Positions 1-64,000 of a stretch of 64,000 nt of DNA are shown piece by piece. The notes below the pieces were generated by a model that was not told the DNA's origin, did not search any database, and saw nothing but the letters and a program-made list of their open reading frames with translations. The DNA comes from an uncultured delta proteobacterium (GTDB lineage Bacteria > Desulfobacterota > Binatia > UBA9968). The position numbers and the translations under genes are program-made. The stretch spans positions 128,001-192,000 of the forward strand of contig CAVWLW010000059.1 in the NCBI GenBank assembly GCA_963755715.1. The letters run 5' to 3'. Position 1 is the stretch's first letter. Each line of letters begins with the position of its first letter.

Positions 1-2
1 AA

Positions 3-194
3 CGCCCGATCTACGTCGTCTATCCGCCGGCGGCGCAAGTTCCCGAGCGGGTGCGCACCTTCGTCGAATTCTTGGCGAATTGGTTTGGAAAGACGGTCCC
101 GGTGAAATTAACGCTTGTCGCGGAAAAGAAAAATGTTCGCTCAAGGCGCAGCCGAGAGCCGGTTCAAGCAAGCGTAGAGAAAGCTTCGTCTTAG
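3..194 (+). CDS. C-terminal end of a LysR-type regulator (truncated by window edge)
   Basis: Frame 3 reads RPIYVVYPPAAQVPERVRTFVEFLANWF...*, typical of the LysR substrate-binding domain C-terminus; TAG at 192-194. Confidence 0.7.
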   Translation, partial: RPIYVVYPPAAQVPERVRTFVEFLANWFGKTVPVKLTLVAEKKNVRSRRSREPVQASVEKASS

Positions 195-252
195 AATTGA
201 TCGGCTGATCGTCGCGGCAAAACAGATCTGTAATTTGTTGATTAGCTCTGTC

Positions 253-1299
253 TCAATGGAAACCATAGAGAGCCTGCGGGTTGTCTCCTAAGATCTTATC
301 GATCGACGTAGCAGCGACCTTCCCGTCCGCTTTGAGTTTCCTCAGCGCGTTGATCTCCGTGGCGGTATCGTTATGGCCGTAGTCCGTTCCTATGACTAAA
401 TGGTCATCGCCCACGTGTTCTAGAATATAGGGCAGATCATCGCTCGTTTGGCAGGCGACATAGATATGATTCTCCTTGAGGAGTTCCTGATCGCGCCAAG
501 CCTTCCCTTGCCTGCGGACGCCGATCTCCATGTGGTTCATCACGTAGGGAAGCCACTCGGCGCTGACCTCGACAAAAGCCCAGCGTAAGTCTGGAAATTT
601 TTGCGGCAGCCGAGTGCCGATAAGACTGGCGAACAAATTGATCGGGCCGAACTTGAATTGGGCGAGACTGGCGCCCCGGCCAAAGATGTCGAACATCTCC
701 AAGTTTCCCTGGGAGGCGTGCACACAAATCGGCATCCCCAACCGGCTTGCCTCTTCGTACAGAGGAAAAAAATAGGGGTCGGTGGGAAGCTTGTCCCCTT
801 CCACTCCGCGTATAAAAACACCGCAGGCGCCGTTCTGTTTGCCGAAGTTCAACTCTTCGATGGCTTTGTCCATGTAGTGCAGCGGCGGAATCACCACCCA
901 GCGCAGCCGACCTTTGCCGGCCTGCCAAATATCCGCGAGCCAGCGGTTGTAACTCTTGCATAGCGCCGCATCGACGTGCGGCAAGGCTGTCATCATTCTG
1001 AGAAACAGGCTCGGATAAAGCACCTGAACGTCCACGCCGAGATCATCCATGTGGGCGAGCCGGGCTTCTATATCCGCCGCCTCGCGCTTCTCTTTGGGGA
1101 TGTCAAAACCGATGTTGCTGTCCTTCGCGAAAACCCGACCGCCGATCATCCAGTATTCGCTCGCCCTCTGACCCGAAGGCTTCTGTGCCGCGTCTTTGAA
1201 CACCATGACACGCGGCCTAAAGGCCATCTCGCTTTCATCCATGTACTCCCAGGTTCGCTCCCATTCGACGACATGCGCGTCAGCATCGATCACCGCCAT
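253..1299 (-). CDS. Amidohydrolase family 2 protein
   Basis: IDADAH metal motif, YN.WL, CVH, IGTDYGH. Confidence 0.9.
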   Translation of the reverse strand: MAVIDADAHVVEWERTWEYMDESEMAFRPRVMVFKDAAQKPSGQRASEYWMIGGRVFAKDSNIGFDIPKEKREAADIEARLAHMDDLGVDVQVLYPSLFLRMMTALPHVDAALCKSYNRWLADIWQAGKGRLRWVVIPPLHYMDKAIEELNFGKQNGACGVFIRGVEGDKLPTDPYFFPLYEEASRLGMPICVHASQGNLEMFDIFGRGASLAQFKFGPINLFASLIGTRLPQKFPDLRWAFVEVSAEWLPYVMNHMEIGVRRQGKAWRDQELLKENHIYVACQTSDDLPYILEHVGDDHLVIGTDYGHNDTATEINALRKLKADGKVAATSIDKILGDNPQALYGFH

Positions 1300-1535
1300 C
1301 GGCTTGCTCCTTCTTTCTTATGGATTTACAACCACACTGTTAGGGCTGCGCGACCCATGCTGTCAAGTGCTGCGGAAGGGACGGTTTACCGCGCCGCGAA
1401 TTTGACCCTAGATAACGTTGAACGGCTTGAGGTCTTCGACTACGCTCACGACAGGCTTCGCAAAGCCGTTGTACGCTTGAACATTTTAAATGATCTTGAT
1501 TTGCCTATGGCCTCACGCCTCGTGCCTATGGATTC

Positions 1536-2222
1536 ATGCTCGAAGAGAACTTAATCCAGATTGCCGGGGTGATCGACGCCGCTGAAGCGCAAATGCTTCA
1601 GCAATGCGGCGTTCGTTATCTGGGATTTCCGCTGCGGCTCCCGGTTCACCGCGAGGATCTGACCGAGGAAGAGGCGGCGGCGATCATCACGAGCCTGGCG
1701 CCGCCGGTATTCGGAGTGCTGATCACGTATCTAGACGAGGCGAGCGAGATCGCCGCCTTCTGCCATGCGCTCGGCGCCCGGATCGTGCAGCTCCATGGCG
1801 ACATCGACCGCGATGAGCTGAAGCGTCTAAAAACTCTCGATCCGAACTTAACGGTGATCAAAAGTCTGGTCATCGGAATGCGCGATGACAAAGCTCTCGA
1901 AGCAACGCTGAGCGAGCTATCGCCGTTCGTCGATGCGTTCATCACCGACACCTTCGATCCAACAACCGGCGCATCGGGCGCCACCGGCAAGACTCACGAC
2001 TGGCGCGTGAGCAGGCGACTCGTGGAACTTGCCGATCGGCCGATTATTCTCGCCGGTGGACTGACGCCGGAGAACGTCAAGAGAGCGATTCTGGAAGTAC
2101 GGCCGGCCGGAGTCGACTCCCACACCGGCGTCGAAGACTCCACCGGCCGCAAGAGCCGTGAAAAAGTCCGAAAGTTCCTGTCGGAAGCGAATGAAGCTTT
2201 TGCGCTCGTTAAAGCAAAGTAG
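1536..2222 (+). CDS. trpF: Phosphoribosylanthranilate isomerase, copy 1
   Basis: VQLHG, GATGKTHDW, ILAGGLTPENV, GVDSHTGVE motifs. Confidence 0.85.
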   Translation: MLEENLIQIAGVIDAAEAQMLQQCGVRYLGFPLRLPVHREDLTEEEAAAIITSLAPPVFGVLITYLDEASEIAAFCHALGARIVQLHGDIDRDELKRLKTLDPNLTVIKSLVIGMRDDKALEATLSELSPFVDAFITDTFDPTTGASGATGKTHDWRVSRRLVELADRPIILAGGLTPENVKRAILEVRPAGVDSHTGVEDSTGRKSREKVRKFLSEANEAFALVKAK

Positions 2223-2407
2223 CGATCCTCAACACAACTTGGCTCTCTTGAGTTATCTCGAACACATATGGAAACATGCCATTTCAACGCCAAGATAGTT
2301 GATTCGTAGAAATCTGAGCCCCATCGTTCGGCTCAGTGATGCAGCGAGTTCCCACGCAGCATGATTGACTGGGAGGAAACTGAAGCGAGGCAGTGACTGG
2401 AAAATTT

Positions 2408-2629
2408 CTAAACCAGAGCCACAAATTCTTCCACTGTAATGCCTGCACCACGGATCAGAGCGCGGAGCGTTCCTCTGTCGAGCTCTCGATGATCGGGCAC
2501 CGACAGATGACGGCCGTTTGGATGATGCAGGATGATGTGGCTCCCCTTTTGGTGGTGGAAGATAAACCCGAGTTTCCCGAACGCTTTGACCGCGTCGCGG
2601 CCGGAGATAACAGGCAGCGTGGCCATCAA
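2408..2629 (-). CDS. hicA: HicA-family toxin
   Basis: LPVISG..AVKAF..LGF...HQKGSHIIL...LSVPDH.EL.RGTLRALI. Confidence 0.9.
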   Translation of the reverse strand: MMATLPVISGRDAVKAFGKLGFIFHHQKGSHIILHHPNGRHLSVPDHRELDRGTLRALIRGAGITVEEFVALV

Positions 2630-2841
2630 GCGGCGACGCTGATCTCGACAATATCGGGGGAGGGAATGGGTAGATTTTGTGCGCGACGTACCTCGATAAT
2701 CCCCTCGATCGCTTCCCGGATGTTTTTAAGCGCCTCTTCTCTGGTCTTTCCTTGAGAGACGCATCCTGGAAGCGTAGGGCATTCGGCCACAATATAGCCG
2801 TCTTCCCCGGGACTCAGCGTTACGATGTACGTCTTTTCCAT
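2626..2841 (-). CDS. hicB: Short HicB-family antitoxin
   Basis: GYIVAECPTLPGCVSQGKTREEALKNIREAI; overlaps the hicA start by 4 nt. Confidence 0.9.
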   Translation of the reverse strand: MEKTYIVTLSPGEDGYIVAECPTLPGCVSQGKTREEALKNIREAIEGIIEVRRAQNLPIPSPDIVEISVAA

Positions 2842-2991
2842 AGCGCTAAATACTAACATTTTCCCTATTTCGATGCGAATAGGGTTGGCGACGTTGAGGG
2901 TTGTTAACTAAATTTCAACGGAATTTTTAACGTTTGTCGGCTTGTGACGGCAACCGAGTTTCATTATAAACGGGTGGCCAAGGAACAACTG

Positions 2992-4065
2992 ATGAAAGCA
3001 GGGAGCCGCAAGCTTGCTGTCCGTGCCGTCACCGTCGCGTGGGCGACGGCATGTTTATTCTTTTGCCAGCCAGCCCTGGCCTTGCCACAGGCGCTGTTTT
3101 ATCAAGGCAAGATCGTCACCGTGATCAGCGGCCAGGAACCGGGAGGGTTGGGAGACTTACGACTGAGGGCCATCTTACCCTATTTAAAAAAACATATTCC
3201 CGGACAGCCGAATATCGTGCCGGAATACATGCCCGGCGGTGGCGGCCGAAAGGCGGCAAACCATATCTATCGAACTGCCCGCGCGGACGGCCTGACCATC
3301 GGTTTTCCACCAGGCGGTTTCATCTCGGCGGCAGTCCTCAATGAACCCGGGGTGGACTACGAGCTCGACAAATTTAGTTTCTTCGGCACTCCCGAAAGCG
3401 AAGACCACTATGTGTTTCTCACCAGAAGGGATTCTAATCTGGCTACATTGGATCGTCTCCGCGCCGCTTCCGGAATAAGAATCGGCGGGCAATCGGTGGG
3501 CCATTCCATCTATATCCTAGCCCGATTGTTCGCGTATCTTCTGAACCTGAAGGATCCCAAATTCATCACCGGCTACTCGGGACCGGAGATGGATCAAGCG
3601 GTCATGCGCGGGGAACTGGACGCCAGAGTAAACAGAGTCCCCGCGTTGTTGCAGCGCAATGCCGAATGGATCGAAAAGAAACTGGTCGACGTTCACGCGA
3701 TCTTGCAGATCCCCAAAACCAGCACGCATCCGCGCTTCGCTCATCTCCCGGAGCTCGAATCCTTTGCCAGGACCGATAAAGATCGACGGCTGCTGGAGGT
3801 CAATCGGGCGTTCAGAATTGCCGCCGCGACCTTTATCACGCCGCCGCGCACGCCGCCGGAGCGGATTCGCACACTGCGGGACGCGATCACCAATGCCTAT
3901 AACGATCCCGAGTTTTCCAAAGACTATAAGAAGATCACCGGCGAAACGCCTTCTCCGATATTGCCCGACGAATTCGATGGCATCATAAAAAAGCTTCCGC
4001 GCAACGCCGAAGATGTCGATCTCTATAAAAAAATCGCCGGCGCGGGCCCGCTTCCCGGCCATTAG
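2992..4065 (+). CDS. Bug/TctC tripartite tricarboxylate transporter substrate-binding protein
   Basis: Signal peptide, FYQGK, HIPGQPNIV..YMPGGGG, ADGLTI. Confidence 0.85.
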   Translation: MKAGSRKLAVRAVTVAWATACLFFCQPALALPQALFYQGKIVTVISGQEPGGLGDLRLRAILPYLKKHIPGQPNIVPEYMPGGGGRKAANHIYRTARADGLTIGFPPGGFISAAVLNEPGVDYELDKFSFFGTPESEDHYVFLTRRDSNLATLDRLRAASGIRIGGQSVGHSIYILARLFAYLLNLKDPKFITGYSGPEMDQAVMRGELDARVNRVPALLQRNAEWIEKKLVDVHAILQIPKTSTHPRFAHLPELESFARTDKDRRLLEVNRAFRIAAATFITPPRTPPERIRTLRDAITNAYNDPEFSKDYKKITGETPSPILPDEFDGIIKKLPRNAEDVDLYKKIAGAGPLPGH

Positions 4066-4083
4066 ACTAACGTTGCTGCAAAC

Positions 4084-4253
4084 AAATCCCAAATCCGAAA
4101 TCCGAATATCGAAATCCGAAACAAAGTCGGAGGCAAATAAATCTCAAATCGGCAAAAACCAAATCACTCAACCCGAAGGAAGCTTGTTTTGGTTTGCCTA
4201 TTTTGGTCATTTGAAATTGTTTCGAATTTCGGATTTCGTGCTTCGAAATTTTT
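4084..4253. repeat. Palindromic element built of AAATCCG-like heptamers
   Basis: AAATCCGAAATCCGAATATCGAAATCCGAAACAA on the left mirrors TTGTTTCGAATTTCGGATTTCGTGCTTCGAAATTT on the right. Confidence 0.7.
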
Positions 4254-4279
4254 GTTAAGCATACGAGGAGGAGGACAGT

Positions 4280-5254
4280 TTGGCAGATTCGAACGAACCT
4301 AAAAATCGTGTAGTCGGCAGAGATACAATTAGGTCGCGACTGGTGCTCGAGGTAGCCTCCGAGCTGGTCGATCAACCGCAGTGGCGCTACCGACAGACGC
4401 GCGTCAACCTGCGCGAACAAGGCGGCGACGGCTGGCCGATCGCTCTTTTCGGCAGCGACAGCCCGGCAGCGATCGCGCAAGTCGCCAGCGGCGAGGTCCA
4501 GGTAGCGATGATCAATCCCGCCGCCCCGCTTGCTCTCGCCTTGCGCGGTAAAGGACCGTTTCGAGAGCCCATCGCGCTGCGCGCGATCGCCGTCGTCCCC
4601 TCTCCGGATCAGCTCGCGTTTGCCGTCACCAAACAAACCGACGTGCAATCGCTGCGCGAGCTGCGTGAGCGCCGTTTGCCATTGCGGGTCTCCATTCGCG
4701 GGCAGATGGATCACTCTCTTCATCTGGTAGTGAAAGAGGTTCTTTCAGCGGCGGGTTTCTCACTGGAAGACATTACTTCCTGGGGCGGACAGGTACGCTA
4801 CGATCCAGGTCTGCCTAAAGGACCGAACCGCCTCGGCGCTATGCAGCGCGGTGAGGTCGATATGATTATCGACGAAGCAGTGCACAACTGGCTCAACGTC
4901 GCGTTGGAATCGGAGATGCATGTTTTGCCACTGGACGAATCCATGTTGACGCAGCTCGAGACCTTGGGATTTCAGCGCGCCGTGTTGCCGAAAGCGGATT
5001 ACCCGAAATTAGATTCTGACGTGCCGACTTTGGATTTTAGCGGGTTCCCGGTCTACACCCACGCGAACGTGCCGGACTCGATCGTGACCGCTGTATGTGC
5101 CGCGCTAGAAGCGAGAAAAGAAAAAATCATCTGGCAAGAACCCGGGCCACTGCCACTCGAAAGCATGTGCCGAGATACGCCGTCAGGACCGCTCAACATC
5201 CCACTGCACTCCGCCGCGGAACGATTCTGGCGCGAGCGAGGCTATCTGAAATAA
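4280..5254 (+). CDS. TAXI-type TRAP solute-binding-fold protein without an obvious signal peptide
   Basis: C-terminal IPLH.AAERFWRERGYL; periplasmic binding fold motifs; RBS GAGGAGG before TTG. Confidence 0.7.
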   Translation: MADSNEPKNRVVGRDTIRSRLVLEVASELVDQPQWRYRQTRVNLREQGGDGWPIALFGSDSPAAIAQVASGEVQVAMINPAAPLALALRGKGPFREPIALRAIAVVPSPDQLAFAVTKQTDVQSLRELRERRLPLRVSIRGQMDHSLHLVVKEVLSAAGFSLEDITSWGGQVRYDPGLPKGPNRLGAMQRGEVDMIIDEAVHNWLNVALESEMHVLPLDESMLTQLETLGFQRAVLPKADYPKLDSDVPTLDFSGFPVYTHANVPDSIVTAVCAALEARKEKIIWQEPGPLPLESMCRDTPSGPLNIPLHSAAERFWRERGYLK

Positions 5255-5327
5255 TTGTGGCCGCCGAATCTAAGATTCGCAAGAATAGAAAGACTGAGTC
5301 CGCCGATTCCCCCTTAAATCGCTGATC

Positions 5328-6014
5328 ATGCTCGAAGAGGACTTAATCCAGATTGCCGGAGTGATCGACGCGGCTGAGGCGCAAATGCTTCAGCAATGCG
5401 GCGTTCGCTATCTGGGATTTCCGCTGCGGCTCCCCGTTCACCGCGAGGATCTCACCGAGGAAGCGGCGGCGGCGATCATCAAGAGCCTGGCGCCCCCAGT
5501 ATTCGGAGTGCTGATCACGTATCTCTCTGAGGCGAGCGAGATCGCCGCCTTCTGTCATGCGCTCGGCGCCCGGATCGTGCAGCTCCACGGCGACATCGAC
5601 CGTGATGAGCTGAAGCGTCTAAAAACTCTCGATCCGAACTTGACGGTGATCAAAAGCCTGGTCATCGGAATGCGCGATGACAAAGCTCTCGAACCAATGG
5701 TGAGCGAGCTGTCGCCGTTCGTCGATGCGTTCATCACCGACACCTTCGATCCAACAACCGGCGCATCGGGCGCCACCGGCAAGACTCACGACTGGCGCGT
5801 GAGCAGGCGACTGGTGGAACTTGCCGATCGACCGATTATTCTCGCCGGTGGACTGACGCCCGAGAACGTCAAGCGAGCAATTCTCGAAGTACGGCCGGCC
5901 GGAGTCGACTCCCACACCGGCGTCGAAGACTCCACCGGCCGCAAGAGCCGTGAAAAAGTCCAAAAGTTCCTGTCGGAAGCGTATGAAGCTTTTGCGCTCG
6001 TTAAAGCAAAGTAG
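5328..6014 (+). CDS. trpF: Phosphoribosylanthranilate isomerase, copy 2
   Basis: Near-identical to 1536-2222, same length (228 aa), about 9 amino-acid differences. Confidence 0.85.
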   Translation: MLEEDLIQIAGVIDAAEAQMLQQCGVRYLGFPLRLPVHREDLTEEAAAAIIKSLAPPVFGVLITYLSEASEIAAFCHALGARIVQLHGDIDRDELKRLKTLDPNLTVIKSLVIGMRDDKALEPMVSELSPFVDAFITDTFDPTTGASGATGKTHDWRVSRRLVELADRPIILAGGLTPENVKRAILEVRPAGVDSHTGVEDSTGRKSREKVQKFLSEAYEAFALVKAK

Positions 6015-6257
6015 CGATGAACACGAAGTGGGGTTCATCTTTTGTTGAGAGTTAGGAGCCAGAGCTTCATTGAAGTTCGGGCAGCGAGAATTTCGTCGCG
6101 GACCAAACGTCAGCTGGGAGAGTTTTTTGAGCCATAACCAACAACAAAAAATTTGATCCGTTACCCGTCAGACTATAAAAGCTAAGAGCGGATTTGACCC
6201 CTTTCACAAACCGCCCATGGCCCGCGGGTTTAGCCACCCGCACAGAAAGGAGTTCAT

Positions 6258-7322
6258 ATGAGAAGGAACTTTGCGCGCGTCAGCCGGTCTCTATCGTTCA
6301 CCGTGATATGTGTCCTGCTATTCGGCTCGCCGAGCAAAGGTCAGGAGGAGTCGTTCTACAAGGGAAAGACGCTCAGGGTTATCGCCGGTACGACTGCCGG
6401 AGCTCTCTACGACCAGTGGGCGCGTGTTATTGCCGCCCACATGGTCAAGCACATCCCCGGAAACCCTCAGGTCATCGTTCAGAACATGCCGGGCGCAGGC
6501 CACCAGATCGCCGCCAACTATCTTTATAATGTAGCAAAGCCCGACGGGCTTACGGTGATCGGCTCGATCCTCCCAACTCTGTACCTGGATCAGCTCATCG
6601 GGCGCGCGGAGGTCAAGTTCGACTGGGGAAAATTCCTCTTCATCGGCTCGCCGGTAAAGGGTGATAGTCAGCTGATGATGCGCGCCGATGCGCCCTTCAA
6701 AACCATCGAAGACATGCGAACCGCCAAGGAGCCGGCCAAATGCGGCGGCACCGGCACGGGCGGCGCAGAGTTCATGTTTTCTCGTCTGCTGGAGGAGACT
6801 TTTCCTCCGCTGAAGATCAACGCGGTACTGGGTTATCCGGGTGGGCCGGAAATCGACCTAGGTATCGAGCGGGGAGAGATACAGTGCCGCTCCTTTACGA
6901 TTGAGGCCTTTTTCGCCCGTGAGCCTTATCACACATGGCGTAAGAAGGGTTTCGTGCGTATTATCGTTCAAACCGGCCAGGCGCGCGACCCCAGGCTCCT
7001 CGATGTCCCGACTATGTATGAAGTCATGGATCAGCAAAAGACGCCTGATCTTGCACGCAGACTCGCCAGAGTGGTTCTCGTCGGCGGTACTCTTGGCCGT
7101 CCAATGCTGGCTCCTCCGGGGGTGCCGCCGGAGCGTTTGAAAATTCTCCGGGGCGCTTTCGTCAAGACCATGAAAGATCCGGAGTTTTTGGCTGAAATCG
7201 AGAAGAGAAACTACGAGTTGGACCCGACGCCAGGCGAAAACCTCGAGGCCATTGTGAAAGATGTCATGTCACAACCACCGGCGATCATAGAGAGACTGAA
7301 GATGGTCTTGGTGGCGAAGTAA
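6258..7322 (+). CDS. Bug/TctC substrate-binding protein
   Basis: FYKGKT, HIPGNPQVIVQNMPGAG, KPDGLT. Confidence 0.88.
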   Translation: MRRNFARVSRSLSFTVICVLLFGSPSKGQEESFYKGKTLRVIAGTTAGALYDQWARVIAAHMVKHIPGNPQVIVQNMPGAGHQIAANYLYNVAKPDGLTVIGSILPTLYLDQLIGRAEVKFDWGKFLFIGSPVKGDSQLMMRADAPFKTIEDMRTAKEPAKCGGTGTGGAEFMFSRLLEETFPPLKINAVLGYPGGPEIDLGIERGEIQCRSFTIEAFFAREPYHTWRKKGFVRIIVQTGQARDPRLLDVPTMYEVMDQQKTPDLARRLARVVLVGGTLGRPMLAPPGVPPERLKILRGAFVKTMKDPEFLAEIEKRNYELDPTPGENLEAIVKDVMSQPPAIIERLKMVLVAK

Positions 7323-7627
7323 TTCCGCAGGGATGCGCATCGGCGCCACTTATCCTGCTTCATGGTAGCGGTGCGGCGCCGGGCACGGACGGCGGCCTTG
7401 GCGGCCGCGTCCATCCGCAAACCGCCCTGGGCAAGTGGCGCGTCCTAATGCGACGGTGCGGCGCTCGCAAGTGCAGTTGAACTCAAAAGCGGCTGTGCGG
7501 GATGAACGAAACAAAAAGCGAAGAACGTCTAAAAATAAAACTCTAACGTTTGATCTCTATCGAGAGATAGAGCATCAAACGAGCAGCTCTAATTGTCAAC
7601 AAGAGATTTGACCCTCTGGGATTTTCG

Positions 7628-7770
7628 GAGGCGAGGCAAGAAAAAATCGTTTGGCAAGAACCCGGACCGCTGCCGCTCGAAAGCATGTGCCGCGATACGC
7701 CGTCAGGACCACTCAACATCCCACTGCACCCCGCCGCCGAACGATTCTGGCGCGAGCGCGGCTACCTGAC
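7628..7770 (+). pseudogene. Orphan 3' fragment of the TAXI gene
   Basis: Translates EARQEKIVWQEPGPLPLESMCRDTPSGPLNIPLHPAAERFWRERGYL, matching 5108-5250. Confidence 0.9.
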
Positions 7771-7802
7771 TGAACCCGGCGCGGCTGCTGAAGTTATTCC
7801 CC

Positions 7803-10800
7803 TTAGCGAAGTGCTGTGTTTAGGATGACCGCCTTTATCAGCTTCCCCTGGTTAGAAAGCTGCGAAGCCTGAATATCGAACTTTTTTTGAGCTTCTTCGA
7901 CAGTGAGATTGGAGGCTTGTTTTTTCCTGTAATCAGCATTGTCCCATTGGTCGCACAGTCGAACCACGCCACCAGATACATTCCATGCTTGCAGTTATTG
8001 TCCGTTAATATTTACCTAAGAGCTGAGTCTCCATGGCGTTATCTAATTCCCGGTTCCAGCATCCTTTTGCTTCAATGATGACGGTTATCGAATCGTATGA
8101 ATCCTTCTTTTGTCCGAGTTGAATGGCGGTAACGTTGGGATATGGGTTCGTTTTTCGTTTGTGAATTCGGTTTTTACTCTATTGAAGATAATGCCACGAC
8201 GTTTCAGGTCATCTTCCAAGTGTAATTTCACAAGTCACAAAACGAACCTTCTTCTTTTGGACAATGCTTGTCCCACAAAAACTGGGTGTTTCTCCCTGAA
8301 GCTTGATTTCAAGCCGACTTAGGGATTCAATTATTGGTCAAGCAATTGATCGCCATTCTGCACGAGCGAACTCTTCATCGCTGGCTAACTTGAGAACATC
8401 GGTAGGCTTCAACGGTACCCACGTAAGCCGGCGCGCTACCGCTTCCGCGTCGAACAGTGTCCACTTGAGCCATGTAAGTTCAGGCAACTGTTCTTTAATT
8501 CTGCGGGATTGCATCACACGCCCGAAGCGTCACCTTTATATTGAGATTCTCTAAAATTGCGTCCCTCCAGTGCGCCATGCTTTCCCGAGGTGAAACCGCG
8601 CCTGTTCCATCTCTTTGCGGGTCTTCCGATTGTGGATATTGTCGGGATAACCAAATATACAGTTCAGACAATTGATCCTCATCCAGCTTTTCCCATATTC
8701 CTGTTCTACCACCCCAACCTTCTCTCTGAGCGACGATTATGACGATCTCCTTACCGAGTTCAGCAGAGCTTAGTATAGCTGGCCATACGATTGACCAGCC
8801 TGCATCTTTTGAATGCATCACCAAAACGCGTGCCGCTACAACTGCTTTAGATTGTTTATCGCTTTCTGACGCTACCGGCGTAGATAGGAACGATTTTGCA
8901 AAAGACTCTGCATCTTGAACGCCATGATCGATGAGGGTTTCTAACAACACTCCCATATTTTCAGGCTTTAAGTTTTCGTCCCGAGTCTTGCTCATCAAAG
9001 CCATCGCCAAACGCCGGTCCCAACAACTTTCAACCTTACGGTGGATAGAAATATGGCCAGGATCACTAATATTTTCTTTATCAATCAAGAAAAGCAGGCT
9101 TTGAATGATTTCATCAGACGAAAAATCGTAAGCTAACTTTACACAATGCATGATGGGGTCTTCAGCGTCACTTCCACTTCGAGTCGGATAGGCCAGAATA
9201 TTGGCGCCACTTTTCCAGATTTCGGCAGGCAACTTTGATATGAAATCAGTATCATCTCTCGACGGTGGCAATACCCTATATCCAGCATACGCCGACCGAT
9301 ACGACGATTTCAGTCCCAAGCCACTTCGGTGTTTCAGGGTCCTGCTCCACCAAATAGGTTTTCGCGGTTTCCACAATTCTTTTTCTAATGTCTGGACCGA
9401 CTTAGCCCACCCCGGGAAGAACAGTTCGAATAGGATTCGAGTACGTCATAGGGATCATAGTGCGTACTGTCCCGCTTAAGCGTCATTTCCAGATTAAGGC
9501 GCCACCAGTGCGTTGTAGTCTCCGGATTCGAATTGATCAAGAAGTCGCTCTATTCGCGTTGCTAGCGGTGGATCGAGTAGAGGCCGATCATGACCCTCTT
9601 TGTTCCATTTCTGCCATCTTTGATAATCGGCCTTCATCGTTTCCGCGTTGAGATCCAATTCAACCGGGTTGATGAGCCAATCCAATTCTTCGGACAAACA
9701 TTTCTCTCGATCGCAAGCCGTCAGAACTGCATCCACCTGTCGGCCATCTGTCCGGTCAAACGACCTGCTAACTAGTTGGCACCAGATCGATTTTTCTATC
9801 CCAATCCCAGACATCGCCAATTGATCTAACATCCACATCACGTCCTCCCGAAAAGCTATCAGAGATACACTGTCGACAATTGTTGTTGCATCTTGCTCTG
9901 ATCCACATTCATTATGAATTATCATCGGGAGCAACTGCTGCCGTCTTGAATGATCTTGTCGTAATTGTTGATGAATCGACTTTTTGCGTCGATCGTCAAG
10001 CAAGTTGTCGTAATGTTTTCCGTCGCGAAAACGTAGCCTGGCAAAAGCCTCTAACACTCCAGGGAAGTCTAAGTGTTGCCACCCCATCATTAAATTGCGT
10101 CAAGAAGCTCTTTGAATGAATGGCACAGTTTTATCTTGTCCCCAGTGTTGTCGTCCACGATAAGGCATCAGGAAGATCGGAAGCTTGGAGGGTCTGCGGG
10201 AGGTCTGTCTCTAAAAACTTACGATATGCACCGATCAGATTCGATCGCTTAGGCACTGTTAGCAAAGAGAACAAGTCTCTAGAGCTAACATGGCTTGGCC
10301 ATACTGCCTGTAGACCGCATCCTTTCAATTCGTCGTCGGGATCGTCTCCAATTTCACCAAAAGCAAGGGGCTTGAGTTTCGTTTTCGTCTGGTCGTCGCC
10401 AATCCGCCCTACAGCGTAGGCGGCGTTTACACGCGCATTGATTGAGTCGGTCAAATCTAAGGCAACATAGGCAAGAACATCTTGAAGCTGCCGTACGTTG
10501 CAAACCGCCGCAATATCCACTGCAACTCTTCGAACAACAACTCCTTTTGTCTGATCAGTGATGTATGGCTTGAGCTGTTCAGTCAATTCCGGATGAGTAA
10601 GCTTGTCGTAACGGGTTCGTACACTCAAGTCGCAGTCTAACAACTGTTCTTTGTCGTATAGTTCTAATAATGTTCCTACCAATGCGATACGATCCCTCGT
10701 GTCAGCAGCAGTCACATCGCTACTTAGCAGCACCGCCGGGTCTGTCTTAATAATCTACCGGAATACGACAGGTTCCATCCCAGCCAACCAAGCGGCCGTT

Positions 10801-11988
10801 TCATGAAGTTGAGGAACCAGCTTGCCATCGCTAGCACCCGCATGTACGAACACGCTCATCATTTGGGTTCGCGTCATTTTTCGCTGGATCAAATAGCTAG
10901 CAGCAAGAAACTCTGCATAGGTCTGATGCGCCCATCCCATTCTGTCTGTTCCGCGCGAAGAAAAGAGCCCGGTATCCAGAGCTTCCCGAATGGCTGCCTC
11001 ACTGACCTCAAATTCGTTAGCGTCGACGCTCTCTTTGCCGCCACACAATTCGGAAATTGTTACGTCTTCTCCCGGAACGTCTCCTCGATCGACGGCAGTC
11101 CAAATTGCGTACCGATTTGTGAATATTGTGAGAGCTGCCATTCTCGAAGCTATGCTCACACGTTGTTTCGCATCGAGGAACCCGGCAATTCGCACGACGA
11201 CTGTCGCTCGTCTCTTCACATAACAATCGGCAACCTTCCAGATAAAGTTCGCTCTGCGTTTTTGGAAACTGCCCGTGGCGATTGTATGTATTGAGCAGGA
11301 ATTGAAGGGTAACGGGTTTGATCGCTAAAGGAACAACTTCTCTATTTACGATTTCCGTTAAAAACCCTCCTGGCTCGACTCTATTGGTTTTCGCAGCTTC
11401 AATGATATCGACCCTGCGGAGAGGAGCTAGCTCGTATACTTTAAAAGCCTCGTCTCCCCACAACCTCATCAATCCTTGCTCCAAAGTAGTTGGCCAATCC
11501 GCTATCCGTAGTGCGATGCGCAAATGCAGGCAATCAATGGGATATTTTGGCAGCTCCTCCACAAGCAAGGCTGCGACAGTATCAATCCTCAGTAAGCACT
11601 CGTCTAGACTGTCAAGAAAGAGATGTAAGTTTTGGCTTCCACTTAACCAAGATTTGAAAACAGGTGCGTCAAATATCGCTTGTATAAGTCGGACATCGGT
11701 TTGGTAAGCTCGGAGGTCTACCCATAACGATATGTCTCCTTTTCCACTAATCTCCTCATCGATGCGTGCCTTCTGGCCTTGCACACTCGTAGATTTGCCC
11801 ATTCCAGGCTCTCCGAGAAGGATAAGACATGCAAATTTGGAAATATCTTATTCAAAGGGTACTGCGTCAGGATTGTAAAGTGATCCGTATTTTGAATCTG
11901 GGTTCCATAAAAACCCGTCGTCGGACAAATTTAACTTGCCGTCCCTTGGACACCAGAACCGCTTCCAGTTATAAAAGTTAGCTGGCAT
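7803..11988 (-). pseudogene. Disrupted ~1390-codon NACHT/STAND NTPase with HEAT-like repeats and a C-terminal PD-(D/E)XK-like domain
   Basis: Walker A LLGEPGMGKST, Walker B LFLDSLDE, WAHQTYAEFLAA, HEAT-like ARVNAAYAV, C-terminal VIIEAKGCWN and HGMYLVAWF; in-frame stops at 11848-11850 and 10755-10757 plus several frameshifts; visibly AT-richer than flanks. Confidence 0.8.
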
Positions 11989-12290
11989 GAATACCCTCTC
12001 TGCTGTTTTCTCTATTTGAATTGCGCACTTTAACACAGAATCACTAGGGAATATGACTTGAAATGGAAAAATCTAGGAAAATGGGGTCAGAGGAAAGAGG
12101 AATCACGTGACCTCCCCTCTCTTCATCAAGGGGGGTGATTTGGGGTCGTGCTTTCTATTCTCGACAATCTTGGTTGCAGCAATGAATGGGATGGCCACTG
12201 GCGCTGTCTTTGATATTCGGGCAACAAGCGGGAGAGGAAATGCGCAGACCGCTATCGATATCGGGACGTCACTCCTGACTCATGTTCCCT

Positions 12291-12974
12291 TCATTTCCCA
12301 CCCAGGCGGTGAAGCATGCGCTTCAATGCCACTCGCGCGCGGGTGAACGCGGTGATCTTGCCGCCTTCGAGGCGCATTCGAAGCTCGACGTAGAACTTGG
12401 TGAGTGATTTAAGGATCCCATTGAACAGCTCATCCTGCCCGTCGGTGTGGCCGCGACAGACGTGGTGGTGACAGCCGATCGCAACAGTTTGCACCGGTAG
12501 GAGAAGCTGGATTCTCGAAAGACCGTCCAGATCCAGGCTCTTCTTTGCCGACTCGATCCGCATCGCCGCCCCGCGCACCTCGTGCTTGTCTCGCGCATAT
12601 TCCTCATAGCGCATGGAAATGAGCTTTGCCCAGTCGCTCAGATGATCGGATTGCACGCCCAAGGTCTTTAAATGTTCCACGTGCGCCTCGGCGATCTGTT
12701 TGTTCAGATCAGCGAGAGAGCTTCGCCGTTCGGAGGAGACGCGGAGATCCGGGGCTTCGAGCAAAAGCATGATCAGCACGAGAAACCCAACCACCAGCTC
12801 GTTGAAGATTCGGTCCTGCTCAGTTTGGCTCAACTGCTCGAGACCGGCCATCCGGCGGAATTCCCTGTCGCGAAACAGTTCGTACGCCACAGCCGCAGCC
12901 GACTGAGACAACCCTGCGGCGGTTGCCTTGGCGGTCTGATCGATCGATTCAAGATCCGGCAAACGTGTCTTCAT
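12291..12974 (-). CDS. Hypothetical helical protein
   Basis: 227 aa ORF with plausible composition; no family recognised. Confidence 0.6.
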   Translation of the reverse strand: MKTRLPDLESIDQTAKATAAGLSQSAAAVAYELFRDREFRRMAGLEQLSQTEQDRIFNELVVGFLVLIMLLLEAPDLRVSSERRSSLADLNKQIAEAHVEHLKTLGVQSDHLSDWAKLISMRYEEYARDKHEVRGAAMRIESAKKSLDLDGLSRIQLLLPVQTVAIGCHHHVCRGHTDGQDELFNGILKSLTKFYVELRMRLEGGKITAFTRARVALKRMLHRLGGK

Positions 12975-13052
12975 GATGCAGGAACATCGTGGGGTGCGAC
13001 GCGGGTTAGGTCTTGCAATGACACATCTTGACCAAAACTCGTCGAAAGCCCG

Positions 13053-14194
13053 TCAGTTCCCCTTGCCCGCGCTCGCCAAAGCTTTTTTGATGATGTCGCG
13101 AATCGCGCCGAGCTCGTCGATCCATGCCGGGTCGAGCCAACTAAACTTGGCGCCCTTCACCCGGCGCGCCCACTCGCTGACCTTTTCCTTGGAGATATCT
13201 TCCCGCAAAGAATCGTTAAAGCCCCCGCTTCTATGATTGGAATCGAGCCACGCCGTCTGCCCTTCACGGGATAAGAGCCAATTGACGGCGACCTTCGCCG
13301 CATTGGGATGGGGTGTGCGAGTAAAGTAGCTCAACGTGCCGTTGTATGCCGTGACGGACGATCCCTCTTTGAGCGAACCTGGCAAAAATTGCATCAGCGG
13401 CAGTCCCTGCAGCATCGCTGTGTCGACCTCCCGTGCGCCGATGCCAAAAGCATATTTGCCCGCGCTTAGCCAATCCATCAATTGCTCATTGGACCGCAAG
13501 ATGGTGATGGCGGTGTCGGCGTACAACCGTCGGAGAAATTCCGCGCCGAGATCAGGATGCTTATAGAAAAAAATCTGCGCCGCGCTGATCGGGCCGGGCA
13601 GCAGCGGGTCGACGGTGACGATCTTCCCTTTCCACTTCGGGCTGAACAAATCCCAGTAAGATCTTATCTCCGCCGGATTCACCGCCTTGGTGTTGAAGGT
13701 AATGTCGCCGCTGCGGGGCGTGCCTTCGAAGACAAAAATGTAGCGGCTCTCCGGGTCGTTATAGTGATGCTTGCCTTCGTACCATCCCGAGGCATCGACC
13801 ACATCCGGCAGCAACAACAGCGGTTTGACCGGCTCCAACATCTTGGCGCGATGAAAAATTCGCGGCGACGTGCTCCCCGAAATATATAAATCCACGGCGA
13901 ACTTCTCCGCCCGCCGCTCGCTCATGACCCGCTGGCTTATCTCGGGTCCGTCCCCAGGGTCACTTTGATTTTGGGAAATTTTTTCTGGAAGCTGTCGCGA
14001 AACACCGGCTCCAAAGACTGGGTCATGTAAATGACGAGCGCGCCTTCTTCCTCCGCCGCTTTGACCGTCTTTTCCCACTCGGTGCGCCAGGCTGGGGTTG
14101 CTTCGGCAGCGAAACTGAACCTGGAAGAAAAGATCGCGCCGCAAACCAGCAGCAAGAAATGTATGAGAAAACAAATTCGAGTGGATCTCCACAT
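13053..14194 (-). CDS. ABC extracellular solute-binding protein (Fe3+/thiamine-like), frameshifted near 13950
   Basis: WEKTVKAAEEEG N-terminus joins the PKWKGKI and PHPNAAKV..NWLLSREGQ frame. Confidence 0.8.
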
Positions 14195-14263
14195 GCGGTA
14201 CTCCTACGGTAACACTAAGACCGAGCACGGAGCACGATCACCAACATGGCCCGCGCCTTTCTT

Positions 14264-14370
14264 CTATCTAAACTCCGGCTCTTGCAGGACTTCTCTGAGC
14301 AGACTCATATCGACGCCTTTGCTCGGGTCGATCGGTCCTTGCAACGCGCCTAATAACTGGCCGGCGTCGA
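14264..14370 (-). repeat. Direct repeat of the last 107 bp of the SBP gene at 15128-16102
   Basis: 7 mismatches in 107 bp, identical 34-aa translation DAGQLL...EPEFR*. Confidence 0.95.
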
Positions 14371-14405
14371 CGCCAACCGCCCGGTCCGCCAAAGTTAACA
14401 TTCCC

Positions 14406-14434
14406 TTGAAGCCATTGAACCGCGACGATACAAT
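14406..14434 (+). promoter_or_regulatory. Sigma70-like promoter for vapBC
   Basis: TTGAAG-N17-TACAAT followed by a GGAGG RBS. Confidence 0.55.
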
Positions 14435-14457
14435 GCCTCCATCCAGATGGAGGCCAG

Positions 14458-14679
14458 GTGGAAGAAGCAAAAATTTTGAATAAGGGGCAGCTGATCATTC
14501 CGATCCACATTCGCAAAAAACTCGGGCTGAAACCTGGGGACGCCGTCAAACTCTTTGATTATGACGGTGCGCTCCACATCATCCCTATTTCTAAAAATCC
14601 GGTAAGAGAAAGCATTGGCATCCTGCCGCGTAGGCCATCCCTCAGCAAAAAACTCTTGAAGGATCGGGCAAGGGAGTAG
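14458..14679 (+). CDS. vapB: AbrB/MazE-type antitoxin
   Basis: KILNKGQLIIPIHIRKKLGLKPGD. Confidence 0.85.
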   Translation: MEEAKILNKGQLIIPIHIRKKLGLKPGDAVKLFDYDGALHIIPISKNPVRESIGILPRRPSLSKKLLKDRARE

Positions 14680-14683
14680 CTCC

Positions 14684-15082
14684 TTGCCGGCGCGGATCTA
14701 CGATAGCTTTGCGCTCTTGAAGCTTTTTCAAAAGGAGCGGGGCCATCAAAAGGTTGCTAAACTTTTAGAAGAAGACCGAGCCAGCCGAAGCCAACCGCTT
14801 CTCCAGATCATAAACTTCGGCGAAATTATTTACATCACCAAAAAAGACTTTGGCGAAACCGCGAAGCTGCGCGTCATCCGAAACGTGATCCAGTTAGACA
14901 TTCGACTCATCTCTGCAACCGACGACCTGGTTTATGAAGCGGCAGAGCTGAAGGGGATCTACACGATCTCCTATGCCGACGCCTTCCTCCTCGCAACTGC
15001 CATCAGGGAAAACGCCACAATCGTCACAGGTGATCCGGAATTCAGGAACGTCGAGTCACTCTGCACGGTCGAGTGGGTATAA
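14684..15082 (+). CDS. vapC: PIN-domain toxin
   Basis: IYDSFA, INFGEI, SYADAFLLATA, IVTGDPEF. Confidence 0.9.
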   Translation: MPARIYDSFALLKLFQKERGHQKVAKLLEEDRASRSQPLLQIINFGEIIYITKKDFGETAKLRVIRNVIQLDIRLISATDDLVYEAAELKGIYTISYADAFLLATAIRENATIVTGDPEFRNVESLCTVEWV

Positions 15083-15127
15083 TTCGCATTGAACGAAGAG
15101 TCATTCGGCGTTCCTCGAACGACCAGT

Positions 15128-16102
15128 CTATCTGAACTCCGGCTCTTGTAGGACTTCTCTGAGCAAACTCATATCGACGCCCTTGCTTGGGTCGATCGGC
15201 CCTTGCAACGCGCCCAATAACTGGCCGGCGTCGATCAAAGTTTTTTGCGCCTCGCCGGTCAGAATCCCATTCGCGCTTGTCGTCTTCGGAATATCGTCAA
15301 ACACCGCGCTCGCCTGGGCAGGATCGAGTTTCAGTTGCTGGCTCCAAAATGAAATCGCGTCGTCCCGACTCTCTCTCACTTTGCGAAACGTCCTCAAGGT
15401 CGCGCGAATCATGCGCTTGATCAGTTGCGGATCCTCCTTGAGAAGCTTCTCCGTGGAACACAGTCCGCCGCTGGGCATTTCGAGGACATCGCCAACAAAT
15501 AAAAGGTCTCTGCCGCCGAACTGCTTGGCCAGCAGATGCCACGGCGCGGAAAGGATCGATGCTTGGATCGCATTGTTTTCGAGGGCGGTCAGCCTGGTCT
15601 GTAGAGCGCCTAACGCAAGATAAGTGACGTCCCGATCGGAATTCAGCCCGAAATGGCTGATGGCCCTTTTCGCGGCGTAGTGGGTGGCGGTTGCCAGGCT
15701 CGCCACGCCGATCGATTTGCCTTTGAGGTCTTGAAAGCTTTTTATTTCGGGCCGCGCCACGAAATGAAACGGCGCCCTCGAGTTGATGACCATGAAACTC
15801 TTGACCGGCACACCGCGAATCCCGGAGTAATAACACGACTGGAATTGCGCGCTGAACTGCGCGTCGCCGGAGATCAGAGTCGCGGTGGCGACGTTGGGTC
15901 TTGCGACGACGATACGCAGGTCGAGCCCCTCTTGCTTGAATAAATCCCAACGCTTTCCGTAGAGGAGCAGCAGAGTCGTCCCCGTATCGATCGATGGAAC
16001 TTGCAGGAACACCGGACGAATCGGCTCGGCGGCGCCAACCCATTGCGCGTTGCCGATGCCGGCCAGCACCAGCAAGAGCGCCCATGTGCCGATCTTGGGC
16101 AT
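15128..16102 (-). CDS. NitT/TauT (NMT1/SsuA-like) substrate-binding protein
   Basis: FKQEGLD, DLKGKSIGV, signal peptide. Confidence 0.85.
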   Translation of the reverse strand: MPKIGTWALLLVLAGIGNAQWVGAAEPIRPVFLQVPSIDTGTTLLLLYGKRWDLFKQEGLDLRIVVARPNVATATLISGDAQFSAQFQSCYYSGIRGVPVKSFMVINSRAPFHFVARPEIKSFQDLKGKSIGVASLATATHYAAKRAISHFGLNSDRDVTYLALGALQTRLTALENNAIQASILSAPWHLLAKQFGGRDLLFVGDVLEMPSGGLCSTEKLLKEDPQLIKRMIRATLRTFRKVRESRDDAISFWSQQLKLDPAQASAVFDDIPKTTSANGILTGEAQKTLIDAGQLLGALQGPIDPSKGVDMSLLREVLQEPEFR

Positions 16103-16294
16103 GCGTCTGAGTTACCTTATTTTTCGACAAATTCAGTTCAGCATGATCCCCCTTAATTTCCCCTTTTTTTCCAAAGGGGGGTAAGATTCATGCCCGCAAT
16201 CAGAAAATCCCCTTATCTTTGCTAGACTTGCATTTCTATTTGACGACGAAATCCCGGAAATCAAGGCGCCTTACGGGGAGATTTGTGTTGCATC

Positions 16295-17915
16295 TTATGG
16301 TGTTACCGCGCCGCGCACCTGATCGATGAGCGCCAGGGCATCGTCGGGACAAACATCGCCGCGCCATGCCACATGGCCATCCGGCCGGACTAAAACCAAC
16401 TTACGCTCGTACAGCTCGGCAATCTTGCCATCGTTGATATCGTGAACGATCAATGGAACTCCGCGGGCGGCCGCAGCGTCAACGATCTTGTTCACAGCTA
16501 CGGAATTTTTGCCGAACCTCAGCAGAACGAAGCCGTCTCCGAACAGATCGAGTGTCGAGTGGCCTTCGCTGATCCAGGCATGCGGCGCCCGAGCGCCGGA
16601 CCGGCACAACTGCCGAAACGTTTCGCTCTTCGCGCATTGTCATTTCTCTCTCGGGGCAAATAACCGGAGAGCCTTCGTAACAATAGCCGAGCTTTACGCT
16701 CTCGTGTAGCCGTTCATTGCCCGCTCCTCGTCTGCCTTTTAATGCCTCGGCCAATCGTCGCCGCGCCCTCTCACCGTCCGGTGAATCGTCCGCGATGGTC
16801 GGGTCGGCCGGCAGGGAGGTTTCGTACTGGAATACTTCGCTGGAAGCCAGAACGCTGGTTGTCGCCACCGGCTTGCGCTCCAATTCATAACTCTCCAGCA
16901 GACGCGCTCCGCCCCATCCCTGAAGCATCGCTGCAAGCTTCCATCCGAGATCGACCGCATCGCCGATCCCTGTGTTCATCCCCAGGCCCCCTGTCGGTGA
17001 CATCTGGTGCGCGGCGTCGCCGGCGATGAACACTCTCCCTGCGCCATAGCTTTTCGCGACCAGCTCACGCCGCTTCCAGGGCAGCACCGAAAGCACTTCG
17101 AAAGAAAACGGCTTGCCAACGGCACGGATCAATGCGCCCGCGGCATCGAAGGAATTGGCATCGGTGTCGGGATCGAGTTGGAAAAGCGTAAGACGCCAAA
17201 GCTCGCGCCCGTCGATGGCGACGAGATCCGACCAGTGGCCTGAACCGTCGACCAGCCGATAAAAGCGCGCCCAACCTTTGTCGTGCAGCTCGCCGAGGGC
17301 CTTTGATCTGAAAAAGATGCTCAAGCTGTAGCTGAGCAGCCCTGAGCCCTCATATTCGGTGTTCAATGTTTTACGCACGAGTCCGTCGAAGCCATCGCAG
17401 CCGACAAGATAGGCGGCATTGATAGTTTCACTGTCGCCCGAGTCGAGGGATGTGACCCGCGCGTGCACACCGTCAAGGCCGGCTTCGAACGACTCGACTT
17501 CCGTGCGATGGCGCAGAGTCACCGAGGGAAGCGACGCCGCGTGGCGGAGCAGAATGGGATCGAAAAAAATTTGCGGGCACTGCCGCGGGCCCTCGGGCGT
17601 GTAACCTAGATCGCCTTGCTCTGCGTAGGAGGCAAACTTTTGCCGGAAAATCTCATGTCCGACCATGGTCGTGACGTAGATGAAGTCTCCGGGATGGGTC
17701 TGCGGCCAACCCGCCTTCTTGACCTCCTCGGCGATACCCCAGCGACGGCAAAATTCCATCGTGCGCGTGGAGACCTGGCTCATTTTGGGCACGGTGACGT
17801 TGCCGTCGCCGCGCTCGATCAGCATGCATTCGATGCCCCGGGAGCCGAGCTCTACGGCGAGCGCGAGCCCAACCGGTCCACCGCCGCAGATGAGAACTGG
17901 AACTTGCAATGCCAT
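16295..17915 (-). CDS. PheA/TfdB-type FAD-dependent aromatic monooxygenase, frameshifted near 16620
   Basis: GGGPVG, LVGCDG, GDAAH..P.GGLGMNTGIGD; C-terminal LVRPDGHVAWRG in the second frame. Confidence 0.85.
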
Positions 17916-17918
17916 CGT

Positions 17919-18900
17919 TCAAACCGTTCCGCGCACAAATAGCGAAGTGATATCGAGTTCGCGCTTCATCAGACCCTGCTCGATTTGGTAGCGATTCAAA
18001 GCTTTGAGACTGGTCATTTCCGTTGGCCCCAGAACGTAGGCATAGGGATCTTCGCCGAGAACATTTTTTTCCTTTTCATAGCCGGCGACTTCTTCCGCGC
18101 TCATGTATTGCGAGCGAAAGTTTTTTGGCTGCGCGAAAGGCCTCGGTCAGTTTCACCGGCAAATCGGGGTAGCGCTGCACGACCGCCTCCGTCATGGCCA
18201 GCGTATGCATAATCGGATAAATGCGGCTTTTGCGAACATAGCTGATAATTTCCTCCGTATCATCGATAAGCGATTTTACGCCGGGAAATTTTTCCATCTC
18301 GCGCGTGGTCTCGCCGCCGCCGAAAATTGCCGGGTAACCCGTGTCGCCGGGAATAATCACGCCGCCAAGCTTGCCGTCGGACAGCAGCTTGCCGAGATGC
18401 GGCTGATCTTGACCGAACTGCATCGGCTTGTCGGGTCGCTCGATCTTGACCGGCAGATCGTAACCGATGAAAAGCTCGTGTCCTGACACATACCACTGCA
18501 TGTCGGTGGTCTTCAGTCCGAACTCGTCATAGAGCAGCCCGCGCGACCAGACGTTGGCGGTGGCGCCGTAGCGAGACAGGCCGATCTTTTTGCCCTTGAG
18601 CTCGGCTGGATGGCTCAATGTTCCTTCCTTGATGTAAATGTTTCGATGACGCGGGCCTCGGGTGAAAAATACCGGTAGGGCCAGGAATCGCGGGCTCGCC
18701 TCGTTGATTCGCAGGAAGGTCGCGGTGGAAAATTCGCAAACGTCGAACTCGTTTTGTTCGAAGCGATGGTGCTGCTCACCCGGCGAAAGCGAATCGTGAA
18801 TGACCTTGATGCGGTAACCTTCGACCTCGACTCTGCCGTCGATGATCGCTTTCGTGCGCGGTTCGGCGGCGATCCCTATCGTGATAGTTGGCTTTTCCAT
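17919..18900 (-). CDS. 4,5-dihydroxyphthalate decarboxylase-like (PhnD/SsuA fold) protein, frameshifted near 18105
   Basis: EFDVCEFS, LPVF, YPIMHT, LGEDPYAY, QGL..R.L motifs; no signal peptide. Confidence 0.7.
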
Positions 18901-18987
18901 CCTATGGCAGGAGCTCCTCGGCGTGGAATTTAAATACCTGGCGTATCAGGACACAGTGAGAAGGACGTTAACGCGTCCCACTAAACG

Positions 18988-19159
18988 ACCCTCGGCTTAA
19001 GCCGAGGGTTTTTGAATTTCGACTGAAACTCGACTCTTCCCGTCATTCTGGCGGAAGCCGGAATCCAGCGATTTTTGTACCTGATCCGCAAACGAACCTG
19101 GATGCCGGTTTTCACCGGCATGACGAACCTTCACTTCGCCTAAAGGCGAGGGATTCAAC
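18988..19159. mobile_element. IS200/IS605-end-like miniature element enclosing a REP doublet
   Basis: Hairpins CCCTCGGCTTAAGCCGAGGG and TCGCCTAAAGGCGA..TTCAAC flank an inverted CGTCATT..GAATCCAG / CTGGATG..ATGACG pair. Confidence 0.55.
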
Positions 19160-19295
19160 CATCCCGTCTGCATAAGTCTGTTGGACATTGATGCTCGGCG
19201 CCATGGAAAACCACCGGCGTCACCACTGGTTCCTGAGCGCAGCCGTCTGGTTATCGACCAGCAGCGCGAGCGCAAAGACGAGGGCTAAAAGCACG

Positions 19296-20187
19296 CTACG
19301 CATTGCCGACGAACAAATTCATCGCGCCGATGTTTTCGATTTCCGCCTTGAGCTTTTCGCCGGCGACGAGCTTGCGTTGAAACGCCGGCGAGTCGGGATT
19401 GCCCGTTGAGATCAAATCGCCTGGCAACAGCGTGGTGACTTCCGACAGAAAGCTCACCAGCTCCGCGACGCCGTTAATCATGCCGCTGGTATTGGCCGAC
19501 TGGCGCAACTCGCCGTCGATCCAGAGATTCATGGTTAAATGATGCGGGTCGGGAATCTCGTCGCGGGTCGTGATCCACGGCCCGATGGGCGCGAAGGTTT
19601 CGAATCCTTTACGCACCGAACGGCAAGAGCCGACGCCGGTGCCGGGAGGGTTGGGACCGCGCGCGGTCATGTCGAGCATCACGGTATAGCCAAAAACGTA
19701 ATCGAGCGCGCTAGTTTTCGGCGACGTTTCTCGCCTCCTTGCCGATGACGACGCACAATTCCAACTCCGGGTATACGACTCTTTCCCCCTTGGGGATCAG
19801 GATCGTTTGCTCCGGGCCGATAACCGCCGAAGACGGTTTCAGAAATGTCATTTCGAGGGCTTGCTCGGGCGTAAACTTCAGCGTCTCGCCGCGGCCGGCG
19901 GCGTCTTTGATATCGCTCGTGCCGCGCTTGTAATTGAAAGCCGCCGCCCAAATCTTCGACGGCCGTTCCACTGGCGGTTTCAGCAGAGCGGGATCCAGTC
20001 CGACTCTTTTGGCCGTTGAGACTACGCTTCCCAGGATGTTCTTGACCGAGTCATAGTGGGCGATGAAATCGATCATGGACGCTCGCTGCGAAAGAAACCC
20101 CTTCTGCGCCAATATCTCTCTTATTAGAACAAGTTCCTCGCCGTCTACGATCGCGAGTTCATTTGGTTTTATCGAGGCAACGCGCAT
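19296..20187 (-). CDS. Fumarylacetoacetate hydrolase family protein, frameshifted near 19715
   Basis: FLKPSSAVIGP, ELELCVVIGK, KGFETFAPIGPWI, LLPGDLISTG. Confidence 0.85.
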
Positions 20188-20425
20188 TTCAAGTCCTTAT
20201 TTAGCGAATCTGGTTTTCAAGAACGAGATGATATTATTCACCCATAGCCAATGTCATCCCGCGCGGGGCGGTGTCAAGAGCGCGATTCATCTCGAAGCTG
20301 CTCCCATACAACATCTCGTTCCGCGCTCTCGCGCACTTCCACCGGTGCCTATAGTGAAATGAAGTTTGCTGCCACAAGCCGACAAATGCTAAACACTTTG
20401 ATAAAATTTAGTTAACAAATGGTGA

Positions 20426-20548
20426 GTGGTTTACCCACCTGTGGCGCGTGTCCTGAACGGGTACGCACCTTTGGAGACTTTTTAGCGGCTTGGTTTGGGA
20501 ATGCTGCTGCGAATTAAATCAAAGCAGAGGTCGGAGAAGAAAAATGTT
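20426..20548 (+). pseudogene. Decayed copy of the LysR 3' end seen at the window start
   Basis: VVYPPVARV/ERVRTFGDFLAAWFG and shared AAGAAAAATGTT versus positions 15-137. Confidence 0.75.
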
Positions 20549-20704
20549 GGGCGAGAACAAGACAAAGATCCGCGGCCCGTCCGATCCGCGCTAGGAAGCA
20601 TATGATCGACTAAGCTACGGAGGATTCGGAGTCCCACGCGGGGACGATGTGGAGTCAATGCTGATTTCCATGAACACGCATCTTGCGGCGACTTGTTCGT
20701 TTTT

Positions 20705-21887
20705 ATGATTAGGAAGATTCTGATTGCTGGCGCCGGGATTGGCGGCCTAACGGCGGCTTCCTGTCTGATGAAGGCGGGCTATGACGTCGAGGTCTATGAG
20801 CAGGCACCGGAGTTGAGCGAGATCGGCGCCGGCATACAGCTCAGCGCCAATGCGATGCATGTTCTTAACGACCTCGGTCTTGGCAAGGCAATTGCCAAAT
20901 TGTCGGTTCGGCCCGGCGCTTATGTCTTTCGACTCCATGATACCGGCGAGATCATCGGCCAGTTTCCGCTCGCCGATGAGCATGAGAGACTGAACGGCGC
21001 GCCGTACAATCAACTCCACCGGGCTGACCTTCACGATTTGCTCGCTGCCAAGGCACGAGACTTTAATAAGGACGTCGTGCGGCTGAACCGCCGGGTCGCG
21101 GGCTTCGAAGAAAGTGACGCCGGTGTCGAGTTGTTCTTCGCGGATGGCTCCAGAGCCAGAGGCGATCTTTTAATCGGCGCGGACGGCGTCAAATCCGCAG
21201 TGCGCGCCCAGATCGCAGGTGCAGACCACGCAACGTATACCGGCGATGCCGCTTGGCGCTTGACGCTCCCCACCGATCAGCTGCCAGAGCAATTTCATGG
21301 GTGAAGTCATGTCGGTGTGGATGGGCCCCGGACGACACGTGGTTTGTTACTATCTCCGGGGCGGCGCTTTGCTGAATTTCGTGGGTTTGGTCGAGACCGA
21401 AGATATCTCGGAGGAGTCATGGACCGCCAAATTCCCCTGGGAGCGGCTAAAAGCGGATTTCGCGGGTTGGCACGAGAACATTCAGAGCGTCATCGATCGG
21501 GCCGATAAGGACTCGTGCTTTCGCTGGTCGCTCTACTACCGGCCGCCGATCGCAACGTGGAGCACCCGGCGCGCGACATTGCTCGGCGATGCGGTTCATG
21601 CGACGTTGCCTTACCTCGCCCAGGGCGCCTGCATGGCGATCGAAGACGCCGCCGTGCTAACGCGCGCGCTGCAGTCGACCAATGTCGTAGCCGACGCTCT
21701 ACAACTGTACGAACGCAACCGGATCGATCGGACCTCGCGCATCGTCAAGGGGTCGGACGCCAACCGCACGCTGTTTCACATGCGCGATCAGGAGAAACTT
21801 CGCCAGGCTTTTGCGGCGCGCGACGAAGGAGCCGATCGGAATGCTTGGCTCTACTCTTACAATCCGTTGACCGTGACGCTCACGTGA
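20705..21887 (+). CDS. Salicylate/3-hydroxybenzoate hydroxylase-like flavin monooxygenase, frameshifted near 21295
   Basis: GAGIGG, EIGAGIQL, LIGADG, LLGDAVH..LP..AQGACMAIED. Confidence 0.85.
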
Positions 21888-22105
21888 CAACTGACCCGTC
21901 TCCTCCACCACAGAAGCCGCAGCTGATCGTTCCACTCAACAGCGCGCACGATGCTCACGCTGAGACTCAAGTGATCGGGCTGATTCTGCGATCAAACTGA
22001 GCAGAAGACATTTACTTTAGCCACGAAGCGCTGCCGATCCGGCGCCGGCAAAAAATTCACTGCCGAAATCCGCTCCCAAACCGTCTAGACTGGCCGCTGA
22101 TTGGC

Positions 22106-22579
22106 TTAGCCCTGCCATTCATAGGTCAACGCCGGAAAGTCGATGACCAGAGTACCGCCCGCCTTGACGTGGCGTGGCAGTTTGTCGGCGTCCTTTAACC
22201 CACGCTCGCAATAGAGCTCGAAAAGATTCCCCGACGGGTCGCGAAAATACATGAGCGCTTCCACGCCGTGCCGGGTCCACGGCTGATGAGTTCGCACGCC
22301 GTTGGCCTTGAGGTGCTCGATGAACGGATAAAAGTTCTCGCCCGTCATGGTGAAGGCATAGTGCGGAAACTCCGCGTTGGGGCCGGTCCAGCCGCCTTCT
22401 TGCTCTGACAAACCGATGATCGCTCCGCCCACGCGGACCTCGGCGAATTTCGGATTCGATTCCAACACGATTTCACCGCCGAGGACTTCAGTGTAAAAAC
22501 GCTTCGCCTCTTTCAGATTCCGCACTGGAATGCTCGCATGGTTCAAAGCGCCGACTTTGGGCTTGTTGGAATCAGGCAT
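22106..22579 (-). CDS. VOC (glyoxalase/Fos-like) family protein
   Basis: LNHASIPV, PHYAF, YFRDPSGNLFEL. Confidence 0.85.
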   Translation of the reverse strand: MPDSNKPKVGALNHASIPVRNLKEAKRFYTEVLGGEIVLESNPKFAEVRVGGAIIGLSEQEGGWTGPNAEFPHYAFTMTGENFYPFIEHLKANGVRTHQPWTRHGVEALMYFRDPSGNLFELYCERGLKDADKLPRHVKAGGTLVIDFPALTYEWQG

Positions 22580-22770
22580 AGTCTCCTCCTTAATTTAGGA
22601 TGCAATGGGTTCGGTGCACTTAGGGAACTTACAATGGAACGATTTTACGAGTCAATGTTTTGATTGTTTCGTCGAGATAGATTAAGAGTTGTAAATTAGT
22701 ACGCTAGTCAAGCCGACACGTACGGAGTATAGGACATAAAGTTCGAGAGACTTTTTGCAAAGCGGTTTAT

Positions 22771-23961
22771 ATGAAGCATAGCACCGACAGGATTCTAACC
22801 ACGCATGTTGGCAGCCTGCCTCGCCCGGAAGATATGCTGGCGGCCTTGACGGCAAAGATGCGCGGCCAACTGATTGACGAACAGGCTTTGGACGCGCGGC
22901 TACCCCGAGCCGTAGCGGACGTCGTCCGCCAACAAGTCGATCACGGCCTCGACGTGATCGACGACGGCGAAGTGGGCAAACCGAGCTTCATCTTGTACGC
23001 GGATGAGCGTCTGTCCGGGTTCGAACAGCGCGATGCGCCGGAAAGCGAGATCGCGCGAGCGCGTCACTACCTGGCAGGCTCTCGGGAGTTCCTAGCGTTT
23101 CCCGAGTACTACCAACCAGAAACGGCGGCATCGCGTGGCACCGAAGGTCAGCGGCCGCGCCAATCCGTCTGCACCGGACCGATTGCCTATAAGGGACACA
23201 AACAATTGCAGCGCGACATCGCGAACTTCAAAGCGGCTCTGAACAAGGTTAGCGCGGTGGAAGCGTTTCTGCCCGCAGTTTCGCCGAACCAGATCGCTTA
23301 CCGCCGGCCCAACGAATACTACCGCACGACCGAGGAGTACGAGCTTGCCATCGCCGAAGCGCTGCGCGAGGAGTATAAGACGATCGTCGATGCCGGCTTG
23401 CTGTTGCAGATCGATGACCCGCAACTGGTCACCCATTACATGCGCAATCCGGATCTCAGCATCGAAGATTATCGCCGCTGGGCGGAGCAACACGTGGAAC
23501 TGCTCAACCATACGCTGCGTGACATTCCCCGGGAAAAGATCCGATTCCATACTTGTTACAGCGTGGCCTTCGGGCCGCGCATCCACGACATGGAGCTGAA
23601 AGATGTCATCGACCTCGTCGTGAAGATCCGCGCCGGCGCCCATTCCTTCGAAGCAGCCAATCCGCGCCACGAGCATGAGTGGAAACTCTGGGAATCGGTC
23701 AAGCTGCCAGACGGGACCCTTCTGATTCCCGGTGTGATCACGCAATCGACGGCCGTCGTGGAGCACCCGGAGCTGGTCGCGCAGCGAATCGAGCGCTTCG
23801 CCGGCATCGTGGGAAAGGAGAATGTCATCGCCGGCGTCGACTGCGGCTTCGCCAGCACCGCGCGCTCCGCCGACATGCCGACCAGCGTAGTCTGGGCGAA
23901 GCTCGATGCGTTGGTGGCAGGCGCGCGTATCGCAAGCAAGCGTCTTTGGGGTCGTGGGTAG
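22771..23961 (+). CDS. Cobalamin-independent methionine synthase II core (MetE-like Zn thiol transferase)
   Basis: THVGSLPRP, LQIDDP, HTC Zn motif, EAANPRHEHEW, DCGF. Confidence 0.85.
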   Translation: MKHSTDRILTTHVGSLPRPEDMLAALTAKMRGQLIDEQALDARLPRAVADVVRQQVDHGLDVIDDGEVGKPSFILYADERLSGFEQRDAPESEIARARHYLAGSREFLAFPEYYQPETAASRGTEGQRPRQSVCTGPIAYKGHKQLQRDIANFKAALNKVSAVEAFLPAVSPNQIAYRRPNEYYRTTEEYELAIAEALREEYKTIVDAGLLLQIDDPQLVTHYMRNPDLSIEDYRRWAEQHVELLNHTLRDIPREKIRFHTCYSVAFGPRIHDMELKDVIDLVVKIRAGAHSFEAANPRHEHEWKLWESVKLPDGTLLIPGVITQSTAVVEHPELVAQRIERFAGIVGKENVIAGVDCGFASTARSADMPTSVVWAKLDALVAGARIASKRLWGRG

Positions 23962-24005
23962 CCGAGTTCGAAAATTTAGAGACCCAAACGTAAAGGAGGG
24001 ATGAG

Positions 24006-24989
24006 ATGGACAGCCAGGCAGCACAGTTGCAAGAAGCAAAAATAGAGGTGCCGACGCCTTGCGGCCTTAGTCATATCGCCATTCCCAGCCGCGATCTGGA
24101 TCAATCGAAGCAATTTTTTGTCGATGTCTTAGGCGGAAACCTGACTGTCGATGCACCGGCGCTCGCTCGGGTGCGCTTTGGCAATTTCGCTATCGTCCTC
24201 GCGCCACAGTCGGGCGGGGCGACACCAGCGCATGCGGAGTATCCCCATTACGCTTTCACGGTGGCACCCGAAGATTTCATGGGCATCAAGCGGCGATTGG
24301 AAGCCTTCGGCGTTCCGACGCATGATCCCTGGGGCCGAATGAACCGCCCTCATGCGCTGATGTATTTCCGCGATCCATCCGGCAATCAGTTCGAGCTTTT
24401 CTGTCCGAGCGGCTTTAATGCCGTGCCCCTGCGGCTTGGAAGTCGCGCCGGTGGAGACTATGCGATTGACTTCGCCGCACTATGCTACAGCAAACTCCAA
24501 AAGCCCGTGACAGGAATCGAGCTCCCCAAAGTCGGTCCCGGAGGATACAATCACATGACCCTGCCGGTGCGCGACATGCACGAGGCCAAGCGCTTCTTCG
24601 TCATCGTGCTCGGCGCCACTGTGGCATTCGAACGACCGGCACACATCACCGTGATCGTCGGCGGCGCCGAAATCGGCTTGTCCTCGGAGGCTGGTGGCTG
24701 GACCGCGGCCGATGCGGAATATCCGCACTACAGTTTTCTTGTCAAGCCGGCGGATATGATTCCTCTTAAGGAGCGTCTGGAGAGCTACGGCGTTCCAACG
24801 TCCGAGGTGTGGAGCCGCAATGGCATCGACGCCGTAATGTATTTTCGCGATCCATCCGGCACCTTGTGGGAATTGTATTGTGAGAGCGGATTCAGCGGAG
24901 CCGTGCGTCGGGGAGTCTCGGCGGGCGGCGACTACATACCGGATGTCACCGCGCTCAATTACGATACCTGGAAGGATCCGGCGAAGTAA
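24006..24989 (+). CDS. Tandem two-domain VOC protein
   Basis: Two repeats of H..IP/LP, EYPHY.F, MYFRDPSG. Confidence 0.85.
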   Translation: MDSQAAQLQEAKIEVPTPCGLSHIAIPSRDLDQSKQFFVDVLGGNLTVDAPALARVRFGNFAIVLAPQSGGATPAHAEYPHYAFTVAPEDFMGIKRRLEAFGVPTHDPWGRMNRPHALMYFRDPSGNQFELFCPSGFNAVPLRLGSRAGGDYAIDFAALCYSKLQKPVTGIELPKVGPGGYNHMTLPVRDMHEAKRFFVIVLGATVAFERPAHITVIVGGAEIGLSSEAGGWTAADAEYPHYSFLVKPADMIPLKERLESYGVPTSEVWSRNGIDAVMYFRDPSGTLWELYCESGFSGAVRRGVSAGGDYIPDVTALNYDTWKDPAK

Positions 24990-25031
24990 GTAACTGACAA
25001 AAACTCATTCAACGGCATTACGAAACGGCGG

Positions 25032-26150
25032 CTAACGCGGCAGGATTGAATTGACGAAGTCGACGACTTCATCTCTCAAGACAACAAACGGCTCTTTGTA
25101 ATCCGCCAGATACGTAACACCCTCCTTCGGCACTAAAACGTCGGGGATATGGTCGCTAGAAACGTCGCGACGACGACTCGTCAGTCCCGTCGCTTTGCTC
25201 CAGACATGCTGCGCGTCCCGGGAAAATAGATAGTCAAGGTACACTTTTGCCGCGTTGGCGTGGGGCGCGTTACGCGGCACCATGACCGTACCGTTACTCG
25301 CCGAGATGACGCCCCCCTCCTGTAAGGCTGCACTGCCAAAAAGCTCGACGGGTAGCCCCTTGTTCTTCATTTCAAAAGCCTGTGTGCCGCTTGGGCCGAT
25401 AGCGATCGGATAGCGACCGCGCGCGACAAAATCCAAGAGCTGGCGTTCGTCGTTTGATAGCGAGACGTCCTGTGTGGTGAACAGCTGTCGCATGAAACTT
25501 TTGCCGAAGCCTTGCGACTCTTTGATATACCAGAATGTCACCCAGCCTTGGCTCGCGCCGGCGCGCGCGGGATTGAGCATAGTAATCTTGCCTTTCCACT
25601 CCGGGCTAAGAAAATCTTTCCACGACCTGATCTTGCCGGAAGGCACCAGGTCTCGGTTGTAGACAAACGCCACCTGCAGTCGGTTGCCGAAGACCAGATT
25701 GTATTTTTCGGCGTTGTCGGAAAAATCGAATTTGCCTCCCTTCCACTTTGACAGGTCCTGGCTCTCCGGTCCGACCAGGTACGGCTGGATAGGGATGATC
25801 GCGTTGGCGGGAATCAGGCTCTCGATCGCCGTGATCGTGCCGGCAATAACCAAGTCGGTCCGATAAACGCCCGCCGAGAGCTCGTTGAGAAGCTTCGGCG
25901 CCACTTGAGCACCCGCCATCCCGTTGTAGTCTACCCGGATGCCGGGATACTTCTTCTGAAACCCCTCTGTAAAGGCGTCCCGTACGTCTGCCCCCGCCGG
26001 TCCCATAATTACTACTCTTCCTTCTCCCTTGGCTGCGGCGACGGTTTTTTCCCATTCGGAAATCTTGGGCGCGGATGCGGCCACGGCCAGTGGCGCAAAG
26101 CAGAAAATGCCTACGCCTATCGTTAATGCCAGTGCAAGTTTTCGTCTCAT
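25032..26150 (-). CDS. ABC extracellular solute-binding protein
   Basis: WEKTVAAAKGEG, PEWKGKI, APHANAAKVY. Confidence 0.85.
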   Translation of the reverse strand: MRRKLALALTIGVGIFCFAPLAVAASAPKISEWEKTVAAAKGEGRVVIMGPAGADVRDAFTEGFQKKYPGIRVDYNGMAGAQVAPKLLNELSAGVYRTDLVIAGTITAIESLIPANAIIPIQPYLVGPESQDLSKWKGGKFDFSDNAEKYNLVFGNRLQVAFVYNRDLVPSGKIRSWKDFLSPEWKGKITMLNPARAGASQGWVTFWYIKESQGFGKSFMRQLFTTQDVSLSNDERQLLDFVARGRYPIAIGPSGTQAFEMKNKGLPVELFGSAALQEGGVISASNGTVMVPRNAPHANAAKVYLDYLFSRDAQHVWSKATGLTSRRRDVSSDHIPDVLVPKEGVTYLADYKEPFVVLRDEVVDFVNSILPR

Positions 26151-26392
26151 GGCGGAGATCTCCTTATTGGCGGACCCATGCTTGAAATTGTTCTCGGCGG
26201 ATTCTAGTTACCGCGTTCTTGCGCGTCAATGATCCGATTGTTTCTACTGGAGAAATTGTCAATTGCGAAATTGTATAGTACCCAACACCTATGGGTAAGA
26301 CGTATATAATTACTTCTGACCGAGGGCCTCTAACACTTGTTCGCGACTGAATTGGTTAGAGAGGTCGGCGCCATCCGGAGACAGGAGCAGGA

Positions 26393-27463
26393 ATGATGAA
26401 AGCTTTAAGCTTATCGACTGTTTTTATCTTGGCGGTTTTGTTTTTGAGCGGGCATGCGCATAGTCAAACTGACGCGGAGGGAATCCTCGCGAGCGTCAAC
26501 GCCCTGCCGCCGAAACAAAGAATGGAAGTCTTGATCGCGGAGGCGCGCAAAGAAGGCTTTATTGAGTGGTATGGCTCGCTCTTGGTTCCGGAAGCCACAC
26601 AGATTATCGAAAAGTTCAGACAGCGATATCCGTTCGTTGAAGTCAAATATTCCCGCGGTAGCGGGACACAGGTCATCAATCGATTTCTCACTGAGTCTAA
26701 GGCGGGTTCTTACCGAGCCGACGTCATCGGTGCCCGGACTAACTTCCACCCCACCCTGATGAAAGCGAATCTAGTGGCGAAGAACCTTGCGCCGTTTCGA
26801 CAGGAGCTCCGCGAAGGCTTTATCGACAAAGCCGGCTACCTTCTTGGCCAGCACACTTTCGGCCTGGTGATCGGCTACAACAATAGAAATATTCCGCCCA
26901 ACAAGATTCCCCAGTCTTATCAAGATTTGCTCAACCCGGAATGGAAGGGACAAATGGGCCTGGACATCGAGTCTTACGACTGGCTCGCCGGCGTCCTCGA
27001 CACCATGGGAGAAGAGAAGGGGATGGATTTTGCCAAGAAACTCGCGGCGCAGAGCGTCCATGTCCAACGCGGCCATTCGCTGTTGATGCAGCTCGTGGCG
27101 GCGGGCGAGTTGAAACTGGAGATCGACAGCTATCACTATCAGATTAGCGAGTTTAGAAAAAAAGGCGCTCCCCTCGATTTATCCATTCCCGATCCGATGG
27201 TGGTCAAAGAACCGAGCGGAATTTGGATTCCCAAGCGCGCTCCGCATCCGCATGCCGCTGCGTTGCTCGTCGACTTTCTTTTTTCGCGCGAAGGGCAGCA
27301 AATCCTCGCCGGCCTTTCGGTCCTCGTCGCCAGAAAAGATATTGCGTGGGACTTCGGCGGGAAGCCGGTCAAAGGCATCCACGTTCTTTCGGCTGAGAAG
27401 TGGGGGTCGAAATACAACGATCTCGCGCGCCAGTTCGATGAGATATTCCGTAAAGCTAAATGA
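26393..27463 (+). CDS. ABC extracellular solute-binding protein
   Basis: EARKEG, DLLNPEWKG, APHPHAAALLVDFLFSREGQ. Confidence 0.85.
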   Translation: MMKALSLSTVFILAVLFLSGHAHSQTDAEGILASVNALPPKQRMEVLIAEARKEGFIEWYGSLLVPEATQIIEKFRQRYPFVEVKYSRGSGTQVINRFLTESKAGSYRADVIGARTNFHPTLMKANLVAKNLAPFRQELREGFIDKAGYLLGQHTFGLVIGYNNRNIPPNKIPQSYQDLLNPEWKGQMGLDIESYDWLAGVLDTMGEEKGMDFAKKLAAQSVHVQRGHSLLMQLVAAGELKLEIDSYHYQISEFRKKGAPLDLSIPDPMVVKEPSGIWIPKRAPHPHAAALLVDFLFSREGQQILAGLSVLVARKDIAWDFGGKPVKGIHVLSAEKWGSKYNDLARQFDEIFRKAK

Positions 27464-27678
27464 AACGGTAAGCAAAAAAGGGGGGAAACGAACTCTTAGA
27501 GGTTTTTCTCACCGTCGCAAGAGAGCGCTAGCTGTACCCTGACATAGTCACGTTGCTATTAACCGCTGTAAGATTCACTTTGCTAAAACAGAGTCAAAAA
27601 AGTTGGTTGACTGCCTTCGGAGTGGGTGATACGAGCGGGCATTGAGATCTATCAGTCAGGAAAAGAGGGGAAATTTCA

Positions 27679-28787
27679 ATGTGCCGTTTCCTGATCATGC
27701 TCGGGACCGTATTATTTCTCTCCTTAGATTCCGGTTTCCCGCTAATGACTCTGGCCGCCACGCCTGAGTTCATGGGATTCTCTTCTTGCCAAAGCGCGGG
27801 CGGAAGGAAGTGTAACAGTTGCGGGTCCGGGTACAGTGAGCGCCCGGCGTTCACTGACAAAGCCATTCGAAGATCGTTTCGGTATTCGAGTTGAGTACGA
27901 CGGTAGCCGCGGTTCAGACCAGAGAACACAGATCATCAACCAACGGGCGGCAGGAATATATCAAGCGGATTTGTGGATCACGGGTTTCGGCACCTTCGAA
28001 GGCCTCGACGTCCCATCGTTTTTCGAGCCTTTGGAACCGCTATTGCTGCTTCCAGAGGTGAAGGATCCCAAGACTTGGCTTAACGGATATTTGTGGCATG
28101 ACGCCAAGGACCGGCGAATCTTTGGCCATTCTGCGAGACTTTTTGGTGGCCTCGCCGTAAATCCCCAGAATATCAAGGCTGATGCGGTGACCTCGCTCAA
28201 AGACCTGCTGAGACCCCAGTACAAAGGTAAGATTATTTCCGATGACGCGAGAGTTGCCGGAGTAGGCCAGGGGTTTTTTACTTATCTTTACATGGGAAAG
28301 GAATTTGGCTTTGGGCCAAGCTTCATAAAGAAACTGATTGAAGAGCCAGGATCTTATTTTTACTCGGAACTCTAGGCAGGCAGCCGATTGGATCGCCAAT
28401 GGGCGATACTTATTGTGGCCTGCCCCTGATACGCGGCCGGTTGCCGAACTTATGACCAAAGGAGTCCCCATAGAGCACCGGTGCCTAGAAGATGGACAAT
28501 GGCTCTCCATGGGCAGCGGCGGCGTGGGGCTGTTCAACAAGGCGCCGCATCCTAGTGCAGCAGGCATCTATTTGAATTGGCTCCTGAGCAAGGAGGGACA
28601 GGCTCATTATGCCGAAGGAGGAGACACGGCGAGTCGCAGGCTTGATGTACCCGCGAAGATCACTCCTTGCTTTGTGCCGAAAGCGGGTAAGAATTATTTC
28701 TGGGTTGATAAGCCGGAAGCGCTTGAGATGAGAAAACCAGGCGGGGAACTGGTGCAATTTTTAAAATCGATCTACACCGGAAATTGA
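27679..28787 (+). CDS. ABC extracellular solute-binding protein with at least two frameshifts
   Basis: Fragments 27679-, 27836- and 28338- join into one SBP (DLLRPQYKGKI, APHPSAA..YLNWLLSKEGQ). Confidence 0.75.
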
Positions 28788-28848
28788 CGACGGACATTCA
28801 TTCTCGGAAAAATTTATTTTCTGCAGCGCAGCTGAGAGGAGGATACTT

Positions 28849-29943
28849 ATGGGGCTGATAATCGATGCCGATACGCATGTCGCGGAGTCGGAACAAATGT
28901 GGGCGTTGTTGGAAACACAGGTTTACTCTCGACGGCCAATCATGATGCGTGTTCCCGACGACACCGTTTACGGATCGAGCAATGCCTTTTGGTTGATCGA
29001 CGGAAACATCGCTCCAAAGCCGGCCGGCAAAGGCGGAAACCGGCTGATTACTCCCTCGGCGTCCAAACAGCGAGCTCATCGAGGACGGATATACCTGTCG
29101 AATCCAGAGAACTGACGGAGCCAACGTTTGCGTCTTAAAGACATGGACCGGCTCCATGTCGATGTACAGGTAGTTTATCCGACGCTTTTTCTGGTTTATC
29201 TGACGGATGACGTGGAATTAGAAATCGCCTTGAGCAAGGCTTACAACCGGTTCATGAGCGAGGCTTGTTCAAATGACGGGCATCGCTTGAGGTGGGTGGC
29301 GGTCCTACCGCTGAGGTCCGTTGAGGATTCACTCAAGGAGATAAAGTGGGCCAAGGATCATGGTGCAGTGGGGCTGTTCTTCCGCGGCCTTGAGAAGGAC
29401 CGCAATTTGGACGATCCCTATTTTTTCCCGGTGTACCAGGCGGCCATGGATCACGACCTTTCCATTTGCATACACACGGGGGCTGGCTCACCGGTGATGT
29501 CGAGCCTGTTCAACGTTGACCGTCATTCGGTATTTTGTCATGGCAGACTTCTTCCCTTGATCGCGTTCAGGAACCTTGTGGCCAATCGCATACCAGAACT
29601 TTTTCCGACCCTAAAATTCGGCTTCATAGAAGCGTCCGCCGGCTGGATACCCTTTCTACTCCACGCTTTAAGAAGACAGTTCCGTGGGAGATGGTCGGAG
29701 TTGTCGAGCCCGGAGCTGTTTCAGAAATACCGGTTCTACGTGGCTTGCGAGGCCGACGAGGACGTTGCGTATTTGTCGCAATATATAGGGGAAGATAATC
29801 TGATCATCGGCTCCGATTACGGCCACAACGATCCTTCGGAGGAAGGTGACCTTGTGCGTACGATAAGGGCCCGTGAGGATATCCCCGCGCGTATGGCTGA
29901 AAGAATTCTTTCCGATAATCCAAAACGGTTCTATAACTTGTAG
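28849..29943 (+). CDS. Amidohydrolase family 2 protein, frameshifted near 29080
   Basis: IDADTH then YNRF, CIHTG, IGSDYGH; paralog of 253-1299. Confidence 0.85.
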
Positions 29944-30171
29944 AATATTTTTGGGCTGAATGACTTTTGCTGGAAAACGTGGAGTACCGAGTATCAGTTG
30001 GGAGAGGTATGGCCATTGCAGCGCTAGCCAGCGGCTCATGATCAGCCGGTTCTCGTGTACTCACGTGCAAGTGAATGAGTTTGACGCGAGAGGCGATGTA
30101 TTAGCTATTCGAGATCTAATGGCCAAAAGTAACAGGGCCATCCAGATCGCCATGCAGTTTGCGACCGGGAC

Positions 30172-31935
30172 ATGCATCTCATGGATGAAGTCCGACAGGT
30201 GACCGGTCTTAGGCCGGCTGAAAGTAACAGATATTTCCATCTATTTGCCAAACTAAATCCCACCACGCTTCGCTTCGTATTACTCATAGCGATCATCGCT
30301 TGCTTCACCGCATACCCGATTGCGCTGCTTTTTTTGAGTAGTTTCCAGGTTAGCCCGCCGGGACAACCGATCGCGTGGGGCCTGGAAGGATGGCGGATGG
30401 CGTTTAGCGATGCCGCGGTGCCAAAAGCGCTCTGGAATACTTTCGTCCTCGGTTTTACCCGCGTAGCAATTACTACTGTATTATCGGTTTTTTTCGCATG
30501 GGTGATTACCAGAACAGATACACCGGGCAAGGGCTTTATCGAGTTCATGCTCTGGCTCGGCTTTTTTCTGCCTTTGCTTCCAATGACGTTGGGATGGATT
30601 TTGTTGCTGGATCCCAATTACGGCATTCTCAATAAGCTGATCGTAAATTGGCTTGGACATTTCTCGCGGTCCCTTTCAACATATATTCCTACGGCGGCAT
30701 TATTTGGGTGCATCTTGCCTTTAGCACGTGTGTCCGCGTTATACTCTTAACACCCGCCTTCAAAGCTCTTGATGCGACTTTGGAAGAGGCGGCTCACGTG
30801 GCCGGTAGCAGCGCGCATTACAACGCTGACGCGGATTACGGTTCCGGTATTGATGCCCGCGGTCTTCGCGACAACGATGTTGAGCTTCATCAAGAGCATG
30901 GAGTCGATGGAAATTGAAATCGTGCTGGGCGTTCCCGCCCGCATTTTTGTATTCTCAACCTTAGTGTGGGACTACACGCACTTTCAGCCTCCGGCTTACC
31001 ATTCCGCGACGGCCCTCAGCAGCATTTTTCTGGTGGCCGTCTTTGGTCTCATCTGGCTGCAACGAATGATTCTCGGTACGGCCGTGAATACACAACGGTC
31101 GGCGGCCGCGGTTATTCGGTTCGCGTCGCGCGCATAGGACGCTGGCGTTGGGTCGCCTTCGGCTTTTCGGTTGCTTTCATCTTCGTCATGATAGTCTTAC
31201 CGATGGCTGTTCTGGTCGTGGGTACGTTTATGAAGGCCTTCGGCTATTTCTCTATTCCACGAACCTTGGACTCTCAATAACTGGTCAGGGGCCTTTGCTG
31301 ATCCGATCTTACTGCGCTCCTTGCGTAATACCTTGATTTTAGGAGTGGGCGCGGGTGGACTTGGGGCGCTCCTTTACGCAATTCTGGGCTATAACATTGT
31401 CCGCTCACGGGTCATGGGGCGTCAAGTGCTGGAGTTTCTCGCTTGGCTGCCGTGGGCATTGCCCGGAGTACTGATTAGCTTAGCGCTTCTGTGGGCGACA
31501 TTGGGAATCGGGAAGGCCGTTACGCCGCTCTACGGGACACTTTATTTATTGGTCTTGGCAATCATGATCAAGGAACTTCCGTTGGGCACACAGATTGCCA
31601 AAGCGAGCGTCATGCAAATCGGCAAAGAGCTCGAAGAGAGTTCGTTTGTGAGCGGAGCTTCCGGCCCCCTTACCTTCTGTAGGATCATTATTCCTTTATT
31701 GCTGCCGGCGATACTGGCGACCGCTCTGGTGGTATTTGTCTCGGCGGTGCGTGACATTCCCGTGGTGATATTGCTTTCTTCGCCATCGTCGAGACCTCTT
31801 TCTCTACTGATGTTGGATTATATGATGGCCGCTGAAACTGAAAAGGCTACAGTGATCGGAGTATTCGTTGTTTTCATAATTATCGTGGTCGCCTTAATCG
31901 TACGCTTCTTCGGACTAAAAAAGCACATCGACTAG
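30172..31935 (+). CDS. FbpB-like ABC permease (two EAA loops), several frameshifts
   Basis: Hydrophobic helices, LEEAAHVAG and LEESSFVSGA EAA motifs spread over successive frames. Confidence 0.8.
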
Positions 31936-32060
31936 CTCGGCGTCACTCGAAGTCGCAAACCGTAAAACCGCCGGTCATAAATTACATTTAGCTTTCCCGA
32001 GTGTGCGGCGCTTTCCTTTCGCGCTAGTCTAGCAGGTTGCTGAAAAAAGACACTCGTGCT

Positions 32061-32142
32061 TTCCGTAAAGCTAAATGAAACGGTAAGCAAAAAAGGTGGA
32101 ACGAACTCTTAGAGGTTTTTCTCAGCCGTTGCACGAGAGCGC
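32061..32142 (+). repeat. Direct repeat of 27446-27528 (SBP stop region and downstream DNA)
   Basis: TTCCGTAAAGCTAAATGAAACGGTAAGCAAAAAAGG...ACGAACTCTTAGAGGTTTTTCTCA at both sites. Confidence 0.92.
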
Positions 32143-32164
32143 CACCACGGGAAACTGTTTCTCA

Positions 32165-33292
32165 TCAGCCTACTGCTCCCCAAACCTGGCGCGCGGTTTC
32201 TACCACCAATTCCAATTTTTTCTTCTGATCGTCCTCGCTGATCAGGTTTCCACCAACATTTGTCGAAAATCCGCATTGCGGACTGATGGCGAGCTGCTCC
32301 AAAGGAATATATTTGCTCGCTTCATCAATGCGGCGCTTGAGCTCATCGATTTTCTCCAGTTGGGGTGATTTAGTGCTAATCAATCCCAACACAACCACTT
32401 TGCCCTTTGGCACAAACCGGAGCGGCTCAAATGAACCCGTCCGTGGACTATCATACTCCAAGAGGAAACGATCGTGGGCGAGCTCACTGAAGAGTTTCTC
32501 GGCGATCACATCGTAGCCTCCCTCTCTGAGCCACATGCTGTTCCTGTTGCCACGACAAACATGAATTCCTAGAGTCAGTCCATTAAATCCGCGAACGACG
32601 TCGTTATCGACGCAAATAGAGCGATTCAACTCCTCGACGGGGTCCTTACCCATCTGGCGCATCGACTGAACCGAACCGGCGTCCACATAAGCCGCGTATC
32701 TTGGCGCATCGAACTGAAGGTAGCGGCAGCCCGCTTTCACCAAACTCGCGACGATTTCCCGTTCGATCCGCACCAGGTCGGCAATAAACTCGTCGGCAGA
32801 GGAGTAAACGGAGCCGGAGCGTCCGTCATCGAATCGCTGACGATAGTGATCTGCGTTGATCAGCGTCACTTTTGCAGGCTTTTGTGCGACACGACTGACA
32901 AACAGAAATTCCTCGAGAGGAAGGTTTCTGACCAGACGCAGGCGGTCCAAAATCGACCGCCGCACTTCCGGAATCTCTTCGCGCTGGAGCGGGCGGGCAT
33001 TCTTGGCCCGCTCTTCATAAAATTTTGTGTCGGCACGGATTCCGCCAAAGCCCGATACCGACGTGCCAAAACTTTCCTCGAAGTTGAGACGGCGAAATTC
33101 ACCATCCGTGACGATCTCCAAGCCAGCTTGCTCTTGAAGAAGGACCGCCTCGCGAACGGCCCGATCCTCGATCAGCCTCAGCTCCGGCGCGCTGACACTT
33201 CCCGCATCGAAGCCCATACGAGCCTGCTTGAGATAGGCCGGACGCAACAGGCTCCCAACCGCGTCAGTCCTGATCTTTGTAAGATCTTTCAT
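32165..33292 (-). CDS. MetE-core protein, YxjH-like subfamily
   Basis: VGSLLRP, HVCRGN, FLLEYDS.R.G.FEPLRF, SPQCGF. Confidence 0.85.
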   Translation of the reverse strand: MKDLTKIRTDAVGSLLRPAYLKQARMGFDAGSVSAPELRLIEDRAVREAVLLQEQAGLEIVTDGEFRRLNFEESFGTSVSGFGGIRADTKFYEERAKNARPLQREEIPEVRRSILDRLRLVRNLPLEEFLFVSRVAQKPAKVTLINADHYRQRFDDGRSGSVYSSADEFIADLVRIEREIVASLVKAGCRYLQFDAPRYAAYVDAGSVQSMRQMGKDPVEELNRSICVDNDVVRGFNGLTLGIHVCRGNRNSMWLREGGYDVIAEKLFSELAHDRFLLEYDSPRTGSFEPLRFVPKGKVVVLGLISTKSPQLEKIDELKRRIDEASKYIPLEQLAISPQCGFSTNVGGNLISEDDQKKKLELVVETARQVWGAVG

Positions 33293-33361
33293 CGATGATT
33301 GTTCCGTCAACCGTCCTCTTATTAGTTTGAATGATTCATCGTTTCTGTACTCTCTTTTCAC

Positions 33362-33500
33362 CTAGCGGGTTGCTGAAAAAAGTTCGGAATGCTTCGAGAG
33401 CCTCAGCATGAACGGAAAAATCCTCAATGATATTTAAACCCCTCCGTTCATCCTGAGCATCGTCGAAGGACTCCGACGGAGTTTTTCAGCAGCCTGCGAG
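33362..33500. mobile_element. MITE with IS-type terminal inverted repeats enclosing a REP pair
   Basis: CTAGCGGGTTGCTGAAAAA ... TTTTTCAGCAGCCTGCGAG around CTTCGA..CTCAGCATGAACGG / CCGTTCATCCTGAG..TCGAAG. Confidence 0.65.
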
Positions 33501-33574
33501 TGGCTTGCGATCTGAAACGCATAAACGCCGGCTTCCGTCGAAGAGGATCGGGTTAACTAGAATCTTTTCTCCCA

Positions 33575-34654
33575 CTATCTTCCGAAGGCCTCCTTCAGCA
33601 CTGCGAGAACCTTTTCCTTGATCGTCGTGGTGGCTTCGAGGGTATAGGTTTTGATACCGCCGGGGATCGGCGTTCTCCAGGCCGCGTGGTCCGTAGGCAC
33701 GTCAAGGCGAGAGCTTATATAGCCGCTCGCGACGGCAAATTCGGTTTGGCCCTCTTTGCTTAAGAGCCAATTGATGTACACCTTCGCAGCATTGGGGTGC
33801 GGTGCTCGATTGAATAATCCTAGACCGCTTGAACTAGAGCTCAGGCCTGTGCCTTCCTTCAACAGACGAGGATCGACAATGGCGACGGGCAGGCCCTTTC
33901 TCGCCCACTCATCGGCCGTAGGTTCCGAGACACCGATGAGCACCGAATATTTTCCCTTAACGATGCTATCGAGCTCCTGAGTATAATCTCTCATCATGAC
34001 AAGCCCCTGTTTCCCTAGGGCGCGGATATAGTTCGGACCGAGATCCGGGTGGAGATAGAAGAAGGTAAACGTGGCTAGCCCCGGTCCGGCGCGCGTGGGA
34101 TCGTCCGCGACAAGCTTCCCCTTCCATCTAGGCTGCAGCAGGTCCTTATAGGACTTGATCTCCCCTGGCTTCACCACGTTAGGATCGACGAAGAGCGTTG
34201 CGAACAACGATTGCGACATGACAAATAACCGCCGGCCTGGATCGATGTATTCATGTTCTCCGCCGCGCCATCGCTTGGGATCTTTAACGTCCGGTAGAAT
34301 CAGAGCCGGTTCGAGCGGGTCGAGCATTCCCGCAGGAATGAGCGAATTGAGAGCCGTGGTTGTCCCGGTCACGACCACATCCCAGGCGTACAATCCCGCG
34401 CCTCGTTCGGCAGAGAGGCGAGGTCCGATGCCTGGCCCGCGTTCAGCAAAATATTCCACCGTGATCCCATATTTTTGCTGGAAGAGGTTAGCCATGGCAT
34501 CCCGCCGATCTGATCCCGTGGGCCCGATCATAGCGAGCTTCCCTTCGCGCTTGGCTAGCTCGAGCACCTTTTCCCATTCCTGGGGCCAGACCGCTTGACT
34601 GAATCCCAGGAGCAACGCCAACATCAGTGGTATGTGTGATACGCTTCGTCTCAC
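33575..34654 (-). CDS. ABC extracellular solute-binding protein
   Basis: WEKVLELAKREG, PRWKGKL, APHPNAAKVYINWLLSKEGQ. Confidence 0.85.
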   Translation of the reverse strand: MRRSVSHIPLMLALLLGFSQAVWPQEWEKVLELAKREGKLAMIGPTGSDRRDAMANLFQQKYGITVEYFAERGPGIGPRLSAERGAGLYAWDVVVTGTTTALNSLIPAGMLDPLEPALILPDVKDPKRWRGGEHEYIDPGRRLFVMSQSLFATLFVDPNVVKPGEIKSYKDLLQPRWKGKLVADDPTRAGPGLATFTFFYLHPDLGPNYIRALGKQGLVMMRDYTQELDSIVKGKYSVLIGVSEPTADEWARKGLPVAIVDPRLLKEGTGLSSSSSGLGLFNRAPHPNAAKVYINWLLSKEGQTEFAVASGYISSRLDVPTDHAAWRTPIPGGIKTYTLEATTTIKEKVLAVLKEAFGR

Positions 34655-34820
34655 GACTAGGCCCTCCTATACTCGGCGTTCACGACTCGCGACACTTCTG
34701 TGAGCGATACTTTCCATTCCGGACGATCGGGCTCGAGGTTGGAGCTCACTGCATCGCCATCTGGAATGAAGCGGCAGAAGTCCTCAATAGCGCTCGCGTC
34801 TTTGAAACAGTCCGTCGCCG

Positions 34821-35921
34821 TCAGCCCCACACCTTTCTTGCCACTTCGACTACAAGTTCCAGTTTTCGACGTTGGTCGTCGTGAGAGAGGAGGTTTCCTT
34901 GAAGCATGGAGGCAAAGCCGCATTGCGGACTGATGGCTAGTCTTTCGATCGGGATGAACCTCGAGGCTTCTTCTACGCGACGCACAAGTTCGTCTATCGG
35001 TTCTAGGTCAGGGGTCTTGGTAGTGACCAAGCCCAGCACGACTGTTTTTCCCTGAGGAACGAATCGCAGCGGCTCGAACCCTCCCGCCCTCGCGCTATCA
35101 TACTCCAGAAGGAATCGGTCAACGTCGAGAATTCCAAAAATCTTTTCCGCGATAGCATCGTAGCTGCCTTCCTTGAGCCAGCGGCTACGTTGATTGCCGC
35201 GACACAAATGAATCGCCGTCGTAACTCCCGGATTTTTAGCTCCAACAAAACAATCATTGCTGGCGGCTAAGGCTTCGTCGAGTGCAGCCTCAGGATCGAG
35301 TCCCGATTCCCGCATTCGCGCACGATAGCGCTCGTCGACGAAATCAGTGAAGCTCGGCGCGTCCATCTGGATGTAAGGTACGCCGTCTTTGATAAGCGCC
35401 TTGATCTCGTCTTGCAAAATAGCCACGAGATCAGCCGTCAGATCTGTGCGGCGAGGGTAGAACTGATCGGTGACGCCTTTCTGATAGCTGGCAAACATGA
35501 ACTGTGCCGGGGTCGGCAGAGTTATCTTGAACGGCCCCGCGCAGTGGCTTTTGAGAAATGCGCTCTCGTGACCAGCTAGCCTTCTTCTCTGCCGCAATCT
35601 CGCGTCAACAACCTTGCCGCTTTTGACTGTCTCTACTTTGCCCCCGGGCGCCCGCCACTCTATGGAACGGGCGGCTGCAGTGAAGCCGTCGACCGCGTCG
35701 GTCAGGACGTCCAAGAACAAACCGCGACGGTACTCGCCGTCGGTGAAAACATCAACGCCAGCGGCTTTTTGCATTTCCAGCGCGGCTAGAATCGAACGAT
35801 CTTCGACCTCGCGAAGCTGCTCGAAATCTATTCGTCCCTGGCGCAGCGCCGCCCGCGCCTCGATGAGTTCCGGCGGCCGCAACAAACTCCCGATATTATC
35901 CGCGCGGAATTTTGTTGTCAT
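34821..35921 (-). CDS. MetE-core protein, YxjH-like subfamily
   Basis: IGSLLRP, HLCRGN, FLLEYDSARAGGFEPLRF, SPQCGF. Confidence 0.85.
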   Translation of the reverse strand: MTTKFRADNIGSLLRPPELIEARAALRQGRIDFEQLREVEDRSILAALEMQKAAGVDVFTDGEYRRGLFLDVLTDAVDGFTAAARSIEWRAPGGKVETVKSGKVVDARLRQRRRLAGHESAFLKSHCAGPFKITLPTPAQFMFASYQKGVTDQFYPRRTDLTADLVAILQDEIKALIKDGVPYIQMDAPSFTDFVDERYRARMRESGLDPEAALDEALAASNDCFVGAKNPGVTTAIHLCRGNQRSRWLKEGSYDAIAEKIFGILDVDRFLLEYDSARAGGFEPLRFVPQGKTVVLGLVTTKTPDLEPIDELVRRVEEASRFIPIERLAISPQCGFASMLQGNLLSHDDQRRKLELVVEVARKVWG

Positions 35922-35960
35922 GACGTTGAACCTTGAACTTTGAACCTTGAACCGTCTTAT

Positions 35961-36974
35961 CTACCCTTTAATCCCTAGTTCCCGATTGACGGCGCGTTGC
36001 AGAGTAAAATCGAACACCTTCGACGGGGGCACAGTTTCAGTAAGTTTTAATGCCTGCGCTTCTTCAGCGAGAAACTCCTTGATCTCATCATCCGTCGGAA
36101 TACCGGTAGGCGTAAACGCCGGCTTGCAGCGCCGATACCACTCGGTCGCCGTCGCTAGATCGCTCTTCCACATGCGCGCCAGGAGCTCGGTTGTTTCTTT
36201 CTCGTTCTCATGAAAGAAACGCGCCGCCTTCGCTTTCACACGGAGCAGTCTTCTCAGCCAGTCGGGTTGCTCCTGAAAATTCTTCACTTGAACACCGATC
36301 CCTTGTTGGATGCTTGAAAACTTGTCGATGGAGCTTTCCAGGACATTCATTTTGAATTTATCGCGCGCCAGGAAAACATAGGGCGGCGTCAGACCCGCGA
36401 CTTGGATCGAGTTGCTCACCAACGCTTGGAGCTGCGAAGCTTCATCGCCCACTTGCACAAACGTCAGCTCTTTGTCCGAGTCGACGCCATGGAGCGCTAG
36501 CATCTTGCGCGCCGCGCTATGCTGGCTGCCATTGATGGTGGCGATGCCGAGCGCCTTTCCCTTAAGCTCTTTAGCGGTGCGAAATTCGGTCCTAGAGACC
36601 AACCAGAATATCGGCCGGCGTAAATCCACAGACACAACCCGCAACGGCACGCCGCGCATAATCCCGCGCACCGCGCTGCCGACCGAACCGAGAGCGTCCA
36701 ATTCGCCGGCTACACCCGCTGCAATCGCAGCATTCGCGCTCATTCGGATAAGCTGAGGCTCGAACCCTTCCTCGCGGAAGAAGCCCTTATCGCGCGCGAT
36801 GTAGAGTTCAATCGAGGGCATGCCGGTGCTGGACATGCTGACGCTGATCTTTTGCAACGGCGCCTGCGCTCTGGCTAATCCCGCGCCGACTAGAATGGCA
36901 CAAAACACTAGCAATCTACGCAGAACCGTCGTCATGGGTCGTAGTGTCTGATCTTTATGTTGCTCGATTTTCAT
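35961..36974 (-). CDS. NitT/TauT substrate-binding protein
   Basis: KGFFREEG, ELKGKALGI; strong RBS upstream; paralog of 39636-40610. Confidence 0.85.
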   Translation of the reverse strand: MKIEQHKDQTLRPMTTVLRRLLVFCAILVGAGLARAQAPLQKISVSMSSTGMPSIELYIARDKGFFREEGFEPQLIRMSANAAIAAGVAGELDALGSVGSAVRGIMRGVPLRVVSVDLRRPIFWLVSRTEFRTAKELKGKALGIATINGSQHSAARKMLALHGVDSDKELTFVQVGDEASQLQALVSNSIQVAGLTPPYVFLARDKFKMNVLESSIDKFSSIQQGIGVQVKNFQEQPDWLRRLLRVKAKAARFFHENEKETTELLARMWKSDLATATEWYRRCKPAFTPTGIPTDDEIKEFLAEEAQALKLTETVPPSKVFDFTLQRAVNRELGIKG

Positions 36975-37112
36975 TGCTCCACTCCTCCTCCTCACGCTCG
37001 CGTGAGAGTAGTGAATTACCAACAATGATGTCAACTAAAACCAATCCAGCATGGATAGCCGAAAAACCGCTTGACGCCTGGAATTGATTTTCCTATTTTC
37101 CAGCTAGCCCCA

Positions 37113-38093
37113 ATGAAATTGTTTCGTCGGACAAAACTCTTTTTGCTTCTCGGTAGCGCACTGTGGCTGTTTTCGGCCCGCGGTTTCGCCGCCGACAATA
37201 TCCGCATCGCTTTCTCGGCGATTTCACCCACTCAAGGCGTGCTGTGGGTCGCCGACGTGGGCGGATTTCTAAGCAAGAACGGTCTTAACGCGGAAATCAT
37301 CTATACGCGCGCTGCTATAGAGACGCTGGTCGCCGGTGAAGTGCAGTTCGGTCAGATGACCGGTTCGCTCATGTTTTCCGCGAGGCTGCAGGGCGCCGAT
37401 CCCGTGATGATCGCCGGCGTGCAAGATGTTCTCAATGATCGGCTCGTCGTCCGGCCGAACATCAATTCCGTGGAAAGTCTCAAAGGAAAACGGATTGCCG
37501 TATTCCGCTTTGGCTCGGCATCGCATATGCGTTTGCTCAACGTGCTGCCGCGATACGGGATGAGCGAGAGAGACGTCACTTTCCTTCAGGTCGGCGATGC
37601 TCCGGAGCGCTTGATCGCGATCAATAGCGGCTCGGTGGAAGCCACCCTGCTCTCGCCTCCGGAACATTTCGAAGCGGTTCGTTTGGGCATGAAAATCCTC
37701 CTCAATCTGCGCGACCTCAATGTTCCCTATCAGGGAAGCGGCCTGGTGACGACCCAGCGCCTGGTCGCGCGCAATCGCGACCTGGCCAGACGTTTCCTCA
37801 GAGCGTATGTGGAAGCGATCCACGCCGTGCGCACCAACCCGACGCTTTCCAAGCGAGCGTTCGCGAAGTACCGCCAAACCAAGGACGAGAAGCAGATCGA
37901 GGATGCCTATCAAACATTGCGCGAGATGGTGCCACAGAAGCCGTATCCGTCCATTGATGGCTTCAGGACCATCATTCAGGACGCCGCTGCACGGATCCCC
38001 GCCGCCAAGAACGCCAATCCGAGAGATTTTATGGACACCAGCTTGCTCGAAGAGCTCGATCGCTCGGGATACATCGATGCGCTGTACCGCTGA
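37113..38093 (+). CDS. NitT/TauT substrate-binding protein
   Basis: SLKGKRIAVFRFGS, D..L..EL..SG.ID.LY C-terminus. Confidence 0.85.
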   Translation: MKLFRRTKLFLLLGSALWLFSARGFAADNIRIAFSAISPTQGVLWVADVGGFLSKNGLNAEIIYTRAAIETLVAGEVQFGQMTGSLMFSARLQGADPVMIAGVQDVLNDRLVVRPNINSVESLKGKRIAVFRFGSASHMRLLNVLPRYGMSERDVTFLQVGDAPERLIAINSGSVEATLLSPPEHFEAVRLGMKILLNLRDLNVPYQGSGLVTTQRLVARNRDLARRFLRAYVEAIHAVRTNPTLSKRAFAKYRQTKDEKQIEDAYQTLREMVPQKPYPSIDGFRTIIQDAAARIPAAKNANPRDFMDTSLLEELDRSGYIDALYR

Positions 38094-38105
38094 ACGCATC
38101 CAAGT

Positions 38106-38179
38106 TTGGAGTGTTGGAGTGATGGGGGCTAGAGTTCCTAACCCAATACTCCCTTACCTCAATACTCCTGCACTCCATT
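38106..38179. repeat. Inverted TGGAGT octamer element
   Basis: TTGGAGTGTTGGAGTGATGGG ... CCCAATACTCC..AATACTCC..CACTCCA; related run at 60343-60371. Confidence 0.6.
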
Positions 38180-38197
38180 CTTTAGACCGGAGGCCCC

Positions 38198-39358
38198 ATG
38201 AAGCGAAGCACGGATCGGATTCTCGTCACCCATGCCGGCAGTCTGGCGCGACCGAAGGATCTGCTCGAAATGATGGACGCCAAATTGAGCGGCAGAAGTT
38301 ATGACCAAGCAGCTTATGGCAAGCGGATTCGCAACGCCGTGGCCGATATGGTTCGCAATCAGGTGCAATGTGGTATCGACATTGTCACCGATGGCGAGCA
38401 GAGCAAGCCGAGCTTCAACGCTTATTTGATCGAGCGCCTCACCGGCTTCGAAGCGGTGGCAAGCTCGGAAGAACGAATCGCCGCGCGCATGAAGACAGAT
38501 GAGGCGCGGGCGTTCCCGGAGTACTACGAAAAATATTTCGCCGAGCATATGTGTAGCGTCGGGCCGAATCTGCCGGTGGCGTGCACCGGCCCCATCACCT
38601 ACAAAGGACAGGAAGCGGTGCGGACCGACATCGAAAACCTGAAAGCCGCTCTCAACGGCCTTGCGCCCGAAGCGGTTTTCATGCCGGCCATCGCCCCGGG
38701 CTTTTTCAGCAACCAATATTATCCAACGGACAAAGAGTTTCTGTATGCGTTGGCCGAAGCGCTGCGGGTGGAATATCAGGCGATCATCGATGCCGGCTTT
38801 CTTCTGCAAATCGATGATCCATCCCTGACCCGGCTTTATCGGACGGATCCGGCTCTAAGCGTCGCAGATCGAGCGCGAGACGCGGAAATTTACATCGAAG
38901 CGCTGAACCACGCGCTGCGCGGCATTGCGCCGGAAAAGATCCGCTATCACACCTGCTACGGCATCAATGAGGGCCCGCGCATCTTCGATATCGGGCTCAA
39001 GGACATCATTGGCCTCATGCTAAAGGTCAACGCCGAAGCAATTTCCTTTGAGAACGCGAACGCGCGTCATGAGCACGAGTGGCGCCTGTGGGAAGACATC
39101 AAGCTTCCGGCCGGCAAGATTCTGATCCCCGGAGTCATCACTCACTGCAGCAATATCGTCGAGCACCCCGAACTGGTCGCTGAGCGAATCTGCCGCTATG
39201 CCAAGCTCGTCGGACGCGAGAACGTGATCGGCGGGAGCGACTGCGGATTTTCGTCCCAGGCGACGTTTACTCCCGAGATTCACCCCACCGTGGTCTGGGC
39301 GAAGTTTCAGGCGATGGCGGAAGGCGCGAAGATCGCGACGAAACAGCTATGGTCGTGA
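38198..39358 (+). CDS. MetE-core Zn thiol transferase (paralog of 22771-23961)
   Basis: THAGSLARP, HTCY, ENANARHEHEW, DCGF. Confidence 0.85.
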   Translation: MKRSTDRILVTHAGSLARPKDLLEMMDAKLSGRSYDQAAYGKRIRNAVADMVRNQVQCGIDIVTDGEQSKPSFNAYLIERLTGFEAVASSEERIAARMKTDEARAFPEYYEKYFAEHMCSVGPNLPVACTGPITYKGQEAVRTDIENLKAALNGLAPEAVFMPAIAPGFFSNQYYPTDKEFLYALAEALRVEYQAIIDAGFLLQIDDPSLTRLYRTDPALSVADRARDAEIYIEALNHALRGIAPEKIRYHTCYGINEGPRIFDIGLKDIIGLMLKVNAEAISFENANARHEHEWRLWEDIKLPAGKILIPGVITHCSNIVEHPELVAERICRYAKLVGRENVIGGSDCGFSSQATFTPEIHPTVVWAKFQAMAEGAKIATKQLWS

Positions 39359-39405
39359 CGGAAGAACCATTCACTTCGGGGTTAGAAATGCCGCGTGTTA
39401 AAAAT

Positions 39406-39540
39406 GTAGGGGCGCAGCATGCTGCGCCCCTACGGTGAATTTGTCATTTCGAGCGCAGCGAGAAATCTTTCTTCTTTGCCCCAGACTCCGAGCCGGCAAA
39501 AAGCCCAGGGAAAGATTTCTCCTTTCAGTCGAAATGACAA
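39406..39540. repeat. GTAG-type REP palindrome plus a TGTCAT-type REP doublet
   Basis: Perfect GTAGGGGCGCAGCATGCTGCGCCCCTAC (39406-39433); TTGTCATTTCGA..GAGAAATCT / AGATTTCTC..TCGAAATGACAA. Confidence 0.75.
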
Positions 39541-39635
39541 AAGGCAGTCTTTTTTTTGCGTCCTTTGCGGTTAAATTCTTTTTTTCTTTGGTCGCGCGCG
39601 TGCCCGCTGAGACTTTTTCGGCTACATCGTTGCTC

Positions 39636-40610
39636 TCATTTGATCCCTAACTCGCGCGTGACTTCTCTTTGCAAGCTAAAGTCGAAAATCTCGGACGGTG
39701 AAGCAGGCTTCGATAGCTTGAGTATCTGCGCCTCGCTCGCCAGATGCTCTTTGATCTCATCGTCAGTCGGAATACCGTTGCTCGTAAATGCAGGCTTGGA
39801 GGAGCGGTAGGATTCCAGAGCTATTTTTAAGTCGACCTTGTACAGGCGCGCGAGAAATTCACTGCCCTCCCCCTCGTTCTCCAGATAATAGCGATTGGCC
39901 TTGGCCCGCGCCCGCAGAATTTTTTTTATCAGGTCTGGCTTCTCCTGCAATAGCTTGAAGGAAACCGCGAGCCCGCTGTCGATGCCCGCGAATCGTTCGA
40001 GGGCGCTGTCGAGAACGTTCATTTTGAATTTGTCGCGCGCCAGCGCCACCCAAGGCGGGCTGAGCGCGGTGATTTGCACGGAGTTGTTTATCAATGCTTG
40101 GAGCTGCATGGTTTGATCACTGATCTGGATCGACGTGACCTCCTTCTCCGCATCCAAACCGCCCGCCGCCAGCATGCCCTTGGCGCGCGTGTGTTGGCTG
40201 CCGCCGATGGTCGAGATACCGAGCACTTTGCCTTTCAATTCTTTAATCGACCGATATTCCGGTCGAACGACGAGCCAAAACAGCGGACGGCGCAGCGTGA
40301 CCACGACGACCCGCAAAGGCGCGCCGCGCAGGACGGCGCGAATGGCGCTGCCGACGGCCGCTTGTCCGTCCAGCTCGCCGGCGATGTTCGCCGTGATCGC
40401 CAGGTTGGTGCTCATCTGAATGAACTGCGGCTCCAATCCCTCTTCGCGAAAATAGCCTTTCTCCTTGGCAAGAAACAGATCGACGTAATTGACTCCCGTG
40501 CTCGAATAGGCGATGCGCACTCGCTGCGGCGGAGTTTGGGCATCGCTCTGACCCATGGCGAGGGCGAGTAACAGCAGGACAAGAATGATGCGCGAAACGA
40601 TCATAGTCAT
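39636..40610 (-). CDS. NitT/TauT substrate-binding protein
   Basis: KGYFREEGLE, ELKGKVLGI, signal peptide from MTMIV. Confidence 0.85.
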   Translation of the reverse strand: MTMIVSRIILVLLLLALAMGQSDAQTPPQRVRIAYSSTGVNYVDLFLAKEKGYFREEGLEPQFIQMSTNLAITANIAGELDGQAAVGSAIRAVLRGAPLRVVVVTLRRPLFWLVVRPEYRSIKELKGKVLGISTIGGSQHTRAKGMLAAGGLDAEKEVTSIQISDQTMQLQALINNSVQITALSPPWVALARDKFKMNVLDSALERFAGIDSGLAVSFKLLQEKPDLIKKILRARAKANRYYLENEGEGSEFLARLYKVDLKIALESYRSSKPAFTSNGIPTDDEIKEHLASEAQILKLSKPASPSEIFDFSLQREVTRELGIK

Positions 40611-40790
40611 GCGCGCTTGTAATCCAAATTTCGGCCGTTTGTCCAGCGATTTTCTCTCCGCGCTTTGCCCTTGGCAGGTCGCTCTGACTTGGCTAGTATC
40701 ATTGCCAGTTTTCTCGTCATCCATTTGCGCCATTGGATCGGGCAGGCCGATCGCATGCAAATTGAAACTCATTCCTAAGAGGCAAATGCC

Positions 40791-41980
40791 GTGAAAAAAA
40801 ATTATCGTTACATTTCTGCCGACTCCCATCTGGAAATTGACTCAAAGAACTGGCTCCCTCGCGTCCCGGAAAAGCATCGCGACCTCGCGCCGCGACTCGT
40901 TCGCCAGCCCGACGGAAGCGATGCGTGGTTCATCGGCGAGAAGATCAAGCGGCCCGCGGCGGCCGCCGATCTTTATGGCGGCAAGGGACGCGACAACTAT
41001 CTGCCGTTCAATGGTAGATATGAAGGCACGCCAGGCACGGGCAGCGCCGAGCAACGCGTCAGCGAGCAGGATCAGGACGGCATCGATGCCGAGGTGCTCT
41101 TCCCGTCACAACAAGGCGGGCCAAAATTTTGGCGGCGCATCGAAGACGACGAGGCGTATAAAGCCGTCGTGCGCGCCTACAACAGTTGGCTCGTCGAAGA
41201 ATACTGCGCGGTTAATCCCGACCGTCTGATCGGCGTGGGAATTCTCCCGCTCGTGAACAATGTCTCGGACGTGATCGCGGAGCTGGATTACTGCGCCGAG
41301 GTAGGATTGAAAACCGTCTTGCTGCAGGGCTTTCCCAGCGGCAAATCTTATCCGATCCGATGAAGACGATCGCTTCTGGTCACGCGCGCTGGAGTTGAAG
41401 ATGCCGATCAGCGTGCACGTCGATCTGGAGCGCGCCGGCGAACGCAAAGGACCGCTTTTCAAATATCCGAAAGAATCGGACGAGATCATGAAGAAACTCA
41501 CCCACGATCTGGTCGAACAAGTAGGACGTTTCGGCCCGGTGCGCGGCAACGGTTCTATTGCCGCCGTCCAGTGGGTCTTGTCCGGTCTCTTCGACCGCTT
41601 CCCGACTCTGCGCATCTTCTTCGCTGAGAATCAGATCGGCTGGATTCCGTTCTTTTTGCAAGGCGCCGATGTTCGTTACGATCGCCACCACCGCTGGGCC
41701 GATCGACTACTTGGATTGAAACCCATGAGTCGTCCGCCGAGCGAATACATCCGCGAATATTGTTACTGGGGTTTCCAATTCGACCGCGATCGGCGTCGAG
41801 CTGCGCCACAAGATTAACGTCGACCGGCTCATGTGGGGTTCCGACTTTCCACACCAAGAATCCGATTGGCCCGAGTCACTGAAGATCATCGACAAAAACT
41901 TCGCCGGCGTGCCGAACGAAGAGAAAGAGAAAATGGTCTGTGCCAACGCGGTGGAGTTTTTCCGACTCGGCAACTCGTGA
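40791..41980 (+). CDS. Amidohydrolase family 2 protein with two frameshifts
   Basis: ISADSH, YNSWL, ISVH, MWGSDFPH across three frames. Confidence 0.8.
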
Positions 41981-42226
41981 GTTGCTTTCAACACGAAGCG
42001 CACGAAAAACACGAAGGTTATGATCGCTTGATGCGTTCTTATCGAACCATCCCTTCTCCCGTCATTCCCGCGAACGCGGAATCCGGGCTGTTTTAATTGC
42101 CTGCTGGTCACATTCCAAGTTGTGGTCTTCCCTTCGGGCCGCCTCACCACCCTTGGCACATTGATTCGTATTCGTTAAGCTCGGCCATCACGAGCACGAA
42201 CCACGATCACGTTTTCAGGAGAAGCA

Positions 42227-43537
42227 ATGGCCGAACCTACGATCACCTGCCCGCAGTGTAAAAACGAAATCAAACTGACTGAGTCTCTCGCCGCGCCTTT
42301 GCTTGAATCCGTCAAGCGCGAGTACGAACAGCGCTTATCGCAAAAAGATGCAAACATGACCCAACGCGAACAAGCGCTCGCTGAACGCGCGCAATCTCTC
42401 GAAAGGGTCAAAGCGACCCTCGATCAACAAGTGGCCCAAAAACTTCAACAGGAACGTGTGCGCATCGCCGCCGAAGAGCAGCAGAGAGCCAAGCTTGCTC
42501 TCGGCAATGACCTCGATCAAAAAACGAATGAAATCAGTAGTCTTCAAGAGGTTCTAAAACAAAGAGATATAAAACTTGCAGAGGCGCAGAAAGCGCAGGC
42601 GGAGCTGATCCGCAAACAGCGTGAACTGGACGATGCTAAGCGCGAACTCGATTTGACCGTAGAGAAGAGAGTTCAGGCCGACCTCACCGCCGAACGCGAC
42701 AAAGCTCGGAAAGAAGCCGAGGAAGAATTGAAGCTCAAAGTAATGGAAAAGGACCAAACCATTACAGCGATGCAAAAACAGATCGAAGACTTGAGACGGC
42801 GCGCCGAGCAGGGCTCGCAGCAACTTCAAGGAGAAGTTCAGGAAATGGAGCTAGAGGCCTTGCTTACTGCCAAATTTCCACGCGACACGATCCAGCCCGT
42901 GCCCAAAGGCGAGTTTGGCGGCGATGTGCTCCACCGAGTCATCGGACCGCTCAATCAAGTTTGCGGAACGATTCTTTGGGAATGCAAGCGCACGAAAAGC
43001 TGGAGCGATGGCTGGCTGCCCAAGCTCCGTGAAGACCAACGCGCGGCAAAAGCCGAGATCGCGGTGATCATCAGCCAGGCTTTACCGAAAGAGGTCGAGA
43101 CGTTCGGTTTGATCGACGGCGTCTGGATCGCCGACCCGAAAGTTGCCTTGCCGCTCGCGCTTTCATTGCGCCAAACGTTAATTGAAGTCGCCAGCGCACG
43201 CCAAGCCTCGGAAGGCCAGCAAACCAAAATGGAAATGGTCTACAGCTATCTCACCGGGCCGCGCTTTCGTCAACGTGTTCAAGCGATTGTCGAAGCCTTC
43301 TCATCCATGAAAGAAGATCTGGACCGGGAGAAAAAGGCGATTATCCGCCAATGGGCCAAGCGCGAAGAGCAGATCGACCGCGTCATGCAGGCGACGGTCG
43401 GCATGTATGGCGACCTCCAGGGTATCGCCGGAAAAACTTTGCAGGAGATCGAAGGCTTGGAATTTCAGGAGGCGCTGGAATCGCCTGTCGAAGAGGATGA
43501 GCCCGATCCGCAAGTAGGGCTTTTCAAGATGAAATAG
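42227..43537 (+). CDS. DUF2130 family coiled-coil protein with a restriction-endonuclease-like C-terminus
   Basis: CPQC, long coiled coil, QGEVQE, GDV, ILWECKRTK.WSDGW. Confidence 0.8.
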   Translation: MAEPTITCPQCKNEIKLTESLAAPLLESVKREYEQRLSQKDANMTQREQALAERAQSLERVKATLDQQVAQKLQQERVRIAAEEQQRAKLALGNDLDQKTNEISSLQEVLKQRDIKLAEAQKAQAELIRKQRELDDAKRELDLTVEKRVQADLTAERDKARKEAEEELKLKVMEKDQTITAMQKQIEDLRRRAEQGSQQLQGEVQEMELEALLTAKFPRDTIQPVPKGEFGGDVLHRVIGPLNQVCGTILWECKRTKSWSDGWLPKLREDQRAAKAEIAVIISQALPKEVETFGLIDGVWIADPKVALPLALSLRQTLIEVASARQASEGQQTKMEMVYSYLTGPRFRQRVQAIVEAFSSMKEDLDREKKAIIRQWAKREEQIDRVMQATVGMYGDLQGIAGKTLQEIEGLEFQEALESPVEEDEPDPQVGLFKMK

Positions 43538-43545
43538 TCCGAGGG

Positions 43546-44013
43546 ATGCCTAACCTCATCATTGAGACACGAATCCGCGCTCCTATTGATATTTGCTTCG
43601 ATCTGGCGCGAGACGTGGACGCTCACACCGAATCAGCCGCATTCTCCTCAGAGCGCGTCGTTGAACCTGGTCGAACACATGGTCTGCTCGAAGTCGGCGA
43701 TATCGTCGCATTCGAGGGCCGACACTTCGGAATGAAGCAGCGCTTCGTGGCGCGAATCACTGCACTCGATCGGCCACAACGATTCGTCGATGAGATGATT
43801 CAGGGCGCGTTCAAACGGCTCCGGCACGTGCACGAATTCGAATTCAAAAATGGCGTAACTACGATGCGCGATACCCTTGAGTGGGAACCGCCCTTCGGTT
43901 TTATTGGTCGTCTCGCCGACTTTCTCTTCTTGCGTCGTCACATGCGCTGGTTCGTTAGCACGAAACAAAGCGCCCTCAAGACTATCGCGGAAAGCCGCGC
44001 AAATTCGCCATAA
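43546..44013 (+). CDS. SRPBCC family protein
   Basis: FDLARDVDAH, FVDEM..G.F....H.HEF. Confidence 0.8.
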   Translation: MPNLIIETRIRAPIDICFDLARDVDAHTESAAFSSERVVEPGRTHGLLEVGDIVAFEGRHFGMKQRFVARITALDRPQRFVDEMIQGAFKRLRHVHEFEFKNGVTTMRDTLEWEPPFGFIGRLADFLFLRRHMRWFVSTKQSALKTIAESRANSP

Positions 44014-44199
44014 AACACCCATGCACGACGGTCGAAGAGAGTTGTTGAAGATAACTAGCTGTAAAATTCAGCAGCTCCGAAATTCCGCTCATGATGGGTT
44101 ACCGAACCATGCGAACCAGTGTGTCTGCGTGTAATCTTTTCTCGCTTCACTCTCTTGTAGAGCTTCGTGGCAAAACCGAGTATGCTTCGCCGCGTCAAA

Positions 44200-44293
44200 T
44201 TTCGATCAACTGGTCTGGCGAAAAGAAGTTCAGTTCGATCAGTCGACGTTTACCTGGCTCGGCACGCCGACTCAGGTCGAACAGATCATCTTC
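44200..44293 (+). pseudogene. Internal fragment of a Bug/TctC gene
   Basis: FDQLVWRKEVQFDQSTFTWLGTPTQVEQII versus FDQLVGKKEVQFDWPKFTWLGTPTQIEQLI at 52077-52170. Confidence 0.8.
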
Positions 44294-44769
44294 TGAAGGA
44301 ATGCCCGCTCCCTCGCCCCGAGGGCCGGCCGAGACAGTACGTTGCGCTTAGGATTACTCAAAACGTTTATCCCATCTCTGGTTGAGGACAATCTCTGGCC
44401 AGAGGGTATTAGCTTCTGCATTGCTTGTAGTTTCCAGAGCGCGAGACCTTTGCGCAAATAATTCGGATCCATTTCCACGGCTTCACAGATGTTCATGAAA
44501 GAAAAGGGCCATTTATGATCGTCTTTGAAAATCCAGTCTTCCGTATCTTTGAAGAGACGATCAGCATACTGTCCCGGCAAAAGGGAATACTTTTGAAAGC
44601 ATTCGACTGCATCTAGCAAAATCGCGAACATGAGTCTCTTTTCGGGTTGGAGACAGCTGGTTCCGTCCCATCGGCCAAAATATTCCTGGACGGTGAGAAT
44701 GTCCAACTTTGACGATGAACCAACCGGGTCGAAAGCGCGGGCTCTGTAATTTAGCGTTTTGCTGTTCAC
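44272..44769 (-). CDS. Conserved-looking hypothetical protein
   Basis: PEKRLM.A.L.DA..CFQKY ... WI ... WPFSF.NICE...DP.YLR.GL pattern; function unknown. Confidence 0.6.
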   Translation of the reverse strand: MNSKTLNYRARAFDPVGSSSKLDILTVQEYFGRWDGTSCLQPEKRLMFAILLDAVECFQKYSLLPGQYADRLFKDTEDWIFKDDHKWPFSFMNICEAVEMDPNYLRKGLALWKLQAMQKLIPSGQRLSSTRDGINVLSNPKRNVLSRPALGARERAFLQKMICST

Positions 44770-44818
44770 GGGTACGACCTTCTGCGCGAAATTTGCGACT
44801 TATTCACTTGCTGAATGA

Positions 44819-45160
44819 TTACGGATTCCAACTAGTTCGCATGGGCGCCACTGCCATGAACAAAGACTCTTCACCGGGCGAGCAGAGCGAGCCAGCACCA
44901 GAACCGAAATGCGCAAGGCTGATTCTATCTTCGATATAAGGAACCGCATTAGGATAAAATTGGCGCGCGTGATCGAGAAGAAGTTTTGCCTCGCCGATCC
45001 GGCACAGAAATTCTACAATGTTCTCGTCCTGGCTTTCCTTGGGCATGTGAATGATTAGGGAATTTATTAAAATGGCATATTCTCGACTGGACAAAAGGCA
45101 TCGGCCCATAAACCCTTGATAGATTCCGATTGGCAGCTTGACGAGAACCGTCATATGCAC
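44819..45160 (-). CDS. Hypothetical protein
   Basis: 113 aa ORF with a possible RBS (AGGA); no family recognised. Confidence 0.45.
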   Translation of the reverse strand: MHMTVLVKLPIGIYQGFMGRCLLSSREYAILINSLIIHMPKESQDENIVEFLCRIGEAKLLLDHARQFYPNAVPYIEDRISLAHFGSGAGSLCSPGEESLFMAVAPMRTSWNP

Positions 45161-45358
45161 TCATCGTCCTGTGAATGGCCCAACTTTGATTTTCGTCATA
45201 AACTTAGTGACCGTTCAAGTAGTGTCGCAAAATATTCTTGGCGCGTTTCTCCCATCGCAACGGTCACTGTTTGCGGTGTAGCTATCCTATGGCCTGGATT
45301 GTGATTCGAGGCGGACAGCCATCGGATACTGTGCGAACTCGTTTTTGATTGCAGTCAC

Positions 45359-45697
45359 ATGGCCAACAAAAAACTGCCTAATCGAGCTCTAAGCGGCGCG
45401 CAGCTCGCCAAAGCGATCGCCGAAAAAATATTTGGATGGAAGAACGTCCGTAAGCACGACGGCGAGCTTATCGGCAAGAAGCAGGACAGGGCTGGACGTT
45501 GGCGAAAAGCGAAAGTGCCCGATTACACCAACGACCAGCGCCAGGCCTACGCGATAGACGACCGCATGAAGCAGCTTGGACGGTGGGAGCGGTATAACCA
45601 CGAGCTTTCCAGAATGACGAAGGCGAAGAATCTTCCCCCCGAGTGGGCGACGCCCGAGCAGAGAAGTAGAGCGGCACTGAAAGCGTTAGGCGAGTAG
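45359..45697 (+). CDS. Phage ABA-sandwich-like small basic protein
   Basis: L...IAEKIFGW ... VPDYT.D...A ... P...S.AALKA pattern. Confidence 0.5.
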   Translation: MANKKLPNRALSGAQLAKAIAEKIFGWKNVRKHDGELIGKKQDRAGRWRKAKVPDYTNDQRQAYAIDDRMKQLGRWERYNHELSRMTKAKNLPPEWATPEQRSRAALKALGE

Positions 45698-45833
45698 AAG
45701 TCAATCAACCTACGAAAATAATCGACGCACTGCTGCGAAAGTTACGGATTCAATGAACGGTTTGATACCGTAGTTGGTTGCTTGAGCGAAAGTGATATAG
45801 ATCGAAGAAACCTAACTATACACGAGGTGAGCG

Positions 45834-46145
45834 ATGCGGTTCTTATTGAAAGTGAACATCCCGGTGGAAGCCGGAAATGCGGCAGCGAAAGCCGGAAAGC
45901 TTGGTGCGACTATCCAATCGATTCTCGCCGATTTGAAGCCGGAGACCGTTTACTTTACGGACGACAACGGTCAGCGCACCGGATTTATATTTCTCGATAT
46001 GCAGGACGCCTCGCAAATCCCGGCGATCGCTGAGCCGTGGTTTCTTGCCTTCAACGCAAGCCTTGAGATTCATCCGGTCATGATACCGGAAGACCTCGAC
46101 AAGGCCGGCGGCGCCATCGAGGCGGCGGTCAAGAAATACGCTTGA
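45834..46145 (+). CDS. Small ferredoxin-like fold protein (DUF3303/GYD-like)
   Basis: KPE..YF....G.R......D..D.SQIP.IAEP.F....A.....PVM. Confidence 0.6.
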   Translation: MRFLLKVNIPVEAGNAAAKAGKLGATIQSILADLKPETVYFTDDNGQRTGFIFLDMQDASQIPAIAEPWFLAFNASLEIHPVMIPEDLDKAGGAIEAAVKKYA

Positions 46146-46348
46146 TCGCCCGCTCTCGATCCAACGCAAGTGAATCGCTGAAGCAATCGCCTGCTTCGGC
46201 GTGCTGCTCGTGAGCGGCCATCGTCACTGATACGACGGAATCTCCTCCATTCGTTTGGAGCGCCGCAGCGGATTTTAAAGTTCGTGAGAGAGCAAAGCAC
46301 TGCGCCGGAAGCCTGCTGGGCACGAGCACTTCATCATCCTGATACGGC

Positions 46349-46888
46349 ATGATAATGAAATCTTTATCTACTGGTGAAATTGCGCCAACGATGATCACCC
46401 TCGAGGTCGTCACTTCTGAAAACGCCATGGTCTTCAAAGGCGTCCGCCTGCGCGCCCTGCAGGACACGCCGAGCGCGTTCAGCTCCACCTACGCCGATGA
46501 ATCTCAACTAACCGATACCGAGTGGCTGAACCGGGTGACGCAGTGGAGCGGTAAACGATCCAGGACCTATCTTGCAATGGACACGGCCGGTCCATGCGGG
46601 ATCGCGGGTGGATTTTTCGATCAAGACGATTTACATCGCGCGCACCTGGTGTCGATGTGGGTGGCGCCGACCTATCGCCAGCTGGGAATCGGCGCTCAAT
46701 TGGTCAACGCCATCGTCGACTGGGTCCGCGCCGAAGGCGCTCGTACTTTGCGCTTGATCGTGACGAGCAACAACGATGGCGCGATCGAGTTTTACCAAAG
46801 CCTCGGGTTTACGATAACGGCGAAAATCGGCCCCTATCGCAACGATCCTGCTCTCAACGATCTTGAAATGGTCCGTTCGATTTCCTGA
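46349..46888 (+). CDS. GNAT N-acetyltransferase
   Basis: RLRALQDTP.AF, LVSMWVAP..R..GIG, N..A..FY..LGF. Confidence 0.88.
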   Translation: MIMKSLSTGEIAPTMITLEVVTSENAMVFKGVRLRALQDTPSAFSSTYADESQLTDTEWLNRVTQWSGKRSRTYLAMDTAGPCGIAGGFFDQDDLHRAHLVSMWVAPTYRQLGIGAQLVNAIVDWVRAEGARTLRLIVTSNNDGAIEFYQSLGFTITAKIGPYRNDPALNDLEMVRSIS

Positions 46889-46972
46889 CGTCGGTATTAT
46901 TGTCACGATCGACTGTGCGGGCCGGCACGCTATAGTTTTCAGATCGAGCTGACCCTGCGCACCCATTCGGCT

Positions 46973-47632
46973 ATGACCGTCCCCGATAATGATCAGAGCT
47001 TTCTCTGTTCCGACGCTACCCCAGCCGCGATGGATCAATATTGGGCCGAAGGATGGCGTCACTTCGGCATCTTTTTTTTCCGCTACTTGACCGCGCTTCA
47101 CGGGGGAAAGCAATTTACCGTTCTACCTTTGAGGATCGATCTCGAGCGCTTCGTCCTCACGCGCAGCCAAAAGCGCGTGCTCGCTAAGAATGAAGATACG
47201 AGAATACTGATGCGCCCGACATCGATCGATGAAGAAAAAGCCGCGCTATTTTTGCGACATCGGCGCCGCTTCAAGGACAACGTTCCGTCCTCGCTAAAAG
47301 ACTTTCTGTCGCCCTATCCCGCTTCGGCTCCTTGTCTCAATCTGGAGCTTTGCGTTTACGTCGGCCCGGAGCTCCTGGGTGTCACCTTTCTCGACGTCGG
47401 ATACACCGCGACTTCCGCGGTCTACGCCATCTTCGACCCGGCCGAAGCGAAACGCAGCTTAGGCATCTTGATGATGCTCCGTTCAATCGAATTCTCTCGT
47501 CAGCGCGGCTATCGCTACTATTACCCTGGTTACGCCTACCAAGAACCGTTTATCTATGACTACAAGAAGCGGTTCATTGGTTTGGAATATCTCGACTGGA
47601 AGACGGGATGGAAGGCGTTCGCCAAAACCTAG
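46973..47632 (+). CDS. Aminoacyl-tRNA-protein transferase (ATE/Bpt-like)
   Basis: GWRHFG, LRI....F...RSQKR, S.VY..FDP...RSLG, YYY.GY, YKKRF. Confidence 0.75.
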   Translation: MTVPDNDQSFLCSDATPAAMDQYWAEGWRHFGIFFFRYLTALHGGKQFTVLPLRIDLERFVLTRSQKRVLAKNEDTRILMRPTSIDEEKAALFLRHRRRFKDNVPSSLKDFLSPYPASAPCLNLELCVYVGPELLGVTFLDVGYTATSAVYAIFDPAEAKRSLGILMMLRSIEFSRQRGYRYYYPGYAYQEPFIYDYKKRFIGLEYLDWKTGWKAFAKT

Positions 47633-47866
47633 ATCGGTGAGCGGCCAAGCCCGACTTGTCGATTCTTTTTTTGCATAAGCGTGTAGGGCGAAATTAAATT
47701 AGTTTTCGTCGCACACTGCCCTAAACCAGAACTTCCCGTTAGCCTGCCGGAAAGATTTTTTACACCATCGGGTTTTGCTCGCATTGGCACGACGCGCACG
47801 TCCATTCGCTCTTGCTAAGTGAAATTCAATCATCCCTTAGCGGAAAGTCACCTTTGCGCGCGCCTC

Positions 47867-47913
47867 TTGACAAATATTGCAGATCGTAATATCTAAATAG
47901 CAATTAGCAATAT
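47867..47913 (+). promoter_or_regulatory. Promoter/operator of the XRE-psp operon
   Basis: TTGACA followed by the inverted repeat ATATTGC..GTAATAT and TAGCAAT TAGCAAT directly before the ATG; -10 spacing imperfect. Confidence 0.5.
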
Positions 47914-48400
47914 GAAACTAGGCGCCAAACTCCGATACTTGCGCGAAGTCGAAGGCACGCTTCGCGGATTGGGACGCGCGATGACACAGCAAGAAATCGT
48001 TCGCTCGGTCAAGAAGGAACTCGGTAAGACGATCAGCCAGTCTTATCTCTCGCAGATCGAGAGTGGCGCGCGCCCTCACCTGACCAACTCCACGCGCATG
48101 CTGCTGGCGCGATTCTTCAAGGTGCATCCGGGTTACCTCGTCGACGATCCGGAAGGTTATTCGACCGAGCTGCTTTCGGACGTCGGCGTGCTCGAAGACA
48201 AATTGGATCTTTGGCTGATTAGCGGCGCGGAGCGTTTTAGACGCGATCTCGACTTGCACGAGGCCCTCGTGACCATCGCTCGCCACGAAGATTCGCGTAT
48301 GTGCCTGGTGCTGCTCGGCGCCATCATTGATAACCCCGGCCTAGCCGAGCGCCTTCTGCAGGTGCTCAAGCCGGCAGCGGAAAGGAGGAATGCAAAATGA
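47912..48400 (+). CDS. XRE-family HTH regulator
   Basis: LGAKLRYLR, TQQE, ISQSYLSQIESG; overlaps the next start by ATGA. Confidence 0.85.
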   Translation: MKLGAKLRYLREVEGTLRGLGRAMTQQEIVRSVKKELGKTISQSYLSQIESGARPHLTNSTRMLLARFFKVHPGYLVDDPEGYSTELLSDVGVLEDKLDLWLISGAERFRRDLDLHEALVTIARHEDSRMCLVLLGAIIDNPGLAERLLQVLKPAAERRNAK

Positions 48401-49006
48401 CTTGGGCTGATTTCTACCTCATCTGTTTTTTTCTGGGCTTCGTCCTCAGTGTGCTTTCGCTGCTGGGAAGTTTGCATCTGCACCTACCGCATTTCGATTT
48501 CCACATCGGCGGGGATCATGCGCATGCTCCCCACTCGGGCGGAGGCCACGCGCGGTGAAGTTGCGCCGATTAATTTCGGCACCGTCGCGGCATTTCTCGC
48601 CTGGTTCGGCGGCACGGGTTATTTGCTCGCGCGGTTTTCTACCTTCTGGTTCCTGCTCGGTTTCGTCATTGCTTGCGCGAGTGGGTTCGTCGGAGCGGCG
48701 ATCGTGTTCTTTTTCCTCGCCAAGGTGCTCATTCGCCACGACGAGGAACTGAACCCGGCGGACTACGATATGATCGGCGTGCTCGGCACCCTAAGCAGCA
48801 ACATTCGACCGTCCGGCACCGGCGAGATGATCTTTTCGCAGGCGGGTACTCGTCGCGCCGCTCCCGCGCGCAGCGATGACGGAATCGAAATCGCTAAAGG
48901 AACCGAAGTCGTTGTGACACGGTACGAGCGCGGCGTTGCCTATGTCCGGCCCTGGGAAGAGCTGACAAATTCTGCGGCACCATCAAACGAAATAAAGGAG
49001 GACTAA
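48397..49006 (+). CDS. NfeD-like membrane protein with a His-rich loop, frameshifted near 48550
   Basis: MTWADFYLICF..LHLHLPHFDFHIGGDHAHAPH then FLAWFGG.G and OB-fold I.KGTEVVV..YERGVAYV. Confidence 0.8.
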
Positions 49007-49010
49007 ATAT

Positions 49011-50433
49011 ATGAGCTTGGAAATTATTTTCGCCATCGCGGGCCTGATGGCATTGACTCTCATTTTGCTGATGTCGATGTTCGCTCGGCTCTACCGCAAG
49101 GCCGGGCCCCATGAGGCTCTAGTGGTGTATGGTTTTCGCGGCACAAGAATTATCAAAGGGCGAGGCTCGGTGATTTTTCCCGATGGTGGAGAATTGCAAG
49201 CTGCTCTCCCTGGAACTGATGTCTTTCGACGTCGCGCCCCAGCAAGATCTCTATACAAAACAGGGCGTCGCGGTAACGGTGGAAGCCGTCGCGCAGATCA
49301 AGGTCAAATCCGATCCCGAGTCGATTCAGACCGCTTCCGAACAGTTTCTCACGAAGACACCGCAGGAGCGCGAGGGATTGATCCGCCTGGTGCTGGAAGG
49401 CCACCTGCGCGGGATCATCGGTCAGCTCACGGTGGAAGAGATCGTCAAGCAGCCCGAAATGGTCGGCGACCGCATGCGCTCCACCTGCGCCGACGATATG
49501 AACAAGATGGGACTGGAGGTCATCTCGTTCACGATTAAAGAAGTCCGTGACAAAAACGATTACATCACCAACATGGGCCGGCCCGATATCGCGAGGATCA
49601 AGCGGGACGCCGACGTCGCCGCCGCCGAAGCCGAGCGCGACACCGCGATCAAGCGCGCGGAGGCCATGCGCGCATCCGCCGTCGCCAAGGCCCAGGCCGA
49701 CAAGGAACGGGTGCTCGCAGAAACGATTTCGCAGGCGGCGCAGGCGGAAGCCCAGCGCGATCTTCAACTCAAGCAGGCGAATTTCCTCGAAGCTGTCCAG
49801 AAGCAGAAGGCGTCCGCAGACAAGGCGTACGAGATCCAGACAAATGTCATGCAGCAGCAGGTCATGGCCGAGCAGGTCAAGATCGAGCAGGTCCAGAAAA
49901 CCGGCCAGATCGCCGTGCAGGAAGCTGAGATTCAACGCCGCGAGCGCGAGTTGATCGCGACGGTGCTCAAGCAGGCCGAAATCGAGCGGCGCAGAATCGA
50001 GATGCTGGCCGAGGCCCAAAAGCAGAAGTTGATATTGGAAGCCGACGGCCAGGCTGCCTCTACCCGCGCGACGGGCGAAGCGGAAGCCGAAATCATTTTC
50101 AAGAAGGGCGAGGCCGAAGCAAAGGCCATGAACGTGAAGGCCGAAGCTTATCAGGAGTACAACCAGGCGGCGGTCATCGACAAGCTCATCACCAGCATGC
50201 CGGAGATCGTCAAGGCGCTCGCTTCGCCGCTCGCCAACGTCGACAAGATCACGATCGTGTCGACGGGCAACGGCAATGCCGCCGGCATGAACAAGATCAC
50301 GGGCGACGTGGCAGCGATGGCCGCGCAAATTCCCGCGTTGTTCGAAACGCTTTCCGGAGTGCAGTTCTCGGACCTGCTATCCAAAGTCAAAATGATTGGA
50401 GACAAAGCGCCCAAGCCTGACGACAAGGGCTAA
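49011..50433 (+). CDS. Flotillin/SPFH protein, frameshifted near 49180
   Basis: N-terminal TM helix, LEGHLRGIIG.LTVEEI, AEAE repeats, VDKITIV. Confidence 0.88.
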
Positions 50434-50465
50434 GGCATAGCTAAGCAATAAAATAGGAGGTTTGT

Positions 50466-51125
50466 ATGGCTTTATTGGAAAGAGTATCGACGTTGATCCG
50501 GGCCAATCTGAACGATCTGATCGACAAGGCTGAGGATCCTGAAAAGATGATCAAACAGGTGATCCTGGATATGCAGAACCAGCTCATGCAGGTGAAGACC
50601 CAGGTCGCCATCGCGATTGCCGATCAGCACGTGCTGGAGAAAAAGCAGAAGGAGAACGCAGAGAAGGAAGCTGAATGGATGCGCAAGGCCGAATTGGCCG
50701 TGGACAAGAAGCAGGATGATCTCGCGCGCGCCGCCCTCGATCGCTCTATGAGCTACAAACAAATGGCGGAAAGCTTCGACTCGCTAGTCGCGGATCAGAA
50801 GACGGAGGTCGATAACCTGAAGTCGGCCCTGCACAAGCTGGAGCAGAAGCTGGCCGAGGCCGAATCGAAGAGCGAAATGCTGATCGCGCAGCACCGTAGG
50901 TCGCGGGCATTGGCTAAAGCGAGCGACGCGCAGATGGCGATCGGCGATAAGTCGAAAACCGCTACGTTCGACCGGATGAAGAGCAAGGTACGTCACGCTG
51001 ACGCGGTCAGCCACGCCAAGGCCGAAATGGCCAATGACAGCGTCGAGGACAAGCTGGCCGCTTTGGAGAAGCAAGACGTCATCGAAAAACTGCTGAACGA
51101 AATCAAAGCGCGGCGCGCCGGGTAG
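50466..51125 (+). CDS. pspA: PspA/IM30 family protein
   Basis: M.L..R....I.AN.N.L.DKAEDPEKM..Q...DM, DDLAR.AL, F.RM..KV. Confidence 0.92.
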   Translation: MALLERVSTLIRANLNDLIDKAEDPEKMIKQVILDMQNQLMQVKTQVAIAIADQHVLEKKQKENAEKEAEWMRKAELAVDKKQDDLARAALDRSMSYKQMAESFDSLVADQKTEVDNLKSALHKLEQKLAEAESKSEMLIAQHRRSRALAKASDAQMAIGDKSKTATFDRMKSKVRHADAVSHAKAEMANDSVEDKLAALEKQDVIEKLLNEIKARRAG

Positions 51126-51128
51126 ACC

Positions 51129-51572
51129 GTGAAGAAGGTTTTCCATTTCGACTCGCAGATCGACGCGTATCGCGCCGACGCGTGTGTCGTCTCGTGCTTT
51201 GACGCGCGGTTCGAGCTGGTGACGCGCAAGTTCCTCAAGAAGCGCGGCATCTGGTGGGCCGACCCGCTGAAAATCGCCGGAGGGGCCAAAGCGTTCGCCT
51301 CTCCGGCGGAAGAATCCGAGCGCAGCTTCGCGCTGGGGCAGGTGCGAACCTCAGTGCGGCTGCACAAAACGAACCGGGTAATGCTGATGGTCCATAGTGA
51401 TTGTGGAGCGTACGGCGGATTGCAGGCGTTCGACGGCAAAGAGGAACGAGAGGCCGCAAATCATGAAGCGGAACTGCGCAGTGCCGCGGAGTTTTTAAAG
51501 AGCAACATTCCGGCAATTGAGGTAGATTGTTATTACCTTCGGTTCACCGGCGTTTGGACGCTCGAGGCATAA
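51129..51572 (+). CDS. Small beta-carbonic-anhydrase-like protein
   Basis: C-x-D-x-R (CFDAR) and H-x-x-C (HSDCGAYG) zinc motifs. Confidence 0.7.
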   Translation: MKKVFHFDSQIDAYRADACVVSCFDARFELVTRKFLKKRGIWWADPLKIAGGAKAFASPAEESERSFALGQVRTSVRLHKTNRVMLMVHSDCGAYGGLQAFDGKEEREAANHEAELRSAAEFLKSNIPAIEVDCYYLRFTGVWTLEA

Positions 51573-51780
51573 ATTTCTTGGCCACCAATCCAATCGGTTT
51601 ATTTTTTTCATCAGTTAGCAATTCTCCATCATCCCGCAGAGCGTGAGGAATCTCGCCTCACGAACGCTCCGCCAAAAGAAGCACTGTTTCGCTCCTCTCA
51701 AAGGCGCGCGCTCTTGTATAAGTCGTGCGCAAACTCGGTATGGTTGCCGCGCGCACAATGCCCGTACGGGGAGGATTGCT

Positions 51781-52809
51781 ATGAACCGAATCTTTTTCGT
51801 TCTCGCTCTCGTCCTTGTTTCACCCTTCCGCACCTGGTCTCAAGCGCCGTTCTATCAAGACAAGACCGTTAGAATCATCGCCGGCTACGGCGCTGGTAGC
51901 GTTGACGACGCATGGACGCGCATGATCGCCCGCTATCTCGGCAAATATATTCCCGGCAATCCCAACATCGTCGTCCAAAATATGCCCGGCGCCGGCGCGA
52001 TGATCGCGGCTAACTACGTTTACAAAGTTGCTAAGCCCGACGGACTCACCCTCGGAGGACTGCGAGCCGGGCTCTATTTCGATCAGTTGGTCGGAAAAAA
52101 AGAAGTTCAGTTCGATTGGCCGAAGTTTACCTGGCTCGGCACCCCGACCCAGATCGAACAACTCATCTACATCCGCGCCAACACTCCTTACAAAACGATT
52201 TACGACGTACAAAAAGCAGCCGTGCCACCGAAATGCGGCGCCAGCGGGACAGCATCGACTGGCTACTACTTCGGCAATCTGTTGGAGGAAACTCTCGGCG
52301 CGAAGTTCAATACCCTCACCGGCTACAAAGATGGTCCTGAAGTCGACTTGGCGGTCGAGCGCGAAGAGATCCATTGCCGCGGCATCTCCATCGAAACCAT
52401 GTTCGGACGCGAGCCGCTCATCGGCTGGTTCAAGAACGGTTTTGTCCGCGTATTGATACAAACCGGCAAAAAACGCGACCCGAGGTTACGTGACGTTCCG
52501 ACCATCTGGGAGCTCATGAACGAGCAAAAGACTCCCGACGCCGGCAAACGCCTTTCGACGATCATCCTCGCGGCCGGCGCGTTCGGCCGGCCGTACATCA
52601 GCTCCCCGGGACTGCCGCCGGACCGCGCAAAACTTCTCCAGAGCGCTTTCAAAAAAACTCTGACAGACCCGGATTTTCAGGCCCAAGCCAAAGAACGAAA
52701 ACTAGACGTCGACCCGGTAGGCGGAGAAGAGCTGGAAACGCTAGCCCGCGAAGTGATTGCCCAGCCCGCCGACGTCGTGGAACGGATGAAACGTTTGCTG
52801 GAAAAATAG
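51781..52809 (+). CDS. Bug/TctC substrate-binding protein
   Basis: YIPGNPNIVVQNMPGAG, KPDGLT. Confidence 0.88.
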   Translation: MNRIFFVLALVLVSPFRTWSQAPFYQDKTVRIIAGYGAGSVDDAWTRMIARYLGKYIPGNPNIVVQNMPGAGAMIAANYVYKVAKPDGLTLGGLRAGLYFDQLVGKKEVQFDWPKFTWLGTPTQIEQLIYIRANTPYKTIYDVQKAAVPPKCGASGTASTGYYFGNLLEETLGAKFNTLTGYKDGPEVDLAVEREEIHCRGISIETMFGREPLIGWFKNGFVRVLIQTGKKRDPRLRDVPTIWELMNEQKTPDAGKRLSTIILAAGAFGRPYISSPGLPPDRAKLLQSAFKKTLTDPDFQAQAKERKLDVDPVGGEELETLAREVIAQPADVVERMKRLLEK

Positions 52810-52890
52810 CATTCACAGCTCTGGCGAATTGCGCTGAAAAACGCTTAGAATCCTAGGGATCGCGATAGCGCTGGTCTTGACGGCCCCAGG

Positions 52891-53367
52891 ATGCCACCAA
52901 TGCAACTTCCACTAACTCTTCCCTTGGGACCATGCTGGGAACTCGAGGATCGCAGGGTGGACAGCACCACATTCCTGCAATTGCTCGCCCCAATGTTTCC
53001 TGAGGCAACTACTGTGTTCTTCGAGGGCTCATCGATCGCTCCCAATATCGTCACGATCTTCGAGCGACACGCTGATCCTGGTCCCTACCTACCGAAGGCA
53101 CAGACGCTCTGGTCAACCGGTGCCATCCTGCGGTTCAGATGCAACTTTACACCTGACATATGTGAAGCTTTAGCCAGCGCCTCGCTCCATCACGCCGAGC
53201 CGGAACTCTTCGACCATCTTTTTCTCTATGCGGAGCATGTACCGCTACTGGAGTGGCCGGACGCTTTCTCGAACTGCATGTGGATCGCGTCTTCGATACC
53301 CGAGTCGCGGATAGACGCCTTCGCCGCTGGTTTAGGTGTGAAATATAAGCGCTCAAGTTACAACTAA
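52891..53367 (+). CDS. Hypothetical protein
   Basis: 158 aa ORF; its stop codon lies within the IS target duplication. Confidence 0.55.
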   Translation: MPPMQLPLTLPLGPCWELEDRRVDSTTFLQLLAPMFPEATTVFFEGSSIAPNIVTIFERHADPGPYLPKAQTLWSTGAILRFRCNFTPDICEALASASLHHAEPELFDHLFLYAEHVPLLEWPDAFSNCMWIASSIPESRIDAFAAGLGVKYKRSSYN

Positions 53368-53370
53368 TTA

Positions 53371-54844
53371 GTTCTCACTGAAAAAGTACAGTTTGAGAGT
53401 TTCAAATTTGCCCTGAAGTATAGAGGTTTTGTTCAGAGATTAAGTCGATGTTCGGTAGCAGTCGCATTTCAGGTTTGTTGCCAGAGATTATAGGCAAAGA
53501 TCGCCCAGCCGGTCCAAATGGCGGTGGCCGGCGAGCCTCTGGCCAACACTTTGCCCAGACCGAATTGACGTTTAAGCATGCTGATGGAGGCTTCGATCCC
53601 GCAACGAAACCGCTGCAGTTCTCTAAACCATTGGGTGCGTTGATGTTGGGTTTCACTGGGCGTCAGCCGACCGATCTTCGGGATGCCCACTCGGCGTACT
53701 TTAAGACGTCGAAGCTTACGCAAATTCTGCGCGCTGTAGAATCCTCGATCCGCGGCCAGTTCCTGCGGCGATTGATTGAGAACCTTTTTGGTTTGGCGGA
53801 CTAAAGAAAGCAGATGGACTTTATCGCTGGGATTACCCTGATGGACTTCGTAATGAACGATCACCCCAGAGTCGTCCTGCACCAACTCCATCGTACGACC
53901 AAATTCGACCGGCTTATCGAGTTTTCCCTTCACAATAGCCCGGGCATGAGGATCGAAAAACGAAACAATCCGCTCGCGAATCGATCGTTGCCCAGCGAGC
54001 TTTTTCTCGGTCTGTTCAAGCAGTTCTTTGGCCAACCCGATCTGCGCCCTAAACTTCTCTTTGAGTGGGGCGGGAGCCGACTTCGAGAGTTTCTCAAAAG
54101 CTTGACGACTGTGCTCCAGAGTGTCCGTAGCCAGTTGGGTGACTTTCTTGAGCACTTTTTTGCCTTGGGCCTTACGCTGTTTAGGTTTGGCTTTGGAACT
54201 TTGGCCCCAACGGGCCAGGGCTCTCTTGGTGGCACGCACGTGATTGACTATCTTTTGGCCCAAAGAGCTAGCCGTGCGGGTGAGCGTTCTCACCGCTTGA
54301 TGCAGGATTCCGATGTCACTGGGATATGCGATGTGGGCTTCCAGAGTCGTCGAATCGATGCGAATGCGGCGTGGCTTGATCGAGCGAGTCTTAACCAGCG
54401 ATTTGATGAGCAGGCGGTTGAGCTCGGTCATTCGCTCCTCGCCGAATCGCTGGTTGAGTTTAATCAACGTGGTGGCGTCGGGGACTGTATCCATCAGAGA
54501 CAGATGGCAGAAGTAGCGCCACGGCAGTCTTTCCCGAACTTCAGCCTCGACTTCTTCGTAACTCAGCCCCCAGCGGAACTTCAGATACATCATGCGCAGA
54601 TAGATCCCTACCGCTGTGCCGGGGCGGCCCATGCTATCATCGAAGACTTCTTCGAAGGGCTTGAGCAGCTTGGCATCCCCCAAAAGCTCGTCGACTTTCT
54701 TGAGCTCCTCATCCAACTCGTACAACGAGGCGTCGATAAAACCGTCGCCAAAACTCATCTGCTGAGAAATCACTTTGCGCATGACTTCTTTTACATCAAC
54801 CCTCTTCTCAGACCCAAGAAAATTGTGACTTTTTCAGTGAGAAC
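53371..54844 (-). mobile_element. Complete 1474-bp insertion sequence (IS5-like/ISNCY DDE type)
   Basis: 17-bp perfect TIR GTTCTCACTGAAAAAGT; TAATTA duplicated at 53365-53370 and 54845-54850. Confidence 0.9.
53469..54782 (-). CDS. DDE transposase
   Basis: GRP, PD.TTL, IDST, LAADRGF, R..IE..IS..KR. Confidence 0.92.
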   Translation of the reverse strand: MRKVISQQMSFGDGFIDASLYELDEELKKVDELLGDAKLLKPFEEVFDDSMGRPGTAVGIYLRMMYLKFRWGLSYEEVEAEVRERLPWRYFCHLSLMDTVPDATTLIKLNQRFGEERMTELNRLLIKSLVKTRSIKPRRIRIDSTTLEAHIAYPSDIGILHQAVRTLTRTASSLGQKIVNHVRATKRALARWGQSSKAKPKQRKAQGKKVLKKVTQLATDTLEHSRQAFEKLSKSAPAPLKEKFRAQIGLAKELLEQTEKKLAGQRSIRERIVSFFDPHARAIVKGKLDKPVEFGRTMELVQDDSGVIVHYEVHQGNPSDKVHLLSLVRQTKKVLNQSPQELAADRGFYSAQNLRKLRRLKVRRVGIPKIGRLTPSETQHQRTQWFRELQRFRCGIEASISMLKRQFGLGKVLARGSPATAIWTGWAIFAYNLWQQT

Positions 54845-54969
54845 TAATTAGCCGGATCGGCGCATGCATGCGCAGCCAATGCCTAAAAATTCTCCATCGA
54901 GCACCGCCGCGTACTTCGCCCAGCGACTGGCTACGCGGCACTTTCCAATAACACTTTAAGGACAGCGCA

Positions 54970-55467
54970 ATGAATACCGATAACGATACTACATTGGAGG
55001 GCGGCTGCACTTGTCGGGCGGTGCGCTATCGAATGACGACCAAACCGTTGTTCGTGCACTGCTGTCATTGCCGCTGGTGTCAACGTGAAACGGGAGCGTC
55101 CTTCGCATTGAACGCTCTGATCGAAGCCGACCGTGTGATCTTGCTGAAAGGCGCGCCCGAGGTCGTGAACACCCCGTCGAACAGCGGAAAAGGTCAAAAG
55201 ATCGTCCGTTGTCCGACGTGCCGCATCGCTCTCTGGAGCAACTACGCGGGAGCAGGCGACGCTATGCGCTTCGTGCGCGTCGGCACACTCGACGAACCTG
55301 ATCGTCTGCCGCCCGATATTCATATCTACACGTCGTCGAAGCAACCCTGGGTCGTGATTCCACCAAACACGCCCGCGGTTGAAGAATACTACCAGAGCGC
55401 TAAGTATTGGCCGAAGGAGAGCCTCGAACGCCGTCGTGCTTTGTTCGCTGCCCCGTCTAGTGAATAG
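54970..55467 (+). CDS. GFA (CENP-V) family Zn protein
   Basis: GGC.C..VRY, CHC..CQR..G, CPTC. Confidence 0.9.
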   Translation: MNTDNDTTLEGGCTCRAVRYRMTTKPLFVHCCHCRWCQRETGASFALNALIEADRVILLKGAPEVVNTPSNSGKGQKIVRCPTCRIALWSNYAGAGDAMRFVRVGTLDEPDRLPPDIHIYTSSKQPWVVIPPNTPAVEEYYQSAKYWPKESLERRRALFAAPSSE

Positions 55468-55648
55468 TTAAATGTCGTGGGGCGCGCTTCGGCGCGAATG
55501 CCGGATGAGCAACTCTGGACTGGTAAAATAATTTTAGGTTCTATTGTTTTGCGTTGAACGGCTGGAACGAATGGAACCCCCGAGCCAGCTTTGGGTCAAA
55601 GAGCAGTGGATGTAAACATAGTCCGACGATCAACAACGAGAGGCGAAC

Positions 55649-56570
55649 ATGGATTACGGCGCGCATCTTCCGGTTATAGATTTTGGCTTTCAACGCTTTT
55701 CCCTGGAATGGTTGACGGCCTACGTGCAAACCGCTCGCGACTTGGGTTTTAGGGCCGTCTCGACCAACGATCACTTGATCCATTCTCGTCCGTGGCTGGA
55801 CGCGCCGACGGCTCTTACTGCAATCCTTTCCCACAGCGGAAACATGGCAGTCGGGACCAGCATCTTGCTCTCGGTCGTGCGCGGTCCGGTGCAGGTCGCT
55901 AAGACCATGGCCGCTATCGACATACTTTCCAATGGTCGGCTGATTGTCGGCGTCGGACCGGGATCTTCGGCGCGCGACTATGAAATCGTCGGTTTGAACT
56001 ACGAGGAGCGCTGGAAGCGGTTTGACGAAAGCGTTCAGGCTTTACGGTCTCTTTGGACTGGCGATGGATTCACCGGACGGTTTTATTCCACCGAGGGCGT
56101 CAATCTCGAACCCAAACCGCTGCAAAAACCGGCGCCGCCCATCTGGATCGGCAGTTGGGGCTCGGACGCCGGCCTGCGCCGGGTCGCGCGCCTGGGAGAT
56201 GGATGGCTGGCGTCGGCCTACAACACAATGCCGGATCAATTCAGGATCGGCTTGGATAAACTTCAGAGCGAGCTGAAGACCGTCGGCAAAAATCCCGCGA
56301 TTTTCCCGAACGCGCTCGTCACAATGTTCATGTACGTCACGGAAAACAAACCCGACGCTGAGCGCGTTTTGTCTGAAACCCTCACGGCGTTCCTGCATCG
56401 TCCGATCGATCAGATCCGCGAGCGCCTTCTTGTCGGTCCGCCGGAAGCGTGCGCAGAAAAATTCGCCGCATACAAAAAAGCCGGCGTGCAGCGATTTTTG
56501 TGTGGCCGATCAAGGATGAGCTGGATCAACTTACGATCTTTCAGAGAAGGTCGTGCCGTTAGTCGGTTGA
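55649..56570 (+). CDS. LLM-class flavin-dependent oxidoreductase, 3' frameshifts
   Basis: NDH, D.LSNGRL..GVG.G, PKP.Q.P.PPIWIG, RVARLGDGW; apparent fusion to the GNAT comes from an indel. Confidence 0.8.
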
Positions 56571-56579
56571 TAGACCCGA

Positions 56580-57101
56580 TGCATGAACAATTCGAATTCA
56601 GCCAATCCGCAATGATCACTCTCGATCCCGTCACGCCGCAAAACGCCATGCTCTTCAAGCAGGTTCGCCTTCAAGCGTTGCGCGACACGCCGAAGGCCTT
56701 CAGTTCGACCTATGCTGATGAATCCCGACTCACCGACGCTGAGTGGGTCAAGCGCGCATCGCTGCGGAACGCGAAGGATCAATCGTATATCTTGCGATGG
56801 ACGCCACCACGCCGTGCGGCATCGTCGGCGGATTTCTCGACAAGGACGACGCATCTCGCGCCCACTTGGTATCCATGTGGGTAGCTCCGGTACATCGCCG
56901 ATTGGGAATCGGCCGCAAATTAATAGAAGCGATCTTCGATTGGGCTCGTGTACAGCGTGCGCGCACAGTGCAATTGATCGTCACGAGCAACAACGGCGCG
57001 GCGATTGAGTTCTACAAACGCCTGGGATTCACCCTCACAGGAAACACTGCGCCGTACCGAAACGATCGTCTAAAGCTGAGATGAATCGTTCGTTTTCCTG
57101 A
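56580..57101 (+). CDS. GNAT acetyltransferase paralog, frameshifted
   Basis: MITLDPVT..NAM.FK.VRL.AL.DTP.AFSSTYADES matches 46349-46888. Confidence 0.75.
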
Positions 57102-57215
57102 CAGTGAACTTCTTCGCGTCCCCTTCGTTTGATTGACAGCACTTTCCGCACGGACGTATATTCGCGCCATCTCGCAATTGCTTGATCGCACGGCGAAGAT
57201 TCGGGAGAAATCTGC

Positions 57216-57896
57216 ATGAGCAAATGGCCGGAAGTCGCACAACAGCTGAATCTAATGGTGAACCAGTGGTACGAGACGGCGGAGATCAAAAGAATTTTGA
57301 CGGTTCCGCTCACCCCGACCAGACTCGCCTTTCGCCACTTGCACATGACCTTCTTCGGCAACAATCGCCGCGATTGTTGGGCCGCCGTTTCTTGCAAAGC
57401 GCCGCTCGATGTCAAGCGCGCCATCTGGGAGCATGAAAAAGACGAGCTGATCTACGACCCGCGCATGGGCAAGGCGCATGTGACGGAAGAAGATTTGGGC
57501 AGCAATAAAGAATCCGACATGATTCCCGGCGCGCGTGCAGCATTTTACGCGTGGCTTTACTGCGCGCGTGACAAACCCTGGCTCGAAGGGCTCGCTTGTT
57601 CACACATCCTCGAGCGGCGGAATAATGATCAGATCGTCAAAGGCGGCACGCTCACTCAACGCTTGGTGAAACGCCAAGAGTTGGAACTCGGTATCAAGAA
57701 AAAAGATCAGGACATCGGCACGCAGGTGCATCTGATCGCCGACGTCGACCACTCCGATCTGTTGAACCAAGTGTTCGACCGCTACGTCGTCGATGACTCG
57801 ACCGCGCAGCAAGTGCTCCGCGGCGCCGAGGAGTCCCTCGCCATCGAGCGCTGCTTCCACGGCGCCGTGGCCACGGCGATGGGAGAATTGGATTAG
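57216..57896 (+). CDS. Heme-oxygenase-like diiron oxidase (PqqC/CADD/TenA fold)
   Basis: EHEKDE..H, LE, and H-x3-D-x2-H (HLIADVDH) ligand pattern. Confidence 0.7.
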   Translation: MSKWPEVAQQLNLMVNQWYETAEIKRILTVPLTPTRLAFRHLHMTFFGNNRRDCWAAVSCKAPLDVKRAIWEHEKDELIYDPRMGKAHVTEEDLGSNKESDMIPGARAAFYAWLYCARDKPWLEGLACSHILERRNNDQIVKGGTLTQRLVKRQELELGIKKKDQDIGTQVHLIADVDHSDLLNQVFDRYVVDDSTAQQVLRGAEESLAIERCFHGAVATAMGELD

Positions 57897-57927
57897 ACTC
57901 ACAGTTTCGAGTTGATCGCGGGGAAAA

Positions 57928-59070
57928 ATGCAGATTCAACACGGTCTGATTAGCGCCGACTCGCACGTCGTCACAGAGCCCAACGCTTTTCTCAGCCGCA
58001 TGTCGAAAACGAAATTCGGCGAGCGCATCCCGCAGATCAAGGAATTCGAAAACAAAGGCGCGGCGGTCGAGCGTTGGTACGTCAACGGGCGGCCGTTGCG
58101 CACCCGCGGTGTATGCAACTGCCCCGCGGTCATGGGCGATCCGAACCGCAATTTGTATCCCCAGCGCTGGGACGAAGTGCCAGCCAAAGCTTACGTTCCT
58201 ACTGAGCGGCTAAAAGCGCTCGACGCCGATGGCGTCGACGCCGAAGTTTTATTCCCCAACGATCCGAGCTCGTTTCACCAGTATAATGACGCCGAATTCG
58301 AGCTCGCCTGCGTGCAGGCCTACAACGACTCGCTCGGTGAATTGACGCGCGTGAGCGCGCGCTTTATTTCCCTCGCCATGGTGCCTCTGCTGTGCGGCAT
58401 GGAAGTGATCGTCGCCGAAGTGAAACGCGCGGCAAGCCAAGGTCACCGCGGCGTCGTCATGTTCGCGCTGCCGAGTCTAATGGTCGAATCGCTGCCGCAC
58501 ATCAGCGAGCCATATTGGTATCCTCTATGGGATATCTGTCAGGAGCTCGAAATGCCGGTTCACTTTCACGCGTCGGCCGGACTTGCGCGCAAGCTGACAT
58601 TTCCCGAATGGGACGGCTACACGCCCTATCAACAGCATGCCGCGTTCACCGTGCCGACATCCGCATGGCCGGCGCAGATTGTTCCCAATCTGATTTTCTC
58701 GGGCATCGCCTACAAGTTTCCGCGCTCGAAATGGGTGTTCGCCGAAACCGGCATCGGCTCGGTGAGTTGCGTGCAGGCTGCCTGCGATCACGAATGGGAA
58801 CGGCGCCAGCTCTGGCGTCACGGGCTGGATCGAAAGCCGAGTGAACTGATCCGGCAACAAGTCTATGTCAATTTCTGGTACGAACAAGCCGGCATCGATC
58901 TGCGCCATGCGGTCGGCATCGACAATGTTATGTGGGAGTCTGACTACCCACACATCGCCTCGACCTACCCCGACTCATGGAAGTTCGTCGAACGCTCGCT
59001 GGCAGGCGTGCCCGCTGAAGAACGACAAAAAATGTTGTACGGCAACGCGCAAGCGCTTTACCGGCTTTAG
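57928..59070 (+). CDS. Amidohydrolase family 2 protein
   Basis: ISADSH, AYND, PVHFH, MWESDYPH. Confidence 0.9.
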   Translation: MQIQHGLISADSHVVTEPNAFLSRMSKTKFGERIPQIKEFENKGAAVERWYVNGRPLRTRGVCNCPAVMGDPNRNLYPQRWDEVPAKAYVPTERLKALDADGVDAEVLFPNDPSSFHQYNDAEFELACVQAYNDSLGELTRVSARFISLAMVPLLCGMEVIVAEVKRAASQGHRGVVMFALPSLMVESLPHISEPYWYPLWDICQELEMPVHFHASAGLARKLTFPEWDGYTPYQQHAAFTVPTSAWPAQIVPNLIFSGIAYKFPRSKWVFAETGIGSVSCVQAACDHEWERRQLWRHGLDRKPSELIRQQVYVNFWYEQAGIDLRHAVGIDNVMWESDYPHIASTYPDSWKFVERSLAGVPAEERQKMLYGNAQALYRL

Positions 59071-59223
59071 GCGTTAGCGGCATAGATCGCAATCGACGGT
59101 TGCATCAATCGAATGGTATCACGTCCACCACGAAGGACACGAAGTTTAGCAAAACTATCCGAACCCTTCGTGACCTTCGTGCGCTTCGTGGTGAATGGTA
59201 AATTTTCGAGAGATGACGCAAGC

Positions 59224-60367
59224 ATGAGTCAAATCAACCGCATCATCAGCGCCGTCGATCACGTCGTCGAGTCACCCGATGTTTGGACGCAGCGGCTATC
59301 GAAAGCTAAATTCGGCGACCGCATCCCACATCTCGAACGCTCGCGCGACGGCGGAGACTCTTGGATCGTCGATGGCCGGCAATTGCCGCTCGCTGACGCT
59401 GCTCGTGTCGGCGCCCTCATGACCGATCGCGCGAAAATGCCGAATCGCTGGGAAGAAATACCGAAGGCCGCTTACGAATCCAGGCGCGCGGCTCAAAGCG
59501 ATGGATGACGACAGTGTCGAGTATACCGTGCTGTATCCGAGCCTCCCCGGTTTCTCCGGCGAGTTGTTCGGCGCGATCGCTGATGCGGAACTGGAGCTCG
59601 CCTGCGTGCAAGCTTACAACGATTGGTTGATCGACGAATGGGCGGCGACAAACGAGCGCTTCATCCCGCAGTGCATCGTGCCGCTTTCGCCGATCGAAGC
59701 GACCATCAGCGAGATCAAGCGCGCGGTCAGCCGCGGCCATCGCGGCGTCATCTTCCCCGCCGAACCAATGCATCTGCGCAAGCTGCCGCATATCAATAGT
59801 TCCGACTACGATCCGGTTTGGGCAACCTGCCAGGATCTCGGTGTGCCGCTGTGCTTTCACGCCGGCTCGGCCCCGCAGTTGCAATTTCCTATGGCGCCGA
59901 ACCTGTCGCCCGAGCTCGCGGCAGCCTTCCAATCTATCGTTCGTCCGGCCAGCGCCGTATTCGACCTGACAAATTTTCTCTTCTCGCGCATCCTGCTGCG
60001 CTACCCTAACCTCAAAGTTGTGTTCGCCGAGAGCACCATCGGCTGGGGAACGTTTCTTCTGGAATATGCCGATCATCAATACGAGCAGGATCACTGCGAT
60101 TACGCATTGAAGCCATCCGAGATGTTTCACCGTCAATGTTATTTAACGACTTGGTACGACGAAGCGAAGACCAACGCGCGCCATATCGGCACCGAAAATA
60201 TTCTGTGGTCGACGAACTTTCCGACGGCGAATTCCACCTGGCCGGAGACCGAACATTTCGCAACCAAGTGCTTAGCCGGTATGAGCGAGGTTGAGCAGCG
60301 GCGGATTTTGTCGGTCAATGCAGCGAAACTGTATAAAGTCGATTGGAGTGATGGAGTGTTGGAGTAA
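59224..60367 (+). CDS. Amidohydrolase-like protein, frameshifted near 59480
   Basis: ISAVDH, AYNDWL, LCFH, LWSTNFP. Confidence 0.8.
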
Positions 60368-61365
60368 TGGATTATCGGGAAGATTTGTTGCGATGCATTG
60401 AAGCGCTCCTAATCATCGTTGTGATCTCGCTGGCGGGCGGCCGCGGCGCACATGCGCAACCAGCGCTCAAGATGGGTTACAGCGGCGCGGGTGTGGCCCA
60501 GAGTCTCTATAATACCATCGACAAGGCCGGTCTCTGGTCCAAATACAATCTCGACGTCAAAGCGATTTATTTCAATAGCGGGGCGATAACCGCGCAAGCG
60601 TTGGTCGGCGGCGATATCGATCTCACCGACTCCAATATACCGACGATGCTCAACCTCAAGGCCGCCGGCGTTTTGGACGTGAGAATCATCGCCGGCTGGA
60701 TGAACCGCATCACGCTCAGCTTCATCGCGCGCAAGCCGAGCAAATCTCCCGCCGATCTCAAAGGCAAACGCATAGCGATCAGCCGCTTCGGCGCTTCCTC
60801 GGATTTCGTCACGCGCATGCTGCTGCGCTACTGGAAGCTCGACCCCGAAAAAGACGTCGCGATCATCCAATCGGGCGGCAACGATGCCATCCGCATCGCT
60901 GCGCTGGTCGCCGGCCACATCGACGGCGCTCTGATCGGCACCTACGATCTGCCGAAGATTCTCGACTCGGGCTGCTGCGTCAATCTTGCCGACCTGGAAG
61001 ATCTTCCCATCGAATACGCGCGCTTCGGCGTCATCGTGCCGGTGGCGTCGCTCAAGGCGCGGCGCGAGATATTTCGCAGGTACTTAGAAGCGCTCACCGA
61101 AGGCATTTACGTATTTAAAACACGGCCTGAACTGCCGATCGCGATCCTCAAACGGGAAGGCATTAAAGATGCCGAAGGCGGTTACAAGAAAATCGCCAAG
61201 GTGCTGATCGACTTTCCGGTTCCGGATGAAAAAGCGGTGCAAACCGCTCTCGACTCCATCGGCACTTCCAAGGCGAAGCAGGTGCAGGCGAAAGATTTTA
61301 TCGATAGCACCTTGCTCGACGACATCAAGAAAAGCGGTTTCGTCGAGCGGTTGTACGGCAAGTAA
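60367..61365 (+). CDS. NitT/TauT substrate-binding protein
   Basis: DLKGKRIAISRFG, SGFVERLY. Confidence 0.85.
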   Translation: MDYREDLLRCIEALLIIVVISLAGGRGAHAQPALKMGYSGAGVAQSLYNTIDKAGLWSKYNLDVKAIYFNSGAITAQALVGGDIDLTDSNIPTMLNLKAAGVLDVRIIAGWMNRITLSFIARKPSKSPADLKGKRIAISRFGASSDFVTRMLLRYWKLDPEKDVAIIQSGGNDAIRIAALVAGHIDGALIGTYDLPKILDSGCCVNLADLEDLPIEYARFGVIVPVASLKARREIFRRYLEALTEGIYVFKTRPELPIAILKREGIKDAEGGYKKIAKVLIDFPVPDEKAVQTALDSIGTSKAKQVQAKDFIDSTLLDDIKKSGFVERLYGK

Positions 61366-61399
61366 CTTTTCTGAGAAACGTCATTACGGAGGAATTTGG

Positions 61400-62503
61400 A
61401 TGGCTGCCTCGAATCAGTTCGTACTCAACCCCTACTTGACCTGGCAAAAGGAACAGGGCATTCCGATTCACACCGGCTACTTTGTCGAAGACTTGCGCAC
61501 CGTGCCGGTCGGCTATTGGAAAGAGCGCAACGCCAACGGCGCGTTTATCAATCTATCGAACGCGGTGGTCAACGACGCCGTGGTCTTGGAAATCCCCCGC
61601 GGCGAAAAGACCACGCCACGCCGCCAGGTTTTCGACGAATCCGTAATGATCGTCGATGGCCAAGGCGCGACCTCCATGTGGTACAAGGACGGCAAGAAGA
61701 GGACTTTTGAGTGGCAGCAGGGCAGCGTCTTCGCGATCCCGCCCAATGTTTTTTACGAGCACTATGCCATGGGCACGCCGGCGCGCTTGGTATCCTGCAC
61801 GTCGGCGCCGCTTTACATGCAGCTCTTCAACAACAACGATTTTCTGTTCAACTGCGACTATAAATTCCTCGACCGCTTCGCCGAAGAGGAAAACTACTTC
61901 GCCGAAGCGCCGCAGGTGCTGGCCGGCTTCAACGGCGTCGAGACCAACTTCATCGCCGACGTGCGCCAGTGGTTCACGCGCGAAAACGTCTACGCGCTGG
62001 AAGAAAAAGGCGGCTTCAAACAAAGCCGCGACCGCGCCCAGGATGCTTACAGCATGCGCGTGCGCTTTGCGAAGACGATGATGTTTCTTCACCTCTCCGG
62101 TTGGTCCGTCGGCACTTACAAAAAAGCCCACCGCCACGGTCCCGGCTTCACCATCGTGATTCTCGACGGCGCCGGCTTCTCGTTCATGTGGGAGGTCGGC
62201 AAAGCACGCGAACGCATCGACTGGCATGCCTGGAGTATGTTCGTGCCGCCGGCCATGTGGTTTCACGAGCACTTCAATACCAGCGTCGAACCGGTGCGCT
62301 TCCTGGCATTTCACCCGCCGGGGATGCTCGCCTATCCCGGCTGGTCCGGCGAAGGCGAGCACTTTATCGGCAAGGGGCCGAACCAGATCGAGTACGACGA
62401 CGAAGATCCGGAAATTCGCGCGGCCTTCGAGGCCGAATTGGCAAAAAACGGTTTGAAGAGCAAGATGCGGCCGGAGCTTTACCAGAAGATTTCGGAGAGA
62501 TAG
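61400..62503 (+). CDS. Bicupin protein (gentisate dioxygenase-like fold)
   Basis: FEW..GS.F..P.N..YEH and YKKAHRHGPG ... WFHEHFN. Confidence 0.75.
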   Translation: MAASNQFVLNPYLTWQKEQGIPIHTGYFVEDLRTVPVGYWKERNANGAFINLSNAVVNDAVVLEIPRGEKTTPRRQVFDESVMIVDGQGATSMWYKDGKKRTFEWQQGSVFAIPPNVFYEHYAMGTPARLVSCTSAPLYMQLFNNNDFLFNCDYKFLDRFAEEENYFAEAPQVLAGFNGVETNFIADVRQWFTRENVYALEEKGGFKQSRDRAQDAYSMRVRFAKTMMFLHLSGWSVGTYKKAHRHGPGFTIVILDGAGFSFMWEVGKARERIDWHAWSMFVPPAMWFHEHFNTSVEPVRFLAFHPPGMLAYPGWSGEGEHFIGKGPNQIEYDDEDPEIRAAFEAELAKNGLKSKMRPELYQKISER

Positions 62504-62599
62504 GAAAGTTCCAACGTTCAAACCGTTTTCGGAGGTTGGGCGGCAACGTTTTGAACGGCTTGAACGTTTTGAACAAATTTTAGCCGAAAGGATTTTAAG

Positions 62600-64000
62600 A
62601 TGTTGTACAACGATTTACGCAGCTGGATGTCTAAGGTCGAGGAGTTCGGCGAGCTGAAGACCGTCGAAGGCATCGACTGGAAATACGAGATGGGTGCGGT
62701 GACCGAAGTCTACGCGCGCAATCCGCCCTATTCGGCGATTCTCTTCGATAAAATCAAAGATTATCCGGCGGGCCACCGCGTGCTCGTCGGCGTGCATCAT
62801 CAGTCGCTCAAGCGCCAGTGCCTGACGACGCACTTGCCGTTGGATTATGACCGCTATCAGTTCATTCAAGCCTGGCGCAAACGTTTGAACAACCCCACGT
62901 ACATTCCACCGCGGGTCGTCGAGACCGGGCCGGTGCTGGAGAATGTTTACGAAGGCAAGGACATCGATCTGTATTCTTTGCCCGTGCCCCATTGGCACGA
63001 AGAAGACGGCGGACGCTACATCGGCACCGCTCATGTCGTCATCACGCGTGATATGGACGAAGGCTGGGTCAACCTCGGCTGCTATCGCGTTATGGTGCAC
63101 GACAAAGACACGCTGGCGCTCTATATCTCACCGGGCAAACAAGGCCGGATCATTCGTCAAAAATATTTTGACCAAGGCCGCCCTTGTCCGGTGGCGATCA
63201 GCTTCGGCGATGATCCGCTGCTGCTCACTGCGGCGGCGAATAGCCTGCCGTGGGGAAAATCGGAATACGACTACGCCGGCGGCATCCGCGGCCAAGCCGT
63301 CGATGTGATTCTCGGCAAACATACCGGCTTGCCGATTTCGGCCTATTCGGAAATCGCCATCGAAGGCGACTGCTTGCCCGATCAACAGCGGCGCGAAGGT
63401 CCCTACGGCGAGTGGACCGGCTACTACGCCAGCGGCGAGCGCACCGAACCGATCATCAAAGTGAAGCGCATGATGCACCGTAACAATCCGATCTTGACCG
63501 GCGCGCCGTCGTCGCGCCCTCCCGGCGGCTCCGATGACAATCTCGTGCGCTCCGCGTTCATTTGGGATCATATGGAAAAAGCCGGCGTGCCGGATGTCAA
63601 AGGGGTGGCTTGCTTTCAAGGCCGATTCTTCACGGCGGTGTCGATCAAGCAACGCTACCCCGGACATGCCAAACAGGCCGGCATGATCGCCGCCCAGTGC
63701 GGCGCCGGCGCGTATTTGGGCCGCTACATCGTCGTGGTCGATGACGACATCGATCCCTACGACATGAACGACGTGCTGTGGGCCATGTGCACGAGGTCGG
63801 ACCCGGCGAACGACACGGACTTTATCCGCCGCGCCTGGAGCGGCCCCCTCGACCCGGTGATACCGAAAGACAAAAAAGGCTTCAGCACCCGCGCCGTCAT
63901 CGACGCCACACGGCCCTACGAATGGATGAAAGATTTTCCGCTCGCCTCCGGTTCAAGCGCGGAGATGAAAGAACAGGTGGTGAAGAAGTACGGAAAGTTT
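62600..64000 (+). CDS. UbiD-family (prFMN) decarboxylase, runs off the window
   Basis: EDGGRYIGT, NLGCYR, EGPYGEWTGYY, VVVDDDID, V.WA..TR. Confidence 0.9.
   Translation, partial: MLYNDLRSWMSKVEEFGELKTVEGIDWKYEMGAVTEVYARNPPYSAILFDKIKDYPAGHRVLVGVHHQSLKRQCLTTHLPLDYDRYQFIQAWRKRLNNPTYIPPRVVETGPVLENVYEGKDIDLYSLPVPHWHEEDGGRYIGTAHVVITRDMDEGWVNLGCYRVMVHDKDTLALYISPGKQGRIIRQKYFDQGRPCPVAISFGDDPLLLTAAANSLPWGKSEYDYAGGIRGQAVDVILGKHTGLPISAYSEIAIEGDCLPDQQRREGPYGEWTGYYASGERTEPIIKVKRMMHRNNPILTGAPSSRPPGGSDDNLVRSAFIWDHMEKAGVPDVKGVACFQGRFFTAVSIKQRYPGHAKQAGMIAAQCGAGAYLGRYIVVVDDDIDPYDMNDVLWAMCTRSDPANDTDFIRRAWSGPLDPVIPKDKKGFSTRAVIDATRPYEWMKDFPLASGSSAEMKEQVVKKYGKF

Follow-up and report, generated by a model that had tools for sequence, protein, structure and literature searches.

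Orphaned gene-end copies bordering gene blocks beside three solute-binding protein genes of an uncultured Binatia: a possible trace of recombinase-free insertion

How does a block of genes come to lie between a transporter gene that is intact and a second, orphaned copy of its own end? Here, we describe three sites with this architecture in a 64-kb stretch of DNA (hereafter the window) from an uncultured Binatia, whose 1-32 kb part is a heavily rearranged, partly pseudogenized block of solute-binding and catabolic genes with at least 8 disrupted genes. The source organism is a soil bacterium and belongs to an uncultured soil phylum. An initial annotation had cited five pairs as cases of a single recurring arrangement, in which an intact gene is followed by cargo and then by a diverged copy of its own 3' end. 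Self-BLASTN of the 64-kb window recovers four of these five pairs; those involving a TAXI-family, an NMT1-type and an ABC-type solute-binding protein (SBP) gene fit the arrangement, whereas those of trpF and LysR do not.

The first site holds an intact TAXI-family TRAP solute-binding gene (4280-5254, plus strand; Pfam NMT1_3, NCBIfam TRAP_TAXI), whose metagenomic homologues are up to 98% identical, some of them named Candidatus Binatia. The last 142 nt of the gene (5108-5249) form the left repeat, and its 3' remnant (7628-7769, plus strand) matches them at 90.1% identity over 142 nt (self-BLASTN, E 1e-49), retaining 47 codons in frame with the stop altered from TAA to GAA, and with 11 synonymous and 3 non-synonymous differences. 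Cargo 1 (5255-7627, plus strand; Pfam PRAI, TctC) lies between them and consists of trpF-like gene 2 (5328-6014), the Bug/TctC-type binding protein 2 (Bug2; 6258-7322) and a 305-nt spacer.

At the second site, an intact NMT1/SsuA-type solute-binding gene (15128-16102, minus strand; Pfam NMT1, with an NCBIfam SsuA_fam match below cut-off) contributes its last 108 nt (15127-15234) as left repeat. The remnant (14264-14371, minus strand; repeat copy 14263-14370) is 93.5% identical over 108 nt (self-BLASTN, E 2e-40); it comprises 36 codons counting the stop, shares 35 of 36 residues with the intact gene and differs from its end by 7 synonymous changes and 1 non-synonymous change. No credible homology extends beyond this remnant further upstream. 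Cargo 2 (14372-15126, plus strand; Pfam MazE_antitoxin, PIN) is a toxin-antitoxin pair of the vapBC type that converges on the SBP gene; its antitoxin (14458-14679) is of the MazE/AbrB type, and its PIN toxin lies at 14684-15082.

The third site (26393-27528, plus strand) comprises an intact ABC-type solute-binding gene (26393-27463; Pfam SBP_bac_6/8) and 65 nt of its 3' flank. Its repeat pair (27446-27528 / 32061-32142) is 92.9% identical over 84 nt with one indel (self-BLASTN, E 9e-27). The description of this repeat as a 3' gene end is right for the last 5 codons and the stop, whereas the remaining ~65 nt are intergenic 3' flank; the second copy (32061-32142, plus strand) accordingly holds 5 codons, the stop and ~65 nt, 93% identical, and no terminator-like site was found within it. 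Cargo 3 (27529-32060, plus strand; TBLASTN, Pfam) is an SBP-amidohydrolase-permease block whose genes are apparently all dead: the SBP gene (~27758-28772) is frameshifted, the amidohydrolase (28858-29940) carries an in-frame TGA at 29113-29115, a stop that indel error cannot explain, and the ABC permease (30172-31935) is split over several frames.

Across the three sites, every left repeat copy belongs to the end of an intact gene, and the pairs (142, 108 and 84 nt; identities of 90-94% by self-BLASTN) are far beyond chance. Mismatches are scattered along the whole length of the repeats, the longest exact runs being 19-20 nt, and the amino acid identity of the remnants to the active ends is 94-97%. 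Inserts measure 2.4, 0.76 and 4.5 kb, with G+C fractions of 0.563 for cargo 1, equal to background (~0.55-0.57), 0.511 for cargo 2 and 0.517 for cargo 3. By eye, no motif is shared at the three cargo borders, where the attC sites of an integron cassette array would lie.

The initial annotation had stated that no integrase or tRNA gene is nearby, and this holds for the scanned ORFs and the 64 kb: tRNA and tmRNA genes number 0 in 64 kb, as do Rfam matches, and no recombinase domain was detected by Pfam on 49+38+18 ORFs of the window or by NCBIfam on 7 annotated ORFs and on 26 of the 45 unannotated ones that measure 55 aa or more within 1-34.7 kb. The IntI integrase that is the hallmark of integrons is likewise absent from the scanned ORFs, and Pfam and NCBIfam find no mobility genes inside the three cargos. 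One DDE transposase insertion sequence is present at a distance (53364-54851). Islands that integrate into the 3' end of a gene and restore that end are well established. Site-specific integration of this kind, with the repeats as att sites of small islands and a tyrosine or serine recombinase encoded elsewhere or lost, would yield the same picture of a gene end restored by the element (also discussed in the part of PMC2853133 available to us). We consider it very unlikely here, given the lack of a recombinase domain in the scanned ORFs, three targets of unrelated sequence, and repeats that are long, mismatched throughout and identical over 20 nt at most.

The two pairs that fall outside the architecture differ in kind. 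A trpF-like gene 1 (1536-2222, plus strand; scoring below the NCBIfam TrpF cut-offs) pairs with trpF-like gene 2 as intact, near-identical duplicates 3.8 kb apart (1534-2226 / 5326-6018; 95.4% over 693 nt by self-BLASTN, 96% at the amino acid level), with 22 synonymous and 10 non-synonymous differences. Homology begins 2 nt ahead of the ATG, reaches 4 nt past the stop codon and so ends with the ORF. The gene is thus present twice as a whole, as had been noted, and not as a remnant, and the pair is a phenomenon separate from the gene-end repeats. Because the order trpF2-Bug2 repeats that of the upstream unit trpF1...Bug1-TAXI, cargo 1 is a homologous unit and not arbitrary foreign DNA.

The LysR pair (15-137 / 20426-20548) yields no BLASTN match at E<1e-3 in the window self-comparison. 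It is nonetheless real at a lower level: alignment and TBLASTN show 20426-20548 (plus strand) to be the decayed 3' part of a LysR-type paralogue that aligns at ~70% identity, carries indels and a single frameshift, and reaches a local alignment score of 53 against a maximum of 24 among 328 control windows and a TBLASTN E of 3e-6 over 22 aa. Only the last 63 codons of the upstream, supposedly intact LysR gene lie inside the window, with a weak, below-cut-off Pfam LysR_substrate match (E 0.029). A promoter-like element (20366-20418, inverted repeat I1) adjoins the fragment. Since the fragment is 20 kb away, besides being weak and frameshifted, the pair does not share the architecture, and the fragment is probably a simple 5' deletion outside it. 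In the LysR pair, as at the three sites that fit, the remnant lies downstream and keeps the gene's orientation, but this rule fails for a sixth fragment, which stems from the interior of a Bug/TctC gene (44199-44291, plus strand, 93 nt; 84% identical to 52076-52168) and sits 7.9 kb upstream of its matching gene. Among related loci, L002 keeps a 5' fragment of Bug1, L003 keeps both ends of a hydroxylase gene, and the P0121 lineage has an additional 1.3-kb deletion at the NMT1-type remnant. Together with the internal, upstream position of the sixth fragment, these deletion remnants indicate that ordinary decay also acts here.

Differences between remnants and intact ends are synonymous in 18 of 22 cases (synonymous/non-synonymous: TAXI 11/3, NMT1-type 7/1), against an expected synonymous share of ~26% under neutrality and ~41% if selection acted on the intact copy alone (pooled P<5e-4). 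The ancestor of each remnant therefore evolved as a functional gene, and, judged by their substitution pattern, the two copies are diverged functional alleles. This agrees with the earlier proposal that incoming DNA brings its own allele of the 3' end, for which a neutral pattern had been named as counter-evidence; the pattern is non-neutral. Simple in-place neutral decay of the remnants is ruled out by the same 18 of 22 synonymous differences.

The TAXI remnant junction is also found in P0126 and P0177 and the NMT1-type junction in P0121, all independent metagenome assemblies, in diverged form (82-86% amino acid identity). These two remnants are thus neither assembly artefacts nor recent, which answers for both of them the concern, raised at the outset, of a strain-chimeric assembly. 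Chimeric joining of strains might be suspected in an assembly from an uncultured lineage with many frameshifted genes, some perhaps due to sequencing error. We regard it as scarcely credible: although the ABC pair is without such replication, an exact match of 19-20 nt is too short to mislead an assembler, and a chimeric join would be expected to collapse the shared segment, not to duplicate it.

Our preferred, though tentative, reading is that the three cargos entered next to resident binding-protein genes, at their 3' ends, with ~100 nt of the gene end used or duplicated by recombination. We infer both the insertion of cargo, as opposed to deletion of a second gene copy, and the recombination route. 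A block (trpF2 with Bug2, vapBC, or SBP-amidohydrolase-permease) would arrive next to the 3' end of the resident SBP gene, most likely through host recombination on a short homology arm with the cargo contributing no recombinase, either by Campbell-type entry of a circle bearing the gene end or by a one-sided homologous join together with an illegitimate join. The product would be an intact gene, the cargo and an orphaned gene-end copy, that is, a long imperfect direct repeat. Such events would be old and common to populations ~8% diverged; if the intact gene underwent allelic exchange afterwards, the mainly synonymous nature of the differences between the copies would be accounted for. With their short and similar lengths, all three repeats fit a process in which the arm or the duplication has an intrinsic length. 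Several observations speak for insertion: the cargos carry no mobility genes and two of the three are below background G+C; vapBC is an addictive module, the same kind of cargo as the restriction-modification genes of described long-repeat insertions; and in L001 and L003, Bug1 and TAXI are adjacent with no trpF or Bug2 downstream.

The alternative is that homologous units were juxtaposed, giving two full-length copies of the TAXI, NMT1-type and ABC SBP genes, and that deletional decay left the 3' stubs. We consider this possible, if on balance doubtful. The trpF duplicates show that intact near-identical copies do stand 3.8 kb apart, the trpF-Bug-TAXI order is repeated, 5', 3' and internal deletional fragments occur here and in relatives, pseudogenes are many (one with an in-frame stop), and the synonymous bias suits functional paralogues truncated recently. 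The repeated gene order of cargo 1 correspondingly counts against insertion, in that it also suits a tandem homologous array with later deletion, as does the frequency of deletion-made gene fragments in the lineage. On the other hand, all three stubs are 3' ends and lie downstream, and if deletions ended at random in genes of ~1 kb, three independent remnants of at most 142 nt would be left with a probability of about 0.001 (hand calculation). No simple unit duplication fits, because Bug1 and Bug2 share only 29% identity, compared with 95% for trpF and 90% for the TAXI end. Deletion would also require three events at the NMT1-type site (duplication, vapBC entry, deletion) where insertion requires one, and in the ABC repeat, the 65 nt of flanking non-coding sequence match as well as the coding part does. 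If deletion is the true history, the region is a decaying gene array and a cautionary lesson.

Comparison with 13 related loci, proposed earlier as a search for empty sites, produced none: no locus is syntenic beyond Bug1-TAXI or at the three sites, and a deleted second copy is therefore possible. In none of the 13 loci does a trpF-like gene lie 10 kb or less from TAXI, which speaks for insertion. Self-BLASTN of the same loci (~190 kb) gave 0 comparable gene-end repeat pairs, which weighs against it. So does the need, if the repeats were identical at birth, for a second step of allelic replacement to produce the synonymous bias. Synonymous divergence is awkward for a single donor, at 22 in 684 nt for trpF versus 11 in 141 nt for the TAXI end.

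The initial annotation had likened the arrangement to homology-facilitated illegitimate recombination. In such a model, linear DNA of a relative would cross over in the shared gene and join illegitimately downstream inside the resident gene, whose 3' end would stay behind as the remnant. This topology is possible and gives an intact gene, cargo and resident 3' end; the synonymous bias suits donor and recipient alleles, and, in the available text of PMC5361080, the process is invoked to explain the orphan 3' ends of Rhs loci and T6SS effector arrays. Its end points, however, would be expected anywhere in or beyond the gene, whereas at all three sites they fall no more than 142 nt from the gene end; the same text gives it as orders of magnitude rarer than homologous recombination, and sliding identity of the intact TAXI gene against L001-L003 shows no chimeric break, though these references, only 80-89% identical, are too distant for power. 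We judge it unlikely. Nothing points to the unknown trans-acting cassette mechanism that had also been suggested.

A bolder extension of the insertion reading, which we regard as a long shot, sees the repeat-bracketed blocks as mobile cassettes that carry no recombinase and follow their own life cycle. Host recombination between the ~100-nt repeats would loop out a circle of cargo plus one gene end, and a transferred circle would re-enter any homologous gene by the reverse reaction, restoring that gene. The borne gene end would be under purifying selection, which would account for both the synonymous-only divergence and the conservation of the junction in other lineages. Carried on an arm of this kind, a vapBC pair would make a minimal selfish element needing no enzyme of its own, and the cycle of the Kobayashi group for restriction-modification units, to our knowledge proposed but never demonstrated, would be extended both to transporter genes and to a phylum that is uncultured.

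If the preferred insertion reading is true, these sites represent natural gene gain with no dedicated recombinase in an uncultured soil phylum, one example carrying a toxin-antitoxin module, and they bear on the movement of addictive modules and small operon pieces between genomes and on the growth of paralogue-rich transporter regions. An orphaned gene end with synonymous-only divergence may also serve as a practical marker in metagenome-assembled genomes.

The architecture itself is of a kind already described as a recombinase-free insertion scar, and it matches insertion with long target duplication and the scars of homology-facilitated or C-terminal-displacement events. Like recombinase-borne 3'-end islands, it has an intact gene as restored by an element and a partial 3' copy at the far border, but here no recombinase was found in the scanned ORFs, the three target genes are unrelated and there is no long identical core. 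Homology-facilitated illegitimate recombination was reportedly described in transformable bacteria by de Vries and Wackernagel and by Prudhomme et al., both in 2002. It resembles the present case in that one-sided homology suffices for foreign DNA entry, and differs in being laboratory-defined with a known donor. For transformable bacteria it is also treated in the abstract of PMC3240628. Rhs, CDI and T6SS effector-immunity loci show displaced C-terminal ends and orphan arrays, for which the available portions of PMC2935791 and PMC5361080 propose either a circular intermediate that recombines within the conserved part or homology-facilitated illegitimate recombination. As far as those portions go, such arrays share with our sites an intact gene followed by same-orientation orphaned 3' ends and additive locus growth with integrase uninvolved, whereas the tips displaced in them encode distinct toxin domains accompanied by cognate immunity genes. 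At our sites, displaced and active ends agree at 90-94%, and the genes encode periplasmic binding proteins, with no toxin/immunity logic.

Insertion with long target duplication is said to have been described by Nobusato et al. in 2000. Among the insertions in the available text of Furuta, Abe and Kobayashi 2010 (PMC2853133), repeats are 46-423 bp long with identities such as 384/412, and some repeats of restriction-modification insertions overlap the last 2-15 bp of a gene. Our sites differ from these in that the cargo is without restriction-modification genes, a screening criterion in that text, and in the synonymous nature of 18 of the 22 differences, which speaks against the copies having simply diverged once duplicated, though subsequent allelic replacement could reconcile this. 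The likenesses, within the same text, are a block of <20 kb with no integrase or transposase genes, imperfect direct repeats of >30 bp (84-142 nt here), a repeat that reaches into the final bases of a gene, here that of the ABC pair, and an addictive module as cargo, vapBC here and restriction-modification there.

Self-BLASTN of the window recovered four of the five repeat pairs (E-values from about 1e-27 down to 0) that the initial annotation had read as one recurrent architecture, in which an intact gene is followed by cargo genes and then by a second copy of its own 3' end, here called the remnant. Three pairs match that architecture, namely TAXI, an NMT1-type SBP gene and an ABC SBP gene; of the others, trpF is a whole-gene duplicate and LysR an unrelated fragment. 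The TAXI repeat (5108-5249 and 7628-7769; 142 nt, 90% identity) sets in abruptly at codon 277 and continues as far as the stop codon, and its remnant retains 47 codons in frame with a mutated stop. Its cargo consists of a second trpF-like gene (trpF2) and a second TctC-type binding-protein gene (Bug2), just 29% identical to Bug1 upstream of TAXI, so that the order trpF-Bug-TAXI occurs twice, with wildly unequal divergence among the three components. The NMT1-type repeat (15127-15234 and 14263-14370; 108 nt, 93.5% identity) also has a sudden start, ends 4 nt past the stop, spans 36 codons including the stop with 35/36 residues identical, and has a vapBC-type toxin-antitoxin pair as cargo. An upstream extension of this remnant was rejected, the 68-aa TBLASTN alignment being credible only for its last 36 residues. 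The coding part of the ABC SBP repeat (27446-27528 and 32061-32142; 84 nt) is limited to the final five codons plus the stop, the remainder of the repeat being 3' flank, and its cargo is a dead SBP-amidohydrolase-permease block. No terminator was found inside the ABC SBP repeat, and no motif common to the cargo borders was seen by eye.

When the coding remnants of TAXI and the NMT1-type gene are compared with their intact partners, 18 of 22 nucleotide differences are synonymous, against an expected share of about 26% under neutrality and about 41% if drift in the remnant had been accompanied by synonymous change alone in the intact copy (pooled P<5e-4). The pattern is thus not the neutral one that the initial annotation had named as counting against its proposal, and the synonymous excess indicates that the remnants come from copies that diverged mostly while they were working genes. 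It speaks against simple duplication of a single target with subsequent decay, except if a diverged allele had afterwards replaced the intact gene through ordinary homologous exchange.

Open frames spanning the remnant junctions were searched against a protein collection. The independent metagenome protein entry P0121 aligns to the NMT1-type junction over 49 residues (86% identity), with the vapB-side flank covered as well as the remnant, and joins window positions 14300-14446 directly to 12996-12952, which encode its last 15 residues; about 1.3 kb has therefore since been deleted in that lineage, including the SBP13053 pseudogene (a broken SBP gene at 13053-14228) and the final 12 codons of the remnant. 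Entry P0126 covers eight flank-encoded residues plus the TAXI remnant (84% over 55 aa), and P0177 spans window positions 7593-7768 in two frames. Since all three have diverged from the window sequence, the TAXI and NMT1-type junctions occur in other populations and are old rather than assembly artefacts, and a strain-chimeric assembly, the other objection that had been foreseen, does not account for either of them. Exact runs within the repeats reach 19-20 nt at most, too short to misdirect assembly. In P0121, all 23 remnant-encoded residues are identical to those of the window, whereas the adjoining flank-encoded residues differ at 7/26 positions (one-sided probability about 0.008, calculated by hand), which hints at constraint or gene conversion acting on the NMT1-type remnant; the TAXI remnant and its flank do not differ in this way. 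On other contigs, the short entries P0169/P0170 and P0176 carry about 33 TAXI C-terminal residues behind unrelated N-terminal residues, found in a search biased towards 3' ends, and hint at TAXI 3' stubs with different break points elsewhere.

The nearest relatives of the TAXI protein (4280-5254) are metagenomic proteins at most 98% identical, the few named ones being from Candidatus Binatia MAGs. A reference-genome scan with this protein as query and 10-kb flanks yielded 13 loci, every one of them in a MAG (Binatia, delta proteobacterium or Deltaproteobacteria by label, one Syntrophobacter sp. and one Eisenbacteria), with a top match of 89% amino acid identity, so that the genome of the window itself is not among them. 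TAXI neighbourhoods are shuffled in nearly all of them, and the only adjacencies in common with the window are Bug1-TAXI (loci L001 and L003) and hydroxylase-TAXI (L003 and L004). None of these spans the insertion points, and no empty site was found among the 13 loci. None of the 13 has a trpF-like gene near TAXI, and none yields a gene-end repeat pair by self-BLASTN, the repeats there being intergenic hairpins or MITE-like elements. Among the former are low-complexity hairpins at 9704-9737 and 12383-12416 of L001 and at 8697-8761 and 16711-16775 of L011, comparable to the long imperfect hairpin of the Bug1-TAXI spacer in the window (4086-4250), which is built from short repeated words of AAATCCGAAAT type. 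In L005, TAXI is flanked by two inverted copies (94%; 6896-7064 and 11037-11204) of a 169-nt element that has terminal inverted repeats and looks like a MITE.

Insertion via a short homology arm, or duplication, at the gene end is the reading we tentatively prefer, while rating it short of probable. All three repeats are short and alike in length, as random deletion end points would rarely produce, each remnant is a 3' end located downstream, the GC content of two cargos is below that of their surroundings, and an addictive module makes up one cargo; the NMT1-type case, moreover, takes one event by insertion versus three otherwise. Deletion of a second gene copy would be the somewhat less likely origin, and it draws on the frequency of deletion stubs in this lineage: Bug1 is cut to a 5' piece ahead of TAXI in L002 (5-93), the ring-hydroxylase gene directly after TAXI in L003 (3249-3421) consists of 32 codons from its end fused to 41 from its start, and P0121 records a further deletion. 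The window itself also holds an internal Bug fragment (44199-44291) upstream of its nearest relative. The model of the initial annotation in a strict, linear-DNA form, with foreign DNA captured by homology in a shared gene and rejoined illegitimately, ranks lower than both, because nothing in it would place an illegitimate end point so near a gene end three times. No chimeric break is visible in the intact TAXI gene, for which the references are too distant.

The trpF-like genes (1534-2226 and 5326-6018) are both complete, with 228 codons each, and 95.4% identical; both are intact and under purifying selection, with the synonymous bias seen for the remnants (22 of 32 differences). Homology runs from 2 nt ahead of the ATG to 4 nt past the stop, beyond which the sequences are unrelated and not alignable; flanks copied with trpF should still be alignable at its synonymous divergence. 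Both genes fall under the NCBIfam TrpF cut-offs and may not be canonical TrpF. Between trpF1 and Bug1 lies a second toxin-antitoxin pair, hicA/hicB (2408-2859, minus strand), and at the equivalent place the second trpF-Bug unit carries just a 243-nt spacer. The LysR similarity (15-137 and 20426-20548) is genuine, weak and frameshifted, and its partner gene is represented in the window by the tail alone. Immediately adjoining this fragment is one copy (20366-20418) of an inverted repeat of 53 nt (81%) that has conserved ends and contains a small dyad, 180 nt upstream of an FAA-hydrolase-family gene; the other copy (2901-2953) lies about 40 nt upstream of the likely Bug1 start. The repeat is likely to be an operator or promoter element common to both sites, and the LysR site looks like a divergent promoter whose regulator gene was mostly deleted.

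Periplasmic binding-protein genes are crowded in the window (TctC/Bug, TAXI, NMT1/SsuA-like and ABC SBP_bac by Pfam), together with Amidohydro_2, MetE-like, glyoxalase and aromatic-ring hydroxylase genes. Besides SBP13053, genes broken across frames include the ring hydroxylase (16295-17915), the FAA-hydrolase-family gene (19296-20187), an FAD monooxygenase (20693-21887), an SBP gene (about 27758-28772) and an ABC permease (30172-31935). The amidohydrolase (28858-29940) carries an in-frame TGA at 29113-29115 in an otherwise continuous alignment, a nonsense change and not an indel, so that at least some of the gene decay is genuine and does not stem from sequencing error; some of the frameshifts could be homopolymer errors. 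Also frameshifted is a GNAT acetyltransferase paralogue at 56612-57066 (regions 55649-57084 and 46349-46888), and its N-terminal part is in frame with the luciferase-like monooxygenase ORF ahead of it. No tRNA genes or Rfam matches were detected in the window and no recombinase domain among the ORFs scanned, in agreement with the earlier statement that integrases and tRNAs are missing nearby. The sole transposase found belongs to an IS at 53364-54851 with 32-nt terminal inverted repeats (DUF772 + DDE_Tnp_1, 53469-54782, minus strand). Positions 1-25000 had no match among 72,556 plasmids, and a plasmid origin was rejected. A low-GC island (about 7800-12200; GC 0.47 vs about 0.56) begins directly past the TAXI remnant and contains a large minus-strand gene (8495-11802) in at least five frames. 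A defence system was rejected for this gene: PADLOC returned none, and its weak NCBIfam matches to the NACHT antiphage proteins EruA/HyoA are far below cut-off. The only direct repeat found flanking hicBA or the island was one common 9-mer (2281 and 2912), at about chance level.

Three systems described previously offer a comparison. In insertion with long target duplication, restriction-modification blocks that lack mobility genes have imperfect direct repeats of 46-423 bp at their borders, in some cases overlapping a gene's last bases, and a cycle of insertion, amplification and release is put forward, the release step not being demonstrated (PMC2853133). The hallmark of Rhs C-terminal displacement is an intact gene followed by orphaned 3' ends, with a circular intermediate proposed (PMC2935791); such ends also occur in T6SS effector-immunity arrays, where the proposed route is homology-facilitated illegitimate recombination (PMC5361080). 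The cases here differ from long target duplication in having no restriction-modification genes, and from Rhs and T6SS arrays in having no polymorphic toxin tips. By analogy, they would work like long target duplication, Rhs displacement and T6SS arrays.
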